Shown here in pieces: positions 1-64,000 of a stretch of DNA of 64,000 bases. How positions within the stretch are numbered: the first letter of the stretch is position 1; every line of letters starts with the position of its first letter. The stretch spans positions 177,682-241,681 of IMG/VR virus record IMGVR_UViG_3300028805_002025; one strand, written 5' to 3'. The notes beneath the pieces are model-generated. The model made no database searches, was not told the origin of the DNA, and saw only the letters and a program-made list of their open reading frames with translations. Source of the stretch: a virus (lineage: Duplodnaviria > Caudoviricetes). Made by a program: the position numbers and the translations under genes.

Positions 1-50
1 TGAACTTTTTTACATTTTTCTATCCATTGTTCTGTTGTTAATTTTCTCAT
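1..50 (-). CDS. 5' end of a DUF723/Hef-type homing-endonuclease-like gene (runs off the window edge)
   Basis: Manual translation from ATG at 50 gives MRKLTTEQWIEKCKKV, matching the typical LTTEEFIEKAKKVHG repeat start; promoter motifs lie upstream. Confidence 0.55.
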   Translation of the reverse strand, partial: MRKLTTEQWIEKCKKV

Positions 51-118
51 ACAATATATATTTACTTATAAATATTGTTATATCCTCAAAAGTAACACCT
101 TTATTTATATTTTTTTTG

Positions 119-150
119 CAAAGATATATAAAAAACAGGAGAAAAACAAA
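119..150 (-). promoter_or_regulatory. Bacteroidota sigma-A-type promoter
   Basis: Minus strand TTTG (147-150), 20 nt spacer, TATCTTTG (119-126); fits TTTG-N19-21-TAnnTTTG. Confidence 0.65.
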
Positions 151-163
151 TATTTCTCCTGTT
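134..163 (-). terminator. Intrinsic terminator after the tail sheath gene
   Basis: AACAGGAGAAA / TTTCTCCTGTT inverted repeat with a T-run on the minus strand. Confidence 0.6.
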
Positions 164-199
164 AATTTATAGAATTTTATGTAACTTCTTGATTATCAA

Positions 200-3100
200 T
201 TAGATATCTGAAAATGAGACACCTTCTGGGGTCAAAATGAAGTCGATTACAATGTACTCAAGAGCGTTGTAAGGCTTGAAGTAAATCTTAACTGGAAGCT
301 CTCTTCTCTCTCTTGACTCGATTGTGTCGTTAATCTCGATTCTATAATCAGAGATACCTCTGTTACTTCTGATGCTATCCATGATTGGAGTTACGGTAGA
401 CAAGAATGACTGCTTAACAGTTGGGTCATTTGGCTCGAAGATAAGTCCTATGCAAGAGATTGCAATCAACTTTCTCATTCTGAGCAACAGTCTACGAACT
501 GCAATACGGTTGAGCTGAGACTCATTAATCTGAAGGTTCTTCTGACCCCAAATCTTAGGTCCATCCTGTGCGAATGTCTTGATTGGGTTGATTCTACCAT
601 CGTAAAGAACATCCTCGTCTGCCAACTTGGTGATGAAGTGTGCTCTTACACAGTCAACGTTACCACGCTCGATACCTGCTGGTGCGAACCAAGGCCATGA
701 CGTGTTATCCGTCTGTGCGAAGTTTCTAACTGCATCCTTCGTTGCTGGCAAGTAAATGTACTGACTGTTGTCAACGTCCAAGTACTTAACCCAAGGATAG
801 TATGTACAAGAGTAGTTAGAATCAATCTCAGAATCCTCAAGGTTTCCTACCGCCTCGTCTGGGGTGTACATCTCATCAACGTAATCACCAGCGCCACTTG
901 GTTTATCTGGGGTTGTTACAACGTAGATTGAGTCTGCTCTCTCTTCCTCAATCATTTCGATAGCCTCGTTAACAAGAAGCTTCTGGTTCACATAGTCGAT
1001 ACCTGGGGTAGCGAATACGTTAATGTCGGTTGCCTCTGGGTTAGAGAACTGTCTGATTGCGCTCAAGTAAGCATACCAGTCAGATGTGATACCGTTCTGA
1101 TTCAACTGTAGAAGGTCTGGGTCTTTGATTCTGTTGAATGCATAACCCTCACCGCTACCTGTATTGATATATCCTCTGTACTGAGACATCTTATACTCGT
1201 CAGTATTGGTTCTCTCATCTCTGTAGTCATCCCATCCATCGAATGCACCGTAGAAGTATACCGTAAACTTACGAAGATTTACATACTCATAGATTGAACC
1301 ATACATTTCCTCCTCTGTTCCAATCATTGGAATACCCTGTAGAATTGATGTTCTAGAGTCTGTAGATACACAGTCAAATACATAACCGCTTACACCATCT
1401 ACAGTATATTTCTCTGCTGCTAGACCACCATTAACACTGTCAAGCCTTGAGTCAAGGTGGAATCCATGAGACATAAACCTTGGGTCATTGATATATGCCT
1501 TATTACCCTTGAAGGTGAAGTTGTCAATATCGACACCAACCCAAGAAGAAAGTCCAAAGTACTGCTTCCTGTTCTTAACGTCTGGGTTGAAGAATCTGTT
1601 GTACTTCAAATCTGGCATTGTTATACCAGTCTTCTTCTCACCTGTTATTGGTAGACCACCGTAGTTAGGTACTGGGTATCCCAAGAATCCAGCAGGAACT
1701 GAAGTCCTTGTAGCTGTAGACTCGATAACCTCAACTGTAATATACTTAGACTTAGACTCGTATACACCGTCGAATGTACCAATCTTGTAGCCAATGAAGC
1801 TTGAATCACCAGGAGTCATAGAACAACGTCCGAATCTCTCAAGTGGGATGATAGACTCATCCACATCATCGATTCTACGTACAACTACGTCGAATACACC
1901 CTCATCTGGTCTGATATTCTCGATAGACACCTTAATCTCGTAGTTTGCACTGTTACCATCAGAAATGGTGTGGAATCTGAACAACTTGTTAAGCTCAACA
2001 TGCTCATAGTCACCCTTCAAGTTAGAAACAATCCAAGGTGTAGAAGCATATCTGTAAGCTGACTTATAGTCGTTAAGGTCAAGCTCTACGAATGCAACAT
2101 CTTCTTTATTACCAGTCTCACCATTCATTCTGTAGTAAAGACCATCATATGTGTTCAACACCAATGTAGCAAATTCTTTCTTAGCGTTTATTCTAGAAAG
2201 CTTGGTTTGGCTTTCAATTCCCTTTGTACCTCCGCTAAGAAGGTTTCCGTACATATTTGTTGGGTCAAGAACTTTATCTTTATCGGATACTGTAGCTCCT
2301 GGAGCATATTCGTCTACCACCTTATTAACACTGTCTACAGTATAGAATCCATAATAATAATGTCTCTTACCATCAGCAGTTGTATACTGTCTTACGGTAT
2401 AAATCTGACCAATCTGCATCTTGAACTGTGCTGGTATCGTATCAGCAACTGCCTTGTCGTCTTCCGTTAGACAGGTAAACGCATTTGTTATAGCTGTGTT
2501 TCCTATAATAGCAGTTGTAATCGCTGAATTAGCTACAACAACAATTTTACCAGATTCATCTTTTGTCTTCATACCAACCATAATAGGATTTCCAGTGTTG
2601 TAGTCCAATGCTACGCATGTGAATGCACTATCGCTAGCTGCTGCCTTATCAGCAAGGAATCTCTGTCCTACATGTCTTCTTCTAAGAGAAGTTGAAGGCA
2701 TTGATACTATGCTGCTAACTGGCTCATGGTGGCAATAGTCAGCTGTGTAGTAAACCTGGAATCCAGAAAGAGCACCATCAATCTCTGTAAGTCTGCCCTC
2801 TGCAATACCCTGGTCAAGTGCTACGTCATAAAGTGACTCAACGAAGATATAAGCATCACCATCATATGGCTTTGTACCAAGTACGTTAAGGATGTACTCC
2901 TTATCATATGGGTTAAGCGATACTGCATACTCAAAGTAACCATTCTCGAATTGCTTCTGTGTAATTATAGTGTCAACATCGCTCTTACAATGAGCACCAT
3001 ATACACCCACAAGTTTGAATCTACCGTGATTGTACTGTGAAATAGCATTCCAAGAATCACCTTCAACACCTGTTATTTCATAGCCTTCGCACTCATCACC

Positions 3101-3673
3101 ATCACTGTTGATTGGTATATATGGCTTAATCTGAAGTGCGTTAAGGTTATATTCCTTCTTTGAGCAGTCATTAACCTCACTATCAGAAAGTGCTGGCTCA
3201 CCAACATAGAAGCTCAATGAGTCATACTTTGAAGGCTCACAGGTACAAACCGTAGTAAAGCCTGTCTGGAATGGCTTGTAAGTACCACGTGAACGAAGGA
3301 GAGCTACTGCCTGTCTATTACCAGTACCTTTAGATGCTGTAACAAGCCAAGCAGGACCTGCATTATAACCACTAAGTCCAAGCACACGAACAACCTTAAG
3401 CTGCTCACTTTCAGTCAAATATGACTTTGCAATGTAAGGCAACTCATATTTAGGGTACTGACTTCCCTTAAACTTCTCAGTACTTGTTCCACCAAATGTC
3501 TCCTGGAACTCACGCCAGTTGGCGATGTCCATTGGCTGGAAAGCAGGACCTTTCAAGGTCTCACCCACAACACCAAGTGTTGTGATACCAAGGCTACGAA
3601 CTGCGTAAGTCATGTCGATTTCCCTGGTATATATACCTGGTGAAACATGTATTCCTCTTGCATTATCTGCCAT
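200..3673 (-). CDS. Contractile tail sheath protein (gp18-like) with a large insertion
   Basis: N-term SPGIYTREID and GETLKGPAF; C-term YYPWV, PWFAPAGIERG, INPI, IWGQKNLQ, RIAVRRLL, FEPND sheath motifs. Confidence 0.93.
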   Translation of the reverse strand: MADNARGIHVSPGIYTREIDMTYAVRSLGITTLGVVGETLKGPAFQPMDIANWREFQETFGGTSTEKFKGSQYPKYELPYIAKSYLTESEQLKVVRVLGLSGYNAGPAWLVTASKGTGNRQAVALLRSRGTYKPFQTGFTTVCTCEPSKYDSLSFYVGEPALSDSEVNDCSKKEYNLNALQIKPYIPINSDGDECEGYEITGVEGDSWNAISQYNHGRFKLVGVYGAHCKSDVDTIITQKQFENGYFEYAVSLNPYDKEYILNVLGTKPYDGDAYIFVESLYDVALDQGIAEGRLTEIDGALSGFQVYYTADYCHHEPVSSIVSMPSTSLRRRHVGQRFLADKAAASDSAFTCVALDYNTGNPIMVGMKTKDESGKIVVVANSAITTAIIGNTAITNAFTCLTEDDKAVADTIPAQFKMQIGQIYTVRQYTTADGKRHYYYGFYTVDSVNKVVDEYAPGATVSDKDKVLDPTNMYGNLLSGGTKGIESQTKLSRINAKKEFATLVLNTYDGLYYRMNGETGNKEDVAFVELDLNDYKSAYRYASTPWIVSNLKGDYEHVELNKLFRFHTISDGNSANYEIKVSIENIRPDEGVFDVVVRRIDDVDESIIPLERFGRCSMTPGDSSFIGYKIGTFDGVYESKSKYITVEVIESTATRTSVPAGFLGYPVPNYGGLPITGEKKTGITMPDLKYNRFFNPDVKNRKQYFGLSSWVGVDIDNFTFKGNKAYINDPRFMSHGFHLDSRLDSVNGGLAAEKYTVDGVSGYVFDCVSTDSRTSILQGIPMIGTEEEMYGSIYEYVNLRKFTVYFYGAFDGWDDYRDERTNTDEYKMSQYRGYINTGSGEGYAFNRIKDPDLLQLNQNGITSDWYAYLSAIRQFSNPEATDINVFATPGIDYVNQKLLVNEAIEMIEEERADSIYVVTTPDKPSGAGDYVDEMYTPDEAVGNLEDSEIDSNYSCTYYPWVKYLDVDNSQYIYLPATKDAVRNFAQTDNTSWPWFAPAGIERGNVDCVRAHFITKLADEDVLYDGRINPIKTFAQDGPKIWGQKNLQINESQLNRIAVRRLLLRMRKLIAISCIGLIFEPNDPTVKQSFLSTVTPIMDSIRSNRGISDYRIEINDTIESRERRELPVKIYFKPYNALEYIVIDFILTPEGVSFSDI

Positions 3674-3716
3674 AATTTCTTTAATATTTAAATTTTATTA
3701 GTTATTTTTCTTATAT

Positions 3717-3724
3717 ATAAATAT
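3717..3724 (-). promoter_or_regulatory. Putative late promoter element ATATTTAT
   Basis: Motif recurs 10-55 nt upstream of structural gene starts throughout the window. Confidence 0.65.
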
Positions 3725-3737
3725 TTAATGTGTCCCA

Positions 3738-4073
3738 TTAATTACCCCAGAACTTGTTTTTTGCAACAATATTTTTAAACTCCTCATCCTCAACGGTATC
3801 CGTCATAAAGTCAATGAATCTAAGCATTTTGGACACATCTAAGTGAACTTCTTCCTGTATTAACTTATTGTGATACTCCTTGAGTTTATCCTTGTCCTTG
3901 AACTTGTTGTAATACTCTTCCTGGAGTTTAAAGAAAAGGTTTGTAACCCTTCCAACATCCTTTAAATAGTCATACAATACACGAACATTCTCGAAAGATA
4001 AGTCAAACTTGAACCTGTTCTCTATCTCCAACAGGAATCTTTCTACAATCATCAATTTTTCTACTGTAATCAT
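3738..4073 (-). CDS. Hypothetical protein
   Basis: 111 aa ORF with ATATTTAT upstream (4095-4102). Confidence 0.7.
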   Translation of the reverse strand: MITVEKLMIVERFLLEIENRFKFDLSFENVRVLYDYLKDVGRVTNLFFKLQEEYYNKFKDKDKLKEYHNKLIQEEVHLDVSKMLRFIDFMTDTVEDEEFKNIVAKNKFWGN

Positions 4074-4123
4074 TGTAACACTGTTTTATTAATTATAAAT
4101 ATCAGCCCAAACCCGAAAACACA

Positions 4124-4152
4124 AAATGGGCGGTCAATAAAACCGTCCATTT
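4124..4152 (-). terminator. Intrinsic terminator
   Basis: AAATGGGCGGT / ACCGTCCATTT hairpin at the end of 4151..5488. Confidence 0.55.
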
Positions 4153-5488
4153 ATTCTTCGCCCTCTGATGGGTCTATTAATATCTCCTCATTGTAATAAG
4201 GCTCATCAAGTGATGACTCTGGTACATCAAGCTTGTCGAACTTCGTGTGTGGGTCATATCCGACAAGGGTCAATACAGACGTACCGAACTCATCCTCCCT
4301 TGAAATCCTCACGGTAATTTCATCATCCTTAAGGAAAGTAATTCCATTGTCAAGATTCATTACCTCACCGTTGACTATTATCTTGAAATCGTATACATTC
4401 TCTGTCTCCACTGAATCAAGCACCATGTCCTTATCAATCTTGAATGTAAGTTCAAGTATACATTCGTCAAAATTCATGACTACCTTCATGGTCTTATAGA
4501 AGTACCTGTCGTCTGGTGGTGGGCAACACTCATCATTACCGTCAAGCTCCTCAAGAATTTCTGGTGGCGGAGGTGTAACATCCTTTAATGGTGGTACTTC
4601 GCACTCATCATCATTCTTTAATGCATTCTCCAAGAACCCAATCTTGTTTCCAGTGAACATTCCGTCAAGGCCCTCTACGAAGTGAACCTTCTCATCTTCT
4701 CTTCTGTTTTTACCCCTCCTGTTTACTATTCCAGTTGCATCAGAATCGTGTGAACTTATCACAAGTCTTGAAGGTATTCTCTCAACCTTATAGTCCTCTC
4801 TCCTTATTATATAACCCTTTAGTTTTACCTTGAATGTCTGAGAGTAATATTTACGGTCATCTATGGCGTATTCTGACTCGTCTGACACATCTTCAAGGGT
4901 AAGAGGCATTGGATGGCCATTAGGAGAAATATAAGCCGTTATAGCATTAAATTCGTAATGCATCAGCTCATTCATTTCATTCAGTATCTCCATCTTATTC
5001 GTTATGATTGATACAGAATATATGAAATTGACAGCAAATGGCTGCTTCATGGTGTACTTGTCATAAGCCTCAGTACCGTTCTCCTGTAATACAGGAACGT
5101 AGAACATAGCGAAATCCTTGTGACCTGGTATATTGAAGTAACTACCCTGGTTTTCGCCCTTCTGTGGATTATTCTCACGTGTGATGGTCTTGAAATTCAT
5201 TATAACATTGCCATAATCATCCGTCTGACTCCATGTCTGTGAGTATTCACTTATCCTCTGTGTTGAATACAGCTTGTATGTAGGTAGTCTCACACCATCG
5301 TAGACAAGATTAAACTTCTTGTCAACCCAATTGAACATTTCCTGGTCTATGTCGGAGTACTCTATACTTTTTGGTATGGGAGTCCCATACTCCAAGATTA
5401 GCTTCGACATGTTGCGTCTTCTCTCCGTCCCGTAAGCATGGCGACGAAGCCTCAGCTTGTCCATATATGGCTTTGGTTGTATTAACAT
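4151..5488 (-). CDS. Putative tail completion / sheath-stabiliser protein (gp15-like) with acidic C-terminal extension
   Basis: Near the sheath gene; DIDQEMFNWV and PFAVNFIYSVSIITNKMEILNEMNE resemble the gp15-like core. Confidence 0.5.
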   Translation of the reverse strand: MLIQPKPYMDKLRLRRHAYGTERRRNMSKLILEYGTPIPKSIEYSDIDQEMFNWVDKKFNLVYDGVRLPTYKLYSTQRISEYSQTWSQTDDYGNVIMNFKTITRENNPQKGENQGSYFNIPGHKDFAMFYVPVLQENGTEAYDKYTMKQPFAVNFIYSVSIITNKMEILNEMNELMHYEFNAITAYISPNGHPMPLTLEDVSDESEYAIDDRKYYSQTFKVKLKGYIIRREDYKVERIPSRLVISSHDSDATGIVNRRGKNRREDEKVHFVEGLDGMFTGNKIGFLENALKNDDECEVPPLKDVTPPPPEILEELDGNDECCPPPDDRYFYKTMKVVMNFDECILELTFKIDKDMVLDSVETENVYDFKIIVNGEVMNLDNGITFLKDDEITVRISREDEFGTSVLTLVGYDPHTKFDKLDVPESSLDEPYYNEEILIDPSEGEE

Positions 5489-5509
5489 TTCTATACTTTT
5501 TTATTTCCT

Positions 5510-5521
5510 ATAAATATTTAT
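5510..5521. promoter_or_regulatory. Bidirectional late promoter palindrome ATAAATATTTAT
   Basis: Perfect 12 bp palindrome 21-22 nt from both divergent starts (5488 minus, 5544 plus). Confidence 0.7.
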
Positions 5522-5543
5522 TATATATAAAAACAGAAACATT

Positions 5544-5759
5544 ATGAAGAAGATTATAAGACTTACAGAATCAGACCTTCACAAAATCGTGAAAGAATCA
5601 GTAAACAAAATACTTGGAGAACTTAAAGGATACACATATGACCCTACAGATGGAGGGTATTATGATAGATTTGGAAATGAGGCTGAATACGATGAAGATG
5701 GCGTGCCTTATGACCCATACGAATATGAAGGAGAAGATTATCTGGGTAATCCAGTATAA
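5544..5759 (+). CDS. Small acidic protein with putative capsid-targeting leader
   Basis: MKKIIRLTESDLHKIVKESVNKILGE followed by a Tyr/Asp/Glu-rich tail. Confidence 0.75.
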   Translation: MKKIIRLTESDLHKIVKESVNKILGELKGYTYDPTDGGYYDRFGNEAEYDEDGVPYDPYEYEGEDYLGNPV

Positions 5760-5764
5760 ACAAT

Positions 5765-5795
5765 AAAAGGACTCAAACGCTTGAGTCCTTTTTTA
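5765..5795. terminator. Bidirectional terminator
   Basis: AAAAGGACTCAA-acgc-TTGAGTCCTTTT between convergent genes. Confidence 0.75.
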
Positions 5796-6636
5796 TTATC
5801 TTTATATCCTTAGGATTAAATATAACGTAATTCTTGAATTTCTTCCCTGTTTCAGTGTTTGTATGCACCCACACAAGTCCTTTATAGCCAAGTTTATCAT
5901 GTAGGAATTCACTTGTTTCCTTGTCACTACCAAGGAAAGACGATATTGTGCCATAAAGTGTGTTTCCATCTGTTGAATGACCAATATATTTGCATTCCTC
6001 ATCCCAGAACTCTCTTTCATAACCAGCATACGCCTCACTGCCATACTCATGTTCCTTCGTATAGTAGTTAAAGAAAACACGTGCAATTCTCATTGCCAAT
6101 GCTGGACTTATTCTATCAAGGTTAAGATATCCCTTATCTGGTATTTCAACAGTATATATCATGCCTACCTGCGAATATTCCTTGGCACATTCATAACTTG
6201 TGGTAAGATAAGCACCATATCCATAAGCTTGCTGTCCCCATCCGCTTGACATATAGGCAAAATCGAATTCATTGAAATCATGTGGCGAGCCATGAAACAG
6301 CTCAAGTTCATCAATAGCTTCCATGATGTATCTGCTAATCTTAGATTCCCAGGCATAATCTTTTCTACCAGCAGGCTCTATGAAACCGTCTGGATTATAG
6401 TCTTGCCTCATGACGGGATGTTTAACCTCTGGAGCACAGCATTTCTTGAACAGAGGAAAGTCCCTTGCAATCTCTGTTTTCAGACTGTTAACATAGCCAC
6501 CCTTTCCTCCGACACGCTTAAATCCATATCCTTTCAGCTTGGCAAATTTGTGTATTGCTGCTGGTGGTGGAACTGTTGGTAGGTTATATGCCTTGGCAAT
6601 ATCCCTTGCTATTGTCTTTGGGTCTAAAATCTTCAT
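5773..6636 (-). CDS. Protein with C-terminal ADP-ribosyltransferase-like (ART-PolyVal type) domain
   Basis: LFHGSPHDFNEFD...GQQAYGYGAYLTTS...AKEY...YVIFNPKDIKII pattern; ATG at 6636 is preferred over TTG at 6645. Confidence 0.7.
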   Translation of the reverse strand: MKILDPKTIARDIAKAYNLPTVPPPAAIHKFAKLKGYGFKRVGGKGGYVNSLKTEIARDFPLFKKCCAPEVKHPVMRQDYNPDGFIEPAGRKDYAWESKISRYIMEAIDELELFHGSPHDFNEFDFAYMSSGWGQQAYGYGAYLTTSYECAKEYSQVGMIYTVEIPDKGYLNLDRISPALAMRIARVFFNYYTKEHEYGSEAYAGYEREFWDEECKYIGHSTDGNTLYGTISSFLGSDKETSEFLHDKLGYKGLVWVHTNTETGKKFKNYVIFNPKDIKIIKKDSSV

Positions 6637-6661
6637 AACAAACAATTTTTTATATAAATAT

Positions 6662-6692
6662 TTTGTTTTTTAACTTTTTTTATATATCTTTG
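6662..6692 (+). promoter_or_regulatory. Bacteroidota sigma-A-type promoter of the DNA polymerase gene
   Basis: TTTG (6662-6665), 19 nt spacer, TATCTTTG (6685-6692). Confidence 0.75.
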
Positions 6693-6754
6693 CAATATGA
6701 AGCGATGACTATACAATGTAGCCTACAACTTCAATTAACTTAACAATTATTTAT

Positions 6755-9700
6755 ATGAAACAAATTACATCAGAGGTCGTTAATACTTTCCTTAACGGAC
6801 ATGACCCAATGGAGCACATCATTACCATAGAATGTGACTACCAGGACGATAGGGTAAGTATTGTTTTTGTGAATGACAAAGGAGAAAAAAGGGTCAGATT
6901 GGACGATTTTAAGCCGTTTTTGTGGTGCAAAAACAGCGCAGCAATCAGATTATTTGGTGGTGACAGGAAAGAACTTATCTCTCAGATGAGAAGATATGGC
7001 ATATCCTGTAAAAGACTTACAACTTCGGATGATGGTAACGTCAGTGACCGTCTTGAGAATGGCTACAAGTACATGTTCTATGCGAACAGGAGAATGAGTT
7101 ACCAGAAGTTCCTCAGCTTTTTCAAGGATGCTGGAGTGCCAGTGCATGAGTCGAAGAAAAACGGGCAAACTGGTGAAACCAACAGGGAATATATGGTGGT
7201 AACTCCAGTTGAACAGTACATGATTCAGACTGGTAAGAGACTGTTTAAGGGTTATGAGAATTATAATGACTTGAACAGATTTATCTTCGACCTTGAAACA
7301 CAGGGACTTAACCCAAGAATACATAGAATTGAACAGATTGGTATCCATACCAACAGAGGCTTTGATAAAATCATTTCGGTTACTGGTAATACCAAAGAGG
7401 AACTTGATGCCAGTGAGCTTAATGCAATTGACATGTTTCTTTACATATTGTCAATTACAAAGCCAGATACAGTTGTAGGTCACAACTCAGAGAACTTTGA
7501 CTGGGACTTTCTTATTGTAAGATGTGAAGAGCTTGGTGCGGACTTTAAGGAAATGAGTTTAAAGTACTTCAAGCACCCTATCTACAAGAAGCAGAAAGAG
7601 TCGGTTCTTAAACTTGGTGGAGAGGTAGAGTACTATCGTCCAACAGTCATGTGGGGTCACATCATTCTTGATTCACTTCATGCTTCAAGAAGAGCACAGG
7701 CTATCGACTCTAACATGAAGAAATCAAACTTGAAATATGTTACCAAATACCTTGACTTGAAGAAGCCAAACCGTGTGTATGTTCCAGGTGACAAGATTAC
7801 AAAAACTTGGGCTGTAACTGAAGAGAAATACGGCTTCTGTGACGAGGATGGAGACTGGTATTTAGTAACTGAAAAACATAAGCTTCTTCCAGGATATAAG
7901 ATGGTTTCTGGTAGGTATATAGTAGAAAGATACCTCCTAGATGACCTATGGGAAACCGATAAAGTGGAAGATAAACTTAATGAGTCTAACTTCCTGGTAG
8001 GTAAGATGTTGCCTACAACATTCTCTAGGGCTTGTACAATGGGTACAGCAGGTATATGGAAGCTAATTATGCTTGCGTGGGGTTATGAAAACAACCTAGC
8101 CATTCCAGCAGCAGCACCTAACAAGAGGTTCACTGGTGGTTTGTCAAGGCTTCTTAAGACTGGATATGTTGACCGTATTGTGAAGCTTGACTACAATTCC
8201 TTGTATCCATCAATTATCCTTACATGGCATGTATCTACGCCTATTGATACAATGAATGTGATGCTTTCATTCCTTGAATACATCCTAACCCAGCGCGAAA
8301 AGTATAAGAACTTGAAGGGAGAGGCTGGAGACAAGGCTAAGGAACTGGAGAAACAGTTGAAAGCATATGAGGGACAGGATGAAATGTTTAAGAAGAAGCT
8401 GGCAGAAGAGATACAGTACTGGAAGATTGAGAAATCTGGTAACGATAAGAAACAGTTGCCTTTGAAGATTCTCGCCAACTCATTCTTCGGCTCTTATGGA
8501 GCACCTAACATATTCCCATATGGAGACGTTATCGCTGCTGAGAAGACCACCTGTATTGGTCGTATGTCACTGAGACTTATGATTTACCACTTCACAGGCA
8601 TTGGATATACACCTATCGTGGGTGATACCGACGGTTTCAACTTCCAGATGCCAAGAGAGGAAGATTTCAGATATACAGCAGACCATCCTTATATTGGCAA
8701 GGGTCTTGGTCGTAACACTGTCAAGGGTAAGGAATATACTAGAGTTGAGGCTGATGTGGCTGAGTTTGAGGACTTGTTCATGGCACAGGCTTACAACGGT
8801 GGTGTAAACAAGATGGGTCTTGGTATCGATGAATACTGTGATGCTACCATCAATTTCGCCAGAAAGAACTATGCAGACCTTATGCCAAACGGTAAGACAA
8901 AGAAGGTGGGTAACACCATTAAATCAAGGAAGATGTCTGGCTATCTGGAGAAATTCATTGATGACGGTGTAGACCTGTTGCTTAGAAACAATGGCTACAA
9001 GTTCTTGTCTAACTACTACGACTATATAGAGAAGATTTACAACTATCAGATTCCTATCAAGGATATCGCTTCAAAGGGAAATATCAAGAAGACAATTAAG
9101 GATTATATAGCAGATTGTAACACCCTTACAAAGTCTGGTAGTAAGAAATCAAGGCAGGCTTGGTATGAACTTGTAATCAAAGAAGACGTGAAGGTTAACG
9201 TGAGTGATACCATTTATTACATCAATACTGGTACTAAGAAGGGTCATTCAGATGTTAAGCGTGTAACCCATTATTTCACATTTGATAATAATGGCGAAAA
9301 GGTAGAGATTACAAAGGAGGTCGAGAAATTATACAAGGAGCAGAAGGGTAAGACAAGACTTGAACTTGCTAAAGAAGCTTATCCGAAGGCTTACGAGGAA
9401 GATGAAATAATCCTCAACTGTAAGCTAGTTCCTAACGACATTGTGGATAGTGAAGAGGATGTGCTTTGCAGTGACTACGAGGGTCTTGAATACAATGTAG
9501 AGAAATATATTGACCAATTCAATAAGCGTATTACTCCATTGCTTGTATGCTTCCACCCAGATATTAGGAATAAGATTCTCATTACAGACCCTAAGGATAG
9601 AAAATTCTTCACGGAACAGGAATCTAAGCTTGTCAATGGCTATCCTAACAAGCCAGAAGACCAGGATACCTTCGAAGCTCTGATGACCCCAGAGAGGAAG

Positions 9701-10048
9701 GAAATCGAATTCTGGACAAGTATTAATGAAGTTCCTCCGTTCGTTAAGGAATGTAATATTGATTGGGATGGTCTCGTAGCAGACTTGAAGAAAACCAAGG
9801 AAACTGAAAATGACTATGTATATCAGCTTGAGAATAAGAAATACCTTGATGCCCTCAATGAACTCACAGATGCAGATGTAAATGCATTTGAAGAAGATGG
9901 TAAATTACCAAGTTCTATTTCAAGTATTATGACGCTTGGTTCTGATATGAGACTCTATTTCAAGAAGATACCAGAGAGAACACCTTCAACAGGTGGATAT
10001 GTATTTGATGATATAATGTACAGCTTTATTGAAAACGCTGAAGGATAA
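6755..10048 (+). CDS. polB: Family B DNA polymerase with 3'-5' exonuclease
   Basis: Exo motifs DLET, GHNSENFDW, YLLDD; polymerase motifs DYNSLYPS, KILANSFFG, GDTDG. Confidence 0.95.
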   Translation: MKQITSEVVNTFLNGHDPMEHIITIECDYQDDRVSIVFVNDKGEKRVRLDDFKPFLWCKNSAAIRLFGGDRKELISQMRRYGISCKRLTTSDDGNVSDRLENGYKYMFYANRRMSYQKFLSFFKDAGVPVHESKKNGQTGETNREYMVVTPVEQYMIQTGKRLFKGYENYNDLNRFIFDLETQGLNPRIHRIEQIGIHTNRGFDKIISVTGNTKEELDASELNAIDMFLYILSITKPDTVVGHNSENFDWDFLIVRCEELGADFKEMSLKYFKHPIYKKQKESVLKLGGEVEYYRPTVMWGHIILDSLHASRRAQAIDSNMKKSNLKYVTKYLDLKKPNRVYVPGDKITKTWAVTEEKYGFCDEDGDWYLVTEKHKLLPGYKMVSGRYIVERYLLDDLWETDKVEDKLNESNFLVGKMLPTTFSRACTMGTAGIWKLIMLAWGYENNLAIPAAAPNKRFTGGLSRLLKTGYVDRIVKLDYNSLYPSIILTWHVSTPIDTMNVMLSFLEYILTQREKYKNLKGEAGDKAKELEKQLKAYEGQDEMFKKKLAEEIQYWKIEKSGNDKKQLPLKILANSFFGSYGAPNIFPYGDVIAAEKTTCIGRMSLRLMIYHFTGIGYTPIVGDTDGFNFQMPREEDFRYTADHPYIGKGLGRNTVKGKEYTRVEADVAEFEDLFMAQAYNGGVNKMGLGIDEYCDATINFARKNYADLMPNGKTKKVGNTIKSRKMSGYLEKFIDDGVDLLLRNNGYKFLSNYYDYIEKIYNYQIPIKDIASKGNIKKTIKDYIADCNTLTKSGSKKSRQAWYELVIKEDVKVNVSDTIYYINTGTKKGHSDVKRVTHYFTFDNNGEKVEITKEVEKLYKEQKGKTRLELAKEAYPKAYEEDEIILNCKLVPNDIVDSEEDVLCSDYEGLEYNVEKYIDQFNKRITPLLVCFHPDIRNKILITDPKDRKFFTEQESKLVNGYPNKPEDQDTFEALMTPERKEIEFWTSINEVPPFVKECNIDWDGLVADLKKTKETENDYVYQLENKKYLDALNELTDADVNAFEEDGKLPSSISSIMTLGSDMRLYFKKIPERTPSTGGYVFDDIMYSFIENAEG

Positions 10049-10085
10049 AAAAAGAGGCTAGATTGTTTCTAGCCTCTTTTTTTTT
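10047..10085. terminator. Bidirectional terminator
   Basis: AAAAGAGGCTAGA / TCTAGCCTCTTTT flanked by A and T runs. Confidence 0.8.
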
Positions 10086-10092
10086 AACATAT

Positions 10093-10239
10093 TTATCCTC
10101 TCACAATTCCGCAAATCAACAATGCAATCATCATAACCATTTCCCCAAACATCATATTCCACCTACCGTCATCCATATACAGTGTATAAACCACATATGG
10201 AAACCTAGCAACACTAGTAATTAAAACGTATTTATCCAT
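10093..10239 (-). CDS. Small hydrophobic protein (48 aa, not in the ORF track)
   Basis: Manual translation MDKYVLITSVARFPYVVYTLYMDDGRWNMMFGEMVMMIALLICGIVRG. Confidence 0.4.
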   Translation of the reverse strand: MDKYVLITSVARFPYVVYTLYMDDGRWNMMFGEMVMMIALLICGIVRG

Positions 10240-10345
10240 TTTATTTAAAATTATTTTAGATTATAAAATCTATTTTTTAATTCGTAAAATAAATAGATGA
10301 AAAATAAAAATAGCACCATTTCTGGTGTCATTTTTGCAAAGTTTA

Positions 10346-10528
10346 TTATCTTTTTAGTTCTTCAATCAACTTATCGGCGTATGAAACGGCAATATCAGAT
10401 ATTTGTTTCTTAAATATAAATTGGAATATGAATGCCATAATACTATTTGATAATATGGCATTCATTATGTTAATAGACGCATCTATACGCACTTGATTCC
10501 AATTTATATTTTCTTTAGTCATAAGCAA
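10346..10528 (-). CDS. Small hypothetical protein
   Basis: INWNQVRIDAS...AVSYADKLIEELK, a pattern recalled from Bacteroidota phage small proteins; abuts the upstream gene. Confidence 0.55.
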   Translation of the reverse strand: MLMTKENINWNQVRIDASINIMNAILSNSIMAFIFQFIFKKQISDIAVSYADKLIEELKR

Positions 10529-11671
10529 TTACCCAATTTGTGTTATTCTAACATAACCGTTGCCAGAGTGACCAGTCTCATTACCGCCAGATGTAGATGG
10601 GAATGACGTATCACCTCCTATGGTTTCGGCATTGGAAAGATAATACTCACTACCAAGGGCATAACCACTTGGCTTATAACTACTTGAGGTTAGGACATAT
10701 CCAGAACCGCCTCCAGCAGCAGACCTTTGTGAATAACCGCCGCCGTACCAGCCGCCGCCACCACCGACGGTTCTATAGCTAGTGTTGTTAGCATATGCGC
10801 CTCCACCAATTCCAAAGTCTGCAAGTGTTCCTTGGATAGTACTGTTCTTTGTATTAGTTCCATAATAGGAATCTCCTGCTGCGCTTTGTGTACCGCCTTG
10901 TCCACCTTTAGCTCCATCAGAAACTCTATCTTCTCCATTTCCTCCTGTAGAGCCGCCGCCGAAGCCGCCGTTTAATTGGGCCGTAGAATTGTATCTACCA
11001 GCTCCGCCACCTCCGCCAGCTACTATAACTCGGCACAATAACGAATCTGTTCCAATTCTTATATCTGAAGCTCCGCCACCACTACCACCATAGTAGTTTG
11101 CTGAAGTGCCATAAGAATTACCACCGCCATTGAAGCCTCCACTATGGAAGCCAATACTAGAAGCATCTTCTCCGCTACCGCCTACATATACGTGTACTGT
11201 AGTAGGGCTGTTTATCTCTATAGTTCCTACAGAATAGCCTCCTTTGCCTCCAGTAGCACCTGTTATAGAACCACCTTGTGCTCCCCAACATTCAAACGTA
11301 TATGTTCCTGGCTGCAAAGTAGCTGTTTGTTTAGAACCAGTATAAGTATAATTTGTTACAACAGGTTCAAATTGTCCAACGCTTATGTTATAACTGCTAG
11401 ATGCATCAGCATAATTAGTACCACCAGTAATAGATGCTGTAATTGTTGCAGAACCATTAGCAACACCAGTTACAGTTCCACTACTATTAACTGTAGCCTT
11501 GCTTGTGTCAGAAGAAGAATAAGTTAATGTTCCATCAGATGCACCTGCTGATACTGTTGCCACATTAGTTACAGTACCACCAACACTAACAGATGTGGTT
11601 GGATTAGAAAACGTTACTGTACGACTAATTTTAGAAGAACCTTTCATTGTTCTTGTTCTTAATGTTTGCAT
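10529..11671 (-). CDS. Receptor-binding tip protein: Ig-like (Big_2) plus glycine-rich domain
   Basis: TYSSSDTSKATVNSSGTVTGV Big_2 motif; FECWGAQGG...GGGASDIR...VAGGGGG...GNGYVRIT glycine-rich domain. Confidence 0.75.
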   Translation of the reverse strand: MQTLRTRTMKGSSKISRTVTFSNPTTSVSVGGTVTNVATVSAGASDGTLTYSSSDTSKATVNSSGTVTGVANGSATITASITGGTNYADASSSYNISVGQFEPVVTNYTYTGSKQTATLQPGTYTFECWGAQGGSITGATGGKGGYSVGTIEINSPTTVHVYVGGSGEDASSIGFHSGGFNGGGNSYGTSANYYGGSGGGASDIRIGTDSLLCRVIVAGGGGGAGRYNSTAQLNGGFGGGSTGGNGEDRVSDGAKGGQGGTQSAAGDSYYGTNTKNSTIQGTLADFGIGGGAYANNTSYRTVGGGGGWYGGGYSQRSAAGGGSGYVLTSSSYKPSGYALGSEYYLSNAETIGGDTSFPSTSGGNETGHSGNGYVRITQIG

Positions 11672-11700
11672 AATATGCCATATATTATTTAAATCATTAT

Positions 11701-14487
11701 TTAAATTCCTCTAACGTATATTTTATTGTTAACGTTTATGAAATCTACCTCAACAAATCCGTCTGCTGGTATTGATAAAGTAACGTTTGACCCACTAGGG
11801 CATACGCTTGATGTACTGTTATGCACTATAGTTACATTTCTTGCAGCAGAAGACGTAAGCATTACATGCGCTGAATGTCCTGCAACTGGCATCTTTCCTG
11901 ATGCCAAACTAAGAGATGTTATATCTCCTGTTACTGTTAAAATAGTTAATGGTTTAGTACCATCGATTGTAACGGAACCAGATGTATTTCCATTATCTGA
12001 AGTTGTTGAAACAGCATACGTAATTGCTGAATAGTTAGTATCAACGCTTCCTCCTCCAGAATCAAGGTCAGTTGCAGTAGTTGCAGTTGTGAAATGAGGT
12101 GGGGTAAGCGCATAAGTATCTATTAATATGTTTCTTCCATATACAAGCTTTGACGCTGTTGTTGCTATAATACTCTTCTTTGCTGATACAATATTATTAA
12201 GTACAAATATACTTTGAACAGTACCAGATGCACTAATATTTATTCCATTAACAGCAGGCTCTATAGTATTATTTCTAATTACTGCCGTTCCTAAGTCTTT
12301 TTGTATTAAAAGGAACTTATCTTTAACTATATTACCTTCCACATATAATTCAGTAATAGCTGAAGCCGCTTCAAATAAGAATGTATCTGCTGAACTACTT
12401 TCTATATAATTATTTTTAATATAAACGTAATCTGCTGTTACATTATTATAACTATATGTTTTTGTCTCTGCACTCGCCACATAATATGGGTAGTGACCAT
12501 ATCCAATAAATCTATTATTTTCAACAAATAATTTACTACATGTTAGCTTAGGCTTAGATTTTACGGTTGTATTAAGGTCAGAATCATATTCAAATGTGTT
12601 TCCCTTCATTACAATCTTCTTAAATCCAGTAATTGTATTAACAGCATTTCTTATATTATTGTTTTCTACAATAATCACCGTATTATCAATATTATAATAA
12701 GTTGGGTCAATTGATGTTGTTATAAATCTTACTAGTGTAGGCTTTTTCGTACTACCGTCCATTACATATGGCTGGTCATAAGAACAGTTATTTGAAATAA
12801 CAAGAGTATCTTCTATACTATCTTTAACCCATCCAGCTCTATCTGTTATTGTTTCAGCACCTATAGCAATAGAAGGTGTCTTCATTATATTACCACTAAC
12901 TATGTGGTTGAAGTTTCCGAACTCACTTCCAGAAATTTCGTAGTCATATATGAAATTGTTTAAAATCTTATTGTTTTTACCCCTCATATATATACCAGCA
13001 GTTGTACACCCTTCAATTGTAACATATTCAGCGCATCCGTGCATATCAATTGCTGCTGGGAATCCATCCTTAATTGAATTAGCACGAATGTTTTTAACCA
13101 ATATTTCTCTGCCTATTACAGACAAATCATTATTTGCACCACCAATAGAAAGTGCGTGATTACCCCCAATGTAATCTCCACCTATAACGCTAATATTTTG
13201 ACATCCACCAAAGGAAATACCATAGCTATCAAAATCTGCGCTTTGATTTAGCGTTACATGGCATACACAATCAATTAATGACATATTATGGCAACCACTC
13301 AAAATAGAACATATTCTAAAATCAGTGACTTTAACATTTTCTATTTTTCCACAAATAGATGAATATATTACTAATCCTTGGAACTTACCATCTAATGTTG
13401 ATGGGTTGTTCATTTTAATGGTTAAATTCTTAATGTTGCAAGAAATTTGATTAAAGCCATATACTTTGCTTGAGCCTCCAAGATGTATGTATGAACCCAT
13501 AAGAGGATGTCCTAATCTAAGAACATTACCTTCTATACCTCTTATAGTAGCAAATTCACATTGCTTATAAGAGCTTCTGTGAGGCGAAAAACTATATTCT
13601 GTATTATCTCTTACAGAAACAACATCACCTGCATTAAACAAAGAACCATCCCCTACTGTTATGGTCTCATCACCTTTGTAGGCTTCAGAATTTATAGTGG
13701 TAGAAGTAAAAGTATCTTGATTCTTTGGTTTTACAACAAACGCTTGTGCGTTAGATGTATATTGGAATTTTACTATTGCATTATTTCCGTTAATGAATAT
13801 TGCTGTTTTATTATCTAACTCCTTACTGACATACACAGATGTAGTATATTCTCCGAAAGCATATTCATATTTTGTTGGTCCATCCACATTATTTATGAAC
13901 CTATGCCATGCATCAATATCGTTATTAGCAAACCAGTTCTGGTATACTACGTCATTTTTACAAGTTCCACTAATAGTAATGCCACTACCAAATTTAACAT
14001 TTCCGTAAAGGTAAGTGTTATCTAAAACTAATGTTCCATTGTTTATACTACCACCAGCAAATTCAAAAGTACATCCAGAAGGAACTGTCACACTGCTACT
14101 TATAGCATAATCATATGAAATTACATATACAACACTAGTAGAAGATAACATTTCAGTTGTTAAACTTCCATTATTTGGGTCCAGATACACTTTAGTTCCT
14201 TGTGTTGAGCCGCTGCCTTCTATTGTTATATTACCCTCTCCAAGTAATGATTGGTTGTTTATAGTTTTAATGTTAGTACCACTAACAAGTGTGTTTTGTT
14301 TAGTTGCTAATTTGCCATCTATAACTGAATCGGAAGAAAATGGTACAATTTCTGAATTTGTGTTCTTGATAAACAATGTTTCCTTGCCAGCAAATTTATT
14401 AACAGCAATTTCTCCGTCTAATAATGCTTGAGGTTGTCTATCTTCAATGGCACTTGTTATGTGTCTATATCTAAATTTTTTTGCCAT
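11701..14487 (-). CDS. Tailspike with predicted parallel beta-helix (putative capsule depolymerase)
   Basis: N-term anchor (P...LLDGEIAVN...LFIKN), Asn/Ile-rich beta-helix repeats, AAIDMHG; C-term adaptor ending IYVRGI. Confidence 0.7.
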   Translation of the reverse strand: MAKKFRYRHITSAIEDRQPQALLDGEIAVNKFAGKETLFIKNTNSEIVPFSSDSVIDGKLATKQNTLVSGTNIKTINNQSLLGEGNITIEGSGSTQGTKVYLDPNNGSLTTEMLSSTSVVYVISYDYAISSSVTVPSGCTFEFAGGSINNGTLVLDNTYLYGNVKFGSGITISGTCKNDVVYQNWFANNDIDAWHRFINNVDGPTKYEYAFGEYTTSVYVSKELDNKTAIFINGNNAIVKFQYTSNAQAFVVKPKNQDTFTSTTINSEAYKGDETITVGDGSLFNAGDVVSVRDNTEYSFSPHRSSYKQCEFATIRGIEGNVLRLGHPLMGSYIHLGGSSKVYGFNQISCNIKNLTIKMNNPSTLDGKFQGLVIYSSICGKIENVKVTDFRICSILSGCHNMSLIDCVCHVTLNQSADFDSYGISFGGCQNISVIGGDYIGGNHALSIGGANNDLSVIGREILVKNIRANSIKDGFPAAIDMHGCAEYVTIEGCTTAGIYMRGKNNKILNNFIYDYEISGSEFGNFNHIVSGNIMKTPSIAIGAETITDRAGWVKDSIEDTLVISNNCSYDQPYVMDGSTKKPTLVRFITTSIDPTYYNIDNTVIIVENNNIRNAVNTITGFKKIVMKGNTFEYDSDLNTTVKSKPKLTCSKLFVENNRFIGYGHYPYYVASAETKTYSYNNVTADYVYIKNNYIESSSADTFLFEAASAITELYVEGNIVKDKFLLIQKDLGTAVIRNNTIEPAVNGINISASGTVQSIFVLNNIVSAKKSIIATTASKLVYGRNILIDTYALTPPHFTTATTATDLDSGGGSVDTNYSAITYAVSTTSDNGNTSGSVTIDGTKPLTILTVTGDITSLSLASGKMPVAGHSAHVMLTSSAARNVTIVHNSTSSVCPSGSNVTLSIPADGFVEVDFINVNNKIYVRGI

Positions 14488-14528
14488 ATAATATTAAATT
14501 ATAAAATTTATTATTTTAAAAATCGTAA

Positions 14529-14560
14529 AAGGTAGTGGTAAATATTTCAACCACTACCTT
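14529..14560 (-). terminator. Intrinsic terminator
   Basis: AAGGTAGTGGT / ACCACTACCTT hairpin. Confidence 0.6.
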
Positions 14561-14571
14561 ATTAGTTTTTA

Positions 14572-15960
14572 TTAGAATGTTCCTGCGTCAAGGATTATAG
14601 TGTCTCCATCAACAGTCAAATCGCTAACTCCACTTGTAGAAAGTTCAGTAATCGAAATCTCTACATTTCCACTGCCAAGAAGTGTTTTATTAGCAACTGT
14701 CTTAATGTTAGTGCCACTTACCAACGTTTCTTGTTTTCCACTAAGTGCTGTGTCTACCTCAGTCTTTGTGTAAGTTGTTGCTGTGTCTGCTTTTGCTCCA
14801 ATTGCTGTATCAACCTCAGTCTTTGTGTAAGCGTTAGTAATACCGTAACCAGAAAGTGTTGTTGCTGTGTTAGCCTTACCTGCAAGTGCTGTATCAACCT
14901 CAGTCTTTGTGTAAGTTGTAGCAGCATCAGCCTTTGCGCCAACTGCTGTATCAACCTCAGTCTTTGTGTAAGTTGTAGCTGTGTCTGCTTTTGCTGCAAG
15001 CGCTGTGTCTACCTCAGTCTTTGTATAAGCATCTGTAATACCATAGCCAGCAAGGGTTGTTGCAGCATCTGCTTTTGCTCCAATTGCTGTATCAACCTCA
15101 GTCTTTGTGTAAGCATCTGTAATGCCATAACCTGCAAGAGTGGTTGCTGTGCTTGCCTTACCAGAAAGTGCTGCGTCAATCTGAGCCTTTGTATAATAGT
15201 TGGTAGCATCAAATATGTCTGAAATAGGAATGTTAATATTCTCTTTTCCACTATCAGCGTTAAAAGTAATTACAAGGCATGTAACTCCATCGACTGTCTT
15301 GATTTCAACATTGGAAACCATACCATCCTTGATAAAGGCGCTAGCATCAATATAAGCCTTTACGGTACTTCCATGCTTGAAATTAATTCTAGTTGTTGCG
15401 CTATCATATTCAGCGCCATCAAAGAAATCCTTGATGTTATTTGTAATTGCTGAATCTGCCTCGGCTTTTGTATAAGCATCTGTAATACCATAGCCAGCAA
15501 GAGTTGTTGCTGTGTTAGCCTTTGCAGCAAGTAAACTGTCCACATCGTCCTTTGTATAAGTTGTTGCTGTGTTTGCCTTACCAGCAAGTGCTGTGTCTAC
15601 CTCAGACTTTGTGTAAGTAGTAGCAGTATCAGCCTTACCATTGAGCAAACCATCTACCTCAGTCTTTGTATAAGTAGTAGCTGTATTAGCTTTGCCTGCA
15701 AGTTCACTATCCAAAGTATCAATTGCACCAGATAATGCTTCAATCTTTGTTTCAATAGCCCCACCGCCAGATGCTATTTTTGCATCAATTTGGTCTTCTG
15801 TAATGAATTTTACAACGTTACCACTGCTATTCTTTAAGAATAACTTTTCTCCTCCAGCTGCAATGTTAACAGCAATTTCCGCATCTTTCAACACAGATGA
15901 TGAAGGAGTAGCACCACTTGTTGAGGTCTTAAGATGTTGATACCTAAATGTTTTTGCCAT
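14572..15960 (-). CDS. Tail fibre segment with YTKTEVD repeats
   Basis: N-term anchor, tandem YTKxEVDxxLxxKA repeats, C-term DAGTF. Confidence 0.75.
   Translation of the reverse strand: MAKTFRYQHLKTSTSGATPSSSVLKDAEIAVNIAAGGEKLFLKNSSGNVVKFITEDQIDAKIASGGGAIETKIEALSGAIDTLDSELAGKANTATTYTKTEVDGLLNGKADTATTYTKSEVDTALAGKANTATTYTKDDVDSLLAAKANTATTLAGYGITDAYTKAEADSAITNNIKDFFDGAEYDSATTRINFKHGSTVKAYIDASAFIKDGMVSNVEIKTVDGVTCLVITFNADSGKENINIPISDIFDATNYYTKAQIDAALSGKASTATTLAGYGITDAYTKTEVDTAIGAKADAATTLAGYGITDAYTKTEVDTALAAKADTATTYTKTEVDTAVGAKADAATTYTKTEVDTALAGKANTATTLSGYGITNAYTKTEVDTAIGAKADTATTYTKTEVDTALSGKQETLVSGTNIKTVANKTLLGSGNVEISITELSTSGVSDLTVDGDTIILDAGTF
14740..15200 (-). repeat. Coding tandem repeat of mixed 57 bp and 84 bp units
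   Basis: Core ACCTCAGTCTTTGT at 14756, 14813, 14897, 14954, 15011 and 15095 (spacings 57, 84, 57, 57, 84); a related block lies near 15460-15690. Confidence 0.9.
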
Positions 15961-15993
15961 AATTCTATTTATTTTTTTTATGTTATTTTTTTT

Positions 15994-16959
15994 TTACGCA
16001 AAAGTTCCTGCGTTTAATATTATATTTCCACTTTCATCTACTATAAAAGTTTCTTGTATTGTTTTTACAACTTCTACTTCTACTTGTTCTTTAACTATAG
16101 TATCAGTTTGCTCTTTGGTGTAAACTTCATATTCTGGTCCGTCATTAGAAGTGTCAACAAATAGTTCAGTGTTAACGCTAGTAGGGGTCGTATCACTAAT
16201 CACGATGTTATCGTCTATTAATGTTGTCACACCACTTATTTGTTCATCTACTTGTTCCTTAGTATAAACAAGAACAGAACTATCCTCATTAACATCAATG
16301 AAAACCTTTGTATTTGAACTTATAGTATCAGCACTAGTTCCAATTTGAACCTCATAAGCATTTTCAGCTAACCCACTAATAGATTCAATTTTAGACTCTG
16401 TAGAAGACGAAAAATCATTAAATGAAGATTCATCCACCTTTGTGCCAACAATGCCGCTAATAGCCTCCAAATCACTTTGTAATGCCCTTTCAGCTAGTTC
16501 TTCCTCAAGTTCGGTGTCCTTTTCTTCGAGTTCTGAAACCTTTGTATCAACAGCCCCACTTAATTCATCAATTGCTTGAGATATTTTAGATATTGTGTCC
16601 CCACTGAGTTCATCTGTTTTTCTTTCAAGTACGTCAAGCCTATCATCTTGTTCATAATCCTTGACAACAACAGAATCAATCATAGAGTCAATTTGTTGCT
16701 TAGTATATACTTCTGTAACCGCAGAATCACTCAAGTCAATCCAAATTTCAGTGTTAACTTTAGGCTGGCCACTAGAAATTTCAACCTCATCATGGAAAAG
16801 AACTATTTCATCAGCATCGTTCTGTAATGAAATGGTCTCAGTACCTTTATGGTAATTAATAGCCAATTCACCTGGAAGCAATGAATCAGGTAGTTTTGGT
16901 TGCCCATTGTTAGAAACCACCTTACTTCTTAAATGCTGTATATGCCTTTTTTCTGCCAT
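15994..16959 (-). CDS. Fibre adaptor/hub protein
   Basis: N-term anchor, three repeats ending (W/F)(I/V)D...VYTK(Q/E)Q, C-term NAGTFA. Confidence 0.65.
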   Translation of the reverse strand: MAEKRHIQHLRSKVVSNNGQPKLPDSLLPGELAINYHKGTETISLQNDADEIVLFHDEVEISSGQPKVNTEIWIDLSDSAVTEVYTKQQIDSMIDSVVVKDYEQDDRLDVLERKTDELSGDTISKISQAIDELSGAVDTKVSELEEKDTELEEELAERALQSDLEAISGIVGTKVDESSFNDFSSSTESKIESISGLAENAYEVQIGTSADTISSNTKVFIDVNEDSSVLVYTKEQVDEQISGVTTLIDDNIVISDTTPTSVNTELFVDTSNDGPEYEVYTKEQTDTIVKEQVEVEVVKTIQETFIVDESGNIILNAGTFA

Positions 16960-16997
16960 ATTTATATATTATTTAAAAATATTATTATAAAGAATGA

Positions 16998-19571
16998 TTA
17001 GTTATATTTCCCTATTCTAAGTGTATATCCCATGTTTCTTCTAATCATAGCACCCTTTCCATTTACTCCATATACACATGTATTCCAATCTCCTGCTTCA
17101 GCATAATATGATTCTCCCCAATAAGTAGATGTCCACCAGCGTAAAACATCATCTGGAGTTGCTTGTTTTCCGATGGCTACACGACACTCATCTATTTGGT
17201 CTTTATAATTTAACAATGTAAGCATTTCCTCATATGATGGAAGATATGTGTGTCCTCCAACGGTAAAATCTCTCATAATCATTCCGTCTCCATCTAACAA
17301 AGGTTCAATTATGTTTGTGTTATATTCTCCATCATCCATACTTGTTGCTGCTGAAACTCCTGGTACTTGGTATCCAGACTGATAACTAAGTCTTGCCATA
17401 TTATAAGTTTCATCAACGTACACTCTTCTCTTCCAATTACCGTCAACAACGATAATAGAGTTTACTTGTCCTGTACCCTTTGTTGGCCAACAAGATGCTG
17501 AGAATAAATCACCATTTGTGTTCTCAATATATGCACCATCTAAATGAGTTGGGGCGTTAATAACATTAACGCTATAAGTTAATTTTTGGTCTTCTGGCAC
17601 TGTAATCCAACAGTTATTTGTTGACGCTGCACTACATGTGATTGATGCGTTTCCTTGATTAATACCAGTAACAGTACCTCCAGAATCCACTATTGCTACA
17701 TTTTCATTTGATGAAGAATATATTAATTCACCATCATAGTAATTAACTATAGTACCTCCAGAATCTACTATAATACATGGATTGTTTACTGTCTCACATT
17801 CATTTACAGTTGTTATCGGCTCGTTAGCATATTCTAAAGTGAGTACTGCCTTTTTAATTGAAGCAGCATAAAAAGAATCTGTAACACTACTTGTATAATT
17901 AGCATTTTCTGCTGAATAGTATGTAATTAAATTTGAAACGTTGGCATCTTTTCCTTGAGGTATTTCAGTTGAAAATGGACCGCCGTTTACGTTGTACATA
18001 ATCACACTAGTTCCGCTAGCTGGCGTACACAAATCTTGATATTCTCCATTGTAATGCAAATTTAAAATACTGTAAGCTATTTCTAATATTTGGCCTTGTG
18101 CCTTATTAATTCGTGTTTCATAAACTGCTGGTTCTGTTCTACTATACCATGCATTCCAATTGCTTGTTGCATCCATATAGCAATATACCGTCCAAGGTCC
18201 ACCTGCATTTTTTTTCTGTGGAATTGATAAACTCCAAGTTCCACTATCCCCTAATTTATAGTGCATTGTGCCACTTGTTGAAGGTTTGTTAACAATCAAC
18301 AAATCTTGGTTTTGTCCGTTATAAGTAGCATTACTTGGATATACAGTTATCGGACAATCACCTTTTTCTATTCTAGTAGTAACAGTTCCACTTACTGTGT
18401 TGTAGTTAGAAGTATAAATAGGAGTAAACTGCCAAGTAACTGTATAGTTACCTACGTTGATTGCGGTATTATTTTCATATGTAAAATTGCCACTCACACT
18501 TGCAACGCCACCACTAACTAGCGTTTGTTCTTCTTCATTATATTTTAAGTTAGGAATTGCTTGTGGCTCAGTTTGTACTGGATTTGCCTTTTTAATTACA
18601 TAACTTGCATCTGTTTGGGCAATATTATAATTACCACCAACTTCATCCATAATATGAGTTGCATAAGTTCCTGCATTAATTGTAGGGGTTATCGTATAAA
18701 TATATTCTACACTTGGAATAACTGTGTTTCCATCTTTAACAGTAACTTCTGTCGGATATTGTTCGTACCCATTATATGTAAAGGCAGATGGATTTAAAAT
18801 AACTGTTGGACTGCTAACAGTCTTAGGTGATATTGTAGTAACAATTGTCTCAGAAGCCTTGTCGTTATGATTACTATCGCCTACAATCCTCCAATAAGAT
18901 GTATATGTATTGGCATCAGTGCCACTTGGTATTACGGTACTCCAAGTGCTGTTATCACTGCTATACTGTATTGTGCCACCAGTACAGTAGCCAGCATTAA
19001 GCAATGCTTTTGAAGTGGTGTCATATGTTCTGTTATTAGCTGTAGGCGCTGTATAGGTAGGATTTGCCTTTGTAATTGTAAAGTTTACACTACCATTAAC
19101 GTCATAGTTACCACCACTAACATCACTAATATAAACAACTCCTGTACCAGTATTTACGTTACTACCATAACTAACAGTATATTCACTAGAAGGTATTTCC
19201 ACGCTGCCATCTTTAACAGATATAACAGATGGTTTCTTCTGACTACCATCGTAAGTATAGCTAGTTGGGCTGATTGTTATGGTTGGGTTATAAACGTATT
19301 TACTATCTATCACAAATGTTCCACTTGCTGTTCCTTCGTAATTGCCAATACCAGATACAACAACTGGATAACTCCCAGCGTTAACGCCTCCACTATTTAC
19401 ACTTACAACATAATCAGTGCTTTCTACCAAAGTAAGTCCATTAAGCACAACAGATATGTTTTGTGCTACTTGACTGTTTCCGTTGTATGTTGCGTTTGAA
19501 CATGTAACAACAGCATTAGTTATTGGTATAAAACTATGGGTAGTACTTTTTAAAAAAGCTCTTCTTCTCAT
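16998..19571 (-). CDS. Fibre/adhesin with Ig-like repeats and C-terminal C-type-lectin-like domain
   Basis: MRRRAFLKS start, repeated TY(N/D)G...NAG.Y units, Big_2, then DGEYNT...YLPSYEEM...WWTST. Confidence 0.7.
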   Translation of the reverse strand: MRRRAFLKSTTHSFIPITNAVVTCSNATYNGNSQVAQNISVVLNGLTLVESTDYVVSVNSGGVNAGSYPVVVSGIGNYEGTASGTFVIDSKYVYNPTITISPTSYTYDGSQKKPSVISVKDGSVEIPSSEYTVSYGSNVNTGTGVVYISDVSGGNYDVNGSVNFTITKANPTYTAPTANNRTYDTTSKALLNAGYCTGGTIQYSSDNSTWSTVIPSGTDANTYTSYWRIVGDSNHNDKASETIVTTISPKTVSSPTVILNPSAFTYNGYEQYPTEVTVKDGNTVIPSVEYIYTITPTINAGTYATHIMDEVGGNYNIAQTDASYVIKKANPVQTEPQAIPNLKYNEEEQTLVSGGVASVSGNFTYENNTAINVGNYTVTWQFTPIYTSNYNTVSGTVTTRIEKGDCPITVYPSNATYNGQNQDLLIVNKPSTSGTMHYKLGDSGTWSLSIPQKKNAGGPWTVYCYMDATSNWNAWYSRTEPAVYETRINKAQGQILEIAYSILNLHYNGEYQDLCTPASGTSVIMYNVNGGPFSTEIPQGKDANVSNLITYYSAENANYTSSVTDSFYAASIKKAVLTLEYANEPITTVNECETVNNPCIIVDSGGTIVNYYDGELIYSSSNENVAIVDSGGTVTGINQGNASITCSAASTNNCWITVPEDQKLTYSVNVINAPTHLDGAYIENTNGDLFSASCWPTKGTGQVNSIIVVDGNWKRRVYVDETYNMARLSYQSGYQVPGVSAATSMDDGEYNTNIIEPLLDGDGMIMRDFTVGGHTYLPSYEEMLTLLNYKDQIDECRVAIGKQATPDDVLRWWTSTYWGESYYAEAGDWNTCVYGVNGKGAMIRRNMGYTLRIGKYN

Positions 19572-19606
19572 AATATATGATTATATCTAAATTTATTATA
19601 TTTTAA

Positions 19607-19635
19607 GATTGTGGCCATAATTTATGACCACAATC
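19607..19635 (-). terminator. Hairpin, possible terminator
   Basis: GATTGTGGCCATAA / TTATGACCACAATC inverted repeat. Confidence 0.5.
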
Positions 19636-19659
19636 GTTTTCTTTTATTAATTGTTTTAT

Positions 19660-21834
19660 TTAAGCTCCACGAACATACAACTTAGTACCGTCAGAAATAA
19701 CATTTATTTCTCCATATTTTCCTATACCAATTGTAATTGGGTCTCCCAATAAAATGTATTGGCTACCTGATACAGTTACTGTTGCTTCGCTTCCAGAATT
19801 GTTTTTAACAAAAACATGTATTTCATATCCATCTGGTAATGTATTACCGCTTAGTGAGAATGTATTTGAAGCACTACTTGTTTCTATTACTACTAATCTC
19901 TTAGTTGTTGGTATATTTGTCAATGATGTCAAACCAGTATTAGAGCCAGTATAGAAATCTGTAAATGACTTAGAAGCAGTAACTGCACTATTGGATTCAA
20001 CAGCGCTTTCAATTGCCCCACTAACACTTGCGTTATCAGTAATGGCACTAGTTATGATTGCTTCAACTCTAGTTTCAATTGTTGTACTTGAAGAAACTAT
20101 ATTCTCAACTGTCGGAGAGAAATCAGTAATTGCACTAGATTCATGAGTATGCACTAATGGAGCATAATCTCCCTTTGCTTGATACACCTCGCTATAGTCA
20201 TGTGTATGGTTACCAGCTGCTACAGTACCTTCTGTAGTTCCTGTATTCAAAAATGCTGCATCACCAAGACCTGGAACTGATATGGTATTTTGTAACTCTC
20301 CATTTACTGTAAGGGTAAGACTACCATTAGTAGAACCGCTTCCAAGAGAAACTGAAGAAACACCTCCAGCCACAGCATCATCAACCTTTCTCTCTAACTT
20401 TCCAATTGCTACATTAAGAGAATCACTAGTTGAAATGTTAGAAGCAGAAGTTGCCTTCTCATATCCACTCATACTTGTAATAGCGCTTGATGCATAAGTC
20501 TGACTACTAATCTTGTTGTCAATTGAATTCTTATCATAAGTATAGCCGCTTACTATTGCTTCTACAGCACCATTTACAGAAGAATCCTCTTCAATTACCT
20601 TCGTTATTGAATTGATAACCTCTGTATTGCTACTAACTGCATTTGAAATGGCATCACTAAGTCCATTAACGTTAGTTGCAGAAACCGATTCAGCAGATGC
20701 TGCTGTAGTTGAGCTATAAGCGTTTCTAACAACAACTGTAGATGATGAACCACTCAATTCATCCCTTGTAAAATAGTTATCTGGGTTGAAAATGTCAGTC
20801 AATGATAGACTTATATCCTCTTTACCTGCATCAGTATTAAATGTTATGACAAGGTTAGAACCGCTAATTGTAACATTGTCAACCATTCCATCTTTAATGA
20901 AATCTGTTGCGTCTATATAATCTATTACACTAGTTTTTGCAGATGTTGCATAGAAATTGATTCTCTTAGAATCGCTATCATATTCAACCTCGCCAAACTT
21001 GTTTGATGTAGCAGTGTCAATTGCGTTTTGTACCGCAGTATCGCTTGTAATTGCACTTGTGATTGCTGAATTAACTGCATCGATTACTGCTTGGTTTTCC
21101 GTAATTGCAGATGCAACAAGTCCATTAACTTGACTTTCCTTAACATATCCAGGAGAGTTTGTGAAAGCACTTAAATCAGTTGGAATATCATTACTCTTTG
21201 CATATCTTTCATCGAGCACATCATTAGTAAATGCTGATATGACATTGTTAACAGATTTCTCAACTTCAGTATTGCTTGAAATAACTTGTGTTATTGAGCT
21301 AATTACTTCTTGGCTGTTAGTTATAGAACTAGAAACAATGTTAGTTACAGCATTAATCACATCACCATTAGTAGATACTGCATTAGATACGCCATCGTTG
21401 AAATCATTAATATCGTTATATTGGTGTTTGTGTCCACTGTCTGACTTACCATTAAGTAACTCAGTCAATTCTTCCGTGTCAGTATATGCTGTAAGTTTGT
21501 TTGACACAATTGTTTCCACCATACCGCTAACTGCATCGTCTTCACTGATAATTTTGGTAATTGCACTTATTACAGTGTCATCGTTTTCAATTGCATTAGA
21601 AATCTTATCATCCAATGCTTCTTTAACTCCCTGGTCATTCTTTATAGAATCTTCAATTTTGTCGTTAAGTTCACTATTGTCAACTTTTGCTGCTAATCCA
21701 TCTGTAACAGCCTTTTGAGACATGATGTCTGTCATTGAAGAACCAGTTGTTTGAACAGGCACAATTGGTTGTATTGTATAGTTAGTAAGAGTTACAAATT
21801 GGCCTTGCTCGTTCTTATATTTTAAAACTGCCAT
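19660..21834 (-). CDS. Tail fibre segment/adaptor
   Basis: MAVLKYKNEQGQF start, QTTGSSMTDIMSQKAVT, FIKDGMV module, HTH motifs, C-term LYVRGA. Confidence 0.7.
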   Translation of the reverse strand: MAVLKYKNEQGQFVTLTNYTIQPIVPVQTTGSSMTDIMSQKAVTDGLAAKVDNSELNDKIEDSIKNDQGVKEALDDKISNAIENDDTVISAITKIISEDDAVSGMVETIVSNKLTAYTDTEELTELLNGKSDSGHKHQYNDINDFNDGVSNAVSTNGDVINAVTNIVSSSITNSQEVISSITQVISSNTEVEKSVNNVISAFTNDVLDERYAKSNDIPTDLSAFTNSPGYVKESQVNGLVASAITENQAVIDAVNSAITSAITSDTAVQNAIDTATSNKFGEVEYDSDSKRINFYATSAKTSVIDYIDATDFIKDGMVDNVTISGSNLVITFNTDAGKEDISLSLTDIFNPDNYFTRDELSGSSSTVVVRNAYSSTTAASAESVSATNVNGLSDAISNAVSSNTEVINSITKVIEEDSSVNGAVEAIVSGYTYDKNSIDNKISSQTYASSAITSMSGYEKATSASNISTSDSLNVAIGKLERKVDDAVAGGVSSVSLGSGSTNGSLTLTVNGELQNTISVPGLGDAAFLNTGTTEGTVAAGNHTHDYSEVYQAKGDYAPLVHTHESSAITDFSPTVENIVSSSTTIETRVEAIITSAITDNASVSGAIESAVESNSAVTASKSFTDFYTGSNTGLTSLTNIPTTKRLVVIETSSASNTFSLSGNTLPDGYEIHVFVKNNSGSEATVTVSGSQYILLGDPITIGIGKYGEINVISDGTKLYVRGA

Positions 21835-22121
21835 AATTTATTATGTTTTATTAAATTTATTATTTTATAAGTTATATATTATCAATAGTAAATCCTGTTG
21901 AACTCCGACCAACAAATCTTGTTCAACCAATATATTTTTTAACTGTTTATATACTGTTTTTAATCATAAAATTTTAATTATCATTTAAAATATTATTTTT
22001 CTTACTTGGATATACATCCCTTATAATTGACAATGCTGTCAGACTTCAGAAAAAATATAAATTAAATATAATTTCTTTTTATATAAATAGTTAATTAATC
22101 TAATTAATTATGTTTTTTAAT

Positions 22122-22159
22122 AAAAAAAATGAGCAACTATTATTGTTGCTCATTTTTTT
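22122..22159. terminator. Bidirectional terminator
   Basis: AAAAAAATGAGCAAC / GTTGCTCATTTTTTT. Confidence 0.75.
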
Positions 22160-22197
22160 GTTACTATTTGTATAAACTGTTATGTTGCAGCCTAAAT

Positions 22198-25038
22198 TCA
22201 TCCTATTTGTGTTATTCTCACATAGCCATTACCAGAGTGGCCTGTCTCACTACCGCTGGACGTTGATGGGAATGACGTGTTGCCGCCTTTGGTCTCAGCA
22301 TTGGAAAGATAATAATCGCTACCAAGGATATAACCACTTGGCTTATAACTACTTGAAGTTAATACATAGCCAGAGCCTCCTCCAGCAGGACCTCTACGTG
22401 CGCCGCCGCCGCCGTACCAACCGCCGCCACCGCCAGCGATTCTACTAGATGTGTCAGTTGTGGAATTTCCTCCTCCAGTTCCAAACGATGCTGAAACTGG
22501 TCCAGTTCCATCAACAGCAGCACCTGGAGCTGATTGACCGCCTCCAGTACCATATCCTTGATAATAGCTAGAAGGAGTGCCTCCACTTGTTCCTCCTCCA
22601 TAACCACCAGGATAGTAGTACTGTGCAGTGCTTCTGGTTCCGCCGCCACCGCCGCCACCAGCTACTATAGCACGTGCATATAAACTATCTGTACCTATTC
22701 TAATATCTGACGCGCCTCCGCCAGCACCATTGTTATAGTTACTACTTGGAGCATATGCTCTACCTCCTCCATTGAAACCTCCGTTTATTATTTGTCCAGT
22801 AGAACTACCGCCTGAGCCTCCTACATAAACATACACTGTAGTGGCAGTATTTAATGTTAAAGTTCCTTTAGAATAGCCACCTTTACCACCAGCCGAAGAA
22901 GTGGAGCTATATCCAGCGCCTCCTTGCGCTCCCCAACATTCAAATGTATATGTACCTGGTTGTAGAATAACGGTCTGTTTAGAACCAGTATAAGTATAGT
23001 TGTTTATAATAGGCTCAAATTGGCCTTCAATGGTTATGCCATAACTACCAGATGCATCATTATAGTTTGTACCTCCAGTAATTGTAGCTGTAATTGTCAC
23101 ACTTCCTTGTGCTACTCCTGTAACAACTCCGCTACTATTAACCGTTGCCTTGCTTGTGTCAGAAGAAGAATAAGTTAATGTTCCATCAGATGAACCAGCA
23201 GATACATTTGCTACATTTGATACCGTACTACCAACAGTGACAGATGTTGTTGGGTTAGAGAAGGTTACAGTACGGCTGGCTTTGTACACTTGAACTGTTA
23301 CATAACTTGACCAAGGTGACGCATTGTAATTTGCATTGCCAGTCCAACGTGCCCTAGTTGTGTGAGAGCCAACAGAAGTCTGAGACTGTGCGCTTTCCCA
23401 CTCTATAGAGCCTACGCCACCACCGCCACTAGCTGTTGCAGTTGCAGTAGTTGGATATGTAGTCGTAGCACCTACAGCAGTTGGTGCTGATTGGTCTGCC
23501 TTGGCAATCGTTGTGCTTGCGCTTGCTGCATTCGTTCCACCACTATGATTTGAATCTGGAACTGCTTTCCACCAAGTAACATATGTTCCAGCATTTGTCT
23601 GTGTTGGAACTGTAGTTGTATAAGTACCTGTCTGTGAAGCACTATACTCTATAGAGCCGCCATTTGCAGTGCCTCCACTCATCAATGCTCTTGCAGTATT
23701 ATCATAGGTATACGTAGTGGCACTTGGTGCAATATAAGTCATAGCTGCCTTTGCAATAGAACAAGCTACACTACTAGAAGCGGTACAACATACATTAGTG
23801 TTGCCAGTTACCTTCCAATACACAGTGTATGATGTAGCATTTGTTCCACTAGGTACTGATGTGCTCCAAGACGAATTATCTGTAGAGTATACCATTGTAC
23901 CGAAAGAAGTATAACCAGCATTTACAAGTGCTTGAGCACTACCATTCCAAGTAAGACTCTTTGCTGTAGGCGCAGTACATTCTGCACAAGTAATCGTAAA
24001 TGTCTTGCTACCACTTACAGTATAATTACCACCAGCGTTATCAGTAATGGTACAAGTACCAGTACCTACATTAGTATTGTTACTATAACTTACAGTATAT
24101 TCACTGCTTGCAATAGTCACGCTATCATCCTTAACCGTTGGGGTTGGCTGATAAGCGGTGTTGTTGTACACATACGAATTTTGAGATAATGTTATGATAG
24201 GACTGCTTACGGTCTTAGGGAATACAGTAGTACTAATACTAGCTGATGCCTTATCATTATGGTTTGAATCTCCTACAATTCTCCAATATGTTGTATAAGT
24301 ACTAGCATTGGTCTGTGAAGGTATGGTAGCACCCCAAGTACTGTTGTCGCTACTATATTGCATTGTACCGTCACTAGTAGAGCCACCATTCAACAATGCC
24401 TTTGAAGTTGTATCATAAGTTCTGTCGTTTGCTGTAGGTGAAGTATATGCTGGGTCAGCCTTTGCTATTGAAACTGATATACTATTTGCTGCAACATCAT
24501 TTATGTTAGAATCTCCAACAACTATATAATAAACAGTATAAGATGCGGCGTTAATACCACTTGGAATTGATGTACTATATGATGAATTATCCAAACTATA
24601 CTGTAATGTACCGTAGTTTGTAGAACCTGCATTAACCAATGCTTGTGCTGAACCATTATAAGTTAAACTCTTTGCTGTTGGCGCAACTACTGTTGGCGTT
24701 ACTTTGTTAATTATAAACGTGCCGTTTGCTGTACCTTCATAATCGCCAACACCAGATATAACTACCTCATATGAACCAGCATTTATACCTCCAAAGTTTT
24801 GTGTAACGATATAGTCAGTGTTTTCTATTAAAGTAACACCATTTAATCTAACAGTAATGTCTTGCGCTATTTGATTACTACCATTATACGTAACGCTAGC
24901 ACAAGTTACTATGGCATCATCAATAGGCTTACTAAGTGGATATAATAATGTGTAGCCAAGGTACAATTTTACATCATTGTTGCCTAGTTTTAGACTCTTA
25001 ACATTTAAATCTCCAATATAGAATTTGCTATTAGCCAT
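22198..25038 (-). CDS. Fibre/adhesin: Ig-like repeats, Big_2 and glycine-rich tip
   Basis: N-terminal repeats paralogous to 16998..19571; C-terminal ~365 aa paralogous to 10529..11671. Confidence 0.75.
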   Translation of the reverse strand: MANSKFYIGDLNVKSLKLGNNDVKLYLGYTLLYPLSKPIDDAIVTCASVTYNGSNQIAQDITVRLNGVTLIENTDYIVTQNFGGINAGSYEVVISGVGDYEGTANGTFIINKVTPTVVAPTAKSLTYNGSAQALVNAGSTNYGTLQYSLDNSSYSTSIPSGINAASYTVYYIVVGDSNINDVAANSISVSIAKADPAYTSPTANDRTYDTTSKALLNGGSTSDGTMQYSSDNSTWGATIPSQTNASTYTTYWRIVGDSNHNDKASASISTTVFPKTVSSPIITLSQNSYVYNNTAYQPTPTVKDDSVTIASSEYTVSYSNNTNVGTGTCTITDNAGGNYTVSGSKTFTITCAECTAPTAKSLTWNGSAQALVNAGYTSFGTMVYSTDNSSWSTSVPSGTNATSYTVYWKVTGNTNVCCTASSSVACSIAKAAMTYIAPSATTYTYDNTARALMSGGTANGGSIEYSASQTGTYTTTVPTQTNAGTYVTWWKAVPDSNHSGGTNAASASTTIAKADQSAPTAVGATTTYPTTATATASGGGGVGSIEWESAQSQTSVGSHTTRARWTGNANYNASPWSSYVTVQVYKASRTVTFSNPTTSVTVGSTVSNVANVSAGSSDGTLTYSSSDTSKATVNSSGVVTGVAQGSVTITATITGGTNYNDASGSYGITIEGQFEPIINNYTYTGSKQTVILQPGTYTFECWGAQGGAGYSSTSSAGGKGGYSKGTLTLNTATTVYVYVGGSGGSSTGQIINGGFNGGGRAYAPSSNYNNGAGGGASDIRIGTDSLYARAIVAGGGGGGGTRSTAQYYYPGGYGGGTSGGTPSSYYQGYGTGGGQSAPGAAVDGTGPVSASFGTGGGNSTTDTSSRIAGGGGGWYGGGGARRGPAGGGSGYVLTSSSYKPSGYILGSDYYLSNAETKGGNTSFPSTSSGSETGHSGNGYVRITQIG

Positions 25039-25050
25039 AACAATGAATTA

Positions 25051-26052
25051 TTAATCTGTTATTATGTATAATGTATTTTCATCTTTTGACTGAAGATTTG
25101 TATAATCTGTTTGAGAAATCTTCATAAGTCGTATTCCGTCAAACCTACTTTCTAGCTTTCCAATTGCTTGGTTCAATGTGTCACTAGTTTGTATTGGACT
25201 AACAGTGCCCCCACTTGAATAACCAGTCATTGCTGAAATTGTGTTTGATGCTTGTTCATGACTATTACTTGCATATTCACTGTGAGTGTGATTTCCAACA
25301 GCAACTGTACTGTTTGTAGTGCCAGTGTTTAGGAATGCCGCATTACCAAGTCCTGTTACATTAACATCTACCCCCTCAACAGAAATAGTACCGTTTGAAG
25401 AGCCACTTGTAAAGTCCAATGCACCAGTATTAATATCAGTACTTAGTACTTGTGTTCCGTTAACATTTACATCACGCCAAGTATTAGTATCTGGTACATT
25501 TGTGTTACCGCTTGTAACACGTCCATAATCATCTACAACAACGGAGCTATATATGCCAGCAGTTCCTGTTGTTGCAAGACTAATACTTTGGCTACCGTTT
25601 TCTTTTGCCCCAACAGAAATACCAGTTCCATTTGTAACACCACTCAACGCACCAAGTCCTGTTAAATCAGAAATTGTAACGTCAGTGCCAGCAGTGATAT
25701 GCCCATATGAATCTGAAGAAAGTTTCTTAAACCCATTTTGAGAGATACCATTAGCGTGTGTTATTGTAATAGTCCTACCACTAGCGGCTTTATCACTTAA
25801 TGATACTAAAATTTTAGTATCGCTAGTGACACTTACTACATCCCCACTATCAGCGTATGATTCAGCTTCAGCAAGGGCAGATATACAATTAATGAATGGT
25901 ATTATGGTATCGTTTGAATTCTTAATGTAAAGAACCTCATTACCAGCCCCATATCCAACAGCTATTTCTCCATATAACAAATCAGCAGCAGATGGTGCTG
26001 TAGTACCACTGCTCTTTAAATGAGAAATATGTCTAGCTATATTTTTTGCCAT
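25051..26052 (-). CDS. Tail fibre segment/adaptor
   Basis: N-term anchor (P...LLYGEIAVG...LYIKN), VVVDDYGRVTSG fibre motif, C-term ISQTDYTNLQSKDENTLYIITD. Confidence 0.7.
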   Translation of the reverse strand: MAKNIARHISHLKSSGTTAPSAADLLYGEIAVGYGAGNEVLYIKNSNDTIIPFINCISALAEAESYADSGDVVSVTSDTKILVSLSDKAASGRTITITHANGISQNGFKKLSSDSYGHITAGTDVTISDLTGLGALSGVTNGTGISVGAKENGSQSISLATTGTAGIYSSVVVDDYGRVTSGNTNVPDTNTWRDVNVNGTQVLSTDINTGALDFTSGSSNGTISVEGVDVNVTGLGNAAFLNTGTTNSTVAVGNHTHSEYASNSHEQASNTISAMTGYSSGGTVSPIQTSDTLNQAIGKLESRFDGIRLMKISQTDYTNLQSKDENTLYIITD

Positions 26053-26131
26053 ATTTGAAAATGTATTAATTTTAAAAAATTAAGTGGATAATTTTATAAA
26101 AATATCCACCTAATTTATTTTATGTGATAAT

Positions 26132-28324
26132 TTAATCAAATGTTCCACAATCATATATGTTTGAAAGTTTCAAACCATCGTTTTCTATGGTAAGTCTTCC
26201 ACTATCATTAGATGCAGAAAGTGTCAATTCTATTGTGCTTGCAAAGCCATCCTCATTAGGGGTTTCTGTTACGGCAATACCGCCATTAGCACTTGTAATT
26301 GTTCGTCCAGAAATAGCGGATTTTCTTGCAGCAATTTCGCTCTTCAAACTTGCATATAGATTTTCTATACCAGTTTGTACAGAATCTGTTGCAGACACAC
26401 CACTTACCTTTGCAGCACCACTTGTAATATCAGCCTCTGCGGTCAATCCACTAATCTTTGAAGCATCTGTTTCAATGTTATATGTTTTATTGCCAACTGC
26501 ATCATCTATAGAGGCTGCGATACTACCATTATTTGACGTAATAGCAGTAACAGTTTTTCCACTCAATGCTTCAAGGTCATTAGCATTTGCAATGTTGCTT
26601 TCGCTAACTGTAACGGCGGTAATCTTACCATCAACCTCTTCAACTCCAACGGTTACGTGGGTAGAATTGCCACTAACATCAGCATCAAGTCCTGCTACAG
26701 AATTGGCAAGAATAGCATCAGCATATCTCTTAGCACCTTCAATAGAAGTGTCACCACTTACTGAACTAGAATTTCCGCTTAATGCTGCAAATTCTTCAGC
26801 AACTGCCTGTGCAGATGCAATGTCATCCTCAGTAACTGTAACGGCAGTCAATACGCCATCAGCTTCTCCTACTGTTACAGAAATGTGAGTTGTAGCACCG
26901 CTTTCAACAGCATCAAGAGCATTAACTGCTCCGTCAATAGCGTCTTGTACACCAGAAAGCTTGAAACCATTAGCCCCAACAGTCAAGAATGCTTCAGAAG
27001 ATGGGTCTACAACACCATGAGCAACATGGTCTGTAACTGTAATGCCACTAGCAAATTCAGCCTCCAAAACAAGTGAAGAAATATCGACATATTCAGTCTG
27101 GGTATTACCGCTTACGTCAATGTAAGTATATTTAAGATTCTGATCATGTATGTCTGATGAATCCGTAATATATTCAATACTTACAACTGAGCTGTCTTTA
27201 TAAACCTTAATTGAAGCACCCAATTGGCTTCCATCAGTTCCAATAAGTGCAAACTCTTCTTTAACCGTTGTTGAAGAAGGAGTTATACCACTCAACTTGA
27301 TGTCAGTATAAACACCAGCATCACCATCTTTTGCAAGCACGTGCTCATTAGTTTTGATATTAACACTAATGTCAGTTCCACTTACAGTAGGTGTTACATT
27401 AATAGAACCGTCTTCGTCATTAATAGTAATGGAAGCTGTTTTATTTTCTAATTTACTCAATGCAACGTTGATTGTGTCATCAGAAGCAATGCTACCAGTA
27501 TCATTGGTTTTTGAATATCCACCAAGTTGCAAATCTTTAACGTTGGTTTTTGTTTCAGATACAACGCCATCAGACTCAGATACTGTTGTTACAACCTTAC
27601 CATTTTCAGCAGAAGCTGCCTTATCCATTTCATGAATGGTCTTCTGTAATTTACCAAGAGCTTCACCTAGAGTATCACCTGTAGCCACATCAGCAACAGA
27701 AGAAGCCTCAGCATATCCAGCTAATTTAATACCACTAATATTAACAGATGTGCCGCTTACTGCGCCGTCAGTCTGATTAAGGCTTACAAGAACCTTATTA
27801 TCATCAGCAGCTAGATTATAGTCAAGTGCCTCAATTGCAGCCTCTCTAGCATCTTCTTCTGCGTCTATCTGATTCTCAAGTTTTGCAATTGCTTGATTAA
27901 TTGAATCCGTAGAAACAACAGAACCACTATCACTACCTTTTGCGTATTCAGTAAGTTTCAATGTGCCAACATTAGCAGTAAGGCCACTAATTTTTCCATC
28001 AGCTTGCTGAATTTGTGTTAATACTGATGAATCAGTACCGCCAATAGGTCCATAATCAAGGCCATCAAGTACGTTTTCGAACTCCTTGTCATTGTTAAAG
28101 AATGTAACTCCTGTAGTGTTACCATTTACATAAACCACTCCAAGTATTGTGCGCACTTCTGTGCTTTCTCCAACCGTTACTGTATAACGTCCAGCAATAG
28201 GGCTACCATCAAGAAGTTGGAGTTGTTGGGCTTTAGCAATCAAGCCTTTTTTTGCAGATGCCATATCCGAATAAGTGGATAAGTTAGCATTACGCAAAAA
28301 TTGAATTGTTCTTAAATTTGCCAT
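26132..28324 (-). CDS. Tail fibre segment
   Basis: RTIQFLRN start, repeated DSINQAIAKLE-type units, C-term DCGTFD. Confidence 0.7.
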   Translation of the reverse strand: MANLRTIQFLRNANLSTYSDMASAKKGLIAKAQQLQLLDGSPIAGRYTVTVGESTEVRTILGVVYVNGNTTGVTFFNNDKEFENVLDGLDYGPIGGTDSSVLTQIQQADGKISGLTANVGTLKLTEYAKGSDSGSVVSTDSINQAIAKLENQIDAEEDAREAAIEALDYNLAADDNKVLVSLNQTDGAVSGTSVNISGIKLAGYAEASSVADVATGDTLGEALGKLQKTIHEMDKAASAENGKVVTTVSESDGVVSETKTNVKDLQLGGYSKTNDTGSIASDDTINVALSKLENKTASITINDEDGSINVTPTVSGTDISVNIKTNEHVLAKDGDAGVYTDIKLSGITPSSTTVKEEFALIGTDGSQLGASIKVYKDSSVVSIEYITDSSDIHDQNLKYTYIDVSGNTQTEYVDISSLVLEAEFASGITVTDHVAHGVVDPSSEAFLTVGANGFKLSGVQDAIDGAVNALDAVESGATTHISVTVGEADGVLTAVTVTEDDIASAQAVAEEFAALSGNSSSVSGDTSIEGAKRYADAILANSVAGLDADVSGNSTHVTVGVEEVDGKITAVTVSESNIANANDLEALSGKTVTAITSNNGSIAASIDDAVGNKTYNIETDASKISGLTAEADITSGAAKVSGVSATDSVQTGIENLYASLKSEIAARKSAISGRTITSANGGIAVTETPNEDGFASTIELTLSASNDSGRLTIENDGLKLSNIYDCGTFD

Positions 28325-28351
28325 AATTTTTTAAAATATTTTATTATTTAT

Positions 28352-29173
28352 TTATATTCTTCCTTCAAGAGTTCTCACTCTAGCCTCAAGGCTATTGTAA
28401 TTGCTCTGTAATGTTGAAACCCTTGATTCCAAAGCAGATACTCTTGATTCCAATGATGCAATTGCTGAATCATGCCTATTGTTTGCAGTGTTCCTATCAG
28501 CAATCTCATTGTCAAGCTTTCTCTCAATACGCTGTTCCTCTCCAGTTGCACGGCTCACCTCAGTATTGATAAGACCAAGTAAAACATTGTCTTGTGCAAT
28601 CCTAGCCTCTCTTTCAACTCTCTCAGCTTCAAGTGCTCTGTTCTTCTCAACATCTATTGCCTCTTGAATATGGTTTATTGCTACGCCAGACGATGAAACG
28701 GTAAGAAAGTTTTCTCCACTACCACTGACGAACTTCTCACTGCTAGGGTCAATTAAAACATTGAATTTAGCATTGTTGAGTATAAGACCATCGCCAGCTT
28801 CAAGATTATTAATTAAGTCATTAAGGTCAATGTCAATCTTATCATCATTGTCAAATGTGATTATAAGGTGCTGTGTGTCCTTGTCATATTCGGCAGACTT
28901 GACGAGCTTGGAAGGTAAAATGTCTGTCATCTTAATTGACGCAATGGCGTTTCCATCAAGATTTTTGAATATCACTGATTCCAAGTCATTGTCGTAGTAT
29001 GCACTTCCGAACACCTCAGTATTATGTTTATTATAAAGGTCATCAATGCTATTAAATTCCTTTACATCATTCTCACGGCTTGCCCTCAACTCATCCTCTA
29101 TCTGGAATCTCTTGCTCATGTAGTCGTTTTCCTCGTCATAGCCATATGGCTCATACATTCTGTATTTTCCCAT
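28352..29173 (-). CDS. Structural protein with C-terminal coiled coil
   Basis: Fibre-cluster modules (YDKDTQHLIITF, AGDGL); heptads LESRVSALESRVSTL; own ATATTTAT (29197-29204). Confidence 0.65.
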   Translation of the reverse strand: MGKYRMYEPYGYDEENDYMSKRFQIEDELRASRENDVKEFNSIDDLYNKHNTEVFGSAYYDNDLESVIFKNLDGNAIASIKMTDILPSKLVKSAEYDKDTQHLIITFDNDDKIDIDLNDLINNLEAGDGLILNNAKFNVLIDPSSEKFVSGSGENFLTVSSSGVAINHIQEAIDVEKNRALEAERVEREARIAQDNVLLGLINTEVSRATGEEQRIERKLDNEIADRNTANNRHDSAIASLESRVSALESRVSTLQSNYNSLEARVRTLEGRI

Positions 29174-29200
29174 AATAAAATAAATTTTGTTTTTATATAA

Positions 29201-29243
29201 ATATCCCCACTCTATTATTTTTGTTTTTACAAAGTGGAGATAT
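29201..29243 (-). terminator. Hairpin, possible terminator
   Basis: ATATCCCCACT / AGTGGAGATAT imperfect inverted repeat. Confidence 0.4.
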
Positions 29244-29261
29244 GTTTATAATTGTCATGGA

Positions 29262-31049
29262 TTACTCGAAATTCATCGTTATTACATTAGCGGCATCTGT
29301 CACAGCACCAGTATTGCCTACATTATACAAGTAAGCAACTTGGTTAATCTTGCCGAAGTTATTTGCATTAACTTTCACACCGTTGTATACGCAATCCTTG
29401 ACATTGATTGTCCAAGTGGCAATCTTTGATGTATCGCCATTGAGTGCCACGTCATTACTAGCTGGTTGGAATATCATTAATCCAGCCCATTTGATGTCAC
29501 TCTTCTCAGCATTCTCATACGTCCAAGTGACGTTCTCAAAGTTGATGGTAACACCAGTTGCATTTCCATAGTTTGCCATTCTCAAAATATTAGAGGCATC
29601 GACCTTAAGGTTGAAATAAGAGTCCTTAATTGTGATAACGGCATCGTTAGCTACTGTATACACGTTGCACACGTTATGTGTAAGCATTGTGTTGTCAACC
29701 GTTACGTTGCTTGCATTAAAGCTCTTCACAAAGTTTGCCGTATCAGCGGTTGCTTGTGAACCCTCAAATACATTATATGCAGTAGAACCGCTCTCAACCT
29801 CTACGTTGTCAATGCTCATATTAGGGGTGTTGAAAATAATCTTTCCGTTTGTAGCACCCTTATTGCCATTAATTACTACATTGTCAACAGTAATGTTCTT
29901 GGCATTAAGCTTGATGTCGGATGAAGGAATATTTGCGTTTGACACAAATAGTGAATTATACTTTACGTCACTTGTCAATGTTGCAATTGTGTTCGCATCA
30001 GTAAGTACAACGTTACTTGTATTAGCATCAGCAGCACTTGGAATCTCGTTTACAACCGTCTGGTAGTCATAGTAACCCATGTCCAATTCCTTATTCAGCT
30101 TGATTCCCTCTGCATCAACATAGATTGGGTTTACGATACCATCACCAATCATGGAAGCAGCGTGAGCCTTAATCTTGTTATTTGCAAGAATCTTGATACC
30201 ATCGCTCTCATGAAGCCTTGCAGCCTCGATAGCATCATCAATTGCCTTCTGCACACCGTCAAGTTTAAGACCGTTCTCAGACACAGTTAAGAATGCCTCT
30301 GAATTACCGTCAATCTTGACAGATACCTTGTCACCTATAATCTCAATACCCTTGTCACCAACGTACATATTAACAAGGTCTTTCACGTTGATGTATATAG
30401 GTGCTTGACCTTCAACTTGGAACTGAATCTCAATTGCCTCGTCAGTTCCCTGTGGGTCTGGAGTAAATGTATCGCCATCCCAAGTACCCTTCACAACGGC
30501 TGCGTACTTTACGAACTGGTCTTTAGGAATGTTGATGTGCTCAATCACAGTATTACCTTGAGAAATTGTATAAACAGCTGCGTAATCACCGCTCTGTTGC
30601 TCTTTAACAACCCTAACAGTCATTGCATCCTCAAGGTCAGCAAGAGCCTTTGCCACAGTATTGCTAGCTGTGAACCCTTCACCAAGACGAGCATTCAAAT
30701 CCTCGATTGCAATGGTAAGGGTAGTACCATCAATACCGTCACCAATTTTCTCGTTTATAGTAGCAATCGCCTCACGAAGCTCAGTAACGTCAGATGCGCT
30801 TCCATCGATGTCAAGGATGGTATAAGATGACTTACCGCCACCAGAATCTTCCATTTCAGCAGCGTTAGCGTAGAAACCAACCAATGTTCTGATAACTGGG
30901 CCTCCACCTAAAGTTGGGTCAAGATAACGAGCCAACTTAGCAACACCATCATTCGTACCAACTTGAACGAGAGCTTGCTCTGCAAGCTGCTTTGTTGAAT
31001 AAACCTTACCATTACGTAAGAGTCCTAATGATTTAATATTTGTAATCAT
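29262..31049 (-). CDS. Fibre protein with C-terminal beta-helix-like domain
   Basis: KSLGLLRNG start, internal ELDMGYY, then Asn/Val-rich beta repeats. Confidence 0.65.
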   Translation of the reverse strand: MITNIKSLGLLRNGKVYSTKQLAEQALVQVGTNDGVAKLARYLDPTLGGGPVIRTLVGFYANAAEMEDSGGGKSSYTILDIDGSASDVTELREAIATINEKIGDGIDGTTLTIAIEDLNARLGEGFTASNTVAKALADLEDAMTVRVVKEQQSGDYAAVYTISQGNTVIEHINIPKDQFVKYAAVVKGTWDGDTFTPDPQGTDEAIEIQFQVEGQAPIYINVKDLVNMYVGDKGIEIIGDKVSVKIDGNSEAFLTVSENGLKLDGVQKAIDDAIEAARLHESDGIKILANNKIKAHAASMIGDGIVNPIYVDAEGIKLNKELDMGYYDYQTVVNEIPSAADANTSNVVLTDANTIATLTSDVKYNSLFVSNANIPSSDIKLNAKNITVDNVVINGNKGATNGKIIFNTPNMSIDNVEVESGSTAYNVFEGSQATADTANFVKSFNASNVTVDNTMLTHNVCNVYTVANDAVITIKDSYFNLKVDASNILRMANYGNATGVTINFENVTWTYENAEKSDIKWAGLMIFQPASNDVALNGDTSKIATWTINVKDCVYNGVKVNANNFGKINQVAYLYNVGNTGAVTDAANVITMNFE

Positions 31050-31140
31050 AATTTATAAAATATTTTATTATTGTTATTCTTTTATTATAATCTTATTAAT
31101 AAATATTTTTTCAAAACCAATTATTAATAATTTGTCAAAT

Positions 31141-31185
31141 AAAAAAAATCGAGGATAAGACTTTTTAATCTTACCCTCTTTTTTT
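31141..31185. terminator. Bidirectional terminator
   Basis: A-run, GAGGATAAGA / TCTTACCCTC, T-run. Confidence 0.6.
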
Positions 31186-31211
31186 CTTGAGTTTTCAAAA
31201 TTATGGAATCT

Positions 31212-33116
31212 TTAATTGTATGTTTCATGCGCAAGCATTGCAAGAAGGTCGTTCACTTTCATGAATTCACCTTCTATCCAAAGATACATAGTGCCATCCT
31301 TTCTAATTTCAACAGCGTTCTTCCTATCTTCGTCAGATGTTCCAATACCAATACTAAATGCAGTCTGTGCTGAAGGTTCTTCTCCAGTATTACTTATATT
31401 ATATGTACCGAATGCAACCTCATACTCGTTTGTTCTAACAAGAGTAGGGTTTGTCACAATGCCTATTTCATCCTCAAGCTCATGGAACTCACGATGAAGT
31501 ACGTCAAGAACACCGTTACCTGTATTGGTGTAATTATCAACAGTCTCTCCAGTATATGTTGTGATAACATTTAACCTATTATATATATGTCTAGTATCAG
31601 CACTCCAACCACTATATATAATATCGTTGAGGTCATCAATCTGACTCTGCAAATAACCATCAGTACCTACCCTATTTGTAGTTTCTAATGCTAATGCATT
31701 TGTAAGGTCGCTTCTTACTCCCCCAACCTTGTCATTTACAGTATCATCAACATATGTTTTATTGGCTTTCTTGGCTAGGTCTGTATCTATTCTATCTAAC
31801 TTGTTGTTGATATATGTCTCTACACCATTAAATTTGTTATCAGTATAATTATTAGCCTCTTGAACTCCAATTGTTTTCTGATACACGGCATATTTTTTAG
31901 CACCCCATATGGTGTCATCATTCATTGAATCGCCACTAGTACCAACAAGAGTTTTATCACCATTTATTCTATCTTGAATCTCTTGGTCGAGTCTTTCATC
32001 AATACTACCAATCATACCACTGATTGCAGCAACAGTTGTAACAGCAGACTCAGCCTTTGCGTCTATAGCATCAATGGTATTTGCTAATGCAGCATCACCA
32101 TCTATTCTATCTTGAATCTCTTGATTCAAAGACGTTCTTAACTGTGACACTTTGTTATCAACCTCTTGAACATCAGTCTTATCGGCTTTTTTCCTGTCCA
32201 TTTGGTTGAACATATCCTCAACGTCACTAGTGTATGCGCTGAATGTTCTCTTATCAAGCTTCTTGCCAAGTTCCGTGTTAACATCTTCTATATCGCTTTC
32301 TATATTGCTAATTGTGGTATTAATAGAAGATATATCACCGCTTATAGAAGATATATTATCCTCTATATTACCTATTATTCCATCAGTGGTAGCAGTATAT
32401 GTTATGAATGAACCACTAAGTTCTTGAAGGTCTGCCTTCAATGCGAACTTATCTGGGTCAATTTGAGGAATATTGTCTATCTCTTCTTGCAATGTATCTA
32501 TAGCACCACTTAATACTTGAATATCGCCTGTGATACTCGATATGCTTTCTTGCTCAATAGATATAATGTCATCTATCTCATCCTTTGTGTATACATCTTC
32601 CTTCTTTGCATATGTATCTTCAGCTTCATCCTTATCTAATTTACTAGCCAAAGAATCTTGCAATGTATCTATAGCGCCACTTAATGCTTCAATGTCTTCT
32701 GTAACTCCGCTTACATCTACAATTTGCTGTTTAATCGATTCAACCTCTCCACTCAATGTATTTAGGTCATCGTCTATAGATGTAACACTTGTTATGATTT
32801 CATTGATTTTATTCGTTACCTCTTCATCATATTCTTCAAGTGCTGTTATCCTTTCAGTATTTCCACTGATTACATTTGCGAAGTTTGTATTTATATCACT
32901 CTGTAGACTAATGAATGCTTCTGTCTTTGCACTGAGTTCATTGACTATGGAAAGGTCAGCCTTGCCCTTCGTAGCACCGCTGAGTTCACTGATTTCCTCG
33001 TCTTGCTCCTTGTTTATCTTGTTGATTTCACTTAAATCAACGCTTCCAATAGCACTTGTAAATACATTTTGGTCTGGAAAGCCATAAAATTCTAAGTGTC
33101 TAACTTTTTTTCCCAT
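31212..33116 (-). CDS. Long coiled-coil fibre protein
   Basis: Acidic heptads, LSGAIDT and EIQDRI repeats; AFSIGIGTSDEDRKNAVEI resembles trimeric adhesin neck motifs. Confidence 0.7.
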   Translation of the reverse strand: MGKKVRHLEFYGFPDQNVFTSAIGSVDLSEINKINKEQDEEISELSGATKGKADLSIVNELSAKTEAFISLQSDINTNFANVISGNTERITALEEYDEEVTNKINEIITSVTSIDDDLNTLSGEVESIKQQIVDVSGVTEDIEALSGAIDTLQDSLASKLDKDEAEDTYAKKEDVYTKDEIDDIISIEQESISSITGDIQVLSGAIDTLQEEIDNIPQIDPDKFALKADLQELSGSFITYTATTDGIIGNIEDNISSISGDISSINTTISNIESDIEDVNTELGKKLDKRTFSAYTSDVEDMFNQMDRKKADKTDVQEVDNKVSQLRTSLNQEIQDRIDGDAALANTIDAIDAKAESAVTTVAAISGMIGSIDERLDQEIQDRINGDKTLVGTSGDSMNDDTIWGAKKYAVYQKTIGVQEANNYTDNKFNGVETYINNKLDRIDTDLAKKANKTYVDDTVNDKVGGVRSDLTNALALETTNRVGTDGYLQSQIDDLNDIIYSGWSADTRHIYNRLNVITTYTGETVDNYTNTGNGVLDVLHREFHELEDEIGIVTNPTLVRTNEYEVAFGTYNISNTGEEPSAQTAFSIGIGTSDEDRKNAVEIRKDGTMYLWIEGEFMKVNDLLAMLAHETYN

Positions 33117-33249
33117 AATTTATACAATTACATTTTTATATAAATATTTCAAATTATCGATTAATATACAATATAAGAAAAATTAAAAAAATTCTTCTCA
33201 AAAACAGCAACTTTTGTTAGTTAGGTGATAATTGTTATCAGCTAACATA

Positions 33250-33405
33250 ATGAAAACAAAATACATAAATTATGAGAAGAAGAACTTTATTGAAATCAAG
33301 CAAAGATGGTTCTCAACTAGGAGAGCCAATACCACCATTGAGCGTATTACATCACAGAATGGAATTTTTAAAGAAGAAGAATGGCTAGATGCTTATTTAA
33401 ATTAA
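33250..33405 (+). CDS. Small hypothetical protein (51 aa, not in the ORF track)
   Basis: Manual translation MKTKYINYEKKNFIEIKQRWFSTRRANTTIERITSQNGIFKEEEWLDAYLN, followed by a terminator. Confidence 0.4.
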   Translation: MKTKYINYEKKNFIEIKQRWFSTRRANTTIERITSQNGIFKEEEWLDAYLN

Positions 33406-33430
33406 AAACAATTATACATTAACTATATTG

Positions 33431-33470
33431 AAAAAAAGGAGGGTAAGACAACGCATCTTACCCCCTTTTT
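33431..33470. terminator. Bidirectional terminator
   Basis: AAAAAGGAGGGTAAGA / TCTTACCCCCTTTTT. Confidence 0.7.
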
Positions 33471-33495
33471 ATATATAGATTAATTAAAGTTTTGC

Positions 33496-34497
33496 TTAAT
33501 ATTCTCCGCAGTCAATAAGGTTCACATCAGCTTGTACTGTTGTCTTACCGCTAACATTTCTTGTAATGGTGAAACCAACATTATGTGCATCATCCTTTGC
33601 AACGAAATCATATTCCTCGATAAGTTCAGCCAATGGAACTCTCACCTCAATTGGTTCAGCAGATGAAGATGTGTGATATACAATCACAAGTTCCTCAGTC
33701 TCTTTATCATATGAAATGGAGTCAATGATAGAACCAGCATTAAGTGGTTTTTCAACTCCATTTACAATCAATGCGTTTGTTGCTGCATTATAGTCAACCT
33801 CAGTATATATGCCATCATTCTTAACTATAATTATATTACCTTCTACAGCACTAACGTTGACATCAGCCTTAACTTTCTGTGTCCCATCAATTGCTTCTTC
33901 CTTTGTAAGAGTTACCGTGTTAGTGTTCTCAACGGTTGTGATTGATTTTCCACTGATTTCATCAATCTTCTCAACAAGTGATTTTCCACTTACGTCCTCA
34001 CCCATGCCGATGAAGTCCTCAACAGCCTTAATTTCATCTGAAAGCTTTGTATCAGCATCCTTCAAAGATGTCGCACCACTGATGAATTTTGCATTTGGGT
34101 CTGCTGTATATGTACCATCAGCATTAAGTCCAGCGGCTTCAATGATTGCATCAATCAACCCATCAGCATCGTCAATGCTATCAATAATATCAGCAATCTG
34201 CTTAACAAAGCTTCCTTCTGCTGCGTTTGGGTCTTCAGTACCATCATCCTTAATACCAAGCTTATTCAATATTGTTTGGTTATCAACGAAGAAAATCTTA
34301 TCTTGCGCCTTGATACCTAACACATTGGCTATAGTGCCGTTAACACTCTTAGTGTCCATATATGAACCAAGTATGAACTCACCATCTGCCAAGGTTGAAT
34401 CCAATGATAGTATTCTCTGTTTAGCCTCTTCAACACTAATAGCAGGTACACCATTTCTCTTAAATTGTATAGTTCTTAATACGTTTCCCATAATCAA
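33496..34497 (-). CDS. Fibre segment/adaptor
   Basis: RTIQFKRN start, C-term DCGEY. Confidence 0.7.
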   Translation of the reverse strand: MIMGNVLRTIQFKRNGVPAISVEEAKQRILSLDSTLADGEFILGSYMDTKSVNGTIANVLGIKAQDKIFFVDNQTILNKLGIKDDGTEDPNAAEGSFVKQIADIIDSIDDADGLIDAIIEAAGLNADGTYTADPNAKFISGATSLKDADTKLSDEIKAVEDFIGMGEDVSGKSLVEKIDEISGKSITTVENTNTVTLTKEEAIDGTQKVKADVNVSAVEGNIIIVKNDGIYTEVDYNAATNALIVNGVEKPLNAGSIIDSISYDKETEELVIVYHTSSSAEPIEVRVPLAELIEEYDFVAKDDAHNVGFTITRNVSGKTTVQADVNLIDCGEY

Positions 34498-34534
34498 ATT
34501 ATATAATTTATTATTTGTTAATTATTTTTATTCG

Positions 34535-37009
34535 TTAATATGTACCACAATCAATGTCACCATTGAATATAATACCATCATTTGTTCTGTCAACCACAAT
34601 TAAGTTTGATTCATCTGTTGAAATCTTAACATCACCCTTAAGTGTGTTTGCTCTGTCTCTTTCAAGATGTAATGTAGCAGAATCTTCAACTCCAAGGCTT
34701 TCCTCAAAGTACTCTCTCAATGTGTCAAGTGCTCCGCTTACAGAATCAATAGGTGCTCTTGATACGTACAATGCACCATCATCCATTACCAAGATGTTGT
34801 CATCGTGACTATCGTTTATAACTACTGAAGCCTTCAATATATCTTGTTCTGTTGTTCCGCTAGCAACTCTTACCTTTTCAAGTTGAACTGCGTGTGGATG
34901 TCCATCTTCAACTCTCCATTCGTTAATCAAGTCACCTACAGGAATCTCAACAGTCTTAACCTCATGTCCGTTATTCAGATAAGTAATAACAATAGCTTCC
35001 TTACTTGGATTGTATTCAATACTGATGATTGAAGACATACTCTCAAGTTGAATCTCCTTCTCGCCATTGGTTGTGGTGAAGATAAGCTTATTAGCTTCCT
35101 CTATGTAAGAAAGGTTAACACCTGCATACAAGCCATCTGCATTAAGTTTGATTATGTTCTCTCTACCATGCTCAACCTCTTCGCTTAAATTAACGCTGAT
35201 AACAGGTTTTGTTGACTCTGTCTTATCAATATTAATTGACTTGTCAGTATTGATAATATCCTTAAGGCTATTTGCAGAATCACCACTAATTGTATCTATC
35301 TCTGATTGCAGTATATTGATTTCATCTTCAATTCCATTAATCTTTGCATCGTGTTCTGCATCATTTTCAGTTGAACGTTCAATCTCAGAATCAATCTTAC
35401 CATTAATTCTTGCTTCTTCATTGCTTGCACGTTCTACCTCTTCAGATAGTCCATTTGTTAATGTTTCTACATTGTTCTCAATATTACGTATTCTTCCATT
35501 GAATGTAGTATCTGCATCCTTCAATGCATCAATTTCATCAGCGACATTAGAATTTCTTCCATACTTAATGTTATCGGCAGTACCCTTAACATAGAGCATA
35601 TGGTTATTATCAACAAGGATGTTATCATCTGCTCTTAATATCTTAACGTCAGCAGATACCTTGTCAGCACCGTGAATGATTCTAGCTCTGTCTATGAACA
35701 CGTTATGTCCTTCATTTTGAGGTTCCCATTCCCAGCTATCCATCATTTCTCCGATTGGAATCTTAACCTTCTGCTGTTTTCCATTACCATCTGTATAAAG
35801 GATTACAAGTGATTCTGTTGCTGCCTCATAATAAATGTCATCGAACAACTTGAATGAATTAAGCTGAATTCTAGTTTCTTTCTTTCTTTCTTCCTCATCA
35901 TTTGTTGATGTCGTGAATACAAGTGTATTCTCACTGCTTATATATTCAAGTTTTGTAGAAGCAAAGAAGCCATCAGCCTTTGATGTGATAATATTATTAC
36001 TATCAGTTGATATTCTAATGGATGACAATTCATCCAATGCTTGCTGAACGTTAGTCTTACCAGTACTACTGTAGTAAACAATATTGGTAGCTTCGCCATC
36101 TACATAAAGATAGCGATTATCAATTGTCTTCTTCAATATATTATTAACACGCTCATCAGCGATTCTAACATCAGCAGACAATATATCTTGCCAAGGCTCT
36201 ACGTGATGATGGTCTACTTCCTCATCATATCCAACCTCTTTCCTTGTAAGCACGATAGGAGACTTTGTTGCCTCACCTTCTACAACCCATTCAGCAAGAA
36301 GCTCTTCAAGGTTAATAGTTATCTCGTCACCGAATCTAGTACGTATGTGCAATGATTCGTCTTGCGGCTTATATATTCCACTAACAATCTCATTACCTGT
36401 TATCTTGAATGCCTTTGTTGTATCATTTACGGTAAAGTTAAGAACACTAGTATCCTCGTCATAATCAACGTCAACGAACATAAACAGTCCGTCATCAGTC
36501 TTAATAATATGATTATCCTCGGCAATTCTGTCAAATACATGGTATTCTGCCACTCTAACGTCACCACTTATAACAGTACCACTATCAGTCTGTTCCGCAT
36601 ACAAGTCCAATGTATCTGAACTCTTTGCAATGACTTTGACAAGCTTTGCAAGTTCATTAATCTGTTCTTGAAGGTTGTCAATATCTGATTCTGTCTTATG
36701 GGTGTCAATTATACAGAATCTGTTCTTTGAATGCCTTTTTCCTTCGTCTTCATTTGTAACAGAGCCTATTGCGAGAATAACGTGTGGGTCAGTCTCATCA
36801 TCTTTGTTCTTATATCTTAGAACGGTTGGTTCTCCGAACAATGATAAACCATAAGAAACATCAACCGATGCAAGACCTTCTTCAGCATATTTCACTTCCC
36901 TAAAAATGTACTCTATAGCATCGTCTCTAGTGTCAAAAACACCTTCAACGGTAGTATAGCCACTTCCAATTCCGTGATGTCTAAATTGTAATCTATTGAT
37001 TGTATTCAT
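34535..37009 (-). CDS. Fibre segment
   Basis: RLQFRH start, repeated N.I....DGL(F/Y) modules, coiled coil, C-term DCGTY. Confidence 0.7.
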   Translation of the reverse strand: MNTINRLQFRHHGIGSGYTTVEGVFDTRDDAIEYIFREVKYAEEGLASVDVSYGLSLFGEPTVLRYKNKDDETDPHVILAIGSVTNEDEGKRHSKNRFCIIDTHKTESDIDNLQEQINELAKLVKVIAKSSDTLDLYAEQTDSGTVISGDVRVAEYHVFDRIAEDNHIIKTDDGLFMFVDVDYDEDTSVLNFTVNDTTKAFKITGNEIVSGIYKPQDESLHIRTRFGDEITINLEELLAEWVVEGEATKSPIVLTRKEVGYDEEVDHHHVEPWQDILSADVRIADERVNNILKKTIDNRYLYVDGEATNIVYYSSTGKTNVQQALDELSSIRISTDSNNIITSKADGFFASTKLEYISSENTLVFTTSTNDEEERKKETRIQLNSFKLFDDIYYEAATESLVILYTDGNGKQQKVKIPIGEMMDSWEWEPQNEGHNVFIDRARIIHGADKVSADVKILRADDNILVDNNHMLYVKGTADNIKYGRNSNVADEIDALKDADTTFNGRIRNIENNVETLTNGLSEEVERASNEEARINGKIDSEIERSTENDAEHDAKINGIEDEINILQSEIDTISGDSANSLKDIINTDKSINIDKTESTKPVISVNLSEEVEHGRENIIKLNADGLYAGVNLSYIEEANKLIFTTTNGEKEIQLESMSSIISIEYNPSKEAIVITYLNNGHEVKTVEIPVGDLINEWRVEDGHPHAVQLEKVRVASGTTEQDILKASVVINDSHDDNILVMDDGALYVSRAPIDSVSGALDTLREYFEESLGVEDSATLHLERDRANTLKGDVKISTDESNLIVVDRTNDGIIFNGDIDCGTY

Positions 37010-37038
37010 TTTTAATTGTATATTGTTATCAAATATTA

Positions 37039-39342
37039 TTAGATTTCACCGAAGTTTCCGTCAAACTGAACCTTAATGAAATGTTCCTCGTTATTGTCTT
37101 TTGTTTTAAGAACCATATTTGGCTGTTCTCCATCCAAACAAGCATTTAGAACGTATGGATTGTTAGATGGGTCTATCAACTGTCCTTTAATCTCATATTC
37201 TCTTGCTGTTGCCCTATCTTTTTCATCAAATAGTTCTTGTTCAATTTCATCTTCTCTTGCTGTTGCCCTCTCAATTTCAGTCTCTATAGCTCCGCTAAGT
37301 ACCTCATCAGCAGCGGCACGTTCTTCACGTTCTGTATCAATTGCGCCGCTTAAAGCCTCAATCTCTTCTTGAACTTGAACACCTCCTATAGCTTCCCAAA
37401 GGTCGGTCTCTGCTGATGTTGCACGTTCATACTCTTGATTGATAGCATCCCAAAGCTGCCCATCAGTTTCGGTTCTAGCTGAAGCCTCCTTAGCAATAGC
37501 CTCCCAAAGCTCTGCATCATCTTCCTCAATGTCAGCACGAAGGTCGTCTATTGCGCCACTAAGAACTGTATCGCCACTGATTCTCTCCTCACGCTCTGTA
37601 ATAATCATTCCACTAAGGATTGTATCAGACTTGATACGCTCCTCGCGCTCCTTGATGAGCAATGGAACTATAATATGGATTACTCTCTCTACAACAAGGT
37701 CGTCGGTGTTAACCAATATCTTGTTACAATTGTCGTCCTCAGTGAACACCCTGTACTCAATGTTGCTCTGTGCAACCTTTGGAATTTCAACCTCGATGCA
37801 GTCTGGTACATTGTCCTCGTACATTACACAAACTTCTGTGGTTGTGCCTGTACCCTGGTCGAAGCATGGGTTCTCAATAACGATGGTGTCACCCTCCTTC
37901 ATGATTCTCTTCTCCCAGTAGTATCCGTTCCACTCGTTGATGAACATCTCAACTCTCTTCTGTACAATCTCACCGTTGTTTACCTCAACAACCTCTGGTG
38001 CTGTTGCACAATCTGGGTCATACTCCTTGAAGTAGCTCTTGTCAGCGTAGTTTGAAGCAAGCCAAACCTGTCCCGCCTCTGGGAACAAGATGGTCTTATA
38101 AAGGATACCATCGATATACTCACTGTCATAGTAGTTGCTACCATCATAGTCCTTCACAAGTCTTACTGAATAGTAAGGACTTGGGCACTCTGCAACCTGT
38201 GTAACGCCCTTCTTCTCACAGTCAAATATCTTAACATATCTGTCCTGGGTTGGGTCATTGTGAACATGAGTTGAAGTCCAGAAGAATGCTTGCTCACGGA
38301 ACTGAAGCGCCTCCACTCTGTTCTGTCTCTGACGATATACAGCAGTACCAGCAGGAAGTATAGTCATACCATACTTGTCAACTCCAACTGGAGACTCTGG
38401 CTTGTAGTCTGGAACATCGTTGTTGAAATCCTCAATGTCACCGTTGCAGTCTGGATTTCCTGGCTCTACGAAGTAGTCCTCATCCTCAAGTGTGCATCCT
38501 GTATTAGGCTTCGTTACGTTGCACTCACAATCTGGCTGATTGCACCATCCGCACTCTGACTTAAGGAACTTACCTGCCATGCATCCAAGCTCGATGTGGC
38601 ACTGTGCTGAACCATGCTCACGGCAATGCTTACCTGGGTCACAAGGCTCTATAGAGTTCAAAAGAGCATCCCAGTCAGCCTTAGTAGGCACTCTCCATGC
38701 GAATCTCTCGTCTTCCTTTGAGTTCCTGCTGACATACAGCTCCTTCATCCTAGCCTCAATCTTATCAAGAGCAACACCGTTGTAAAGGTATCCGTAGTCA
38801 TTCACATATTCCTTCGTAACGTATCTTGTTCCAAGCTTAGCTACTTCTGGAAGTGTACCACCAGTAGTGAGGTCGAAGACACTCAAAGCTGGGGCTAACA
38901 TACCTGTCTTCTCCACACCAGCTATACCAAGTGGAGACTGCATAGTACCATTGCCCTTAAGCGTACCGTCTGTAATGACCTTGGTAAGGATATCGCTACC
39001 GATGATGTCCATAAGGTTGTCTGCTGTAAGAATGTTGGCAATTGATACCGTCTTCTTACCATCAACGCAATCATAGGAAATTGTCAATGTAGTTCCACTC
39101 TCACCACACTCAGCGTTTACTTCAAGGTTGTATGTGACATCATAAAGAGGAACAATAAGCTTCTCGCCATTGTTTCTAGTAAGTACAAGAGTCTTCTCGT
39201 CTCTGATAAACTCTGCCTTCTTAATGTCATTGTCCTTGAGGGTCAAGAAGTTGTGGTCTATCTCATTGATAGTCAACTTACAGTTCTTTGTTACGTCCTC
39301 TGGGTATGGGCTTACTAATTTGTAGTAATAAAGTCCGTTCAT
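37039..39342 (-). CDS. Proximal fibre protein with Fib_succ_major (FISUMP)-like domain
   Basis: LTINEIDHNF anchor; YGYLYN, WRVPTKADW, GKFLKS, ILPAG, FFWTST, YSVRLVKD motifs; coiled coil. Confidence 0.75.
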   Translation of the reverse strand: MNGLYYYKLVSPYPEDVTKNCKLTINEIDHNFLTLKDNDIKKAEFIRDEKTLVLTRNNGEKLIVPLYDVTYNLEVNAECGESGTTLTISYDCVDGKKTVSIANILTADNLMDIIGSDILTKVITDGTLKGNGTMQSPLGIAGVEKTGMLAPALSVFDLTTGGTLPEVAKLGTRYVTKEYVNDYGYLYNGVALDKIEARMKELYVSRNSKEDERFAWRVPTKADWDALLNSIEPCDPGKHCREHGSAQCHIELGCMAGKFLKSECGWCNQPDCECNVTKPNTGCTLEDEDYFVEPGNPDCNGDIEDFNNDVPDYKPESPVGVDKYGMTILPAGTAVYRQRQNRVEALQFREQAFFWTSTHVHNDPTQDRYVKIFDCEKKGVTQVAECPSPYYSVRLVKDYDGSNYYDSEYIDGILYKTILFPEAGQVWLASNYADKSYFKEYDPDCATAPEVVEVNNGEIVQKRVEMFINEWNGYYWEKRIMKEGDTIVIENPCFDQGTGTTTEVCVMYEDNVPDCIEVEIPKVAQSNIEYRVFTEDDNCNKILVNTDDLVVERVIHIIVPLLIKEREERIKSDTILSGMIITEREERISGDTVLSGAIDDLRADIEEDDAELWEAIAKEASARTETDGQLWDAINQEYERATSAETDLWEAIGGVQVQEEIEALSGAIDTEREERAAADEVLSGAIETEIERATAREDEIEQELFDEKDRATAREYEIKGQLIDPSNNPYVLNACLDGEQPNMVLKTKDNNEEHFIKVQFDGNFGEI

Positions 39343-39442
39343 ATCTTGTTATTATTTTAATAATAAATATAGAAAGTTTCTAACTTGTTTTCCTTTTTTA
39401 TCATATTTATATGGAGAAATATGTATAAACCCTACAAAAATT

Positions 39443-39766
39443 ATGAGACACCCTAAAGGATACTGGAAAAACAAGGAAAATATGATGACTGAAGCCAGAA
39501 AATATTCAACAAAGGAGGAGTTCCAGAAAGGAAACCTTACTGCATTCCTAGCCGCCCATAAATACGGTTATATAGATAATATGGACTGGATGGTTAAACA
39601 GAAGCAACACAAGAAGGGGTATTGGACTTACAAGCACATAGAAGAGGAGGCACTGAAGTACGATACCAAGACTGAGTTCTTCAAGGGGAATCAAACAGCA
39701 TACAGGGCTGCTCTGAAGATGGGTGTGATTGATGATTTCTTCGGACTTAATGACTATGTACAATAA
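39443..39766 (+). CDS. Small protein made of two homing-endonuclease-associated repeats
   Basis: KGYW...EA.KY.TK.EF.KGN.TA..AA.K.G.ID repeated twice; no nuclease motif. Confidence 0.65.
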   Translation: MRHPKGYWKNKENMMTEARKYSTKEEFQKGNLTAFLAAHKYGYIDNMDWMVKQKQHKKGYWTYKHIEEEALKYDTKTEFFKGNQTAYRAALKMGVIDDFFGLNDYVQ

Positions 39767-39792
39767 AAAAAGAGCAACCATTGCTGATTGCC

Positions 39793-40041
39793 CTAATCAT
39801 CTTGTCCGTGAAATTTGTAACCAAGTTTTTTTGCTCTATTTTTGCCACCATTTGGGTAATATCCGTGCATTGGACTTACTTCTTTTTTATCGTGGTCAAT
39901 TACATAGTTTGTATAACCATCTTTGCCAGTTACAAACTCAAGATTTCCATCTCTTCTGTTCTCATTCAGTATCCTATTCACGCACTCCTTCACAATTCTG
40001 TGAAGGTCTTGTTCTGTTAATCTAATCAATTTTTTATTCAT
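39793..40041 (-). CDS. Small protein with putative capsid-targeting leader
   Basis: MNKKLIRLTEQDLHRIVKECVNRILNE; ATATTTAT at 40075-40082. Confidence 0.75.
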   Translation of the reverse strand: MNKKLIRLTEQDLHRIVKECVNRILNENRRDGNLEFVTGKDGYTNYVIDHDKKEVSPMHGYYPNGGKNRAKKLGYKFHGQDD

Positions 40042-40164
40042 ATTATAATATGTATTTATTTCGTTATTTTAATAATAAATATCAGCAATTTTTCGCCCAT
40101 ATGTAAGTCTATTAGATTTGTTTGTAAGTGGCTTGAAATTAAGGTTGAACTGATGGCGGTTTAA

Positions 40165-40593
40165 TCATCTTTTATTCAATCCAACAACATCTATGACAAA
40201 ACTCTTAAGACTGTTATATGCGTCAAAAAGATATTGTTTATTGCCATATTCTGTTCTCCCCATTATTTCTTTAATTGTCTCAGCCATTTTATTTAACGTT
40301 TTAATATCTTTATAATCTATATTATCAGGCATATTATATAGTCTTTCATTTAATACTCCATTTACAGACTCTTTTACTATCTGATGTAAGTCTTGTTCTG
40401 TTAATCTTATAATATTTTCCTCAACCTTCTCTGGGAGTCCCTTGTGTTTTGTTTCCGCAAAATCCTTTACATCATCCATTGACATCCCCTTTGCAGCTTT
40501 CTTTATCTTGCTGCTTGGATTCTTCATTTCACCCTTCTTGTATGCATCCACCATACCGAAGAACCTCTGCTGTGCTTTACTTTTGCTTGGCAT
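40165..40593 (-). CDS. DUF3008-like domain, internal targeting motif and small cargo domain
   Basis: MPSKSKAQQRFFGMV...VKDFAETKHKGLPEKV, then IIRLTEQDLHQIVKESVNGVLNE. Confidence 0.75.
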   Translation of the reverse strand: MPSKSKAQQRFFGMVDAYKKGEMKNPSSKIKKAAKGMSMDDVKDFAETKHKGLPEKVEENIIRLTEQDLHQIVKESVNGVLNERLYNMPDNIDYKDIKTLNKMAETIKEIMGRTEYGNKQYLFDAYNSLKSFVIDVVGLNKR

Positions 40594-40624
40594 ATTAATC
40601 TATTATTTTTATATTTGTAATTAT

Positions 40625-41557
40625 TTACCTTATAACTTCACCAGTAAGTTGTTCAACTTTTTCTATTGGCATATATCCAACTTCTTGCAACGGCTTAAAT
40701 ACTTCACTGAATGGTTTTCCAAGCAATTCGCTTATTTCAGATTCATCAAGTGCAAAATCGACAAATTTATCCTTACTAAAAGTTGCATCATGATTCCACC
40801 TCACGTTGCAGGTATCAAGGTCTCCATTTTCATCAACGATTACGAAAATCATACTCAAACCATAATCATCATAAGCATTCTTGTCGTTATAGTGGAAATA
40901 AATACTCTCGACCATATCCCAATTTTCATTGAGCATTATATACATAGCATTCATACCATCGCAAGTATAATTATTCCACGTGTCAAGACTCCTTGTGTAA
41001 CAAATCACATCACCAGTATCGTGACTATCGGTATACATACCGAAATATTGGGCAACCTCGAAGGTCACAGGTCCGATAACCGTGTAATTACCCTTACTAT
41101 ATGTTGACTCATTGTTGGTAGTACCATTTTTCCTGGTGTATTCATTGTCAACAAAGTTACTAAACGACTCACCATCGACGAGAGTATTCTTGAGTTCAGA
41201 CACATAGTTCAGCATCGCCAGTCTTCCATTATTTGCTTCAATGGTCTTACACTTCGTATGTATGTACTGAATCATCTTCCTAATGTTGAACCCAACGGTG
41301 TTGTTTGAAAACGCACCGATTTCAGCAGCAATGACATAGAAATTAGGCTCTAGGACAATAAACCAGTCATCATTAACACCCTCATAGCCGAAATAATACC
41401 TTTTAAACCTCTGCTGCATTTGTACAACAGTGTTGTTGACAGGAACACCTAGACGTTGTGCTATTACCTCCTGTGTGTGTCTGTCAGCTCTTCTGCTATT
41501 TGTACTCTCAGTCAAAAATATCTTCTTGAAACTGTTCTCCATCAAATGTATTATCAT
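40625..41557 (-). CDS. Hypothetical protein with targeting-like leader
   Basis: MIIHLMENSFKKIFLTE start; ICYT...YDDYGLSMIFVIVD...RWNH C-terminal domain. Confidence 0.7.
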   Translation of the reverse strand: MIIHLMENSFKKIFLTESTNSRRADRHTQEVIAQRLGVPVNNTVVQMQQRFKRYYFGYEGVNDDWFIVLEPNFYVIAAEIGAFSNNTVGFNIRKMIQYIHTKCKTIEANNGRLAMLNYVSELKNTLVDGESFSNFVDNEYTRKNGTTNNESTYSKGNYTVIGPVTFEVAQYFGMYTDSHDTGDVICYTRSLDTWNNYTCDGMNAMYIMLNENWDMVESIYFHYNDKNAYDDYGLSMIFVIVDENGDLDTCNVRWNHDATFSKDKFVDFALDESEISELLGKPFSEVFKPLQEVGYMPIEKVEQLTGEVIR

Positions 41558-43535
41558 TCTTTTGTTTATGTCTTTCTACCTCATATTTGTAATTATTTTC
41601 GATTATCAACTTCTCCATAAAGCAGTTGTATATCCTAAAGTTGCTGATATATCCTATGAAGCTTCCAGCGAAGCTCTTCTCAAGAGGATAAACCCTTGTA
41701 GGGTTCAGCATGTAGTTAGGCTGTATCGTCTCTGCAAGACCCTGTGTTCCACCGCCAAGTGATATATTATAAGGTATACCCTCCTGTTTCTCATAAAGGT
41801 CATTAAGTGCCTTTAAGTCAAGTGATGGTAAATCCTGTGTAATGTAAACTAATTTTCCATTGACATAGAACATAATCTTCATCTTATCCAGGGTGAACAT
41901 CAGCCTAGCCATTACAGTAACCCACTCACAGTCTGGTATGACGTTTTCAAATGAATATCCCTCGATGATTCCAGTCTTGTCTCTGCCTTCCTTATTACAG
42001 TCTAATGTGAGCATCCTGTATCCTATCTCCCCCTTATCTGTTATTCTGAACGCCAGAGCGTTATTATAAAGGTCTCTGTAAGGATTGTAGTTGTTCGCTG
42101 ACTGATTCCTAAGGTCGTCTATATTTGACACCGTGTAGCCAGTTTTTGTCCTGTTCATGAGGATGAACAAGTTTCCAGTAAACTGGCTTCTCCTTCCATA
42201 ATACATGATTTGAGTACCTTCTATCCAATTCTTAATAGTCTTACCGTTCTTAGTGCGGTCAAAAATCATAAATTTGTTATCTGTGTAGAAGTAGTACTGG
42301 TTTGCTTCGAACAAGGAGAAGCCATTATCTGTATAGTAAACGAAGTCAGATATGTCAAGTTCTGCCTCAACATAGTCCATAGCTTCCTCCGCTGACATAA
42401 TATCACCAGTGTCAAATATGTAGTCCTCGCCAAACTCCGTACAACCCTTCAATGGATTAGGGTCGAACGGTTCTCTTGGCTTTGGTACTCTCTTATATGA
42501 TATAGGACATCCACAACCACGAAACCAAGGCTTGAGTATGAAGTCGTCATCACTAATCTCACCACAACACCATGTAAGCGTACTGTGACGTGCATTCTCA
42601 TCAATCACCTTAGGTTTCTTCTCAGTTTCAATCTCCAAGTAGTCGTACATGTCGTTCCAGTCGCAGTAATCATCTGCATACAGGTCGTCTGAGTAATAGT
42701 TGTAATTGGTATAGTCACCAAGCTCAAACGGGTCGTATCCATCGAAATCTATCATAGGGCTTGTGAACTCTCCAATGATGTAAGTCTTCTTGTTAATTTC
42801 ACCACCTTCAACGAACTCTTCCATACCAAGCTGGTAACATTCCTCAAGGTTATCTACATCATCCTTGTCATACTGGTATATCCACTTGTTCTCAGACCTT
42901 ACACCAATGTAGAAGAATATACCCTTATTCTCTGGATACTTATCATTCAGTGTCTTGGTAGACTCTGGTTCAAAATCACATTTCTTGAGAGTAAACTCGA
43001 AATACATGTCATCACCACTCTTAAATTTGGATGGTAGTATCCTGTATTTCTCGCACTCTGTCTCAAAAAAGCCCTGGAAGAAGCCGCCATTGAGTTTTGC
43101 TTGGCACTCCTCTATCTCATAAGGGTATTCATACTGTAGGGTATTACCGCTTACAGCATGAAGCTTGAGACGCATATCATTCTCTTCTATGTCAAACTTA
43201 TTCTTCTGGAATATATCAACAAAGTCCTTATTGGTAATCCTGTCCTTCCTAAACTGGAAGAGACCATTGTCAACACCTGTGTATGTTATATTGTGTAATG
43301 TATAACCACTTGCAACAGCCTTGTCCCAATAGTAGTCCTTCTTGCTGTAAACCCACTCCTTCATGTCGGTACAATCTGGGTCACAGAGGTCTATGTAAGA
43401 TATAAGGCAATCATCATACAACCCATTCAACTTGAATGAGCCGTAAGTATCCTTGTTAACAAAGAAATCCCAATATTCATCCTTGTTAATCCTAAGTTTT
43501 AGGTTATGATAGTTATTAACCTTTAAATTTGCCAT
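41508..43535 (-). CDS. Structural protein with split LamG/ConA-like domain
   Basis: FEFTL near the N-term; WVTV...FYVNGKL...ISLGGG...FIGYISNFRIYN near the C-term. Confidence 0.6.
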   Translation of the reverse strand: MANLKVNNYHNLKLRINKDEYWDFFVNKDTYGSFKLNGLYDDCLISYIDLCDPDCTDMKEWVYSKKDYYWDKAVASGYTLHNITYTGVDNGLFQFRKDRITNKDFVDIFQKNKFDIEENDMRLKLHAVSGNTLQYEYPYEIEECQAKLNGGFFQGFFETECEKYRILPSKFKSGDDMYFEFTLKKCDFEPESTKTLNDKYPENKGIFFYIGVRSENKWIYQYDKDDVDNLEECYQLGMEEFVEGGEINKKTYIIGEFTSPMIDFDGYDPFELGDYTNYNYYSDDLYADDYCDWNDMYDYLEIETEKKPKVIDENARHSTLTWCCGEISDDDFILKPWFRGCGCPISYKRVPKPREPFDPNPLKGCTEFGEDYIFDTGDIMSAEEAMDYVEAELDISDFVYYTDNGFSLFEANQYYFYTDNKFMIFDRTKNGKTIKNWIEGTQIMYYGRRSQFTGNLFILMNRTKTGYTVSNIDDLRNQSANNYNPYRDLYNNALAFRITDKGEIGYRMLTLDCNKEGRDKTGIIEGYSFENVIPDCEWVTVMARLMFTLDKMKIMFYVNGKLVYITQDLPSLDLKALNDLYEKQEGIPYNISLGGGTQGLAETIQPNYMLNPTRVYPLEKSFAGSFIGYISNFRIYNCFMEKLIIENNYKYEVERHKQKNDNTFDGEQFQEDIFD

Positions 43536-43560
43536 ACACTTGCTACATTATTTCTATCTT

Positions 43561-43572
43561 ATAAATATTTAT
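43561..43572. promoter_or_regulatory. Bidirectional late promoter palindrome ATAAATATTTAT
   Basis: Perfect palindrome between divergent starts 43535 (minus) and 43593 (plus). Confidence 0.7.
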
Positions 43573-43592
43573 TGGAAATAAAACCAGACAGT

Positions 43593-44561
43593 ATGAAGGT
43601 GATTAAATTAAACGAATCCCAATATAACATTCTATTTGAAAACATCAAATCTAGAAATATTCATATAAATGAATCATCAGACGATGAATATTCAAAATTT
43701 TATGATTATCTTGAAGATTATGATGAATATTATGTTTTACATGAATTCTTCTTTAATAATAAAGGAAAACAAGATTGGGGTATATTAATTAATCCTAATA
43801 TGTATGCAAAAGCATTACGTGAATTCACAAAATATGGCAAACTGATTAATTTCCCTTCAAAATATGTTTATCAGTGGATGGGAATCATTATGAAGAACAC
43901 AGCTATACTAGCGTCAAACACGAATCTTGCTGGACATTCTGGTTATTTCCCAGGAGATTTGGTTGCTGAACTTGCTGCATCAATTGATGGTATTGCGATT
44001 GGGGAAAATTATGAAGAAGGGGGTGGATGGCTTGAAGAAAAAGGATTTTACGATTGGACAGAGATGCCAGATGGAAGTGATGCTTTGAGCGACTACGGTA
44101 TTGAACCATTGGTGAAAATATTTAAAGAATACAATGAAAATTTACCTCCAGAAAAAGTTCTTGTATTAATTAATAGGGCATTAGATGTATATCATCAAAG
44201 AGGTGATATGGCTTCAATATTCATCCAAGGTGGTAGCAAAGTACTTTCTAAGATTTCTGAAAATGTTAAAAGAAGCATTATAAAAGCACGTATAAATGAA
44301 ATAAAGAAAAATATTATGAAGGTAATTAAATTAAACGAATCTCAATATAAGAGGCTGTTTGAAGACATTGAATTCTATGGTGAGGAAAACCCATCTTCTA
44401 TACCAGACGAACAAACACATGACCAGACATGGGTTACTTCAACTATGGATAAAGGTGATGAAGGTAAAGAAAAGGGTATTCCACCAGGAGTACTTGGAAA
44501 AGACCCACATAATGATTTTAGTCCTAACGACAGATACGGTACTTTTAGAAACGCAAGATAA
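43593..44561 (+). CDS. Protein with two copies of a targeting-like leader flanking a cargo domain
   Basis: MKVIKLNESQY..LFE at 43593 and again at 44316; ATG at 43593 is preferred over TTG at 43572. Confidence 0.7.
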   Translation: MKVIKLNESQYNILFENIKSRNIHINESSDDEYSKFYDYLEDYDEYYVLHEFFFNNKGKQDWGILINPNMYAKALREFTKYGKLINFPSKYVYQWMGIIMKNTAILASNTNLAGHSGYFPGDLVAELAASIDGIAIGENYEEGGGWLEEKGFYDWTEMPDGSDALSDYGIEPLVKIFKEYNENLPPEKVLVLINRALDVYHQRGDMASIFIQGGSKVLSKISENVKRSIIKARINEIKKNIMKVIKLNESQYKRLFEDIEFYGEENPSSIPDEQTHDQTWVTSTMDKGDEGKEKGIPPGVLGKDPHNDFSPNDRYGTFRNAR

Positions 44562-45118
44562 TGGCTATTATTTTAGAGTTCGATAAAAAGGTAGGTAACA
44601 AAGGTATGAACGTACCATTGAAGTTACAACAGGATTCCAGTACATTGCTAAATGCACTGGATAATGCTGGTGTACCTAAGCAGAACCTTAAGAACTTAAG
44701 GAGTCTTGCAGCTACAAAGACATATAACAAAAAGAAGCCTGGAAGCAAGAATGATAAAGAACAAGCTGGAACAAACTACATAACTGCTGATGTTGCTAAA
44801 AAAAGAAAGCAGAGATGGCCAGACAATCCTACAATGGCTAAACTACAGGGTGGTAAAAAAGCGTTGGACTTCTATACCAAGGTCGTACAGATGGCTAGTA
44901 GACAACAGGAGGTTTCACCAGTTGAACCACCAAAACCAACAGCACAAAAGGCTTCAAAACCAGAGATTCCAAAGGCAAAGGAAATTCCAATGCCAAACGG
45001 CAAGATAAAACTGACAGCTTCAGTTGAGCCTAAAAAGGTTATGAGTGAAGGAAAGAAAGTTTACATAACAGAAGAACAAGTTCTAAAAATTAAAGATTAT
45101 GGCAAAGAGTCCAATTGA
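44561..45118 (+). CDS. Basic hypothetical protein
   Basis: Coupled to the upstream stop; C-term KKVYITEEQV resembles the targeting motif. Confidence 0.7.
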   Translation: MAIILEFDKKVGNKGMNVPLKLQQDSSTLLNALDNAGVPKQNLKNLRSLAATKTYNKKKPGSKNDKEQAGTNYITADVAKKRKQRWPDNPTMAKLQGGKKALDFYTKVVQMASRQQEVSPVEPPKPTAQKASKPEIPKAKEIPMPNGKIKLTASVEPKKVMSEGKKVYITEEQVLKIKDYGKESN

Positions 45119-45665
45119 AAGAACATTAGATAGGATAGGAAACGTTGTGCAGGATATTTTCACAGGTCCTTCAGAACCACCTGTTGTTAAGTCAATGAAT
45201 GGCAGTACTACAGGTCAAACGTGCCTTGAGAAGGTTGGTATGGAAGCAAGAAAGACCCACCTCATGAGGAATGAGTGGAGAAAAGACCTTGAGTATTCCA
45301 AGCCTCTTGTTCTTGCTGAATATGAAATACAGACTGAGTTTAAGGTTTCAACTGCTGACGACGATGTTGCAACACAATTGATGAATACCCAGCAGAAGGA
45401 GCGTGAAAAAGAATTAAAAGCCCAAGAGAAAGCTAAGAAAAAAGCTGACAAAAAGGCTAAACAAGAAGCTAAAAAACAAACGCAAGTAGCTGGTGTTCCA
45501 GAGGATGCTCAACCTGCTGGTGCTAACACCAAGACAGAACCTGCTGAAACCACCATACAACCAGAGAGACAGACACTTACTCAAGTGGTAAACTCACAGG
45601 CTAAGCAGAATTACATACCTAACATAGGAAACGAAATGTTTATACATGGTTTCGGTAGGGTGTAA
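45099..45665 (+). CDS. Hypothetical protein
   Basis: Overlaps the upstream gene; GQTCLEK motif shared with the next gene. Confidence 0.7.
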   Translation: MAKSPIERTLDRIGNVVQDIFTGPSEPPVVKSMNGSTTGQTCLEKVGMEARKTHLMRNEWRKDLEYSKPLVLAEYEIQTEFKVSTADDDVATQLMNTQQKEREKELKAQEKAKKKADKKAKQEAKKQTQVAGVPEDAQPAGANTKTEPAETTIQPERQTLTQVVNSQAKQNYIPNIGNEMFIHGFGRV

Positions 45666-45722
45666 AAAACAGATGATAACTATTTATTATTAAAATAAAA
45701 TATTTAAAATTTATAGAGAATT

Positions 45723-46151
45723 ATGGCAAATACTATTCCAAACGGACAGACATGTCTTGAGAAGAGAGGTATGGAGGAGAGACACCAGGAGATTACTCGT
45801 AGTGACTATAACATCGAGAATCAGTATGGTGCAACACATAAGGACGCTACCAGCGACGGTGACGCACAGGGTAAGGGAACAGGACACGGTGGACACACCC
45901 ACTTCCTCCCAGACTGCACGAAGCCAACCAACATGATTAACTACAGCAACTTCGACACTGAAAACGGTGGTGGTTGCTATGATATCAAGGGTAGAAACGG
46001 TATCAGCGGACGTGAGAGAGCATTGGCTATCTCAATGTACAACAAGGAGAACCCTTATGGTGCAAACCTTGTAGATACAAGTGCAAACGTAGCTGACGGA
46101 CAGTACTATGTTGGACAGCAGCTCGGTAGTCCTAATTCAAACTGCGGATAA
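45723..46151 (+). CDS. Hypothetical, likely virion, protein
   Basis: CTATTTAT upstream (45680-45687); GQTCLEK motif; Gly/Asn-rich. Confidence 0.75.
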   Translation: MANTIPNGQTCLEKRGMEERHQEITRSDYNIENQYGATHKDATSDGDAQGKGTGHGGHTHFLPDCTKPTNMINYSNFDTENGGGCYDIKGRNGISGRERALAISMYNKENPYGANLVDTSANVADGQYYVGQQLGSPNSNCG

Positions 46152-46163
46152 TAGAACTAACCG

Positions 46164-46991
46164 ATGAATCACATTGACCTGTCTTTATCCAACATCCTGG
46201 AGTCAATGAGGCTTAACGAAGATTCAAACCTAGCTGACTTCAGAGATAATAAGGATAAAATAAACTATGCCATCGACAACAGGCTGATGATATCACTGTA
46301 CTATGACGATGGAAAAGGTGATAAAGGGAGAAAACCAGCCTACGGAAACCCAAGAGGATTCCGTAGGATAATTCCTTATTGTCTTGGAAGTAGGAAGGGC
46401 AGGTTGGCATTGAGAGGCTTTCACGCATGGAAAACCCATACAAAGAAAGGACCATTCAAGTGGAAGTTCTTTTATCTTGATAGAATGAGTAATGTTAGGG
46501 TATACAAGAACATGCCTATACCTTACATTCCAGAACTTGCAAACCCAGATGGCGACTCGCATATGGATGAGATTATAAATATGATTGGTATGCAGAAGTT
46601 CCAAAGTCCACTCGACAGAGAGAAACAGACTACACAGGACTTGAAAAATACTACGTCATCAGAGCTTAACAAGCAGGGTGCTATAAAGCAGCTCAACAAG
46701 GGTGGTCTTAAATCTCTTCAGAATCTTAAACCAATACCTTCAAAGACAAAGAAGGTACAGTATAACTTCCAGAATACTGCCAAGAACCTACAGGACTTCG
46801 AGAAGCAGAACACTGAAATGAACAGAGATAGAAGGTGGGCTGACTACGATAAGGCTGAAAGAGAAAGACAAGAACAGGTAAAACAAGCTGAAGCACCTAA
46901 CCCTCCAACCAGTAATTCTGGACCTGTCAGCCAAAATGATATGGAAGGTTACGAACAAAACATGAATAATAATAACAAAGAAAATAGATAA
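46164..46991 (+). CDS. WYL-domain-like protein with low-complexity tail
   Basis: AIDNRLMISLYY...RRIIPYCLG...LRGF...WKFFYLDRM fits the WYL pattern. Confidence 0.65.
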   Translation: MNHIDLSLSNILESMRLNEDSNLADFRDNKDKINYAIDNRLMISLYYDDGKGDKGRKPAYGNPRGFRRIIPYCLGSRKGRLALRGFHAWKTHTKKGPFKWKFFYLDRMSNVRVYKNMPIPYIPELANPDGDSHMDEIINMIGMQKFQSPLDREKQTTQDLKNTTSSELNKQGAIKQLNKGGLKSLQNLKPIPSKTKKVQYNFQNTAKNLQDFEKQNTEMNRDRRWADYDKAERERQEQVKQAEAPNPPTSNSGPVSQNDMEGYEQNMNNNNKENR

Positions 46992-47000
46992 TCATTTAAT

Positions 47001-47636
47001 ATGACAATCCAGGAAGAAAGAGCAGCAAAGATTAAGGCTGCAAGAAATAAGTCCCTCAGACTGATGCAGATGGACGCAAACGGTACACTTGACAAGATTG
47101 CTGAGGGTAAGAAAGATAAGATAAACGAATCATTCACTGATGTTGAAATGGTATCTGGAGATATGATGCAAGCACCAAGGCAAAATATGGCTGCAAACAT
47201 AGCATCTGGAAGAATGAGTGTAGCAGCAGGAAACGTACCTTCAATTATTAGGGAGTCATTCCAATCACAACCACCTCTCGCACAGCAGGAAGTAACCAGC
47301 TCAGTACTTGATGGTATGTTCGGTGACTTACTCCAGGAGAGACAGAAACCACAACATGTTATTACTGAGACTGTGCAACAGCCACAGCAGGTAGTACAAC
47401 AGTATCCATCACAGATTGACTACCCTATGATTAGAACAATCGTAGAGGAAATTGTAAGAAAATATACATCATCACTCAGTAAGAAGATGATTAATGAAGG
47501 TAAGGGTAGTGAAGTAAATACAATAAGCCTTGGTAAATCATTCAAGTTCCTTGCTAACAATGGTGACATTTATGAGTGCTCTATGAGAAAAGTTTCTAAT
47601 ATTAATGATGTTAAGAAAAAAGGTTCAATCACGTGA
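47001..47636 (+). CDS. Hypothetical protein, possibly head/scaffold-associated
   Basis: 211 aa ORF in a late operon; several I/L-x-E sites (KINE, IIRE, VITE, MINE). Confidence 0.7.
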   Translation: MTIQEERAAKIKAARNKSLRLMQMDANGTLDKIAEGKKDKINESFTDVEMVSGDMMQAPRQNMAANIASGRMSVAAGNVPSIIRESFQSQPPLAQQEVTSSVLDGMFGDLLQERQKPQHVITETVQQPQQVVQQYPSQIDYPMIRTIVEEIVRKYTSSLSKKMINEGKGSEVNTISLGKSFKFLANNGDIYECSMRKVSNINDVKKKGSIT

Positions 47637-47648
47637 TTGAACCTTTTA
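47616..47648. terminator. Bidirectional terminator
   Basis: AAAAGGTTCAATCACGTGATTGAACCTTTT perfect palindrome. Confidence 0.75.
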
Positions 47649-47742
47649 TTATTTTATATATTTTATTAACTATAAATATTTGTTTCTTATCATATGCCTT
47701 TTATCTTTTAAACAGAAGAAATAATTTTTTAATATATTAAAA

Positions 47743-48960
47743 ATGGATAAGAAAATCAAAATGTTAGTGATTCCTTCCGACAGAACTGGTGTCGGAAAGT
47801 TTCGTTCAGTAGACCCACACGTTTATATCGGAGAACATTACAGTGATGAATTCGATGTGGATATTGTCTATAATATGCCTAACGGAGACCTTGAGGCATT
47901 TCTAAGGCAATATGACTTGATACACATCCATAAACAGCTAGATAAACAGTGCAAGATTATGGATATGATTAAGTTCCTGGGCATTCCAGTCATTATAGAT
48001 ATTGATGACCACTTCAAGCTTGGTGACGACCACCCAATGTCACTTACCGCAAAGAAGGAGAAGTGGCACGAGCCAATCATAGAACACCTTAAGAAAGCTG
48101 ACTATGTAACCACTACCACAGACATCTTTGCCAAGGTCATCAAGAAATATAATCCGAATGTGAAGGTATTCCCTAATGCAATCAACCCAGAAGAGCCACA
48201 GTACGCTGTTCCAAAGACAGAGGGCGATGGTAGGCTGAGAGTTGGTATCATTTGCGGTTCTTCACACTTAAAAGACCTTCAGTTGTTGAATGGTATTGCA
48301 AAGCAGGTTGATAAGTCAAAGGTACAGTTTGTACTCTGTGGCTTTGACACCAGGGGTAACAGAACCATCTACAACCAGGATACTGGAGAGAAAACGACCA
48401 GGCCAATTCTTCCACAGGAGAGTGTATGGTGTGATTATGAAAAAATCTTTACAGATGATTATAAGACAGTATCACCAGAGCATAAGGAGTTCCTTATGAA
48501 GTACATTGCAAATGTTGATGACCCATTCACCAATGAACCTTATCGTAGAATGTGGACTAGGGACATCAATAACTATGCCACGCACTACGCTAACGTGGAC
48601 GTGCTTATTGCTCCACTGAAGGAGAACGAATTTAATGGCGTTAAGTCAGAGCTTAAGGAGATTGAGTGTGGATTCACACACACTGCATTCATTGCACAGA
48701 ACTTCGGTGCTTATACCATCAACTTGATTCCTATGATTGAGAAGGGTGGAAAGATTAACGAGAACGGCACAGCACTGCTTGTAGACCCACGAAAGAACCA
48801 TAAGGACTGGGCTAAGTATATTAACAAGCTTGCAAACGACAGAGAGATGCTTAAGAAGCTCCAGGACAACCTATATAACTTCGTGAAGGACAGATACTCA
48901 CTTGAGATGATTTGTAAGCAGAGAGTTGAGTTCTACAAGAGTCTTGTGAATAAAGAATAA
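47743..48960 (+). CDS. Glycosyltransferase (GT-B fold)
   Basis: IIDIDD, ADYVTTTT, FPNAI, DVLIAPL..NEFN..KSELK..E motifs; near-consensus early promoter at 47679-47709. Confidence 0.85.
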   Translation: MDKKIKMLVIPSDRTGVGKFRSVDPHVYIGEHYSDEFDVDIVYNMPNGDLEAFLRQYDLIHIHKQLDKQCKIMDMIKFLGIPVIIDIDDHFKLGDDHPMSLTAKKEKWHEPIIEHLKKADYVTTTTDIFAKVIKKYNPNVKVFPNAINPEEPQYAVPKTEGDGRLRVGIICGSSHLKDLQLLNGIAKQVDKSKVQFVLCGFDTRGNRTIYNQDTGEKTTRPILPQESVWCDYEKIFTDDYKTVSPEHKEFLMKYIANVDDPFTNEPYRRMWTRDINNYATHYANVDVLIAPLKENEFNGVKSELKEIECGFTHTAFIAQNFGAYTINLIPMIEKGGKINENGTALLVDPRKNHKDWAKYINKLANDREMLKKLQDNLYNFVKDRYSLEMICKQRVEFYKSLVNKE

Positions 48961-48999
48961 AAAAATAAGGAGATAGATTGGTTTCTATCCCCTTTTTTT
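48959..48999. terminator. Bidirectional terminator
   Basis: AAGGAGATAGA / TCTATCCCCTT between convergent genes. Confidence 0.7.
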
Positions 49000-49792
49000 A
49001 TTTATACTTTGTGGTTATTCCTAATTCATTATGACTCATGTCTACTGGTAATCTGTCATCATTTGTTCCGCTTCCAAGATTGTCTCCCCACTTATACCTT
49101 ATTAACTCAGCACAATCTCTAAGCTTGCTTGTAATCTTGTGTATATCCCTTGGTTTACCACTGTATATAACAAGACTGCTAAGACCATGTGATGTCATGT
49201 AGCCGTTAATCACACTAGGCTTCATTCCACCTGGTAACGGTACATCGTTTGCCTTTGCAAGCTTCTGTAGCGTCTGACATTTATTGTACAAAGCCGTGAA
49301 TACGTCAGCAAGTTCCTCAAGTGGTTTAGGTAAGTCCTTAATTCTGTACAGTACGCCACTTCTATCACCCTGTCTAGCCCAGTTTTCAATATCACTGGTA
49401 AGTTTGCTAACCTCCCTGTATTTAGTGTGGAATGGAGTAAGTGTGCTTTCGAAAAAGTTCCAAAAAGCATTAGCATTATTCTTTCCATACATACCACATA
49501 CATTCTTGTTAAAACTGAGAATGTTTTTAAGTGCCTGGCAATCCCATTCGTTCCTAAGAACCCTTCCAATCTGGTTAGGTGTCTCGGCATCATCAAGACT
49601 CTTCACCACCTTTCTCTTCCTAGGTGTTGCCTCTTCTGGTGGAGGTCCACCAGGGCCGTATTTCTTAATCCTCTTCTGCTTTGTAGTACCTCCATACAAG
49701 TTAGCCCAAGCCTCATTAGGGTCTACTAGTCTAGCTTCTGAGAGTACAAAATTGTCTATGGATTCCTTTATTATTTTATTAATCTTATCCAT
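48998..49792 (-). CDS. Hypothetical protein with targeting-like leader
   Basis: MDKINKIIKESIDNFVLSE start. Confidence 0.7.
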   Translation of the reverse strand: MDKINKIIKESIDNFVLSEARLVDPNEAWANLYGGTTKQKRIKKYGPGGPPPEEATPRKRKVVKSLDDAETPNQIGRVLRNEWDCQALKNILSFNKNVCGMYGKNNANAFWNFFESTLTPFHTKYREVSKLTSDIENWARQGDRSGVLYRIKDLPKPLEELADVFTALYNKCQTLQKLAKANDVPLPGGMKPSVINGYMTSHGLSSLVIYSGKPRDIHKITSKLRDCAELIRYKWGDNLGSGTNDDRLPVDMSHNELGITTKYK

Positions 49793-49807
49793 ATCTCTTT
49801 ACTCTGG

Positions 49808-50203
49808 TTAAGCTTGTTCTTCGTTCATTAAGTTCATGATTGATTCCATTACAGCACGTCTGATACGAGATTCCATGTGGTTAGCCTTCTTCCAACCGAT
49901 TGTGTCTGCTGGAAGCTCAGCCTGTGAAGGTATTGAATTAGCTGGCTTAAGCCTGTCACCGAACTCTGCTTTATCCTCTGGGAAAGCTCTTGAATTATTA
50001 TCAATTGCATCCATTTGGTCGTCAAACAATCCAGTACCAACGCCAGCCACACCAAGACCAGCACCCAATACACCAGTACCTACTGCCTTAGCAACATCTT
50101 TTCCAAAACCTTCATTAACTGCTCCTTCCTGGATAGCACGTTTAACTGAAGTTTCTACTATATTCTTAAGTTCTGATTCTGTAAGTCTTACAATTTTCTT
50201 CAT
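49808..50203 (-). CDS. Small protein with targeting leader and glycine-zipper segment
   Basis: MKKIVRLTESELKNIVETSVKRAIQE; AVGTGVLGAGLGVAGVGTG; ATATTTAT at 50224-50231. Confidence 0.75.
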   Translation of the reverse strand: MKKIVRLTESELKNIVETSVKRAIQEGAVNEGFGKDVAKAVGTGVLGAGLGVAGVGTGLFDDQMDAIDNNSRAFPEDKAEFGDRLKPANSIPSQAELPADTIGWKKANHMESRIRRAVMESIMNLMNEEQA

Positions 50204-50333
50204 AATACAAAATATATTTCTTTATAAATATTACTTAGATACTAAATAATACTATATTAGAATATATTAATATATTATATAATATTATAAAATTATATTA
50301 AATATCGATATATTAAAAAATGTTAGCAGAAAC

Positions 50334-50364
50334 TTGTTTTTTTAATATTTTTTATATATCTTTG
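50334..50364 (+). promoter_or_regulatory. Bacteroidota sigma-A-type promoter
   Basis: TTG (50334-50336), 20 nt spacer, TATCTTTG (50357-50364). Confidence 0.7.
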
Positions 50365-50422
50365 CATTGTGAAATCTAAATTTTAGTAAAAATGTCAAAC
50401 TATTAAAATCAAGAGTATTAAT

Positions 50423-50983
50423 ATGATTACGCAAGAGCAGAAAAACAAAAATTTTGAGCTTTACAACAAGAAATTAAAGCAAGTAGGAGTTGATTTGAGT
50501 TCGCTAGATGCTTTTATGCTAGCACTGAAAGATGCAAGTTTCACAAACTCAAATGAGTATGGTAATGCCTATCCAGGCTCTCTTATAGAGATTGTATTGA
50601 AGGTTCTTACGCCTTACGCGGTGAAGCTGAACGAGCTTTTACCAGAGGACATGAGGGTTGATAAAAACACCCTAGTAAAGGTTTGCCTTCTGCATCACAT
50701 TGCAAAGGCTGTAAGACTTGTACCTAATGATAACCAGTGGGAAATTGAGAAAAGACTATTGACTTACAAATATTCTGACAATCAGCCTTCAATAAGAACT
50801 GGTCTTCACTCACTTATTCTAGCGCAGCAGGCTGGTGTTACGTTCACACCAGAAGAGGCAGAGGTTATGACAGTGAATGATAGAGACCTCACCGATGACC
50901 AAGCTAGATGGCATTCAAGCACTATGGCTACGATTGTTAGAATGGCAAATGAAATGACTTACGCCCAGATAAACAGGAAGTGA
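50423..50983 (+). CDS. HD-domain-like protein with degenerate metal ligands
   Basis: NAYPGSLIE...VCLLHHIAK...MANE aligns by eye with the HD scaffold. Confidence 0.6.
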   Translation: MITQEQKNKNFELYNKKLKQVGVDLSSLDAFMLALKDASFTNSNEYGNAYPGSLIEIVLKVLTPYAVKLNELLPEDMRVDKNTLVKVCLLHHIAKAVRLVPNDNQWEIEKRLLTYKYSDNQPSIRTGLHSLILAQQAGVTFTPEEAEVMTVNDRDLTDDQARWHSSTMATIVRMANEMTYAQINRK

Positions 50984-50984
50984 T

Positions 50985-51644
50985 ATGGATGAGATAGTTA
51001 CTGATGATAGAAAAGACTTTCTAACGATTGCTAAGGAGGCGTTAGGGCAGACAAAACTTGAGGTTAAGTTCAAGAAACTATCAAAGGATGTTGTAATACC
51101 TACATATGCACACGATGGGGACGTAGGAATGGACTTAACTGCCACCTCAGTAGAGTATGACCGTGAGAACGATATGTACATCTATCATACAGGATTGGCA
51201 TTCGAGTCAGACCAGCACTATGGTATATTCCTATTCCCAAGGAGTTCAAATAGGAAGACCGATGCATACATGTGTAATCATGTTGGAATTGTTGACTCAG
51301 CCATATACAGGGGTGAGATAATGGTGTGCTATAAGAACAGAACATCACTTGATGTTAGGGCTGAAATGGAAAAGTCAAGGTCATTCTTCAATAGCATATT
51401 GTACAACTCATTTACAATTACAAACGGAAACGTAGTAGAGTTTACATGGCCAAATGCCGTACAGAATGCAATGGGTAGTGCTGACTGGGTTTACGCTAAT
51501 CCATTAAATTTCGCACCATATAAGGTAGGGGATAGGGTAGCCCAGATGGTGGTTCTACCATATCCAGATGTAGTACTTTCCGAAAGAGCAGAGCTTTCAG
51601 AAACAGACAGAGGCTCTGGCGGTTTCGGTTCAACAGGAAATTAA
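50985..51644 (+). CDS. dut: Trimeric dUTPase with insertion
   Basis: GMDL, PRSS, GIVDSAIYRGEI, GDRVAQ, RGSGGFGSTG motifs. Confidence 0.93.
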   Translation: MDEIVTDDRKDFLTIAKEALGQTKLEVKFKKLSKDVVIPTYAHDGDVGMDLTATSVEYDRENDMYIYHTGLAFESDQHYGIFLFPRSSNRKTDAYMCNHVGIVDSAIYRGEIMVCYKNRTSLDVRAEMEKSRSFFNSILYNSFTITNGNVVEFTWPNAVQNAMGSADWVYANPLNFAPYKVGDRVAQMVVLPYPDVVLSERAELSETDRGSGGFGSTGN

Positions 51645-51647
51645 ATT

Positions 51648-52166
51648 ATGAAACCAATAGAAGTTTTTATTAAATATGCTAAGATTAGAGGCATAATGCC
51701 ATTCATTAAAGCAAGGGAACGTGGTAAGGTAATACAAGTACCAGACTGGCATACATGGGATATGGTATTTAAGGATTTCAAGACCTTTGCAAATGAATTC
51801 ACATTTCACAATGGATTCTACGGTCTATTCTCAGAATTAGAATATTATTTTTTCGGTTACAATTGTTCTCAAATAAACCAGAATTACAATAAGGCTTCAA
51901 GATTGTGGACTGGCTTCGTAAGCAGAAACATATTTCTGAAGAATGAACCTAAGGAAGGTGATAAGCTCACTCTTTTGGCATATAATAATAGTGAAGAAGA
52001 TTTCAAATTCTTAAAATTCTATGATGGATATCGTTCTCTACAAGTGAAGAGTGATAGCGGAAGAATATTCCACTATAACGTTGATAGGATAAAAAAGCTC
52101 AACGGAGAACCATACGAGCTGGATTTTTATATAAAATGGAAGAAGAAAACTTATGGCATTGATTAA
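51648..52166 (+). CDS. Hypothetical protein
   Basis: 172 aa ORF in operon context. Confidence 0.65.
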   Translation: MKPIEVFIKYAKIRGIMPFIKARERGKVIQVPDWHTWDMVFKDFKTFANEFTFHNGFYGLFSELEYYFFGYNCSQINQNYNKASRLWTGFVSRNIFLKNEPKEGDKLTLLAYNNSEEDFKFLKFYDGYRSLQVKSDSGRIFHYNVDRIKKLNGEPYELDFYIKWKKKTYGID

Positions 52167-53280
52167 GGAAGTTCATTATACTTACAGGGATGTGACAATA
52201 CTCCCTGGTACTAAGAGTCTCATAGAGCATAGAGCAGAGTGTGACCCATTCAACCCAGACGGAATGCTCCCTCTGTTCACTGCTCCTATGGACACAGTTG
52301 TAAGCCCTGCTAATTTCTGGAGGTTCAAGGATAATGGTATCATACCAATACTACCAAGAACTGAAGATTTAGAGGTTAGAATAAAATACGCATTTGATGG
52401 TAGTTGGGCAGCTTTCTCACTCAATGAATTTGAAGATATCTTTTGCGAATCTGAGAAGAAAACGTTTGAGAAGCATACAGTGAAAGTACTGATAGATGTT
52501 GCTAACGGTCATATGGAAAGAATACTAAAGCTAGTAAAAATAGCAAAGGAGAAATATGGTAACAGAATTGAAATCATGGCTGGTAACATTGCTAATCCAG
52601 ACGCATATTACTCATATGCCGCTGCTGGAGTTGACTACATAAGATGTGGTATTGGAAGTGGATTCGGTTGTCTTTCAACAAGTAACACTGGCGTACACAT
52701 GCCGATGGCATCACTTATAGACAAGGTTGCTGAAAGGAAAAAAACAGTTAAACGTTGGTTTGAAGAAAAGTCCACAGTATACAAATCAATACCTAAGATT
52801 GTTGCTGACGGTGGAATAAGAAACTATTCAGACATTATCAAGGCACTTGCACTTGGAGCTGATTACGTCATGGTGGGTAGTGCCTTTGCAAGTATGCTGG
52901 AGTCAGCAGCACCTAAGCACTGTAACAGTGGTTATTCAAGACCATTGGTTGACTATGATAAGATATACTTTAAGAATAATGCATGGTATCTTAAGAAGGA
53001 TAGGGGTGAAGATTATTTCCTAGGTGATATATCAGCTGTGTTCTACGGCATGGCATCAAGGGAAGGACAGATTGCAATGAACGGTTCAAAGACAAAGACC
53101 AGCGAGGGTATAAGTAAGGTCATTACAATTAAATATACTATGGCTGGGTGGGTTGAGAACTTTAAGGATTACCTACGCTCAGCAATGTCCTATGTTGGGG
53201 CAAAGAATCTGAGACAGTTTAGAACGTTAGCTGTATTAATAGTAAACTCACAAAATGCAATTTCTGTAGTAAATAAGTAA
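52153..53280 (+). CDS. IMP dehydrogenase / GMP reductase family protein
   Basis: TAPMDTV, IDVANGH, AGNIA, GIGSGFGC, ADGGI, ALGADYVMVG, YGMAS, LRSAMSYVGA. Confidence 0.9.
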   Translation: MALIKEVHYTYRDVTILPGTKSLIEHRAECDPFNPDGMLPLFTAPMDTVVSPANFWRFKDNGIIPILPRTEDLEVRIKYAFDGSWAAFSLNEFEDIFCESEKKTFEKHTVKVLIDVANGHMERILKLVKIAKEKYGNRIEIMAGNIANPDAYYSYAAAGVDYIRCGIGSGFGCLSTSNTGVHMPMASLIDKVAERKKTVKRWFEEKSTVYKSIPKIVADGGIRNYSDIIKALALGADYVMVGSAFASMLESAAPKHCNSGYSRPLVDYDKIYFKNNAWYLKKDRGEDYFLGDISAVFYGMASREGQIAMNGSKTKTSEGISKVITIKYTMAGWVENFKDYLRSAMSYVGAKNLRQFRTLAVLIVNSQNAISVVNK

Positions 53281-53320
53281 AAAAAGGTGGTCAAAACTTT
53301 GTTTTTGACCATTTTTTTTT
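53279..53320 (+). terminator. Intrinsic terminator
   Basis: GGTGGTCAAAA / TTTTGACCATT plus T-run. Confidence 0.65.
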
Positions 53321-53342
53321 ATTTTTTATATAAAACGTTTAT

Positions 53343-54032
53343 ATGGAAAGTAATATTGCAATAGTTCTTTGTTCCAAGAAAACAAACGAAGAAATTAAAC
53401 CATTTATTGAACACATAAAGGAAACCTGTGGTTGTGATGCCCATGTCTATTTTATTCACAACCCAGAGGGCGTTAGCCTGTCCAGAATATATGCTGACAT
53501 GGCTGTATCCAAGGACATAGTAGAAAAGGTCATCGTATTCATACATGATGACATAGAGTTTCTTAGGAAGGGATGGGGTGCTGAAGTGTTGAGACAATTT
53601 AATGAGCACCAGGATTACGGTATTATTGGTGTTGCTGGTTCTGCACAGTTCGATGAGGGTGGCGCATGGTGGAACTATGAAAAAAAATTCGGACAGGTTC
53701 TTCACAGAGCCGAAGGAAAAACATGGCTTACGACCTTCTCACCACTGCTTACTAAGGACTTACAGGATGTTGTTGTAATCGACGGTCTTTTCATGGCCAT
53801 ACACAAGGAGAGAATATCAGAGAATTTCAATAGAGACCTTGAAGGTTTTGACTTCTATGACATTGCTTTTTGTCTTGCTAACCACTTCGCTGGCAAGTGC
53901 AAGATTGGTGTGACAACAAATATAAGACTTGCACATAATTCAATAGGTAAGCTGAAAGATTCATGGTATAAAAACAGGGAAATTATCAATAGATTATACG
54001 GAGATAGATTTCCAATTGATATTTTAAAATAA
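53343..54032 (+). CDS. Glycosyltransferase (GT-A / GT2-like)
   Basis: VFIHDDI, GIIGVAG, VVIDGLFMA, FDFYDIAFC, H.S.G motifs. Confidence 0.8.
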   Translation: MESNIAIVLCSKKTNEEIKPFIEHIKETCGCDAHVYFIHNPEGVSLSRIYADMAVSKDIVEKVIVFIHDDIEFLRKGWGAEVLRQFNEHQDYGIIGVAGSAQFDEGGAWWNYEKKFGQVLHRAEGKTWLTTFSPLLTKDLQDVVVIDGLFMAIHKERISENFNRDLEGFDFYDIAFCLANHFAGKCKIGVTTNIRLAHNSIGKLKDSWYKNREIINRLYGDRFPIDILK

Positions 54033-54053
54033 TTTGGCACGATTTTTGCATGT

Positions 54054-54305
54054 ATGAAATTAAGTGAAATGAGCTTTGAGCAGTTGACAGCGATGTATAA
54101 TGTGGCAACTGACATTTGTAGAGAATATTCAAGGATGACAGATGGTTATATCCTTGCAACTGGAGATAACGTACTTGATGCATCTAACAGGATACCTGCT
54201 GATGTGCAAAATACAATCAATGAAAGACAGCAGTATTTTGCAATAAAAGACAGAATAACCAATGAATTAAAGAAAAGATTATTGACAGAAATAGAATATG
54301 AATAA
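54054..54305 (+). CDS. Hypothetical protein
   Basis: 83 aa ORF overlapping the next start. Confidence 0.65.
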   Translation: MKLSEMSFEQLTAMYNVATDICREYSRMTDGYILATGDNVLDASNRIPADVQNTINERQQYFAIKDRITNELKKRLLTEIEYE

Positions 54306-55293
54306 AGTAAAGAAATATATTCTTAACCTTTGGTATGGACTGCCATTCGGAATGAAGGCTGCTGGTGACGAAATTCTTGGTGCTGGTACTTCAGACGGTA
54401 ACGATGTTTCCATATCCCAGGAAGTTAAAGACCAGAGGGTAGGAAAACACCTCCTAAAGGGCGAAGTGACCCAGGAGGTAGAGGAACTAAGGTACAGGAC
54501 TTATAAGGTCGCTGGTGAGGCTGAAAAGTACGAATATCTGGGTAATGGCGTGGCAGTTAAGAAGGATGAACCAGAGAAGATGGAAATAGGTAAGATAAAG
54601 TTTTCACAGGAGAACGGCATCATGTGTTCTTCAGTGCTTGACGAGTTAAAGCGTGTGAATGACTATGGAATTGACAAGTACAGACTTGAGGCAATGTATA
54701 ATTCTACCGTTAAGTTCAAACTTGAACAGTTTGCCACTGTGATAGATGTGTTCATCGACACCAGGATGACAGAGAGACCAGCTACCATTCAGACAACCCT
54801 TCACTTCGAGAAACAGCCTAACCCATATAATGCCAAGTCTAAGCCGTTCATAAATGAGCTGGAGAAGCTGAAGGATATTAGGAATGAGCATGATGCGGCA
54901 AGGCATGAGATAACCTCATCACTTGTAACTCTGTCATTCACCACATATAAGGCTAAGGGGGAAAATGATTTTGTCAACTATAGCTTCGTAGAGAATCCTA
55001 AGTTTGAGAAATTTGAAGACAATGGACAAGAGTTCTTGGTAACATTCTCATGGGACGGATATATGAGACTTCCACTTGACCTGGAATCAAAGTATTACTC
55101 AAAGGAAATGGCTGAGAAGTACGAGAAGAAGGAGAGGAAGGATACCCCTGTTGAAATGGTCAACAGTGAGAGGAAGGCGTACTGTTCGATATGCGGTAAG
55201 GAAATGTCAGTCTATGATGCTGACATCTTGTCAGCAGACGGAGAACAGGTTATTTGTAAAGAATGTTTGGAAAAAGCCTTGAATAATAAGTAA
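54298..55293 (+). CDS. Hypothetical protein with C-terminal zinc ribbon
   Basis: CSICG...ICKEC. Confidence 0.7.
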   Translation: MNKVKKYILNLWYGLPFGMKAAGDEILGAGTSDGNDVSISQEVKDQRVGKHLLKGEVTQEVEELRYRTYKVAGEAEKYEYLGNGVAVKKDEPEKMEIGKIKFSQENGIMCSSVLDELKRVNDYGIDKYRLEAMYNSTVKFKLEQFATVIDVFIDTRMTERPATIQTTLHFEKQPNPYNAKSKPFINELEKLKDIRNEHDAARHEITSSLVTLSFTTYKAKGENDFVNYSFVENPKFEKFEDNGQEFLVTFSWDGYMRLPLDLESKYYSKEMAEKYEKKERKDTPVEMVNSERKAYCSICGKEMSVYDADILSADGEQVICKECLEKALNNK

Positions 55294-55312
55294 AAAGTGT
55301 TATTTTTTATAT

Positions 55313-55939
55313 ATGATTACAATAGGAATAGAACTGAATCATGTTGTTAGGAATATTAATAAACAGATTCTGAAATATTATGCGAAAGAATTTGACCCAT
55401 CAATGGACTGGGACGAATTGGATGACAGGGTAGATGTTATTGAGAAGTATTGCAAGTTCAAGAGCAAGAAAGAAAAGAGCAATTTCATCTACATAGATTA
55501 TCCTTATGAAATATTCGGATGCGCTGGTACAGCTGAGAAAAAACTGGCAGTGAAGATTACAAACTGGCTTGCTGATATCACGAACATAGAGGAGGAGGAC
55601 ATTAGGATAGTGTTCTACAGCTTGAATGAGGAGGCACTTACAATTCAGTCTACATTCTTCTTCTTAAGTAAGATAGGAGCAAGGGTTAGAAAGGTATTTT
55701 TCCCAAAGAAAATATCAGAGGTCTGGGAGGAATGCGACGTGGTAATCACAGCAAACAACCAGATGTTTGAGGAAGAGATACCAGAGGGTAAGCACATTGT
55801 CCTTATCAACAGGGAGTTCAACGAGAAAAACAAAGACAAGGCGATGTCAAATTATAATAATCTGAGTGAAATAATTGATGATGATAATTTTTTAAAACAA
55901 TTTTATTATGAAGAAAGGGGAGACCAATCTTATATTTGA
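55313..55939 (+). CDS. HAD / 5'-nucleotidase-like protein with degenerate motif I
   Basis: ITIGIELNHVVRN in place of IGIDLDxVLRD; WEECDVVITAN. Confidence 0.6.
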   Translation: MITIGIELNHVVRNINKQILKYYAKEFDPSMDWDELDDRVDVIEKYCKFKSKKEKSNFIYIDYPYEIFGCAGTAEKKLAVKITNWLADITNIEEEDIRIVFYSLNEEALTIQSTFFFLSKIGARVRKVFFPKKISEVWEECDVVITANNQMFEEEIPEGKHIVLINREFNEKNKDKAMSNYNNLSEIIDDDNFLKQFYYEERGDQSYI

Positions 55940-56249
55940 CATTAACAAAATCAGTGAGTTCGTCTTCGGGGACGCTGACAAGAGAACAAGTGAGGTGGAA
56001 ATAACAGAAAACTTCATCTACGACAAGAAAGAGGATAAAATGATTCCCAACACCAAGGAGGTGAAAGAGGTAAAAGTAAAGGATGACGTGAGTCAGTTTA
56101 CCATCAGATACGACTTAATAAAGATGTTCATTGACATCATGGATTCAATAGACGACCTGGCTGCAATTTCATTGGGACAGGAGATTACCGTGAACACTAT
56201 GGAGGCGTATGAGTTAATAAAAGAATTAAAACAAGACAGCGATGAGTGA
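55908..56249 (+). CDS. Hypothetical protein
   Basis: 113 aa ORF overlapping both neighbours. Confidence 0.7.
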   Translation: MKKGETNLIFDINKISEFVFGDADKRTSEVEITENFIYDKKEDKMIPNTKEVKEVKVKDDVSQFTIRYDLIKMFIDIMDSIDDLAAISLGQEITVNTMEAYELIKELKQDSDE

Positions 56250-57324
56250 TAAGAACAAGATAGTAATCGAGAACATTAACAAAGAGATTGCTAAGATAGA
56301 CAAGAAGGAAAACAGGGTGTTCTTCTTCGTAATCGATACAAAGGGAGTACCAAGTGGAAGCCTTGAGTACATTTACAACCTTGCATTGATAGCAAAGGAA
56401 GACGGATATGATGTTAGCATGCTCCACACTGAGGAGGAATTCGTAGGTGTTGGTGCTTGGCTTGGTGAGGAATACACTAACCTGCCACACTACAATGTTA
56501 ATAAAGGAGAGGTTGGTACGTCACCTTCTGACGTGCTGTTCATTCCAGAGATTTATTCCCAGGTTATGAATCAGACTAAAAATCTTCCATGTAAGAGAGT
56601 CGTTATTCTCCAGAACTATGACTACGTTGTTGAGCAGATGCCATACGCAGCACAGTGGGGTGACTTCGGCATCATGGAGGGTATCACCAACTCAAACTAC
56701 CAGGCTGCTGAGCTTACTGAGGCTTTCCCTTACGTTAAGCTTACAAAGGTTAACCCTTATATCTCAAAGATATTCGGTAGTACCATTCCACCTAAGAAGA
56801 TGGTTATCAATGTAATTTCAAAAGACCAGTCTGACATCAAGAGAATCGTTAAGCCGTTCTACTGGAAGTATCCGTACTTCAAGTGGGTTTCATTCAAGGA
56901 GCTTAGAAACCTCTCTAAGGAGGACTTTGCAACGGCACTTCGTGAGGGTGCTATCACCATCGTTGTTGACGAGTCAGCCAGTGTTATGTATTCAGCACTT
57001 GAGGCAATGAAGAGTGGAAGTATCACTATGGTAAAAGTTCCTAACACATCCCTTGACTGGGCAGATGGTGAAGAACTTCCAAACTGTTGCGTATGGTTCA
57101 ATGACTACGACACACTTCACAAGCAGCTTGCAAGCGTTGTGCGTTCATGGATTACCGATAAAGTGCCACCAGTACTTGCTGAGGAGGCTAAGAAGACCCT
57201 GGGGAACTATAACAGGGAGAAGACCAAGAAGGAGTTTATCGATTACGTTACTTCAGTCCTTGAGAGGAGAAAGAAGGAAATGGAAGAATTGTTAACACAG
57301 GTTAAGAAACAGGAGGAAGAATAA
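56242..57324 (+). CDS. Glycosyltransferase-like protein (GT-B)
   Basis: PSGSLEYIY, DVLFIPE, VVILQN, ALEAMKSG. Confidence 0.7.
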   Translation: MSDKNKIVIENINKEIAKIDKKENRVFFFVIDTKGVPSGSLEYIYNLALIAKEDGYDVSMLHTEEEFVGVGAWLGEEYTNLPHYNVNKGEVGTSPSDVLFIPEIYSQVMNQTKNLPCKRVVILQNYDYVVEQMPYAAQWGDFGIMEGITNSNYQAAELTEAFPYVKLTKVNPYISKIFGSTIPPKKMVINVISKDQSDIKRIVKPFYWKYPYFKWVSFKELRNLSKEDFATALREGAITIVVDESASVMYSALEAMKSGSITMVKVPNTSLDWADGEELPNCCVWFNDYDTLHKQLASVVRSWITDKVPPVLAEEAKKTLGNYNREKTKKEFIDYVTSVLERRKKEMEELLTQVKKQEEE

Positions 57325-57917
57325 TGGCAGAGTTCATAAAATACCTGGGTGAAAATATCTACCTGGATAGGTCTATATTAGTTCACAATTACAAGGATTT
57401 CAAGAGAACAGAGAAGGGTCAGAAGATGATTGAAACCTACATCGATAGATGGAAGAAATTTGGTTTCATCGAAGGCCTTGACGGTGAGCTTAGGGAGAGA
57501 TGTGCCGTTGGTATGGAACAGTTGGCTGTTTATCTCCTTACTGAGAATGAAAATCACCAGAACTTTGGTGAGCCTTTTAGCACAGTTGCGTTCCCAATGA
57601 TACGTAGAATAACCTGTGGGTCTGTAGGAAATGCGGAGAAACTGAATGACCTTGACTTGTTTAACTTCTTAAAGTTCATTAAGTATTGCAAGGAATTGGA
57701 TGTAGTTGGATTAATCAATAATGCTGCTACCATCATTGGTTCAACTCAGATTGATGCAGAGGCAGAAGCTTGTGCTTTGGGTTGTGAGGTGATAATAAGG
57801 AAATTCAATGGTGATGAAAGAAGCTTTAATGAGATTAAAGCAGAATACATTGATAAACTAAAGGAAAAAATTAAGAAAGAATATGAAGGAACTAGGAATA
57901 ATTATACCGATGCATGA
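57324..57917 (+). CDS. Protein resembling the N-terminal region of a T4-like major capsid protein
   Basis: RWKKFGFIEGL...AVGMEQLAVYLLTE...FSTVAFPMIRRI. Confidence 0.5.
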   Translation: MAEFIKYLGENIYLDRSILVHNYKDFKRTEKGQKMIETYIDRWKKFGFIEGLDGELRERCAVGMEQLAVYLLTENENHQNFGEPFSTVAFPMIRRITCGSVGNAEKLNDLDLFNFLKFIKYCKELDVVGLINNAATIIGSTQIDAEAEACALGCEVIIRKFNGDERSFNEIKAEYIDKLKEKIKKEYEGTRNNYTDA

Positions 57918-58710
57918 GTTCGGTAAGGAAAATATAGAGCTTGTTAATAAGGCAATTGAGTCAATCCCAAAGGATACACCAATCTGTCTTTCAGTGCCAA
58001 AGGGTACTACGCCAGCAAAGGTAAAGGGACTCTCTGACAGAGCTGCCCTAGTACCATCAACTGAGGAAGGTAGCACCTTCGCTGACCTTGTTAATAACGG
58101 TGTAAGAGCATTTAATAACAACGAGGACGTGAAGTGGTTTTCAATCCTTGAAATTGATGATACATATACACCAATCTGGCTTGCAAATGTAAAGAAATAT
58201 ATTGACTTCATGCCAGACGTTAGTGTGTTCATGTGCCTTGAGGATATCACAGAGTTCGGTACAGGAAAGTATATCGGCTTCGGTAATGAGGCTGCATGGG
58301 CTTCTGCATTTTCAAATGAGCTTGGTTTCATTGATGCAGACTGTTTGCAGAATTACTTCGACTTCTATCTCACAGGAAGTGTATTCAATAAGGCTGACTG
58401 GAATGAGGTTGGCGGTTTAAAACCTTCCATCAAGATTACATTCTGGTATGAGTGGCTGCTTCGTGCAACGAATAAGAGTAAGAAGGTATTCGTCATACCT
58501 AAGGTTGGATATAACCACACACTTGGTAGGAAGGGTTCACTTGTAGATACATACAAGAACACCGTCAGCAAGGAGGAGTCACAGTGGTGGTTTGACCTTG
58601 CGAAACGTGAGATGTACTTTAAAGAGGACCGTAAGAAAGAATATAAGCCAGAGATACCAGGAAGTGACGAAGAATATGCTCCTAACTCAGAAATAGGAGC
58701 TAAGAAATAA
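57883..58710 (+). CDS. Glycosyltransferase (GT2-like)
   Basis: IIIPMH, VNNG, SILEIDD, VGGLK, WYEWLLR, IPKVGY.H. Confidence 0.75.
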   Translation: MKELGIIIPMHEFGKENIELVNKAIESIPKDTPICLSVPKGTTPAKVKGLSDRAALVPSTEEGSTFADLVNNGVRAFNNNEDVKWFSILEIDDTYTPIWLANVKKYIDFMPDVSVFMCLEDITEFGTGKYIGFGNEAAWASAFSNELGFIDADCLQNYFDFYLTGSVFNKADWNEVGGLKPSIKITFWYEWLLRATNKSKKVFVIPKVGYNHTLGRKGSLVDTYKNTVSKEESQWWFDLAKREMYFKEDRKKEYKPEIPGSDEEYAPNSEIGAKK

Positions 58711-58747
58711 GATTTAGTAATAGTTGCATTTATATTTTGTTAGTTTC

Positions 58748-58784
58748 AATGGCATTAATTCATGATGGTTAATGCCATTTTTTT
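58748..58784 (+). terminator. Intrinsic terminator
   Basis: AATGGCATTAA / TTAATGCCATT plus T-run. Confidence 0.75.
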
Positions 58785-58787
58785 ACA

Positions 58788-58912
58788 CATCAAAAAGGCA
58801 CACGAAGATTTTCATGTGAGAAAATGTGAAAGAAAGTGTGTTGGAATTACACAGATTTGCCTTTGATGGAATATTTAGTAATATAAAATAAGTGGAGAAA
58901 GCAAATCTCTAC
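58788..58912. ncRNA. Candidate structured leader RNA
   Basis: Three-way junction plus a downstream hairpin, found by manual pairing (see findings). Confidence 0.35.
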
Positions 58913-58932
58913 AATTATAAATATCACCAGAC

Positions 58933-59706
58933 ATGCCAGAAATTTGTGTAACCGAAGAAAAAGTTAAGAAAAAGAGAGGCAGAAAGCCATCCAAGGAAAG
59001 AAAAGGCTACTTCTATGAGCGTGAAGAGCAGGCTGTAGTTGACTACATTTCAAGTGATAATGAGAGGGAGAGAAACCAGATTTTTAATACCATCTTGAAG
59101 CCAGCCTTCACGAAGATGATAGAATCAATTATTAGAAGATATAACCTTTACCCACCAGACGAAGAGTTCCAGGAGACTTTCGACGACACCATTTCATTCC
59201 TCATGACAAAGCTTTCATGCTTTGACCCTACCACCAATTATAAGGCATATTCATACTGTGGTACAATATGCAAGAACTATCTCATCTACAAGATTAACCA
59301 GTTTACGAAGAACCAGAAAAGAAACACGTCATACGACAATCCGTTTGACAGTTCCCAGGGTGGTTTCAATGATGATATAAGGTATTCCTACAATGACTAT
59401 GACACTGCGAAAACCTTCATGTCAGAACTGACTGGAAACACGGTTGAAAGCATTAGGAAGATTCTTGACGATGCTGAGAGGCTTAGACTCAATGCAAATG
59501 AGAAGAAGGTAGGTCTCGCACTCATCCAGCTTATGACAAACTGGGAGGAATTGTTTGCACAGATGGGTAGCAACAAGTTCAACAAGAGTTCCATCTTGTT
59601 GTACCTTAAGGAGACCACCATGCTCAATACGAAGGAGATAAGGGATGCCATTAGGGTGTATAAGAAAAAATACTATGACGTTAAATGGAATCTTATCAAT
59701 GAATAA
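58933..59706 (+). CDS. Phage sigma factor (gp55-like, late transcription)
   Basis: YF...EQAV..Y, KMIESII, FDP...KAYSYCGTICKNYLI resemble sigma region 2 of gp55-like proteins. Confidence 0.7.
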   Translation: MPEICVTEEKVKKKRGRKPSKERKGYFYEREEQAVVDYISSDNERERNQIFNTILKPAFTKMIESIIRRYNLYPPDEEFQETFDDTISFLMTKLSCFDPTTNYKAYSYCGTICKNYLIYKINQFTKNQKRNTSYDNPFDSSQGGFNDDIRYSYNDYDTAKTFMSELTGNTVESIRKILDDAERLRLNANEKKVGLALIQLMTNWEELFAQMGSNKFNKSSILLYLKETTMLNTKEIRDAIRVYKKKYYDVKWNLINE

Positions 59707-59735
59707 TCCGAACAGCAATATTTATAACAAAAACA

Positions 59736-60137
59736 ATGCCTAAATTAAAGATAGAATTAAACGACATACAGAATATTAGGGACCTGTTGCGGGAGACATA
59801 CAGACTCGCTGATGAACAGATTATACAGTCTCAGAACGAGATAAACAAGTTGTCTACTGCAACAAATCTACAGGAAGAACCGATGGAGGCCAAGGCAAAA
59901 TATGCCAAGGCAATCAACGACTATATGGGTATAAAGGACAAGGCTATAGCAAAGAAGCTTGATATAGCTAAACTGCTTACAGATATTCTACACCATAACG
60001 GTGATGTCAAGAGTGCCCTCGAAAACGGAGAGGCAGTGAAGAACGTGTCATTCAATTTCGAAGACATTAGAAAGATTGTGGATGACTCATTAAATGAACA
60101 GGAACAAACTAAGAAAATACAGCTCACTAAGAAGTAA
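59736..60137 (+). CDS. Hypothetical helical protein
   Basis: ATATTTAT at 59718-59725; first gene of a late operon. Confidence 0.7.
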   Translation: MPKLKIELNDIQNIRDLLRETYRLADEQIIQSQNEINKLSTATNLQEEPMEAKAKYAKAINDYMGIKDKAIAKKLDIAKLLTDILHHNGDVKSALENGEAVKNVSFNFEDIRKIVDDSLNEQEQTKKIQLTKK

Positions 60138-62317
60138 TGGCTAGTCTAAAGAACACACAGCAAGAGACGATGGCGACCATTGACACCGCCAAGGCGTTGA
60201 CAGACAAGGTGCTTACAATCCTTACCATAATGCTTGAAAGCCCTTCTATATCAATCACCTTTGCTACCAATCCTATCGGTTTCCTCTTACAGATACTTGA
60301 AAGTCTTGGCGTTAAGCGTGAAAGACTTGAAGAATTCTTGACAAGGATTCTGATATACGTCGTACCAGCTCTTGAGATAAGTGTTAAGGCAATCCTTCTT
60401 ACCAATCTTAAGAAGATGATTTCCTGTTCAATAGACCCAAGAATACCAGACAAATACAGGAAACGCCACAAGCAGGTTACTGACTCAAACACCATGAATA
60501 TGTATGGTATTGACATTAATATCGAATCCATAGATATGATGGATAAGTTGTCTGTCAATCCATTATCAGATGATGGCAAAAACAAGTATTTCGGGCTTGA
60601 GGGTGTTAGTGATGTATATAAGTTTGCAAGAGCTGATGATTTCGATGCATTCCTTTGGTTTGTAATACATAAAGGTAGTTTTCCACACTCATCACAGATT
60701 AGTGTTGATAATTCAACCTTTAATGACCAGATACATGGTCTTGGAAATGGTGGAATACAAGCAAATGTGACACCAGCAAATGGTACGTTGCTTTCTGAGC
60801 TTAATATTCAGATTCCTGCTGGTAGTAGTAAGATACTTCCAGGAAATACTTTTAGATACCCTACAAGCAGTCCTAACATTATCTCCATGTGTATTGATGC
60901 ACAGCGTGATGAGAACAACAATATAGTAAGGAATACACTTGTGCCTGTATCAGATGATAGAACTAGTGTAAACTGGTATATCAGACGTGCCGACCAGTTG
61001 GGTAAAAACCTTGGGTTTGGATGGCACTATGACAAGAAATCTGGTACTGTAAACGCCAATAAGTCAAGGGATTACTCTAAGGAGAGAGCTATATGTAACC
61101 TTCAGTTCATGGATGCTGTTGCAGATACTCCTATAACTGGATTGGTAAACAACAAAATAAGATTTACGATACTTCCAAAGCCGCTTGTACATATTCCAGA
61201 TATTGGTAATGGAGAGCCACCTTGGAGATTCAAGAGAATGCTCTTCAATGCACAGGGTGAATACGACCCTAACGGAAAGTATACAATAGTTGACCAAGAC
61301 AGTACTTCAGATACGTATGCTGGAGGTGCTGTTAAAATAGACAAGAAGAGTGGTAAGGTTACTACAACCCCAGCTGATTTGATACCGCAGCTTATAGAGT
61401 GCTATCCAGGTCTTACCGTCTACGAATTTAACTATGACTATATAATGGGTATGAAGTTGTTTGATGCCAAGGTATTGGTAAAGACACTCATAGATACATT
61501 ATGTGGCATAAGGGCTGGAATCAATTTGAGCATATCGCCTAAGCACGAGGACGGTACTGAACAAATAAAGGAAATTATAAGACAGATTATCAACAGTGAT
61601 GATTCTGAGATAAATGACTGTTATTTCACCTTTGATAATAGCAAGTACGATGCATTGTTGCAGAAAGCCCAGGAGAAGAGAGCAAGACAGCAAAAGTTCG
61701 GCAAAATAACAAAGGAAGTTGGCGTGTTCGACTCAGTTGATGAAATACTTGCTGAATATGATACTAAGACTGACCTACATGAGCGTGCTGATGTACTTCA
61801 TAGGGCTATTACGCAGGCTAGTGTAATAATCAGTGAAGGCAGTGATGACAAGGATAAAATAGAGGTACAGTATAGCTTTGTCTTTGACCTCATAGAGAAC
61901 CTTATAATGGCAATTATGAATGCCATACTTAGCCCTAAGCTTATGATGCTTCTTGAGGTCAACCAGCAGCTGATGGGTGGAACATGGGAGAAGATTACCT
62001 TCAACGATATCCTCATAGCCATGAGGAGCATAATCGTATCGATTGTGAAGGAAGTCGTTGACTTGATAATCCAGGAGCTTCTGAAATTCGTCATGGAAGA
62101 GCTTCGTCCAATATTCGAAATGTTCACCTCAATCATCGTTAGAGAGAGACTTGAGGACATTGCAGAGGCTATGGAGGAGATTATACGTAACTGTCCTCTT
62201 ATATGGTTCAGATTCGGTAATCAAGACCTTGAGACCAAGCTTGATACCGTTGATTATGCTGATATTGATGTCAGCTCAAATAAGAAGGGAGAATCACCTT
62301 CAACTAATAACTGTTAA
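60137..62317 (+). CDS. Large hypothetical protein, probably baseplate/tail-associated
   Basis: 726 aa, in an operon with the baseplate spike gene; hydrophobic helical ends. Confidence 0.7.
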   Translation: MASLKNTQQETMATIDTAKALTDKVLTILTIMLESPSISITFATNPIGFLLQILESLGVKRERLEEFLTRILIYVVPALEISVKAILLTNLKKMISCSIDPRIPDKYRKRHKQVTDSNTMNMYGIDINIESIDMMDKLSVNPLSDDGKNKYFGLEGVSDVYKFARADDFDAFLWFVIHKGSFPHSSQISVDNSTFNDQIHGLGNGGIQANVTPANGTLLSELNIQIPAGSSKILPGNTFRYPTSSPNIISMCIDAQRDENNNIVRNTLVPVSDDRTSVNWYIRRADQLGKNLGFGWHYDKKSGTVNANKSRDYSKERAICNLQFMDAVADTPITGLVNNKIRFTILPKPLVHIPDIGNGEPPWRFKRMLFNAQGEYDPNGKYTIVDQDSTSDTYAGGAVKIDKKSGKVTTTPADLIPQLIECYPGLTVYEFNYDYIMGMKLFDAKVLVKTLIDTLCGIRAGINLSISPKHEDGTEQIKEIIRQIINSDDSEINDCYFTFDNSKYDALLQKAQEKRARQQKFGKITKEVGVFDSVDEILAEYDTKTDLHERADVLHRAITQASVIISEGSDDKDKIEVQYSFVFDLIENLIMAIMNAILSPKLMMLLEVNQQLMGGTWEKITFNDILIAMRSIIVSIVKEVVDLIIQELLKFVMEELRPIFEMFTSIIVRERLEDIAEAMEEIIRNCPLIWFRFGNQDLETKLDTVDYADIDVSSNKKGESPSTNNC

Positions 62318-62321
62318 TACT

Positions 62322-62690
62322 ATGGGTATATCACAGATTTGCCAGACTATAAAGAATTATTTCCAGAATGTAAGAACACCTTTCCCACAAGTTCCTAGGA
62401 TACTCCTTGTGTGCTCGATGATTAAGAGACCAGGACTTTCAGTCGTTAACTCAGTTTCCAACATTACAAAGGACTTGAATAGAATTGGAATACCTACTGG
62501 AACTATGCCAGATGGTAGTACTAACTTGACAATAGGGTTTACATACGCTGTTGTCAATGAGGTATACAGGGCTATAAGGAAGGATATGTCTATACAGGTT
62601 GGAATACAGCCAGGAACACTGAATATTGTAAGCGGACCTGGTGCTGGTACTAATGTTACTCCTGGAATAGGACTTGGCAGTGCTTATTAA
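62322..62690 (+). CDS. Hypothetical baseplate-associated protein
   Basis: ATG at 62322 just after the upstream stop (same frame as track ORF 62151..62690). Confidence 0.7.
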   Translation: MGISQICQTIKNYFQNVRTPFPQVPRILLVCSMIKRPGLSVVNSVSNITKDLNRIGIPTGTMPDGSTNLTIGFTYAVVNEVYRAIRKDMSIQVGIQPGTLNIVSGPGAGTNVTPGIGLGSAY

Positions 62691-62700
62691 TTGATTCAAT

Positions 62701-62892
62701 ATGAAAACGAAAGTAGATTTCACAAAGTTATCGAATGCTGAGATTAACCTAAAGATTATGGGTTATGAGAACGAATATAATGTCAAGAAGGATAAGATTC
62801 TTGGCTTGATAGCAGAGCTTCAAGAACTTGATGCCCTGTACATAGAGGCTAATAACGAACTTAAGAAAAGAGGAGTATTAAGCAATGAGTAA
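62701..62892 (+). CDS. Small coiled-coil protein
   Basis: 63 aa ORF overlapping the next start. Confidence 0.65.
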   Translation: MKTKVDFTKLSNAEINLKIMGYENEYNVKKDKILGLIAELQELDALYIEANNELKKRGVLSNE

Positions 62893-63811
62893 GGTTTTGA
62901 TAAAAATAGGCACTGTTGTCGAGATTGAGGACAAGAATTCTACCAATGGTGCTGACGCATTGAGGGTACGTGTAAAACTCAATGAGGATAAGTACGACGA
63001 GAGTAAACCAGTAGAAACCCTCCCTTGGGCTTTCCCACTCCTTCCTAAGACATTCCAGAGTGTTCCTAAGAAGGGTGAGGCTGTGCTTGTTATAGCAGAT
63101 GCCTTGGGTGAGTTCTCAGAGGGTCAGAGGTATTACATAGGTCCGCTTATCTCTCAACCACAGTACCATGAGTATTGCCCAGCAAAGGACGCAACAACAG
63201 TTCTCCAGGCTTCTAAAAACCTTCCCATAGGAAGAATATCTAGCAATGATGCCACAAGTGGTTCATTCCCTAAGGCAAATGACATTGCAATTGTTGGTAG
63301 GGGACAGGAAGATGTCATAACAAGATATGACGATGATTCAAACACAAGTGAGGTATCAATGAGGGCTGGAATACGTATGAAGTATGATGGTTCTACTACA
63401 GACTCAACACTTGGAGACGTTATATTCAATGATACAGACCCAGCATACATACAGCTCAAACATAAATACGGGCTTGCTACTGACCAGGATTATGCATGTG
63501 ATAGTGTTGTTAATATCGTTGCTGATTATATCAACATTATGAGTAATCATGATGAAGATGTAAAGGCAAGTATACATGATAAAAATACACTTGTCAACGA
63601 GGTTACTTTTGATAACACTGTTAAAAGTCTTCATCAAGTACCGAAGGGTGATAAACTTGTAGAGCTTCTTGAGATTATGAAGGGTGCAATCATGCACCAT
63701 GTACACCCTTGGGCTGGTATGGAGCAAAGTGGTGATAAACCAGGAGACATTAAGAAACTTGAAGGATATGATATAAAGTCAATCCTTTCAGACTTCGTTA
63801 GAATATCATAA
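62885..63811 (+). CDS. Baseplate central spike / hub protein (gp5/gpV-like)
   Basis: OB-fold pattern GTVV..ED...RVRV...LPWAFP...PKKGEAV; C-terminal HVH metal-binding apex motif. Confidence 0.75.
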   Translation: MSKVLIKIGTVVEIEDKNSTNGADALRVRVKLNEDKYDESKPVETLPWAFPLLPKTFQSVPKKGEAVLVIADALGEFSEGQRYYIGPLISQPQYHEYCPAKDATTVLQASKNLPIGRISSNDATSGSFPKANDIAIVGRGQEDVITRYDDDSNTSEVSMRAGIRMKYDGSTTDSTLGDVIFNDTDPAYIQLKHKYGLATDQDYACDSVVNIVADYINIMSNHDEDVKASIHDKNTLVNEVTFDNTVKSLHQVPKGDKLVELLEIMKGAIMHHVHPWAGMEQSGDKPGDIKKLEGYDIKSILSDFVRIS

Positions 63812-63839
63812 AAAATGCAGCCACTTCTGACTGCATTTT
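63811..63839. terminator. Bidirectional terminator
   Basis: AAAATGCAG / CTGCATTTT. Confidence 0.65.
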
Positions 63840-63879
63840 AAAATTATTTTGTGCCAACTGCGATGTTATTGCCAAAAAA

Positions 63880-64000
63880 TTACCATTTTTCAAAAATTTT
63901 TGTTATAAATGTATTTCTAACAATGTCATCATTTGAGAATTCATCGATTGAAACCCCTTCAACATCAAATAATTTATTTTTTGCATGTATTAAGCCACTA
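63880..64000 (-). CDS. phoH: 3' end of a PhoH-family ATPase (partial)
   Basis: Manual translation SGLIHAKNKLFDVEGVSIDEFSNDDIVRNTFITKIFEKW*, matching the SGL...F...DIVR C-terminus of PhoH. Confidence 0.75.
   Translation of the reverse strand, partial: SGLIHAKNKLFDVEGVSIDEFSNDDIVRNTFITKIFEKW

Follow-up and report, generated by a model that had tools for sequence, protein, structure and literature searches.

A conserved 26-residue peptide on unrelated proteins of T4-like giant phages from ruminant guts: a candidate head-loading tag

[quoted passage not shown] The window, i.e. the whole stretch of 64,000 nucleotides that was analysed (IMGVR_UViG_3300028805_002025:177682-241681), is part of a 242-kb contig, and the source DNA was sheep gut metagenomes from public runs. 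An HMM search of the entire contig in six frames recovered all four full copies claimed, at 5544, at 40041, within 40165-40593 and at 50203, with E-values from 1e-18 to 4e-15, and five more significant copies outside the window (72770, 72525, 72262, 73360 and 83420), which gives nine across the contig. The consensus, M-K-K-I-I-R-L-T-E-S-D-L-H-x-I-V-K-E-S-V-x-x-I-L-x-E, is near invariant. The four copies in the window are:

5544..5621 (+), full tag at the N-terminus of the 71-aa protein 5544-5759, which has an acidic tail; HMM E 1e-18
39961..40041 (-), full tag in an MNKK form at the N-terminus of the 82-aa protein 39793-40041; HMM E 5e-18
40345..40422 (-), internal full tag, residues 58-83 of 40165-40593; HMM E 1e-16
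50126..50203 (-), full tag at the N-terminus of the 131-aa protein 49808-50203; HMM E 4e-15

Orthologs of the 71-aa protein with the same tail are present in metagenomes. The internal tag is flanked by a DUF3008 domain on its N-terminal side, assigned as described before (PF11450; 34 bits against a cut-off of 24, residues 4-57), and by a 59-residue tail on the other. The 131-aa protein contains a hydrophobic Gly-rich stretch, and an ESM Atlas look-up of it returned unnamed viral clusters only.

Scanning of 1.84 billion representative proteins with the tag profile led to 6,261 clusters at E<=1e-3 and 866 at E<=1e-10. A tblastn search of one tagged protein against 50,697 GenBank phage records gave chance matches only, and a literature search found no paper for the string LTESDLH or for the term DUF3008. 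The carriers are a group of uncultured T4-like giant phages of ruminant guts, and their near-complete (95-100%) members hold 9-19 copies each. Among 372 public copies, position 24 was L, I or V in 96% and position 26 was E in 100%, in agreement with the hydrophobic-x-Glu ending reported for the first copies; the residue following Glu26 was Gly, Ser or Ala in 41%. The polar positions T8, E9, S10, D11, H13, K17, E18 and S19 are conserved at 76-100% and cover every face of the helix. In 92 distinct DNA copies, Ser10 was encoded by both TCN and AGY codons and Leu7 and Leu12 by four to five codons, indicating that selection acts on the peptide and not on the DNA.

Besides the full tag, several weaker copies had been listed, and these turned out to be of unequal standing:

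43593..43640 (+), short tag MKVIKLNESQYNILFE at the N-terminus of 43593-44561, with a late element upstream and recurrence in relatives
44316..44363 (+), second short tag, internal in 43593-44561, Met retained
41507..41557 (-), looser short-tag form MIIHLMENSFKKIFLTE at the N-terminus of 40625-41557; a family member by regex only
49820..49873 (-), tag-like helix ESRIRRAVMESIMNLMNE at the C-terminus of 49808-50203; suggestive, E 0.49
49736..49792 (-), MDKINKIIKESIDNFVLSE at the N-terminus of 48998-49792, weakly like the second half of the tag; E 2
6307..6348 (-), ESKISRYIMEAIDE immediately ahead of the ART-PolyVal domain of 5773-6636; possibly a truncated tag or a cleavable joint

The short form, MK.I.LNES.Y.RLFE, is real, as unrelated proteins of this genome and of six related contigs carry it at their N-termini. 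The HMM of the long tag scores it at E 20-50, which is not significant, and in one ortholog pair the relative carries the long tag and the protein described here the short one. The copy at 41557 holds as a looser version of this short tag by regex, but not as a significant HMM match. Similarly, the C-terminal ESRIRRAVMESIMNLMNE, ranked 12th among 4,745 six-frame segments and similar to a truncated internal form found in public polyproteins, is suggestive but individually not significant, and the same applies to MDKINKIIKESIDNFVLSE. The resemblance of ESKISRYIMEAIDE is likewise suggestive, since the segment is conserved as ESKFSKIIREAIDE in two orthologs and is nearer to the internal form 'ES[KR]L..I[IV]KESV', but individually it is not significant either. 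KKVYITEEQV, also put forward as a partial copy, gave no score with the HMM and is not supported. The ART-PolyVal assignment of gene 5773-6636 (PF18760, residues 114-287) is sustained, if marginally, with 31.4 bits against a cut-off of 31.2 (E 3.7e-7). An AlphaFold2 model of the ART protein, built from three sequences, was too poor to judge the exposure of ESKISRYIMEAIDE (mean pLDDT 55, residues 69-148 below 50). T4 Alt is an ADP-ribosyltransferase that is packaged in the head and processed by gp21 (PMC5512222, PMC9026906), and beside it the tag-like joint ahead of an ADP-ribosyltransferase domain was counted for head loading.

Concerning the cargo, the 355 tagged modules fall into 208 families. 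The tag is portable, as had been suggested, and hundreds of unrelated modules are joined to it, either at the N-terminus or within the protein. The notion of a library of cargo domains has to be corrected in that nearly all are small domains without a known family and not enzymes; almost no Pfam domains were detected on tagged cargo, many tails are short low-complexity stretches of acidic character, and cargo runs up to 300 residues. Of 110 modules following an internal tag, 32 were also found right behind the N-terminal tag of another protein, which suggests that tag and module form a unit able to stand alone.

The upstream regions of the tagged genes share a late-type element, ATATTTAT, which was confirmed 25-50 nt upstream of 5544, the ART gene, 40041, 50203, 43593 and 43535. 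Gene 43535 leads an operon that also contains 41557 and 40593, and 49792 comes after 50203 in one operon. The elements are located as follows:

5510..5521 (.), two-way late-type element ATAAATATTTAT between 4151-5488 (-) and 5544 (+)
6654..6661 (-), late-type element ahead of the ART gene
40075..40082 (-), late-type element ahead of tagged gene 40041
43561..43572 (.), two-way late-type element for 43535 (- operon) and 43593 (+ operon)
50224..50231 (-), late-type element ahead of tagged gene 50203

Elements of this type are enriched about 10-fold upstream of genes (28 observed, 2.9 expected), and TAAATATTTAT is common to tagged, sheath and fibre genes, whereas the DNA polymerase promoter is of the host type TAnnTTTG, unlike those of the tagged genes. 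From this association with genes, the tagged genes would belong to the late promoter class. Contigs of an RNA library cover parts of 3.7-9.6 kb, and such contigs cannot show transcription, its level or its timing.

Peptidase_S77 was detected above the Pfam cut-off in nine of ten tag-bearing contigs of 211-413 kb, with no S77 match in G004, and a gp23-type capsid protein in all five genomes tested; the capsid protein of G005 matches T4 gp23 with E 7e-28 and the portal of G001 matches Portal_T4 with E 1e-87. Of five near-complete (95-100%) relatives, three have tagged genes adjoining the prohead protease. The portal was located in two of them, G001 and G005, where the genes run terminase, portal, tagged genes, protease, acidic scaffold and capsid protein, which places the tagged genes in the slot of the T4 core genes 67 and 68. 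In G003 the gene immediately after that of the protease is a tagged one; G002 and G004 have no tagged gene near the head genes, and relatives also contain islands of tagged genes well away from the head module. Next to the first tagged gene of the window lies

4151..5488 (-), a 445-aa late protein of no known family, 67% identical to L112 15230-16555

and its homolog in G005 is situated between portal and prohead protease, beside tagged genes. Annotation of about 45 large ORFs of the present contig (75% complete) with PHROGs and Pfam detected tail sheath, baseplate and replication genes and no capsid protein, scaffold or protease; judged by synteny, the contig ends about 6 kb short of the head module. 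A similar motif in the scaffold or the capsid propeptide, as had been predicted, did not reach significance (shuffle p 0.015-0.3 in nine tests); the best ungapped tag matches of the scaffold N-terminus were at residues 31-57, and the protease contained no significant tag-like sequence either. Co-folding of the tag alignment with the putative G005 scaffold scored 0.00, and the tool returned no verdict.

How far does the peptide resemble known packaging signals? The targeting sequence (CTS) of the T4 internal proteins IPI, IPII and IPIII, cut by gp21, also stands as a short peptide at the N-terminus of small, fast-evolving proteins that are otherwise unrelated and, as is probable for the tagged ones, made late (PMC9026906, PMC3012670). 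Its processing by gp21 is governed by a P1/P3 pattern (PMC9026906), to which Glu26 and the L/I/V of position 24 of the tag correspond. As in T4, the tag ends in hydrophobic-x-Glu and its carriers have a gp23/gp20/gp21-type head. The tag profile gave no match to IPI, IPII, IPIII or the whole T4 genome, however, and with 26 residues against 10 the tag is longer and far more conserved than the start of IPII and IPIII (MKTYQEFIAE). It also differs from the T4 CTS in being internal and repeated in polyproteins, in its 9-19 copies per genome, in its thousands of cargo clusters and in the second, shorter tag alongside. Given this length and the polar conservation on all faces, the tag may have a role beyond docking, or a different one. 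In the phiKZ-like giants (phiKZ, 201phi2-1, SPN3US) many head proteins are cut after Glu by a gp21-related protease, and their propeptides have several redundant sites (PMC9026906). The three nested Glu sites of the tag are reminiscent of the propeptides of their inner-body and ejection proteins, which lack one near-identical common tag and belong to phages outside the T4 gp23 lineage found here. For the polyvalent proteins of phages and conjugative elements, multi-module products encoded among late virion genes, co-delivery with the DNA has been predicted (Iyer et al. 2017; PMC5512222). The ART-PolyVal domain in the window is part of their repertoire, whereas the modules described here are mostly small, of unknown family and joined by a conserved tag instead of direct fusion. 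Finally, the tag shares with encapsulin cargo-loading peptides that a short conserved peptide is found on diverse cargo, with presumably no encapsulin involved here. Those peptides bring diverse cargo into an HK97-fold shell, but usually sit at the C-terminus, stay on the cargo and come from bacterial compartments.

Taken on the sequences compared here, the 26-residue peptide on balance probably serves a clade of T4-like jumbo phages of ruminant-gut Bacteroidota as a portable tag for head loading, and as such would be a variant of the T4 internal-protein system. Tagged proteins would be synthesized late, and the tag, for which a short strand (K-I-I-R-L) and then an 18-residue helix are predicted, would dock them to the scaffolding core during prohead assembly. 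The T4-type S77 prohead protease would then cleave behind Glu, with as many as three nested (L/I/V)-x-E sites to act on, putatively L-T-E|S, V-K-E|S and I-L-x-E|x, setting the cargo free within the head, from which at least some would exit with the DNA; polyproteins with internal tags would be cleaved to separate modules. Each of these steps, i.e. docking, cleavage, packaging and injection, is one that we infer. The pattern (L/I/V)-x-E is common by chance in Glu/Lys-rich helices, an observation that counts against this reading.

Two alternatives deserve a closer look. The tag could be an assembly domain of prohead-core or inner-body proteins, analogous to T4 gp67/gp68 or to the phiKZ inner body. 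Tagged proteins would then build or fill the large head and be docked by the tag, and release and injection as effectors would not be needed. The position of tagged genes between portal and protease, the tails that resemble core peptides more than enzymes and the cargo on which enzyme domains were not found all agree with this, but 208 families in 355 modules and the distant islands of tagged genes fit arms-race cargo better, and the ART domain and DUF3008 are present as well; we regard it as unlikely. With a similarly low probability, the tag is a docking or oligomerization helix apart from the capsid, by which many small late proteins are recruited to one hub, a host machine or a phage complex, or bundled. 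Conservation on all helix faces, including His13 and the T-E-S-D cap, suggests a deeply buried and very specific interface, and many tagged genes lie in islands apart from the head genes. Such a helix would, however, leave unexplained why conservation stops at the invariant Glu, why modules occur both chained by tags and free, and why there is a strict link to the T4-type protease and a placement beside its gene. In its strongest form, which we likewise think improbable, the peptide would not be a capsid label but a universal docking peptide buried in one receptor that brings thousands of late proteins to a single hub. This would amount to a phage 'address code' of an undescribed kind with a host machine or a phage-built structure as the hub, or, in a variant, the excised invariant peptide of 17-26 residues would itself be a product, with thousands per particle; even taken together, these two forms have little probability.

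An export or modification leader, as in double-glycine bacteriocins or RiPPs, would account for an invariant N-terminal part with a hypervariable remainder, and the first 16 residues of the tag resemble the pediocin-type leader MKKIEKLTEKEMANIIGG. Double-glycine leaders end in Gly-Gly (or Gly-Ala/Ser) and are cut by a C39 peptidase transporter, but the tag logo has no Gly-Gly and ends in I-L-x-E; moreover, cargo of up to 300 residues, listed sequences without an evident enrichment in Cys on inspection, internal and multiple tags, and no transporter or modifying enzyme beside tagged genes in the windows read make a leader very improbable. Still less probable is that the repeat acts at the level of DNA or RNA, as a translation-start cassette or recombination site, or reflects the shared descent of one gene family: although metagenome contigs stack on the tag and diverge just after it, with a depth peak and loose ends at 5554-5612, and modules are shuffled at tag boundaries, so that the tag is probably a recombination point as a side effect, a DNA-level repeat was rejected on the codon diversity, with synonymous sites free to vary, Ser encoded by both codon families and only a short promoter element shared upstream, and a single paralogous family was rejected on more than 200 unrelated cargo families.

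If the peptide indeed directs proteins into the head, one profile of 26 residues would suffice to name those likely to be packaged in the virions of an entire clade of uncultured giant phages of gut Bacteroidota, a catalogue of more than 6,000 protein clusters nearly all of unknown function. The T4 equivalents include an inhibitor of a restriction enzyme and an enzyme that rewires the host RNA polymerase, and the catalogue would therefore be a rich source of new anti-defence and host-takeover proteins. As a ready handle, the tag would further allow chosen proteins to be loaded into phages of Bacteroidota, an important gut phylum, and the chained polyproteins jointed by the tag reveal how cargo is shuffled in evolution.

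When the contig was searched in six frames with a profile built on six exact-pattern copies of the long tag, a near-invariant 26-residue peptide on unrelated small proteins, nine copies were significant (E 1e-18 to 9e-5), including all four full copies that the preliminary description had placed in the window (at 5544, 40041 and 50203, and within 40165-40593). Three of these four are N-terminal, on proteins of 71, 82 and 131 residues, and the fourth is internal, with a DUF3008 domain on one side and a 59-residue tail on the other. The copies of the contig differ at synonymous sites. This genome and 79 related loci together supplied 92 distinct DNA copies, in which Ser10 was encoded 44 times by TCN and 35 times by AGY, and the invariant leucines by four or five codons each; codon entropies were below the genome-wide values, mostly by no more than about a quarter, with the Arg and Thr positions much narrower. 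From this codon diversity, the conserved unit is therefore the peptide and not a DNA or RNA element. The logo of 372 copies was unusually tight, with Glu26 as the last conserved position and Gly, Ser or Ala following it in 41% of the copies.

Conserved positions of the long tag (position, residue, share of 372 copies)
7, L, 95%
8, T, 93%
9, E, 100%
10, S, 86%
12, L, 94%
13, H, 84%
17, K, 86%
18, E, 90%
19, S, 93%
20, V, 92%
24, L/I/V, 96%
26, E, 100%

The tag is real and striking, and far larger in extent than the window suggests. With the 71-aa protein as query, a word-indexed search yielded more than 120 small proteins that start with M(N)KK(I/L)IRLTESDLHKIVKESVN(R/K)(I/V)L(K/N)E and diverge completely beyond it. 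In an exhaustive profile search, 6,261 of 1.84 billion cluster representatives matched at E<=1e-3 (866 at E<=1e-10), many bearing two to four tag copies. No recurring Pfam family was detected in the cargo, the protein part outside the tag, of 148 representatives, and a single DUF3008 was the only known domain in 120 longer tagged proteins. Splitting 268 proteins at their tags resulted in 355 modules of 208 unrelated families. As 32 of the 110 modules following an internal tag have a homolog right behind the N-terminal tag of another protein, tag and module appear to behave as a unit, either free-standing or chained. A literature search for the tag string found no paper, Pfam has no model of it, and it is absent from GenBank phages. 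Internal full tags of public multi-tag proteins (e.g. P0123, P0127, P0133) usually follow ...E-S-K-N-M, in which the Met of the former start codon is kept, with one more Glu-Ser some 12 residues ahead; counting L-T-E-S and V-K-E-S as well, Glu-Ser is a recurring dipeptide at the module ends of these proteins. Sheep gut metagenomes contain DNA near-identical to the contig. In four sheep-gut runs the depth of contigs climbed 2.5- to 7-fold where the window encodes the tag (5388-5612), and many contigs diverged just past the tag, so the community has many different genes starting with near-identical tag DNA.

With a second profile, trained on public proteins only, partial and variant copies, some of them listed in the preliminary description, ranked just under the nine true copies and were not significant:
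MIIKLTESKFKRLFSE, outside the window, E 0.009
MKIRLNESQLRRLFE, E 0.09
ESRIRRAVMESIMNLMNE, C-terminal, E 0.49
MDKINKIIKESIDNFVLSE, E 2
two MKVIKLNESQY copies, E 20-50
With the same profile, KKVYITEEQV and the linker of the ART gene (5773-6636, with an ART-PolyVal domain) gave no score at all. The MKVIKLNESQY copies, which fail as long-tag matches, belong to a short form, MK.I.(L/I)NES.(Y/F).(R/K)(L/V)(F/L)E, that is found at the N-terminus of unrelated proteins, with five occurrences in this genome and others in six related contigs. Because of this recurrence, and because the MKIRLNESQLRRLFE protein of this genome has an ortholog with the long tag in the tag-bearing relative G005, we count the short form as a second, shorter tag, its end falling roughly where V-K-E lies in the long one. 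In two orthologs the sequence of the ART linker is ESKFSKIIREAIDE. This comes near ES(K/R)L..I(I/V)KESV, a truncated internal form found in public polyproteins, and the linker is a plausible candidate for a truncated internal tag.

The window makes up the final 64 kb of the IMG/VR virus contig (241,681 bp, 75% complete by CheckV), which has a distantly T4-like sheath gene (200-3673), with tblastn matches mostly to T-even-type and cyanophage myoviruses. Two promoter-like elements are each about 10-fold enriched upstream of its genes:
TATCTTTGCA, of the TAnnTTTG type, before the DNA polymerase, an exonuclease and other early-type genes
(T)AAATATTTAT(A), also cited as TAAATATTTAT, before the sheath, four fibre genes, a 945-aa tail gene and similar genes
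The first is presumably a Bacteroidota housekeeping-type promoter element, and a host-type TATCTTTG lies about 70 nt ahead of the DNA polymerase gene (6755). The second is read as a probable late promoter, its timing suggested by the sheath, fibre and tail type of the genes behind it. A near-palindromic form of it, ATAAATATTTAT, is found at 5510-5521 and 43561-43572 between divergently transcribed genes, so that a single site may drive both directions.

No convincing capsid or protease gene was found in the contig itself. The four genes at its end have their G005 matches at 64.0-66.1 kb, about 6 kb ahead of the capsid gene of that genome, so the head module most likely lies just beyond the contig end. 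Of the related contigs of 211-413 kb found via the tag, nine out of ten had Peptidase_S77, the T4 gp21 family, above the Pfam cut-off, and Gp23 was present in all five genomes tested. The G005 capsid protein matched T4 gp23 structures (E 7e-28), and a second relative, G001, has a T4-type terminase and a portal matching Portal_T4 (E 1e-87). Approximate, ungapped extrapolation of the gp23 alignment would put the mature N-terminus of the G005 capsid protein near residue 45, right after G-I-K-E; the resemblance to the tag that had been anticipated for scaffold or capsid propeptide stayed below significance. The prohead protease gene of the relatives G003 (locus L113, 10810-12633) and G009 (125480-127138) is a 607-609-aa ORF, its S77 match divided in two by some 370 inserted residues that resemble an intein or a homing-endonuclease insertion. 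Protease C-termini (L113 and, in G005, locus L112, 12151-12861) read (L-T-)E-K-I-N-K-I-K-x-I-L-N-S, a loose and tentative likeness to the second half of the tag and to the N-terminus MDKINKIIKESI of the window gene 48998-49792. Among glycosyltransferase-like genes, window gene 57324-57917 (+) encodes 197 aa, of which residues ~32-103 resemble the N-terminal propeptide and N-arm of the gp23-type capsid protein in the relatives, at its residues 17-88 (38% identity, E 1e-6); the product looks like a free-standing capsid-protein N-terminus. A full-length, very distant capsid-like ORF lies at 24840-26246 of the genome (20% identity over 381 aa).

The gene order in G001 is terminase, portal, a 765-aa gene, a 144-aa gene, two tagged genes, a homing-endonuclease-like gene, protease, a 482-aa acidic protein (24% Asp+Glu), which we take as putative scaffold by position and composition only, and capsid protein. 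G005 follows the same plan but with four tagged genes, and its portal and protease genes also flank a homolog of the 445-aa gene of the window; in G003 the gene right after the protease gene is a tagged one. The T4 order is 20-67-68-21-22-23, and the tagged genes of G001 and G005, which are related genomes, occupy the slot of its prohead core genes 67 and 68. This link to the head module is an enrichment and not a rule, since there are also islands of tagged genes in other places, and G002 and G004 have no tagged gene near their head genes. In the related contig L043, a tagged gene comes after a block syntenic with window 43593-47636; within this block, the neighbouring proteins of 45099-45665 (+) and 45723-46151 (+) have the motif N-G-x-T-C-L-E-K-x-G-M-E-x-R in common in their N-terminal regions. 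The 107-aa protein of 39443-39766 (+) consists of two copies of a ~45-residue repeat, KGYW..KE...EA.KY.TK.EF.KGN.TAY.AA.K.G, and a similar N-terminus occurs on the gene adjoining the G001 capsid gene.

A role of the tag in building the core, without release of cargo, would agree with the place of the tagged genes in the head module and with the frequent acidic tails, but is at odds with the extreme cargo diversity and seems unlikely. We give a similarly low probability to docking unrelated to the capsid, which fits the tight logo but leaves the terminal Glu, the chaining and the link to protease-bearing genomes unaccounted for. Substantial weight stays on such rivals mainly because the polar residues conserved all round the predicted helix exceed the needs of a simple amphipathic docking helix. 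It is very improbable that the tag is a bacteriocin- or RiPP-type leader, as it has no Gly-Gly and no partner genes were seen beside the tagged genes in the windows read, and a nucleic-acid element or plain paralogy is hardly credible given the codon diversity and the 208 unrelated module families.

In T4, the ten N-terminal residues of internal protein IPIII, a capsid targeting sequence (CTS), are enough to bring a foreign protein into the head; residues 4 and 7 serve mainly targeting, 8 and 10 (P3 and P1 of I-A-E) processing, and T4-related phages differ in their internal proteins, which have CTS-like leaders (PMC9026906, PMC3012670). Asp at P1 blocks processing but not targeting, and phiKZ propeptides contain multiple redundant cleavage sites (PMC9026906), which the three nested sites of the T4 P3/P1 kind in the tag resemble (L7-T8-E9|S10, V16-K17-E18|S19 and (I/V)23-L24-x-E26). 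Tagged proteins would be made late and docked by the tag to the prohead core, where the S77 protease would then cleave them and free the cargo inside the head. The proposal of a capsid-loading label has gained independent circumstantial evidence and is now the best available reading of the tag, with late synthesis, docking, cleavage and release all as steps that we infer. If it holds, this candidate head-loading system would be an analogue and not a homolog of the T4 CTS, since the tag has no similarity to MKTYQEFIAE or the rest of T4.

Follow-up and report, generated by a model that had tools for sequence, protein, structure and literature searches.

The 15 tail-fibre genes on the minus strand of the window (the whole stretch of 64,000 nucleotides that was analyzed, part of a phage genome of 241,681 bp) most likely encode four or five fibres, each consisting of several segments joined in series. 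In our preferred reading, to which we assign a probability of about 0.7, there are several such fibres, made of trimeric segments that are joined head to tail, non-covalently, via three kinds of connectors. In class A, a C-terminal D/N-x-G-x-F/Y "plug" is followed by a gene with an N-terminal "socket" domain, N2 or N1; in class B, a ~90-aa domain ending in YVRG is followed by a tip protein starting with an RRR-type peptide; in class C, a C-terminus resembling Phage_tail_C is followed by a tip starting with an SKxY peptide. Connector motifs are confined to the fibre cluster: in the whole genome, with its 256 ORFs, the plug, YVRG, NTLY, N1, N2, RRR and SKxY features are present in these genes only, the exception being one spurious 63-aa ORF. 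Megablast and tblastn searches against cultured phages gave no significant match. The 15 ORFs and all termini quoted in a preliminary description of this DNA are present as given, with one correction: the DMGYY motif listed there at coordinate 29262 is internal to g5 (29262-31049), at residues 323-327. The genes, in order of transcription, are as follows.

g1, 37039-39342, minus strand: 767 aa; Fib_succ_major domain; plug-like end NFGEI (37042-37056); g2 is next
g2, 34535-37009, minus strand: 824 aa; N-terminal N1 (about 36755-37009; profile score 56 bits); plug DCGTY (34538-34552)
g3, 33496-34497, minus strand: 331-333 aa, likely start ATG at 34491; N1 (34252-34491); plug DCGEY (33499-33513)
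g4, 31212-33116, minus strand: 634 aa; "N3" start (..RHLEFYGF..); rich in coiled coil; no recognized C-terminal connector
g5, 29262-31049, minus strand: 595 aa; N1 (30810-31049; profile score 77 bits); C-terminus without a plug
g6, 28352-29173, minus strand: 273 aa; "N3" start (..YRMYEPYGY..); coiled coil at the C-terminus
g7, 26132-28324, minus strand: 730 aa; N1 (28085-28324); plug DCGTFD (26135-26152); g8 is next
g8, 25051-26052, minus strand: 333 aa; gp37-type N2 (25873-26052); Phage_tail_C-like end NTLYIITD (25054-25122)
g9, 22198-25038, minus strand: 946-aa tip; 37-aa SKxY adaptor peptide (24928-25038); Big_2 and glycine-rich ALK_LTK_GRD domains
g10, 19660-21834, minus strand: 724 aa; C-terminal ~90-aa YVRG domain (19663-19932)
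g11, 16998-19571, minus strand: 857-aa tip; RRR adaptor peptide (19527-19571); Ig-like repeats
g12, 15994-16959, minus strand: 321 aa; N2 (16780-16959); plug NAGTFA (15997-16014)
g13, 14572-15960, minus strand: 462 aa; N2 of the FRY subtype (15781-15960); repeat-rich shaft; plug DAGTF (14575-14589)
g14, 11701-14487, minus strand: 928 aa; N2 of the FRY subtype (14308-14487); pectate-lyase-like beta-helix; YVRG domain (11704-11973)
g15, 10529-11671, minus strand: 380-aa tip; basic R-T-R adaptor peptide (11633-11671); Big_2 and glycine-rich domains

The plug is a short motif (about 5-8 residues), which in its strict form, D/N-x-G-x-F/Y, terminates g2, g3, g7, g12 and g13; the FNFGEI end of g1, followed by a g2-like N1 gene, is repeated in another phage locus (L031). 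Under a relaxed pattern, the ends of g6 (EGRI) and g11 (IGKYN) qualify as well; we treat both as probable chance matches, in the case of g11 because its end is part of a lectin-like domain (Lcl_C/DUF1566-like, a match at the level of a lead). The preliminary description attributed to the proteins downstream of the plugs a common R/K..Q/H..R strand. The leading strand is indeed shared, but it belongs to two distinct N-terminal domains, namely N1 (~80 aa), found in g2, g3, g5 and g7, and N2 (~55 aa), found in g8, g12, g13 and g14 with profile scores of 73-93 bits. Homology of the two domains was considered and rejected, the hhalign comparison being not significant and the alignment limited to the first strand. 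In 146 of the best 150 of 14,682 clusters, N2 starts with residue 1; the N1 profile search added one new locus only, and a Pfam search with the N-terminal domains gave no match even at E <= 10.

Judged by its sequence features, class A is a joint of the T4 gp36-gp37 type. The N2 profile built from the window and the other loci matches residues 1-54 of T4 gp37 (43 bits), and gp36, which is encoded directly upstream of gp37, terminates in DFGYY; D-x-G-x-F/Y forms the C-terminal end in 118 of 120 gp36 homologs (e.g., DYGEF, DYGIF, DFGSY). In T4, the gp36 trimer is known to be a binding partner of the gp37 N-terminal region (PMC3004832). The two systems thus have in common a homologous N-terminal domain in the downstream protein, a D-x-G-x-F/Y motif at the extreme C-terminus of the upstream protein and the adjacency of the two genes, with the plug gene first (here g7-g8, g12-g13 and g13-g14). 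They differ in that here the joint is serially repeated (g12 to g13 to g14; up to three times in locus L009), N1 serves as an additional socket domain, the F and Y subtypes of the plug track socket subtypes, and no gp35-like hinge protein was identified. Moreover, the plugs are borne here by proteins without the Phage_T4_gp36 body: T4 gp36 itself matches PF03903 with 178 bits over residues 56-195, whereas none of the 15 proteins match this profile at E <= 0.1, so that the terminal plug is all they have in common. With respect to the subtypes, the gene after an A-G-x-F plug has an FRY-type N2 in 10 of 10 cases; after a plug ending in Y, it has N1 or a non-FRY subtype of N2.

Within the window alone, a socket gene directly follows a plug gene 5 times, where 2.5-2.9 would be expected; this succession is only marginally significant (permutation P = 0.015-0.044), since both ends are present on many of the genes. 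When the window and 44 other phage loci are taken together, N1 or N2 follows the plug in 23 of the 29 distinct neighboring-gene pairs, 19 plug-to-N2 neighbors being among the distinct pairs, so this succession, as originally proposed, is upheld. With the relaxed plug pattern, N1 or N2 comes next in 27 of 41 plug genes versus 17 of 237 other genes of the window and other phage loci (Fisher P = 4e-16). Among the distinct pairs from the same loci, an RRR tip follows the YVRG domain directly in 3 of 7 cases and within three genes in 7 of 7, SKxY follows NTLY in 2 of 3, and no cross-class pairs were seen. The N2 loci were chosen without regard to the upstream end and the YVRG loci without regard to the downstream start; several loci are mutually related, so the counts overstate independence. 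Class-specific end-to-start pairs between successive genes are accordingly a feature conserved in divergent phages.

Tandem duplication of two-ended genes could in principle produce the same adjacency if the fibres were independent of each other, with N1 or N2 binding the baseplate and the C-terminal motif being a mere trimer cap. Five of the six plug genes of the window also bear N1 or N2, and this alternative would also fit the weak permutation result for the window and the frequency of N2 genes without an upstream plug gene (12 of 28 in one set and most loci of another), which implies that N2 can dock on something else. Nevertheless, we consider it unlikely. Genes that come first in a chain and carry a plug without N1 or N2 do exist, namely T4 gp36 and the N3 proteins that are the chain heads in loci L001-L004 and L043 (the N3 start of the g4 type is also found in L003), as do genes that come last and carry N2 without a plug, such as T4 gp37, g8 and g14. 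The binding of gp36 to the gp37 N-terminus argues against independence as well, and classes B and C, in which the partners are unrelated proteins, would be left unexplained. Furthermore, in two natural fusion proteins, P0010 (from 3 samples) and P0155 (75% identical; from 6 contigs), a ..D-A/S-G-T-Y plug, an 8-residue linker and N2 follow each other in a single polypeptide. Such a fusion fits the putative end-to-end concatenation of trimeric segments; the earlier notion of a split domain is borne out only weakly, plug and N2 being able to occur contiguously in one chain.

In an AlphaFold2 model of the fusion junction (P0010 residues 285-400), N2 consists of four strands and a helix (pLDDT 84-90); the pLDDT of the plug segment is below 65, so the model is silent on the plug-N2 interface. 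A Foldseek search of the PDB with this model gave no match, and no relative with a solved structure came up when PDB sequences were searched with the N2 profiles and with the N-terminus of T4 gp37. Prediction of a complex of the C-terminal 80 aa of g13 (three copies) with the N-terminal 95 aa of g14 (three copies) scored 0.73, but one control scored 0.57, and we take the result as neutral with respect to binding.

For classes B and C, the partners include glycine-rich tips that match PF12810 (ALK_LTK_GRD) above the cut-off (g9, 165.5 bits; g15, 173.1 bits). The body of g9 is paralogous to g11, and g15 shares 68% identity with the C-terminal part of g9; in both comparisons, g9 versus g11 and g9 versus g15, the tip bodies are homologous but the short peptides at their N-termini differ, in keeping with the class of the connector upstream. 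The similarity of the g8 end (residues 311-332) to PF24243 (Phage_tail_C) is below the gathering cut-off (19.7 bits against 23.7; E = 5.5e-4). The RRR and SKxY patterns are post hoc definitions, and class C has a single replicate lineage, L004, the contig that alone was returned by the class C peptide search. The beta-helix protein g14, previously listed as a tip, is non-terminal, with a YVRG domain at its end and g15 next; the previous count of at least five different tips is loose, as this protein is a segment within a chain.

In phages of the T2/S16 type, the gp38 adhesin is located on the tip of gp37. In KP32, K11 and KP34, which are Klebsiella podophages, a docking peptide of RBP2 sits on the branching domain of RBP1 (PMC13352976). 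By inference, classes B and C would hold their tips like the gp38 and RBP2 systems: a receptor-binding tip with a gene of its own, located just downstream, is held at the fibre end via a short N-terminal element that is conserved. The sequences involved are unrelated, the predicted holders here being the ~90-aa YVRG domain or the Phage_tail_C-like end, and the adaptors RRR-type or SKxY..KLG peptides.

We propose the following model of the fibres, in which binding and orthogonality of the connector classes are predicted from synteny and co-variation, and physical binding, trimer-on-trimer geometry and baseplate sites of the chain roots are inferred. In class A, the last strand of a segment (..h-x-h-D/N-x-G-x-F/Y, stop) would dock on the segment that comes next, at its small N-terminal beta domain, either N2 of the gp37 type or N1, which has the leading strand in common with N2. 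Classes B and C would attach exchangeable receptor-binding tips, the YVRG domain gripping its tip via the short RRR-type N-terminal peptide, and the Phage_tail_C-like end via the SKxY..KLG peptide of about 35 aa. The putative chains, in gene order, are g1-g2-g3, g6(?)-g7-g8-g9, g10-g11 and g12-g13-g14-g15.

The preliminary description envisaged a branched network instead. Truly branched fibres, in which some segments have two docking sites and each root carries several tips as in CBA120, phiKp24 and RaK2, would account for the excess of sockets (8) over plugs (6) and for the two ends without neighbors: g3, the sole plug gene of the window without a socket gene directly downstream (a 379-nt gap precedes g4; locus L043 also has such a plug gene), and g12, the sole N2 gene of the window without a plug gene upstream. 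Branched fibre systems have been documented in jumbo phages (PMC9700779, PMC10253068), and the present cluster resembles those of phiKp24 and RaK2 in coming from a jumbo myophage, in combining more than 10 fibre or spike genes and in its presumed assembly via conserved N-terminal anchors. Branching nonetheless appears improbable for this phage. We found no node that has two plugs or two sockets, and no internal side socket in any protein; Pfam scans of the 15 proteins detected no T4 gp10-like branching domain, and no Pfam or PHROG match to a branching or adaptor domain with a second docking site (CBA120/phiKp24 type) was obtained for their sequences. The connectors here, in contrast to the hyperbranched systems, are arranged end to end, and linear chains account for each adjacent pair. 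A link from g3 to g12 is possible given that the N2 subtype of g12 is preceded by Y-type plugs in 4 of 6 other loci, but it would extend a chain rather than branch it.

The gene ends could also be mere recombination boundaries for module shuffling, with no docking role; fibre genes are mosaic, and tips clearly have been exchanged among g9, g11 and g15. We regard this as very improbable, considering that the peptide motifs persist in very divergent phages and in T4. The junction DNA shows no meaningful identity within the genome, so that the conservation is at the protein level and the possibility that the junctions are recombination cassettes was rejected.

A bolder extension of the series model, which we consider doubtful at present, is that the three classes, together with the F and Y sub-classes of the plug, constitute an orthogonal docking code of many uncultured large phages, and that the g3 plug takes the orphan N2 of g12. 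If such a code existed, wiring would be readable, and re-wirable, from gene ends alone; the g3-g12 link would create either a chain of seven proteins or a point of branching.

The gp36-gp37 joint was already known in T4; what is added here seems to be its serial re-use and two further putative types of joints. The gp37-type N-terminal domain comprises about 14,700 clusters at 50% identity and is absent from Pfam. Long known but structurally unsolved, the T4 joint now has a sequence definition, which would be usable, in laboratory pairs of phage and host, to engineer host range in a modular way. For uncultured phages, the wiring of tail fibres is usually unknown and unreadable from annotation; if the three pairings of gene end and gene start are genuine docking joints, one could predict from sequence how the segments are ordered and which tip is carried.

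The window forms the final 64 kb of a 241,681-bp single-contig phage genome, in which the tail sheath, the ART-PolyVal protein and the family-B DNA polymerase encoded next to the fibre cluster identify a jumbo, contractile-tailed phage; a megablast comparison with cultured phages gave nothing significant.

200-3673: very large tail-sheath gene (1,157 aa)
5773-6645: ART-PolyVal ADP-ribosyltransferase-like protein
6755-10048: family-B DNA polymerase
10529-39342, minus strand: fifteen consecutive fibre-cluster ORFs (g1-g15, in transcription order)

In a related 150-kb contig (L031, minus strand), a polymerase-like fragment (8528-9871) and a large endonuclease-like ORF (10194-12077) follow the fibre cluster, which suggests insertion of a mobile element beside the fibre genes.

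All fibre-cluster termini quoted in the preliminary description were found in the ORF set. The C-terminal plug, D/N-x-G-x-F/Y, ends g2, g3, g7, g12 and g13, with a weaker form (NFGEI) in g1, and DMGYY is internal to g5 (residues 323-327). The 'R/K..Q/H..R' start regarded as common to the downstream proteins does exist but represents two separate domains, namely N1 (~80 aa; g2, g3, g5 and g7; alignment A5) and N2 (~55 aa; g8, g12, g13 and g14; alignments A1 and A2), for which profile-profile comparison aligns the first strand alone and without significance. Among the 256 ORFs of the whole genome, the plug, the YVRG and NTLY ends, N1, N2, and the RRR and SKxY starts of tip proteins are confined to the cluster, the sole exception being one spurious 63-aa ORF. 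A third N-terminal class, N3 (..R-x-h-E-P/F-Y/W-G-Y/F..), is present in g4 (31212-33116) and g6 (28352-29173). Proteins of this type head the fibre chains in loci L001-L004, L010 and L043 of other phages and, because they do so in L001-L004 and L043, g4 and g6 may be baseplate-proximal roots or anchors. The start of a 66-aa ORF outside the window (C1:73376-73576) nearly matches that of g4 (MKKKVRTLEFYGF).

Within the window alone, the adjacency of plugs and sockets is only marginal (5 neighbours against 2.5-2.9 expected; permutation P = 0.015-0.044) because several genes carry both ends, and it is the comparative data that settle that it exceeds chance. The N2 alignment, with selection on N2 only, retrieved 17 viral and 13 metagenomic loci. 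In the window and the 17 viral loci, a plug-like end (..AGEF, ..AGTF, ..CGTY, ..GGTY, ..AGDY and others) lies upstream of N2 in 16 of 28 cases and precedes only 8 of 201 non-N2 genes. After dereplication, an N1 or N2 gene follows 27 of 41 genes with a relaxed plug versus 17 of 237 other genes (Fisher P = 4e-16).

Distinct neighbouring pairs, by upstream end and downstream start. Some loci are mutually related, and the RRR and SKxY patterns were defined after the data had been seen.
Plug upstream: N1 4, N2 19, RRR 0, SKxY 0, other 6
YVRG upstream: N1 0, N2 0, RRR 3, SKxY 0, other 4
NTLY upstream: N1 0, N2 0, RRR 0, SKxY 2, other 1
Other end upstream: N1 8, N2 17, RRR 5, SKxY 0, other 303

The A-G-(T/E/K)-F plugs are followed by N2 with a ..FRYxH start in 10/10 cases (window, L001-L004 and L043), most of them from related phages, and Y-ending plugs precede either N1 or an N2 of NIxxHxxHxKS type, a pattern that fits co-evolving plug-socket sub-classes. 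Because many N2 genes elsewhere have no upstream plug gene, N2 presumably can also dock on other partners.

Searching with the N2 profile gives matches in 14,682 clusters (50% identity level), 1,566 of them at E <= 1e-10. The domain opens the protein at residue 1 in 146 of the best 150, and no Pfam entry covers it. Residues 1-54 of T4 gp37 match it with 43 bits, and gp36, encoded immediately upstream, ends in ..QDFGYY. Among gp36 homologues with identities as low as 56%, 118 out of 120 keep a D-x-G-x-F/Y end, and the divergent ones have DYGEF, DYGIF or DFGSY, resembling the window plugs. During T4 assembly, the gp36 trimer initially attaches to the N-terminal part of gp37 (PMC3004832). Together, these observations indicate that the plug-socket pair is the joint of the T4 distal half-fibre (gp36-gp37). 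No solved structure includes the gp37 N-terminus or matches the N2 profile; a 2026 preprint presents a T4 fibre model at low resolution only.

Natural fusions show that plug and socket can be consecutive within a single chain, as serial docking predicts. In P0010 (523 aa), a true table-11 ORF found in three samples including one 177-kb contig, ..SDIYDAGTY is followed by eight residues and a full N2 domain; the gene upstream ends in DCGEIG. P0155 (11 members, 6 contigs) is 75% identical to P0010 across the junction, with D-S-G-T-Y, linker and N2 all retained. A different kind of internal N2 is seen in P0047 (1012 aa), where the domain occurs twice (residues 1-50 and 222-271) and the second copy has no clear plug ahead of it.

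Many plugs contain Cys (D-C-G; in the window at 26135-26152, 33499-33513 and 34538-34552), and in the leading N2 strand (window ~26020-26052 and 16927-16959) one or two His are conserved (RHISHLKS), His being nearly invariant in the fusion-junction alignment A11. Three Cys and three His on the trimer axis could form a candidate metal site at the joint, unlike in T4, which has neither residue. The g8 protein (25051-26052) has a His-rich stretch (..NHTHSEY..SH..) and GHITAGT / YGRVTSG repeats, reminiscent of the His boxes that bind metal in the gp37 shafts of T-even phages. The shaft of g13 (14572-15960) is made of many ..TATTYTKTEVDTA.. repeats (phrog_5004, five stretches), and the near-C-terminal unit ..SGTNIKT..LLG.GN.. 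reappears in g14 immediately behind N2, with 34 aa at 62% identity.

YVRG ends belong to a ~90-aa domain whose copies are homologous (alignment A8). In loci selected on this domain alone, tip genes start with MNERRRIL, MNNRRRVM, MNSLRRRIM, MDNFRRRLM or MLRRRLL and lie directly downstream or one or two genes further on. Among the distinct pairs tabulated above, YVRG reaches an RRR tip within three genes in 7/7 cases. Four loci have a conserved gene of ~200 aa (..YIRK..GYY.E....YW.GKIGSTYEDF..), absent from the window, between fibre and tip genes (L035:4326-4925, L037:4339-5031, L038:4364-4993 and L040/L009, about 12436-13029 in L009), which may encode a tip-assembly chaperone. For the NTLY-SKxY pair of g8 and g9, L004 provides a counterpart, with ..NTLYIITD overlapping the start of the tip MSMASSKLYL..KLG; a further scan gave no other lineage. 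The tips are modular: residues 38-658 of g9 are paralogous to 16-653 of g11, and residues 14-380 of g15 are 68% identical to 586-946 of g9. The bodies are thus common, and the first 13-37 residues differ, tracking the upstream connector (NTLY for g9, YVRG for g11 and g15). Comparison of the junctions within the genome reveals no meaningful DNA identity, so that conservation of the connectors lies in the peptide.

The resulting model would place 13 of the 15 genes, leaving out g4 and g5, in the chains g1-g2-g3, g6-g7-g8-g9 (with g6 a queried member), g10-g11 and g12-g13-g14-g15. The plug of g3 is alone in lacking a socket next to it, the N2 of g12 is alone in having no plug gene upstream, and the g12 subtype follows Y-type plugs in 4/6 other loci; a g3-g12 link would therefore be a reasonable guess. 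The branched network envisaged in the preliminary description is not supported: we found no branching node, and Pfam and PHROG scans of the fibre-cluster proteins detected no gp10-like branching domain. Its class-specific docking pairs fare better, conserved adjacency, the T4 joint and the natural fusions all arguing for serial, class-specific docking. The literature searched contained no motif-level description of these connector pairs. The joint is of the same kind as in T4, but here it would be iterated and accompanied by two putative, apparently undescribed tip-docking pairs.
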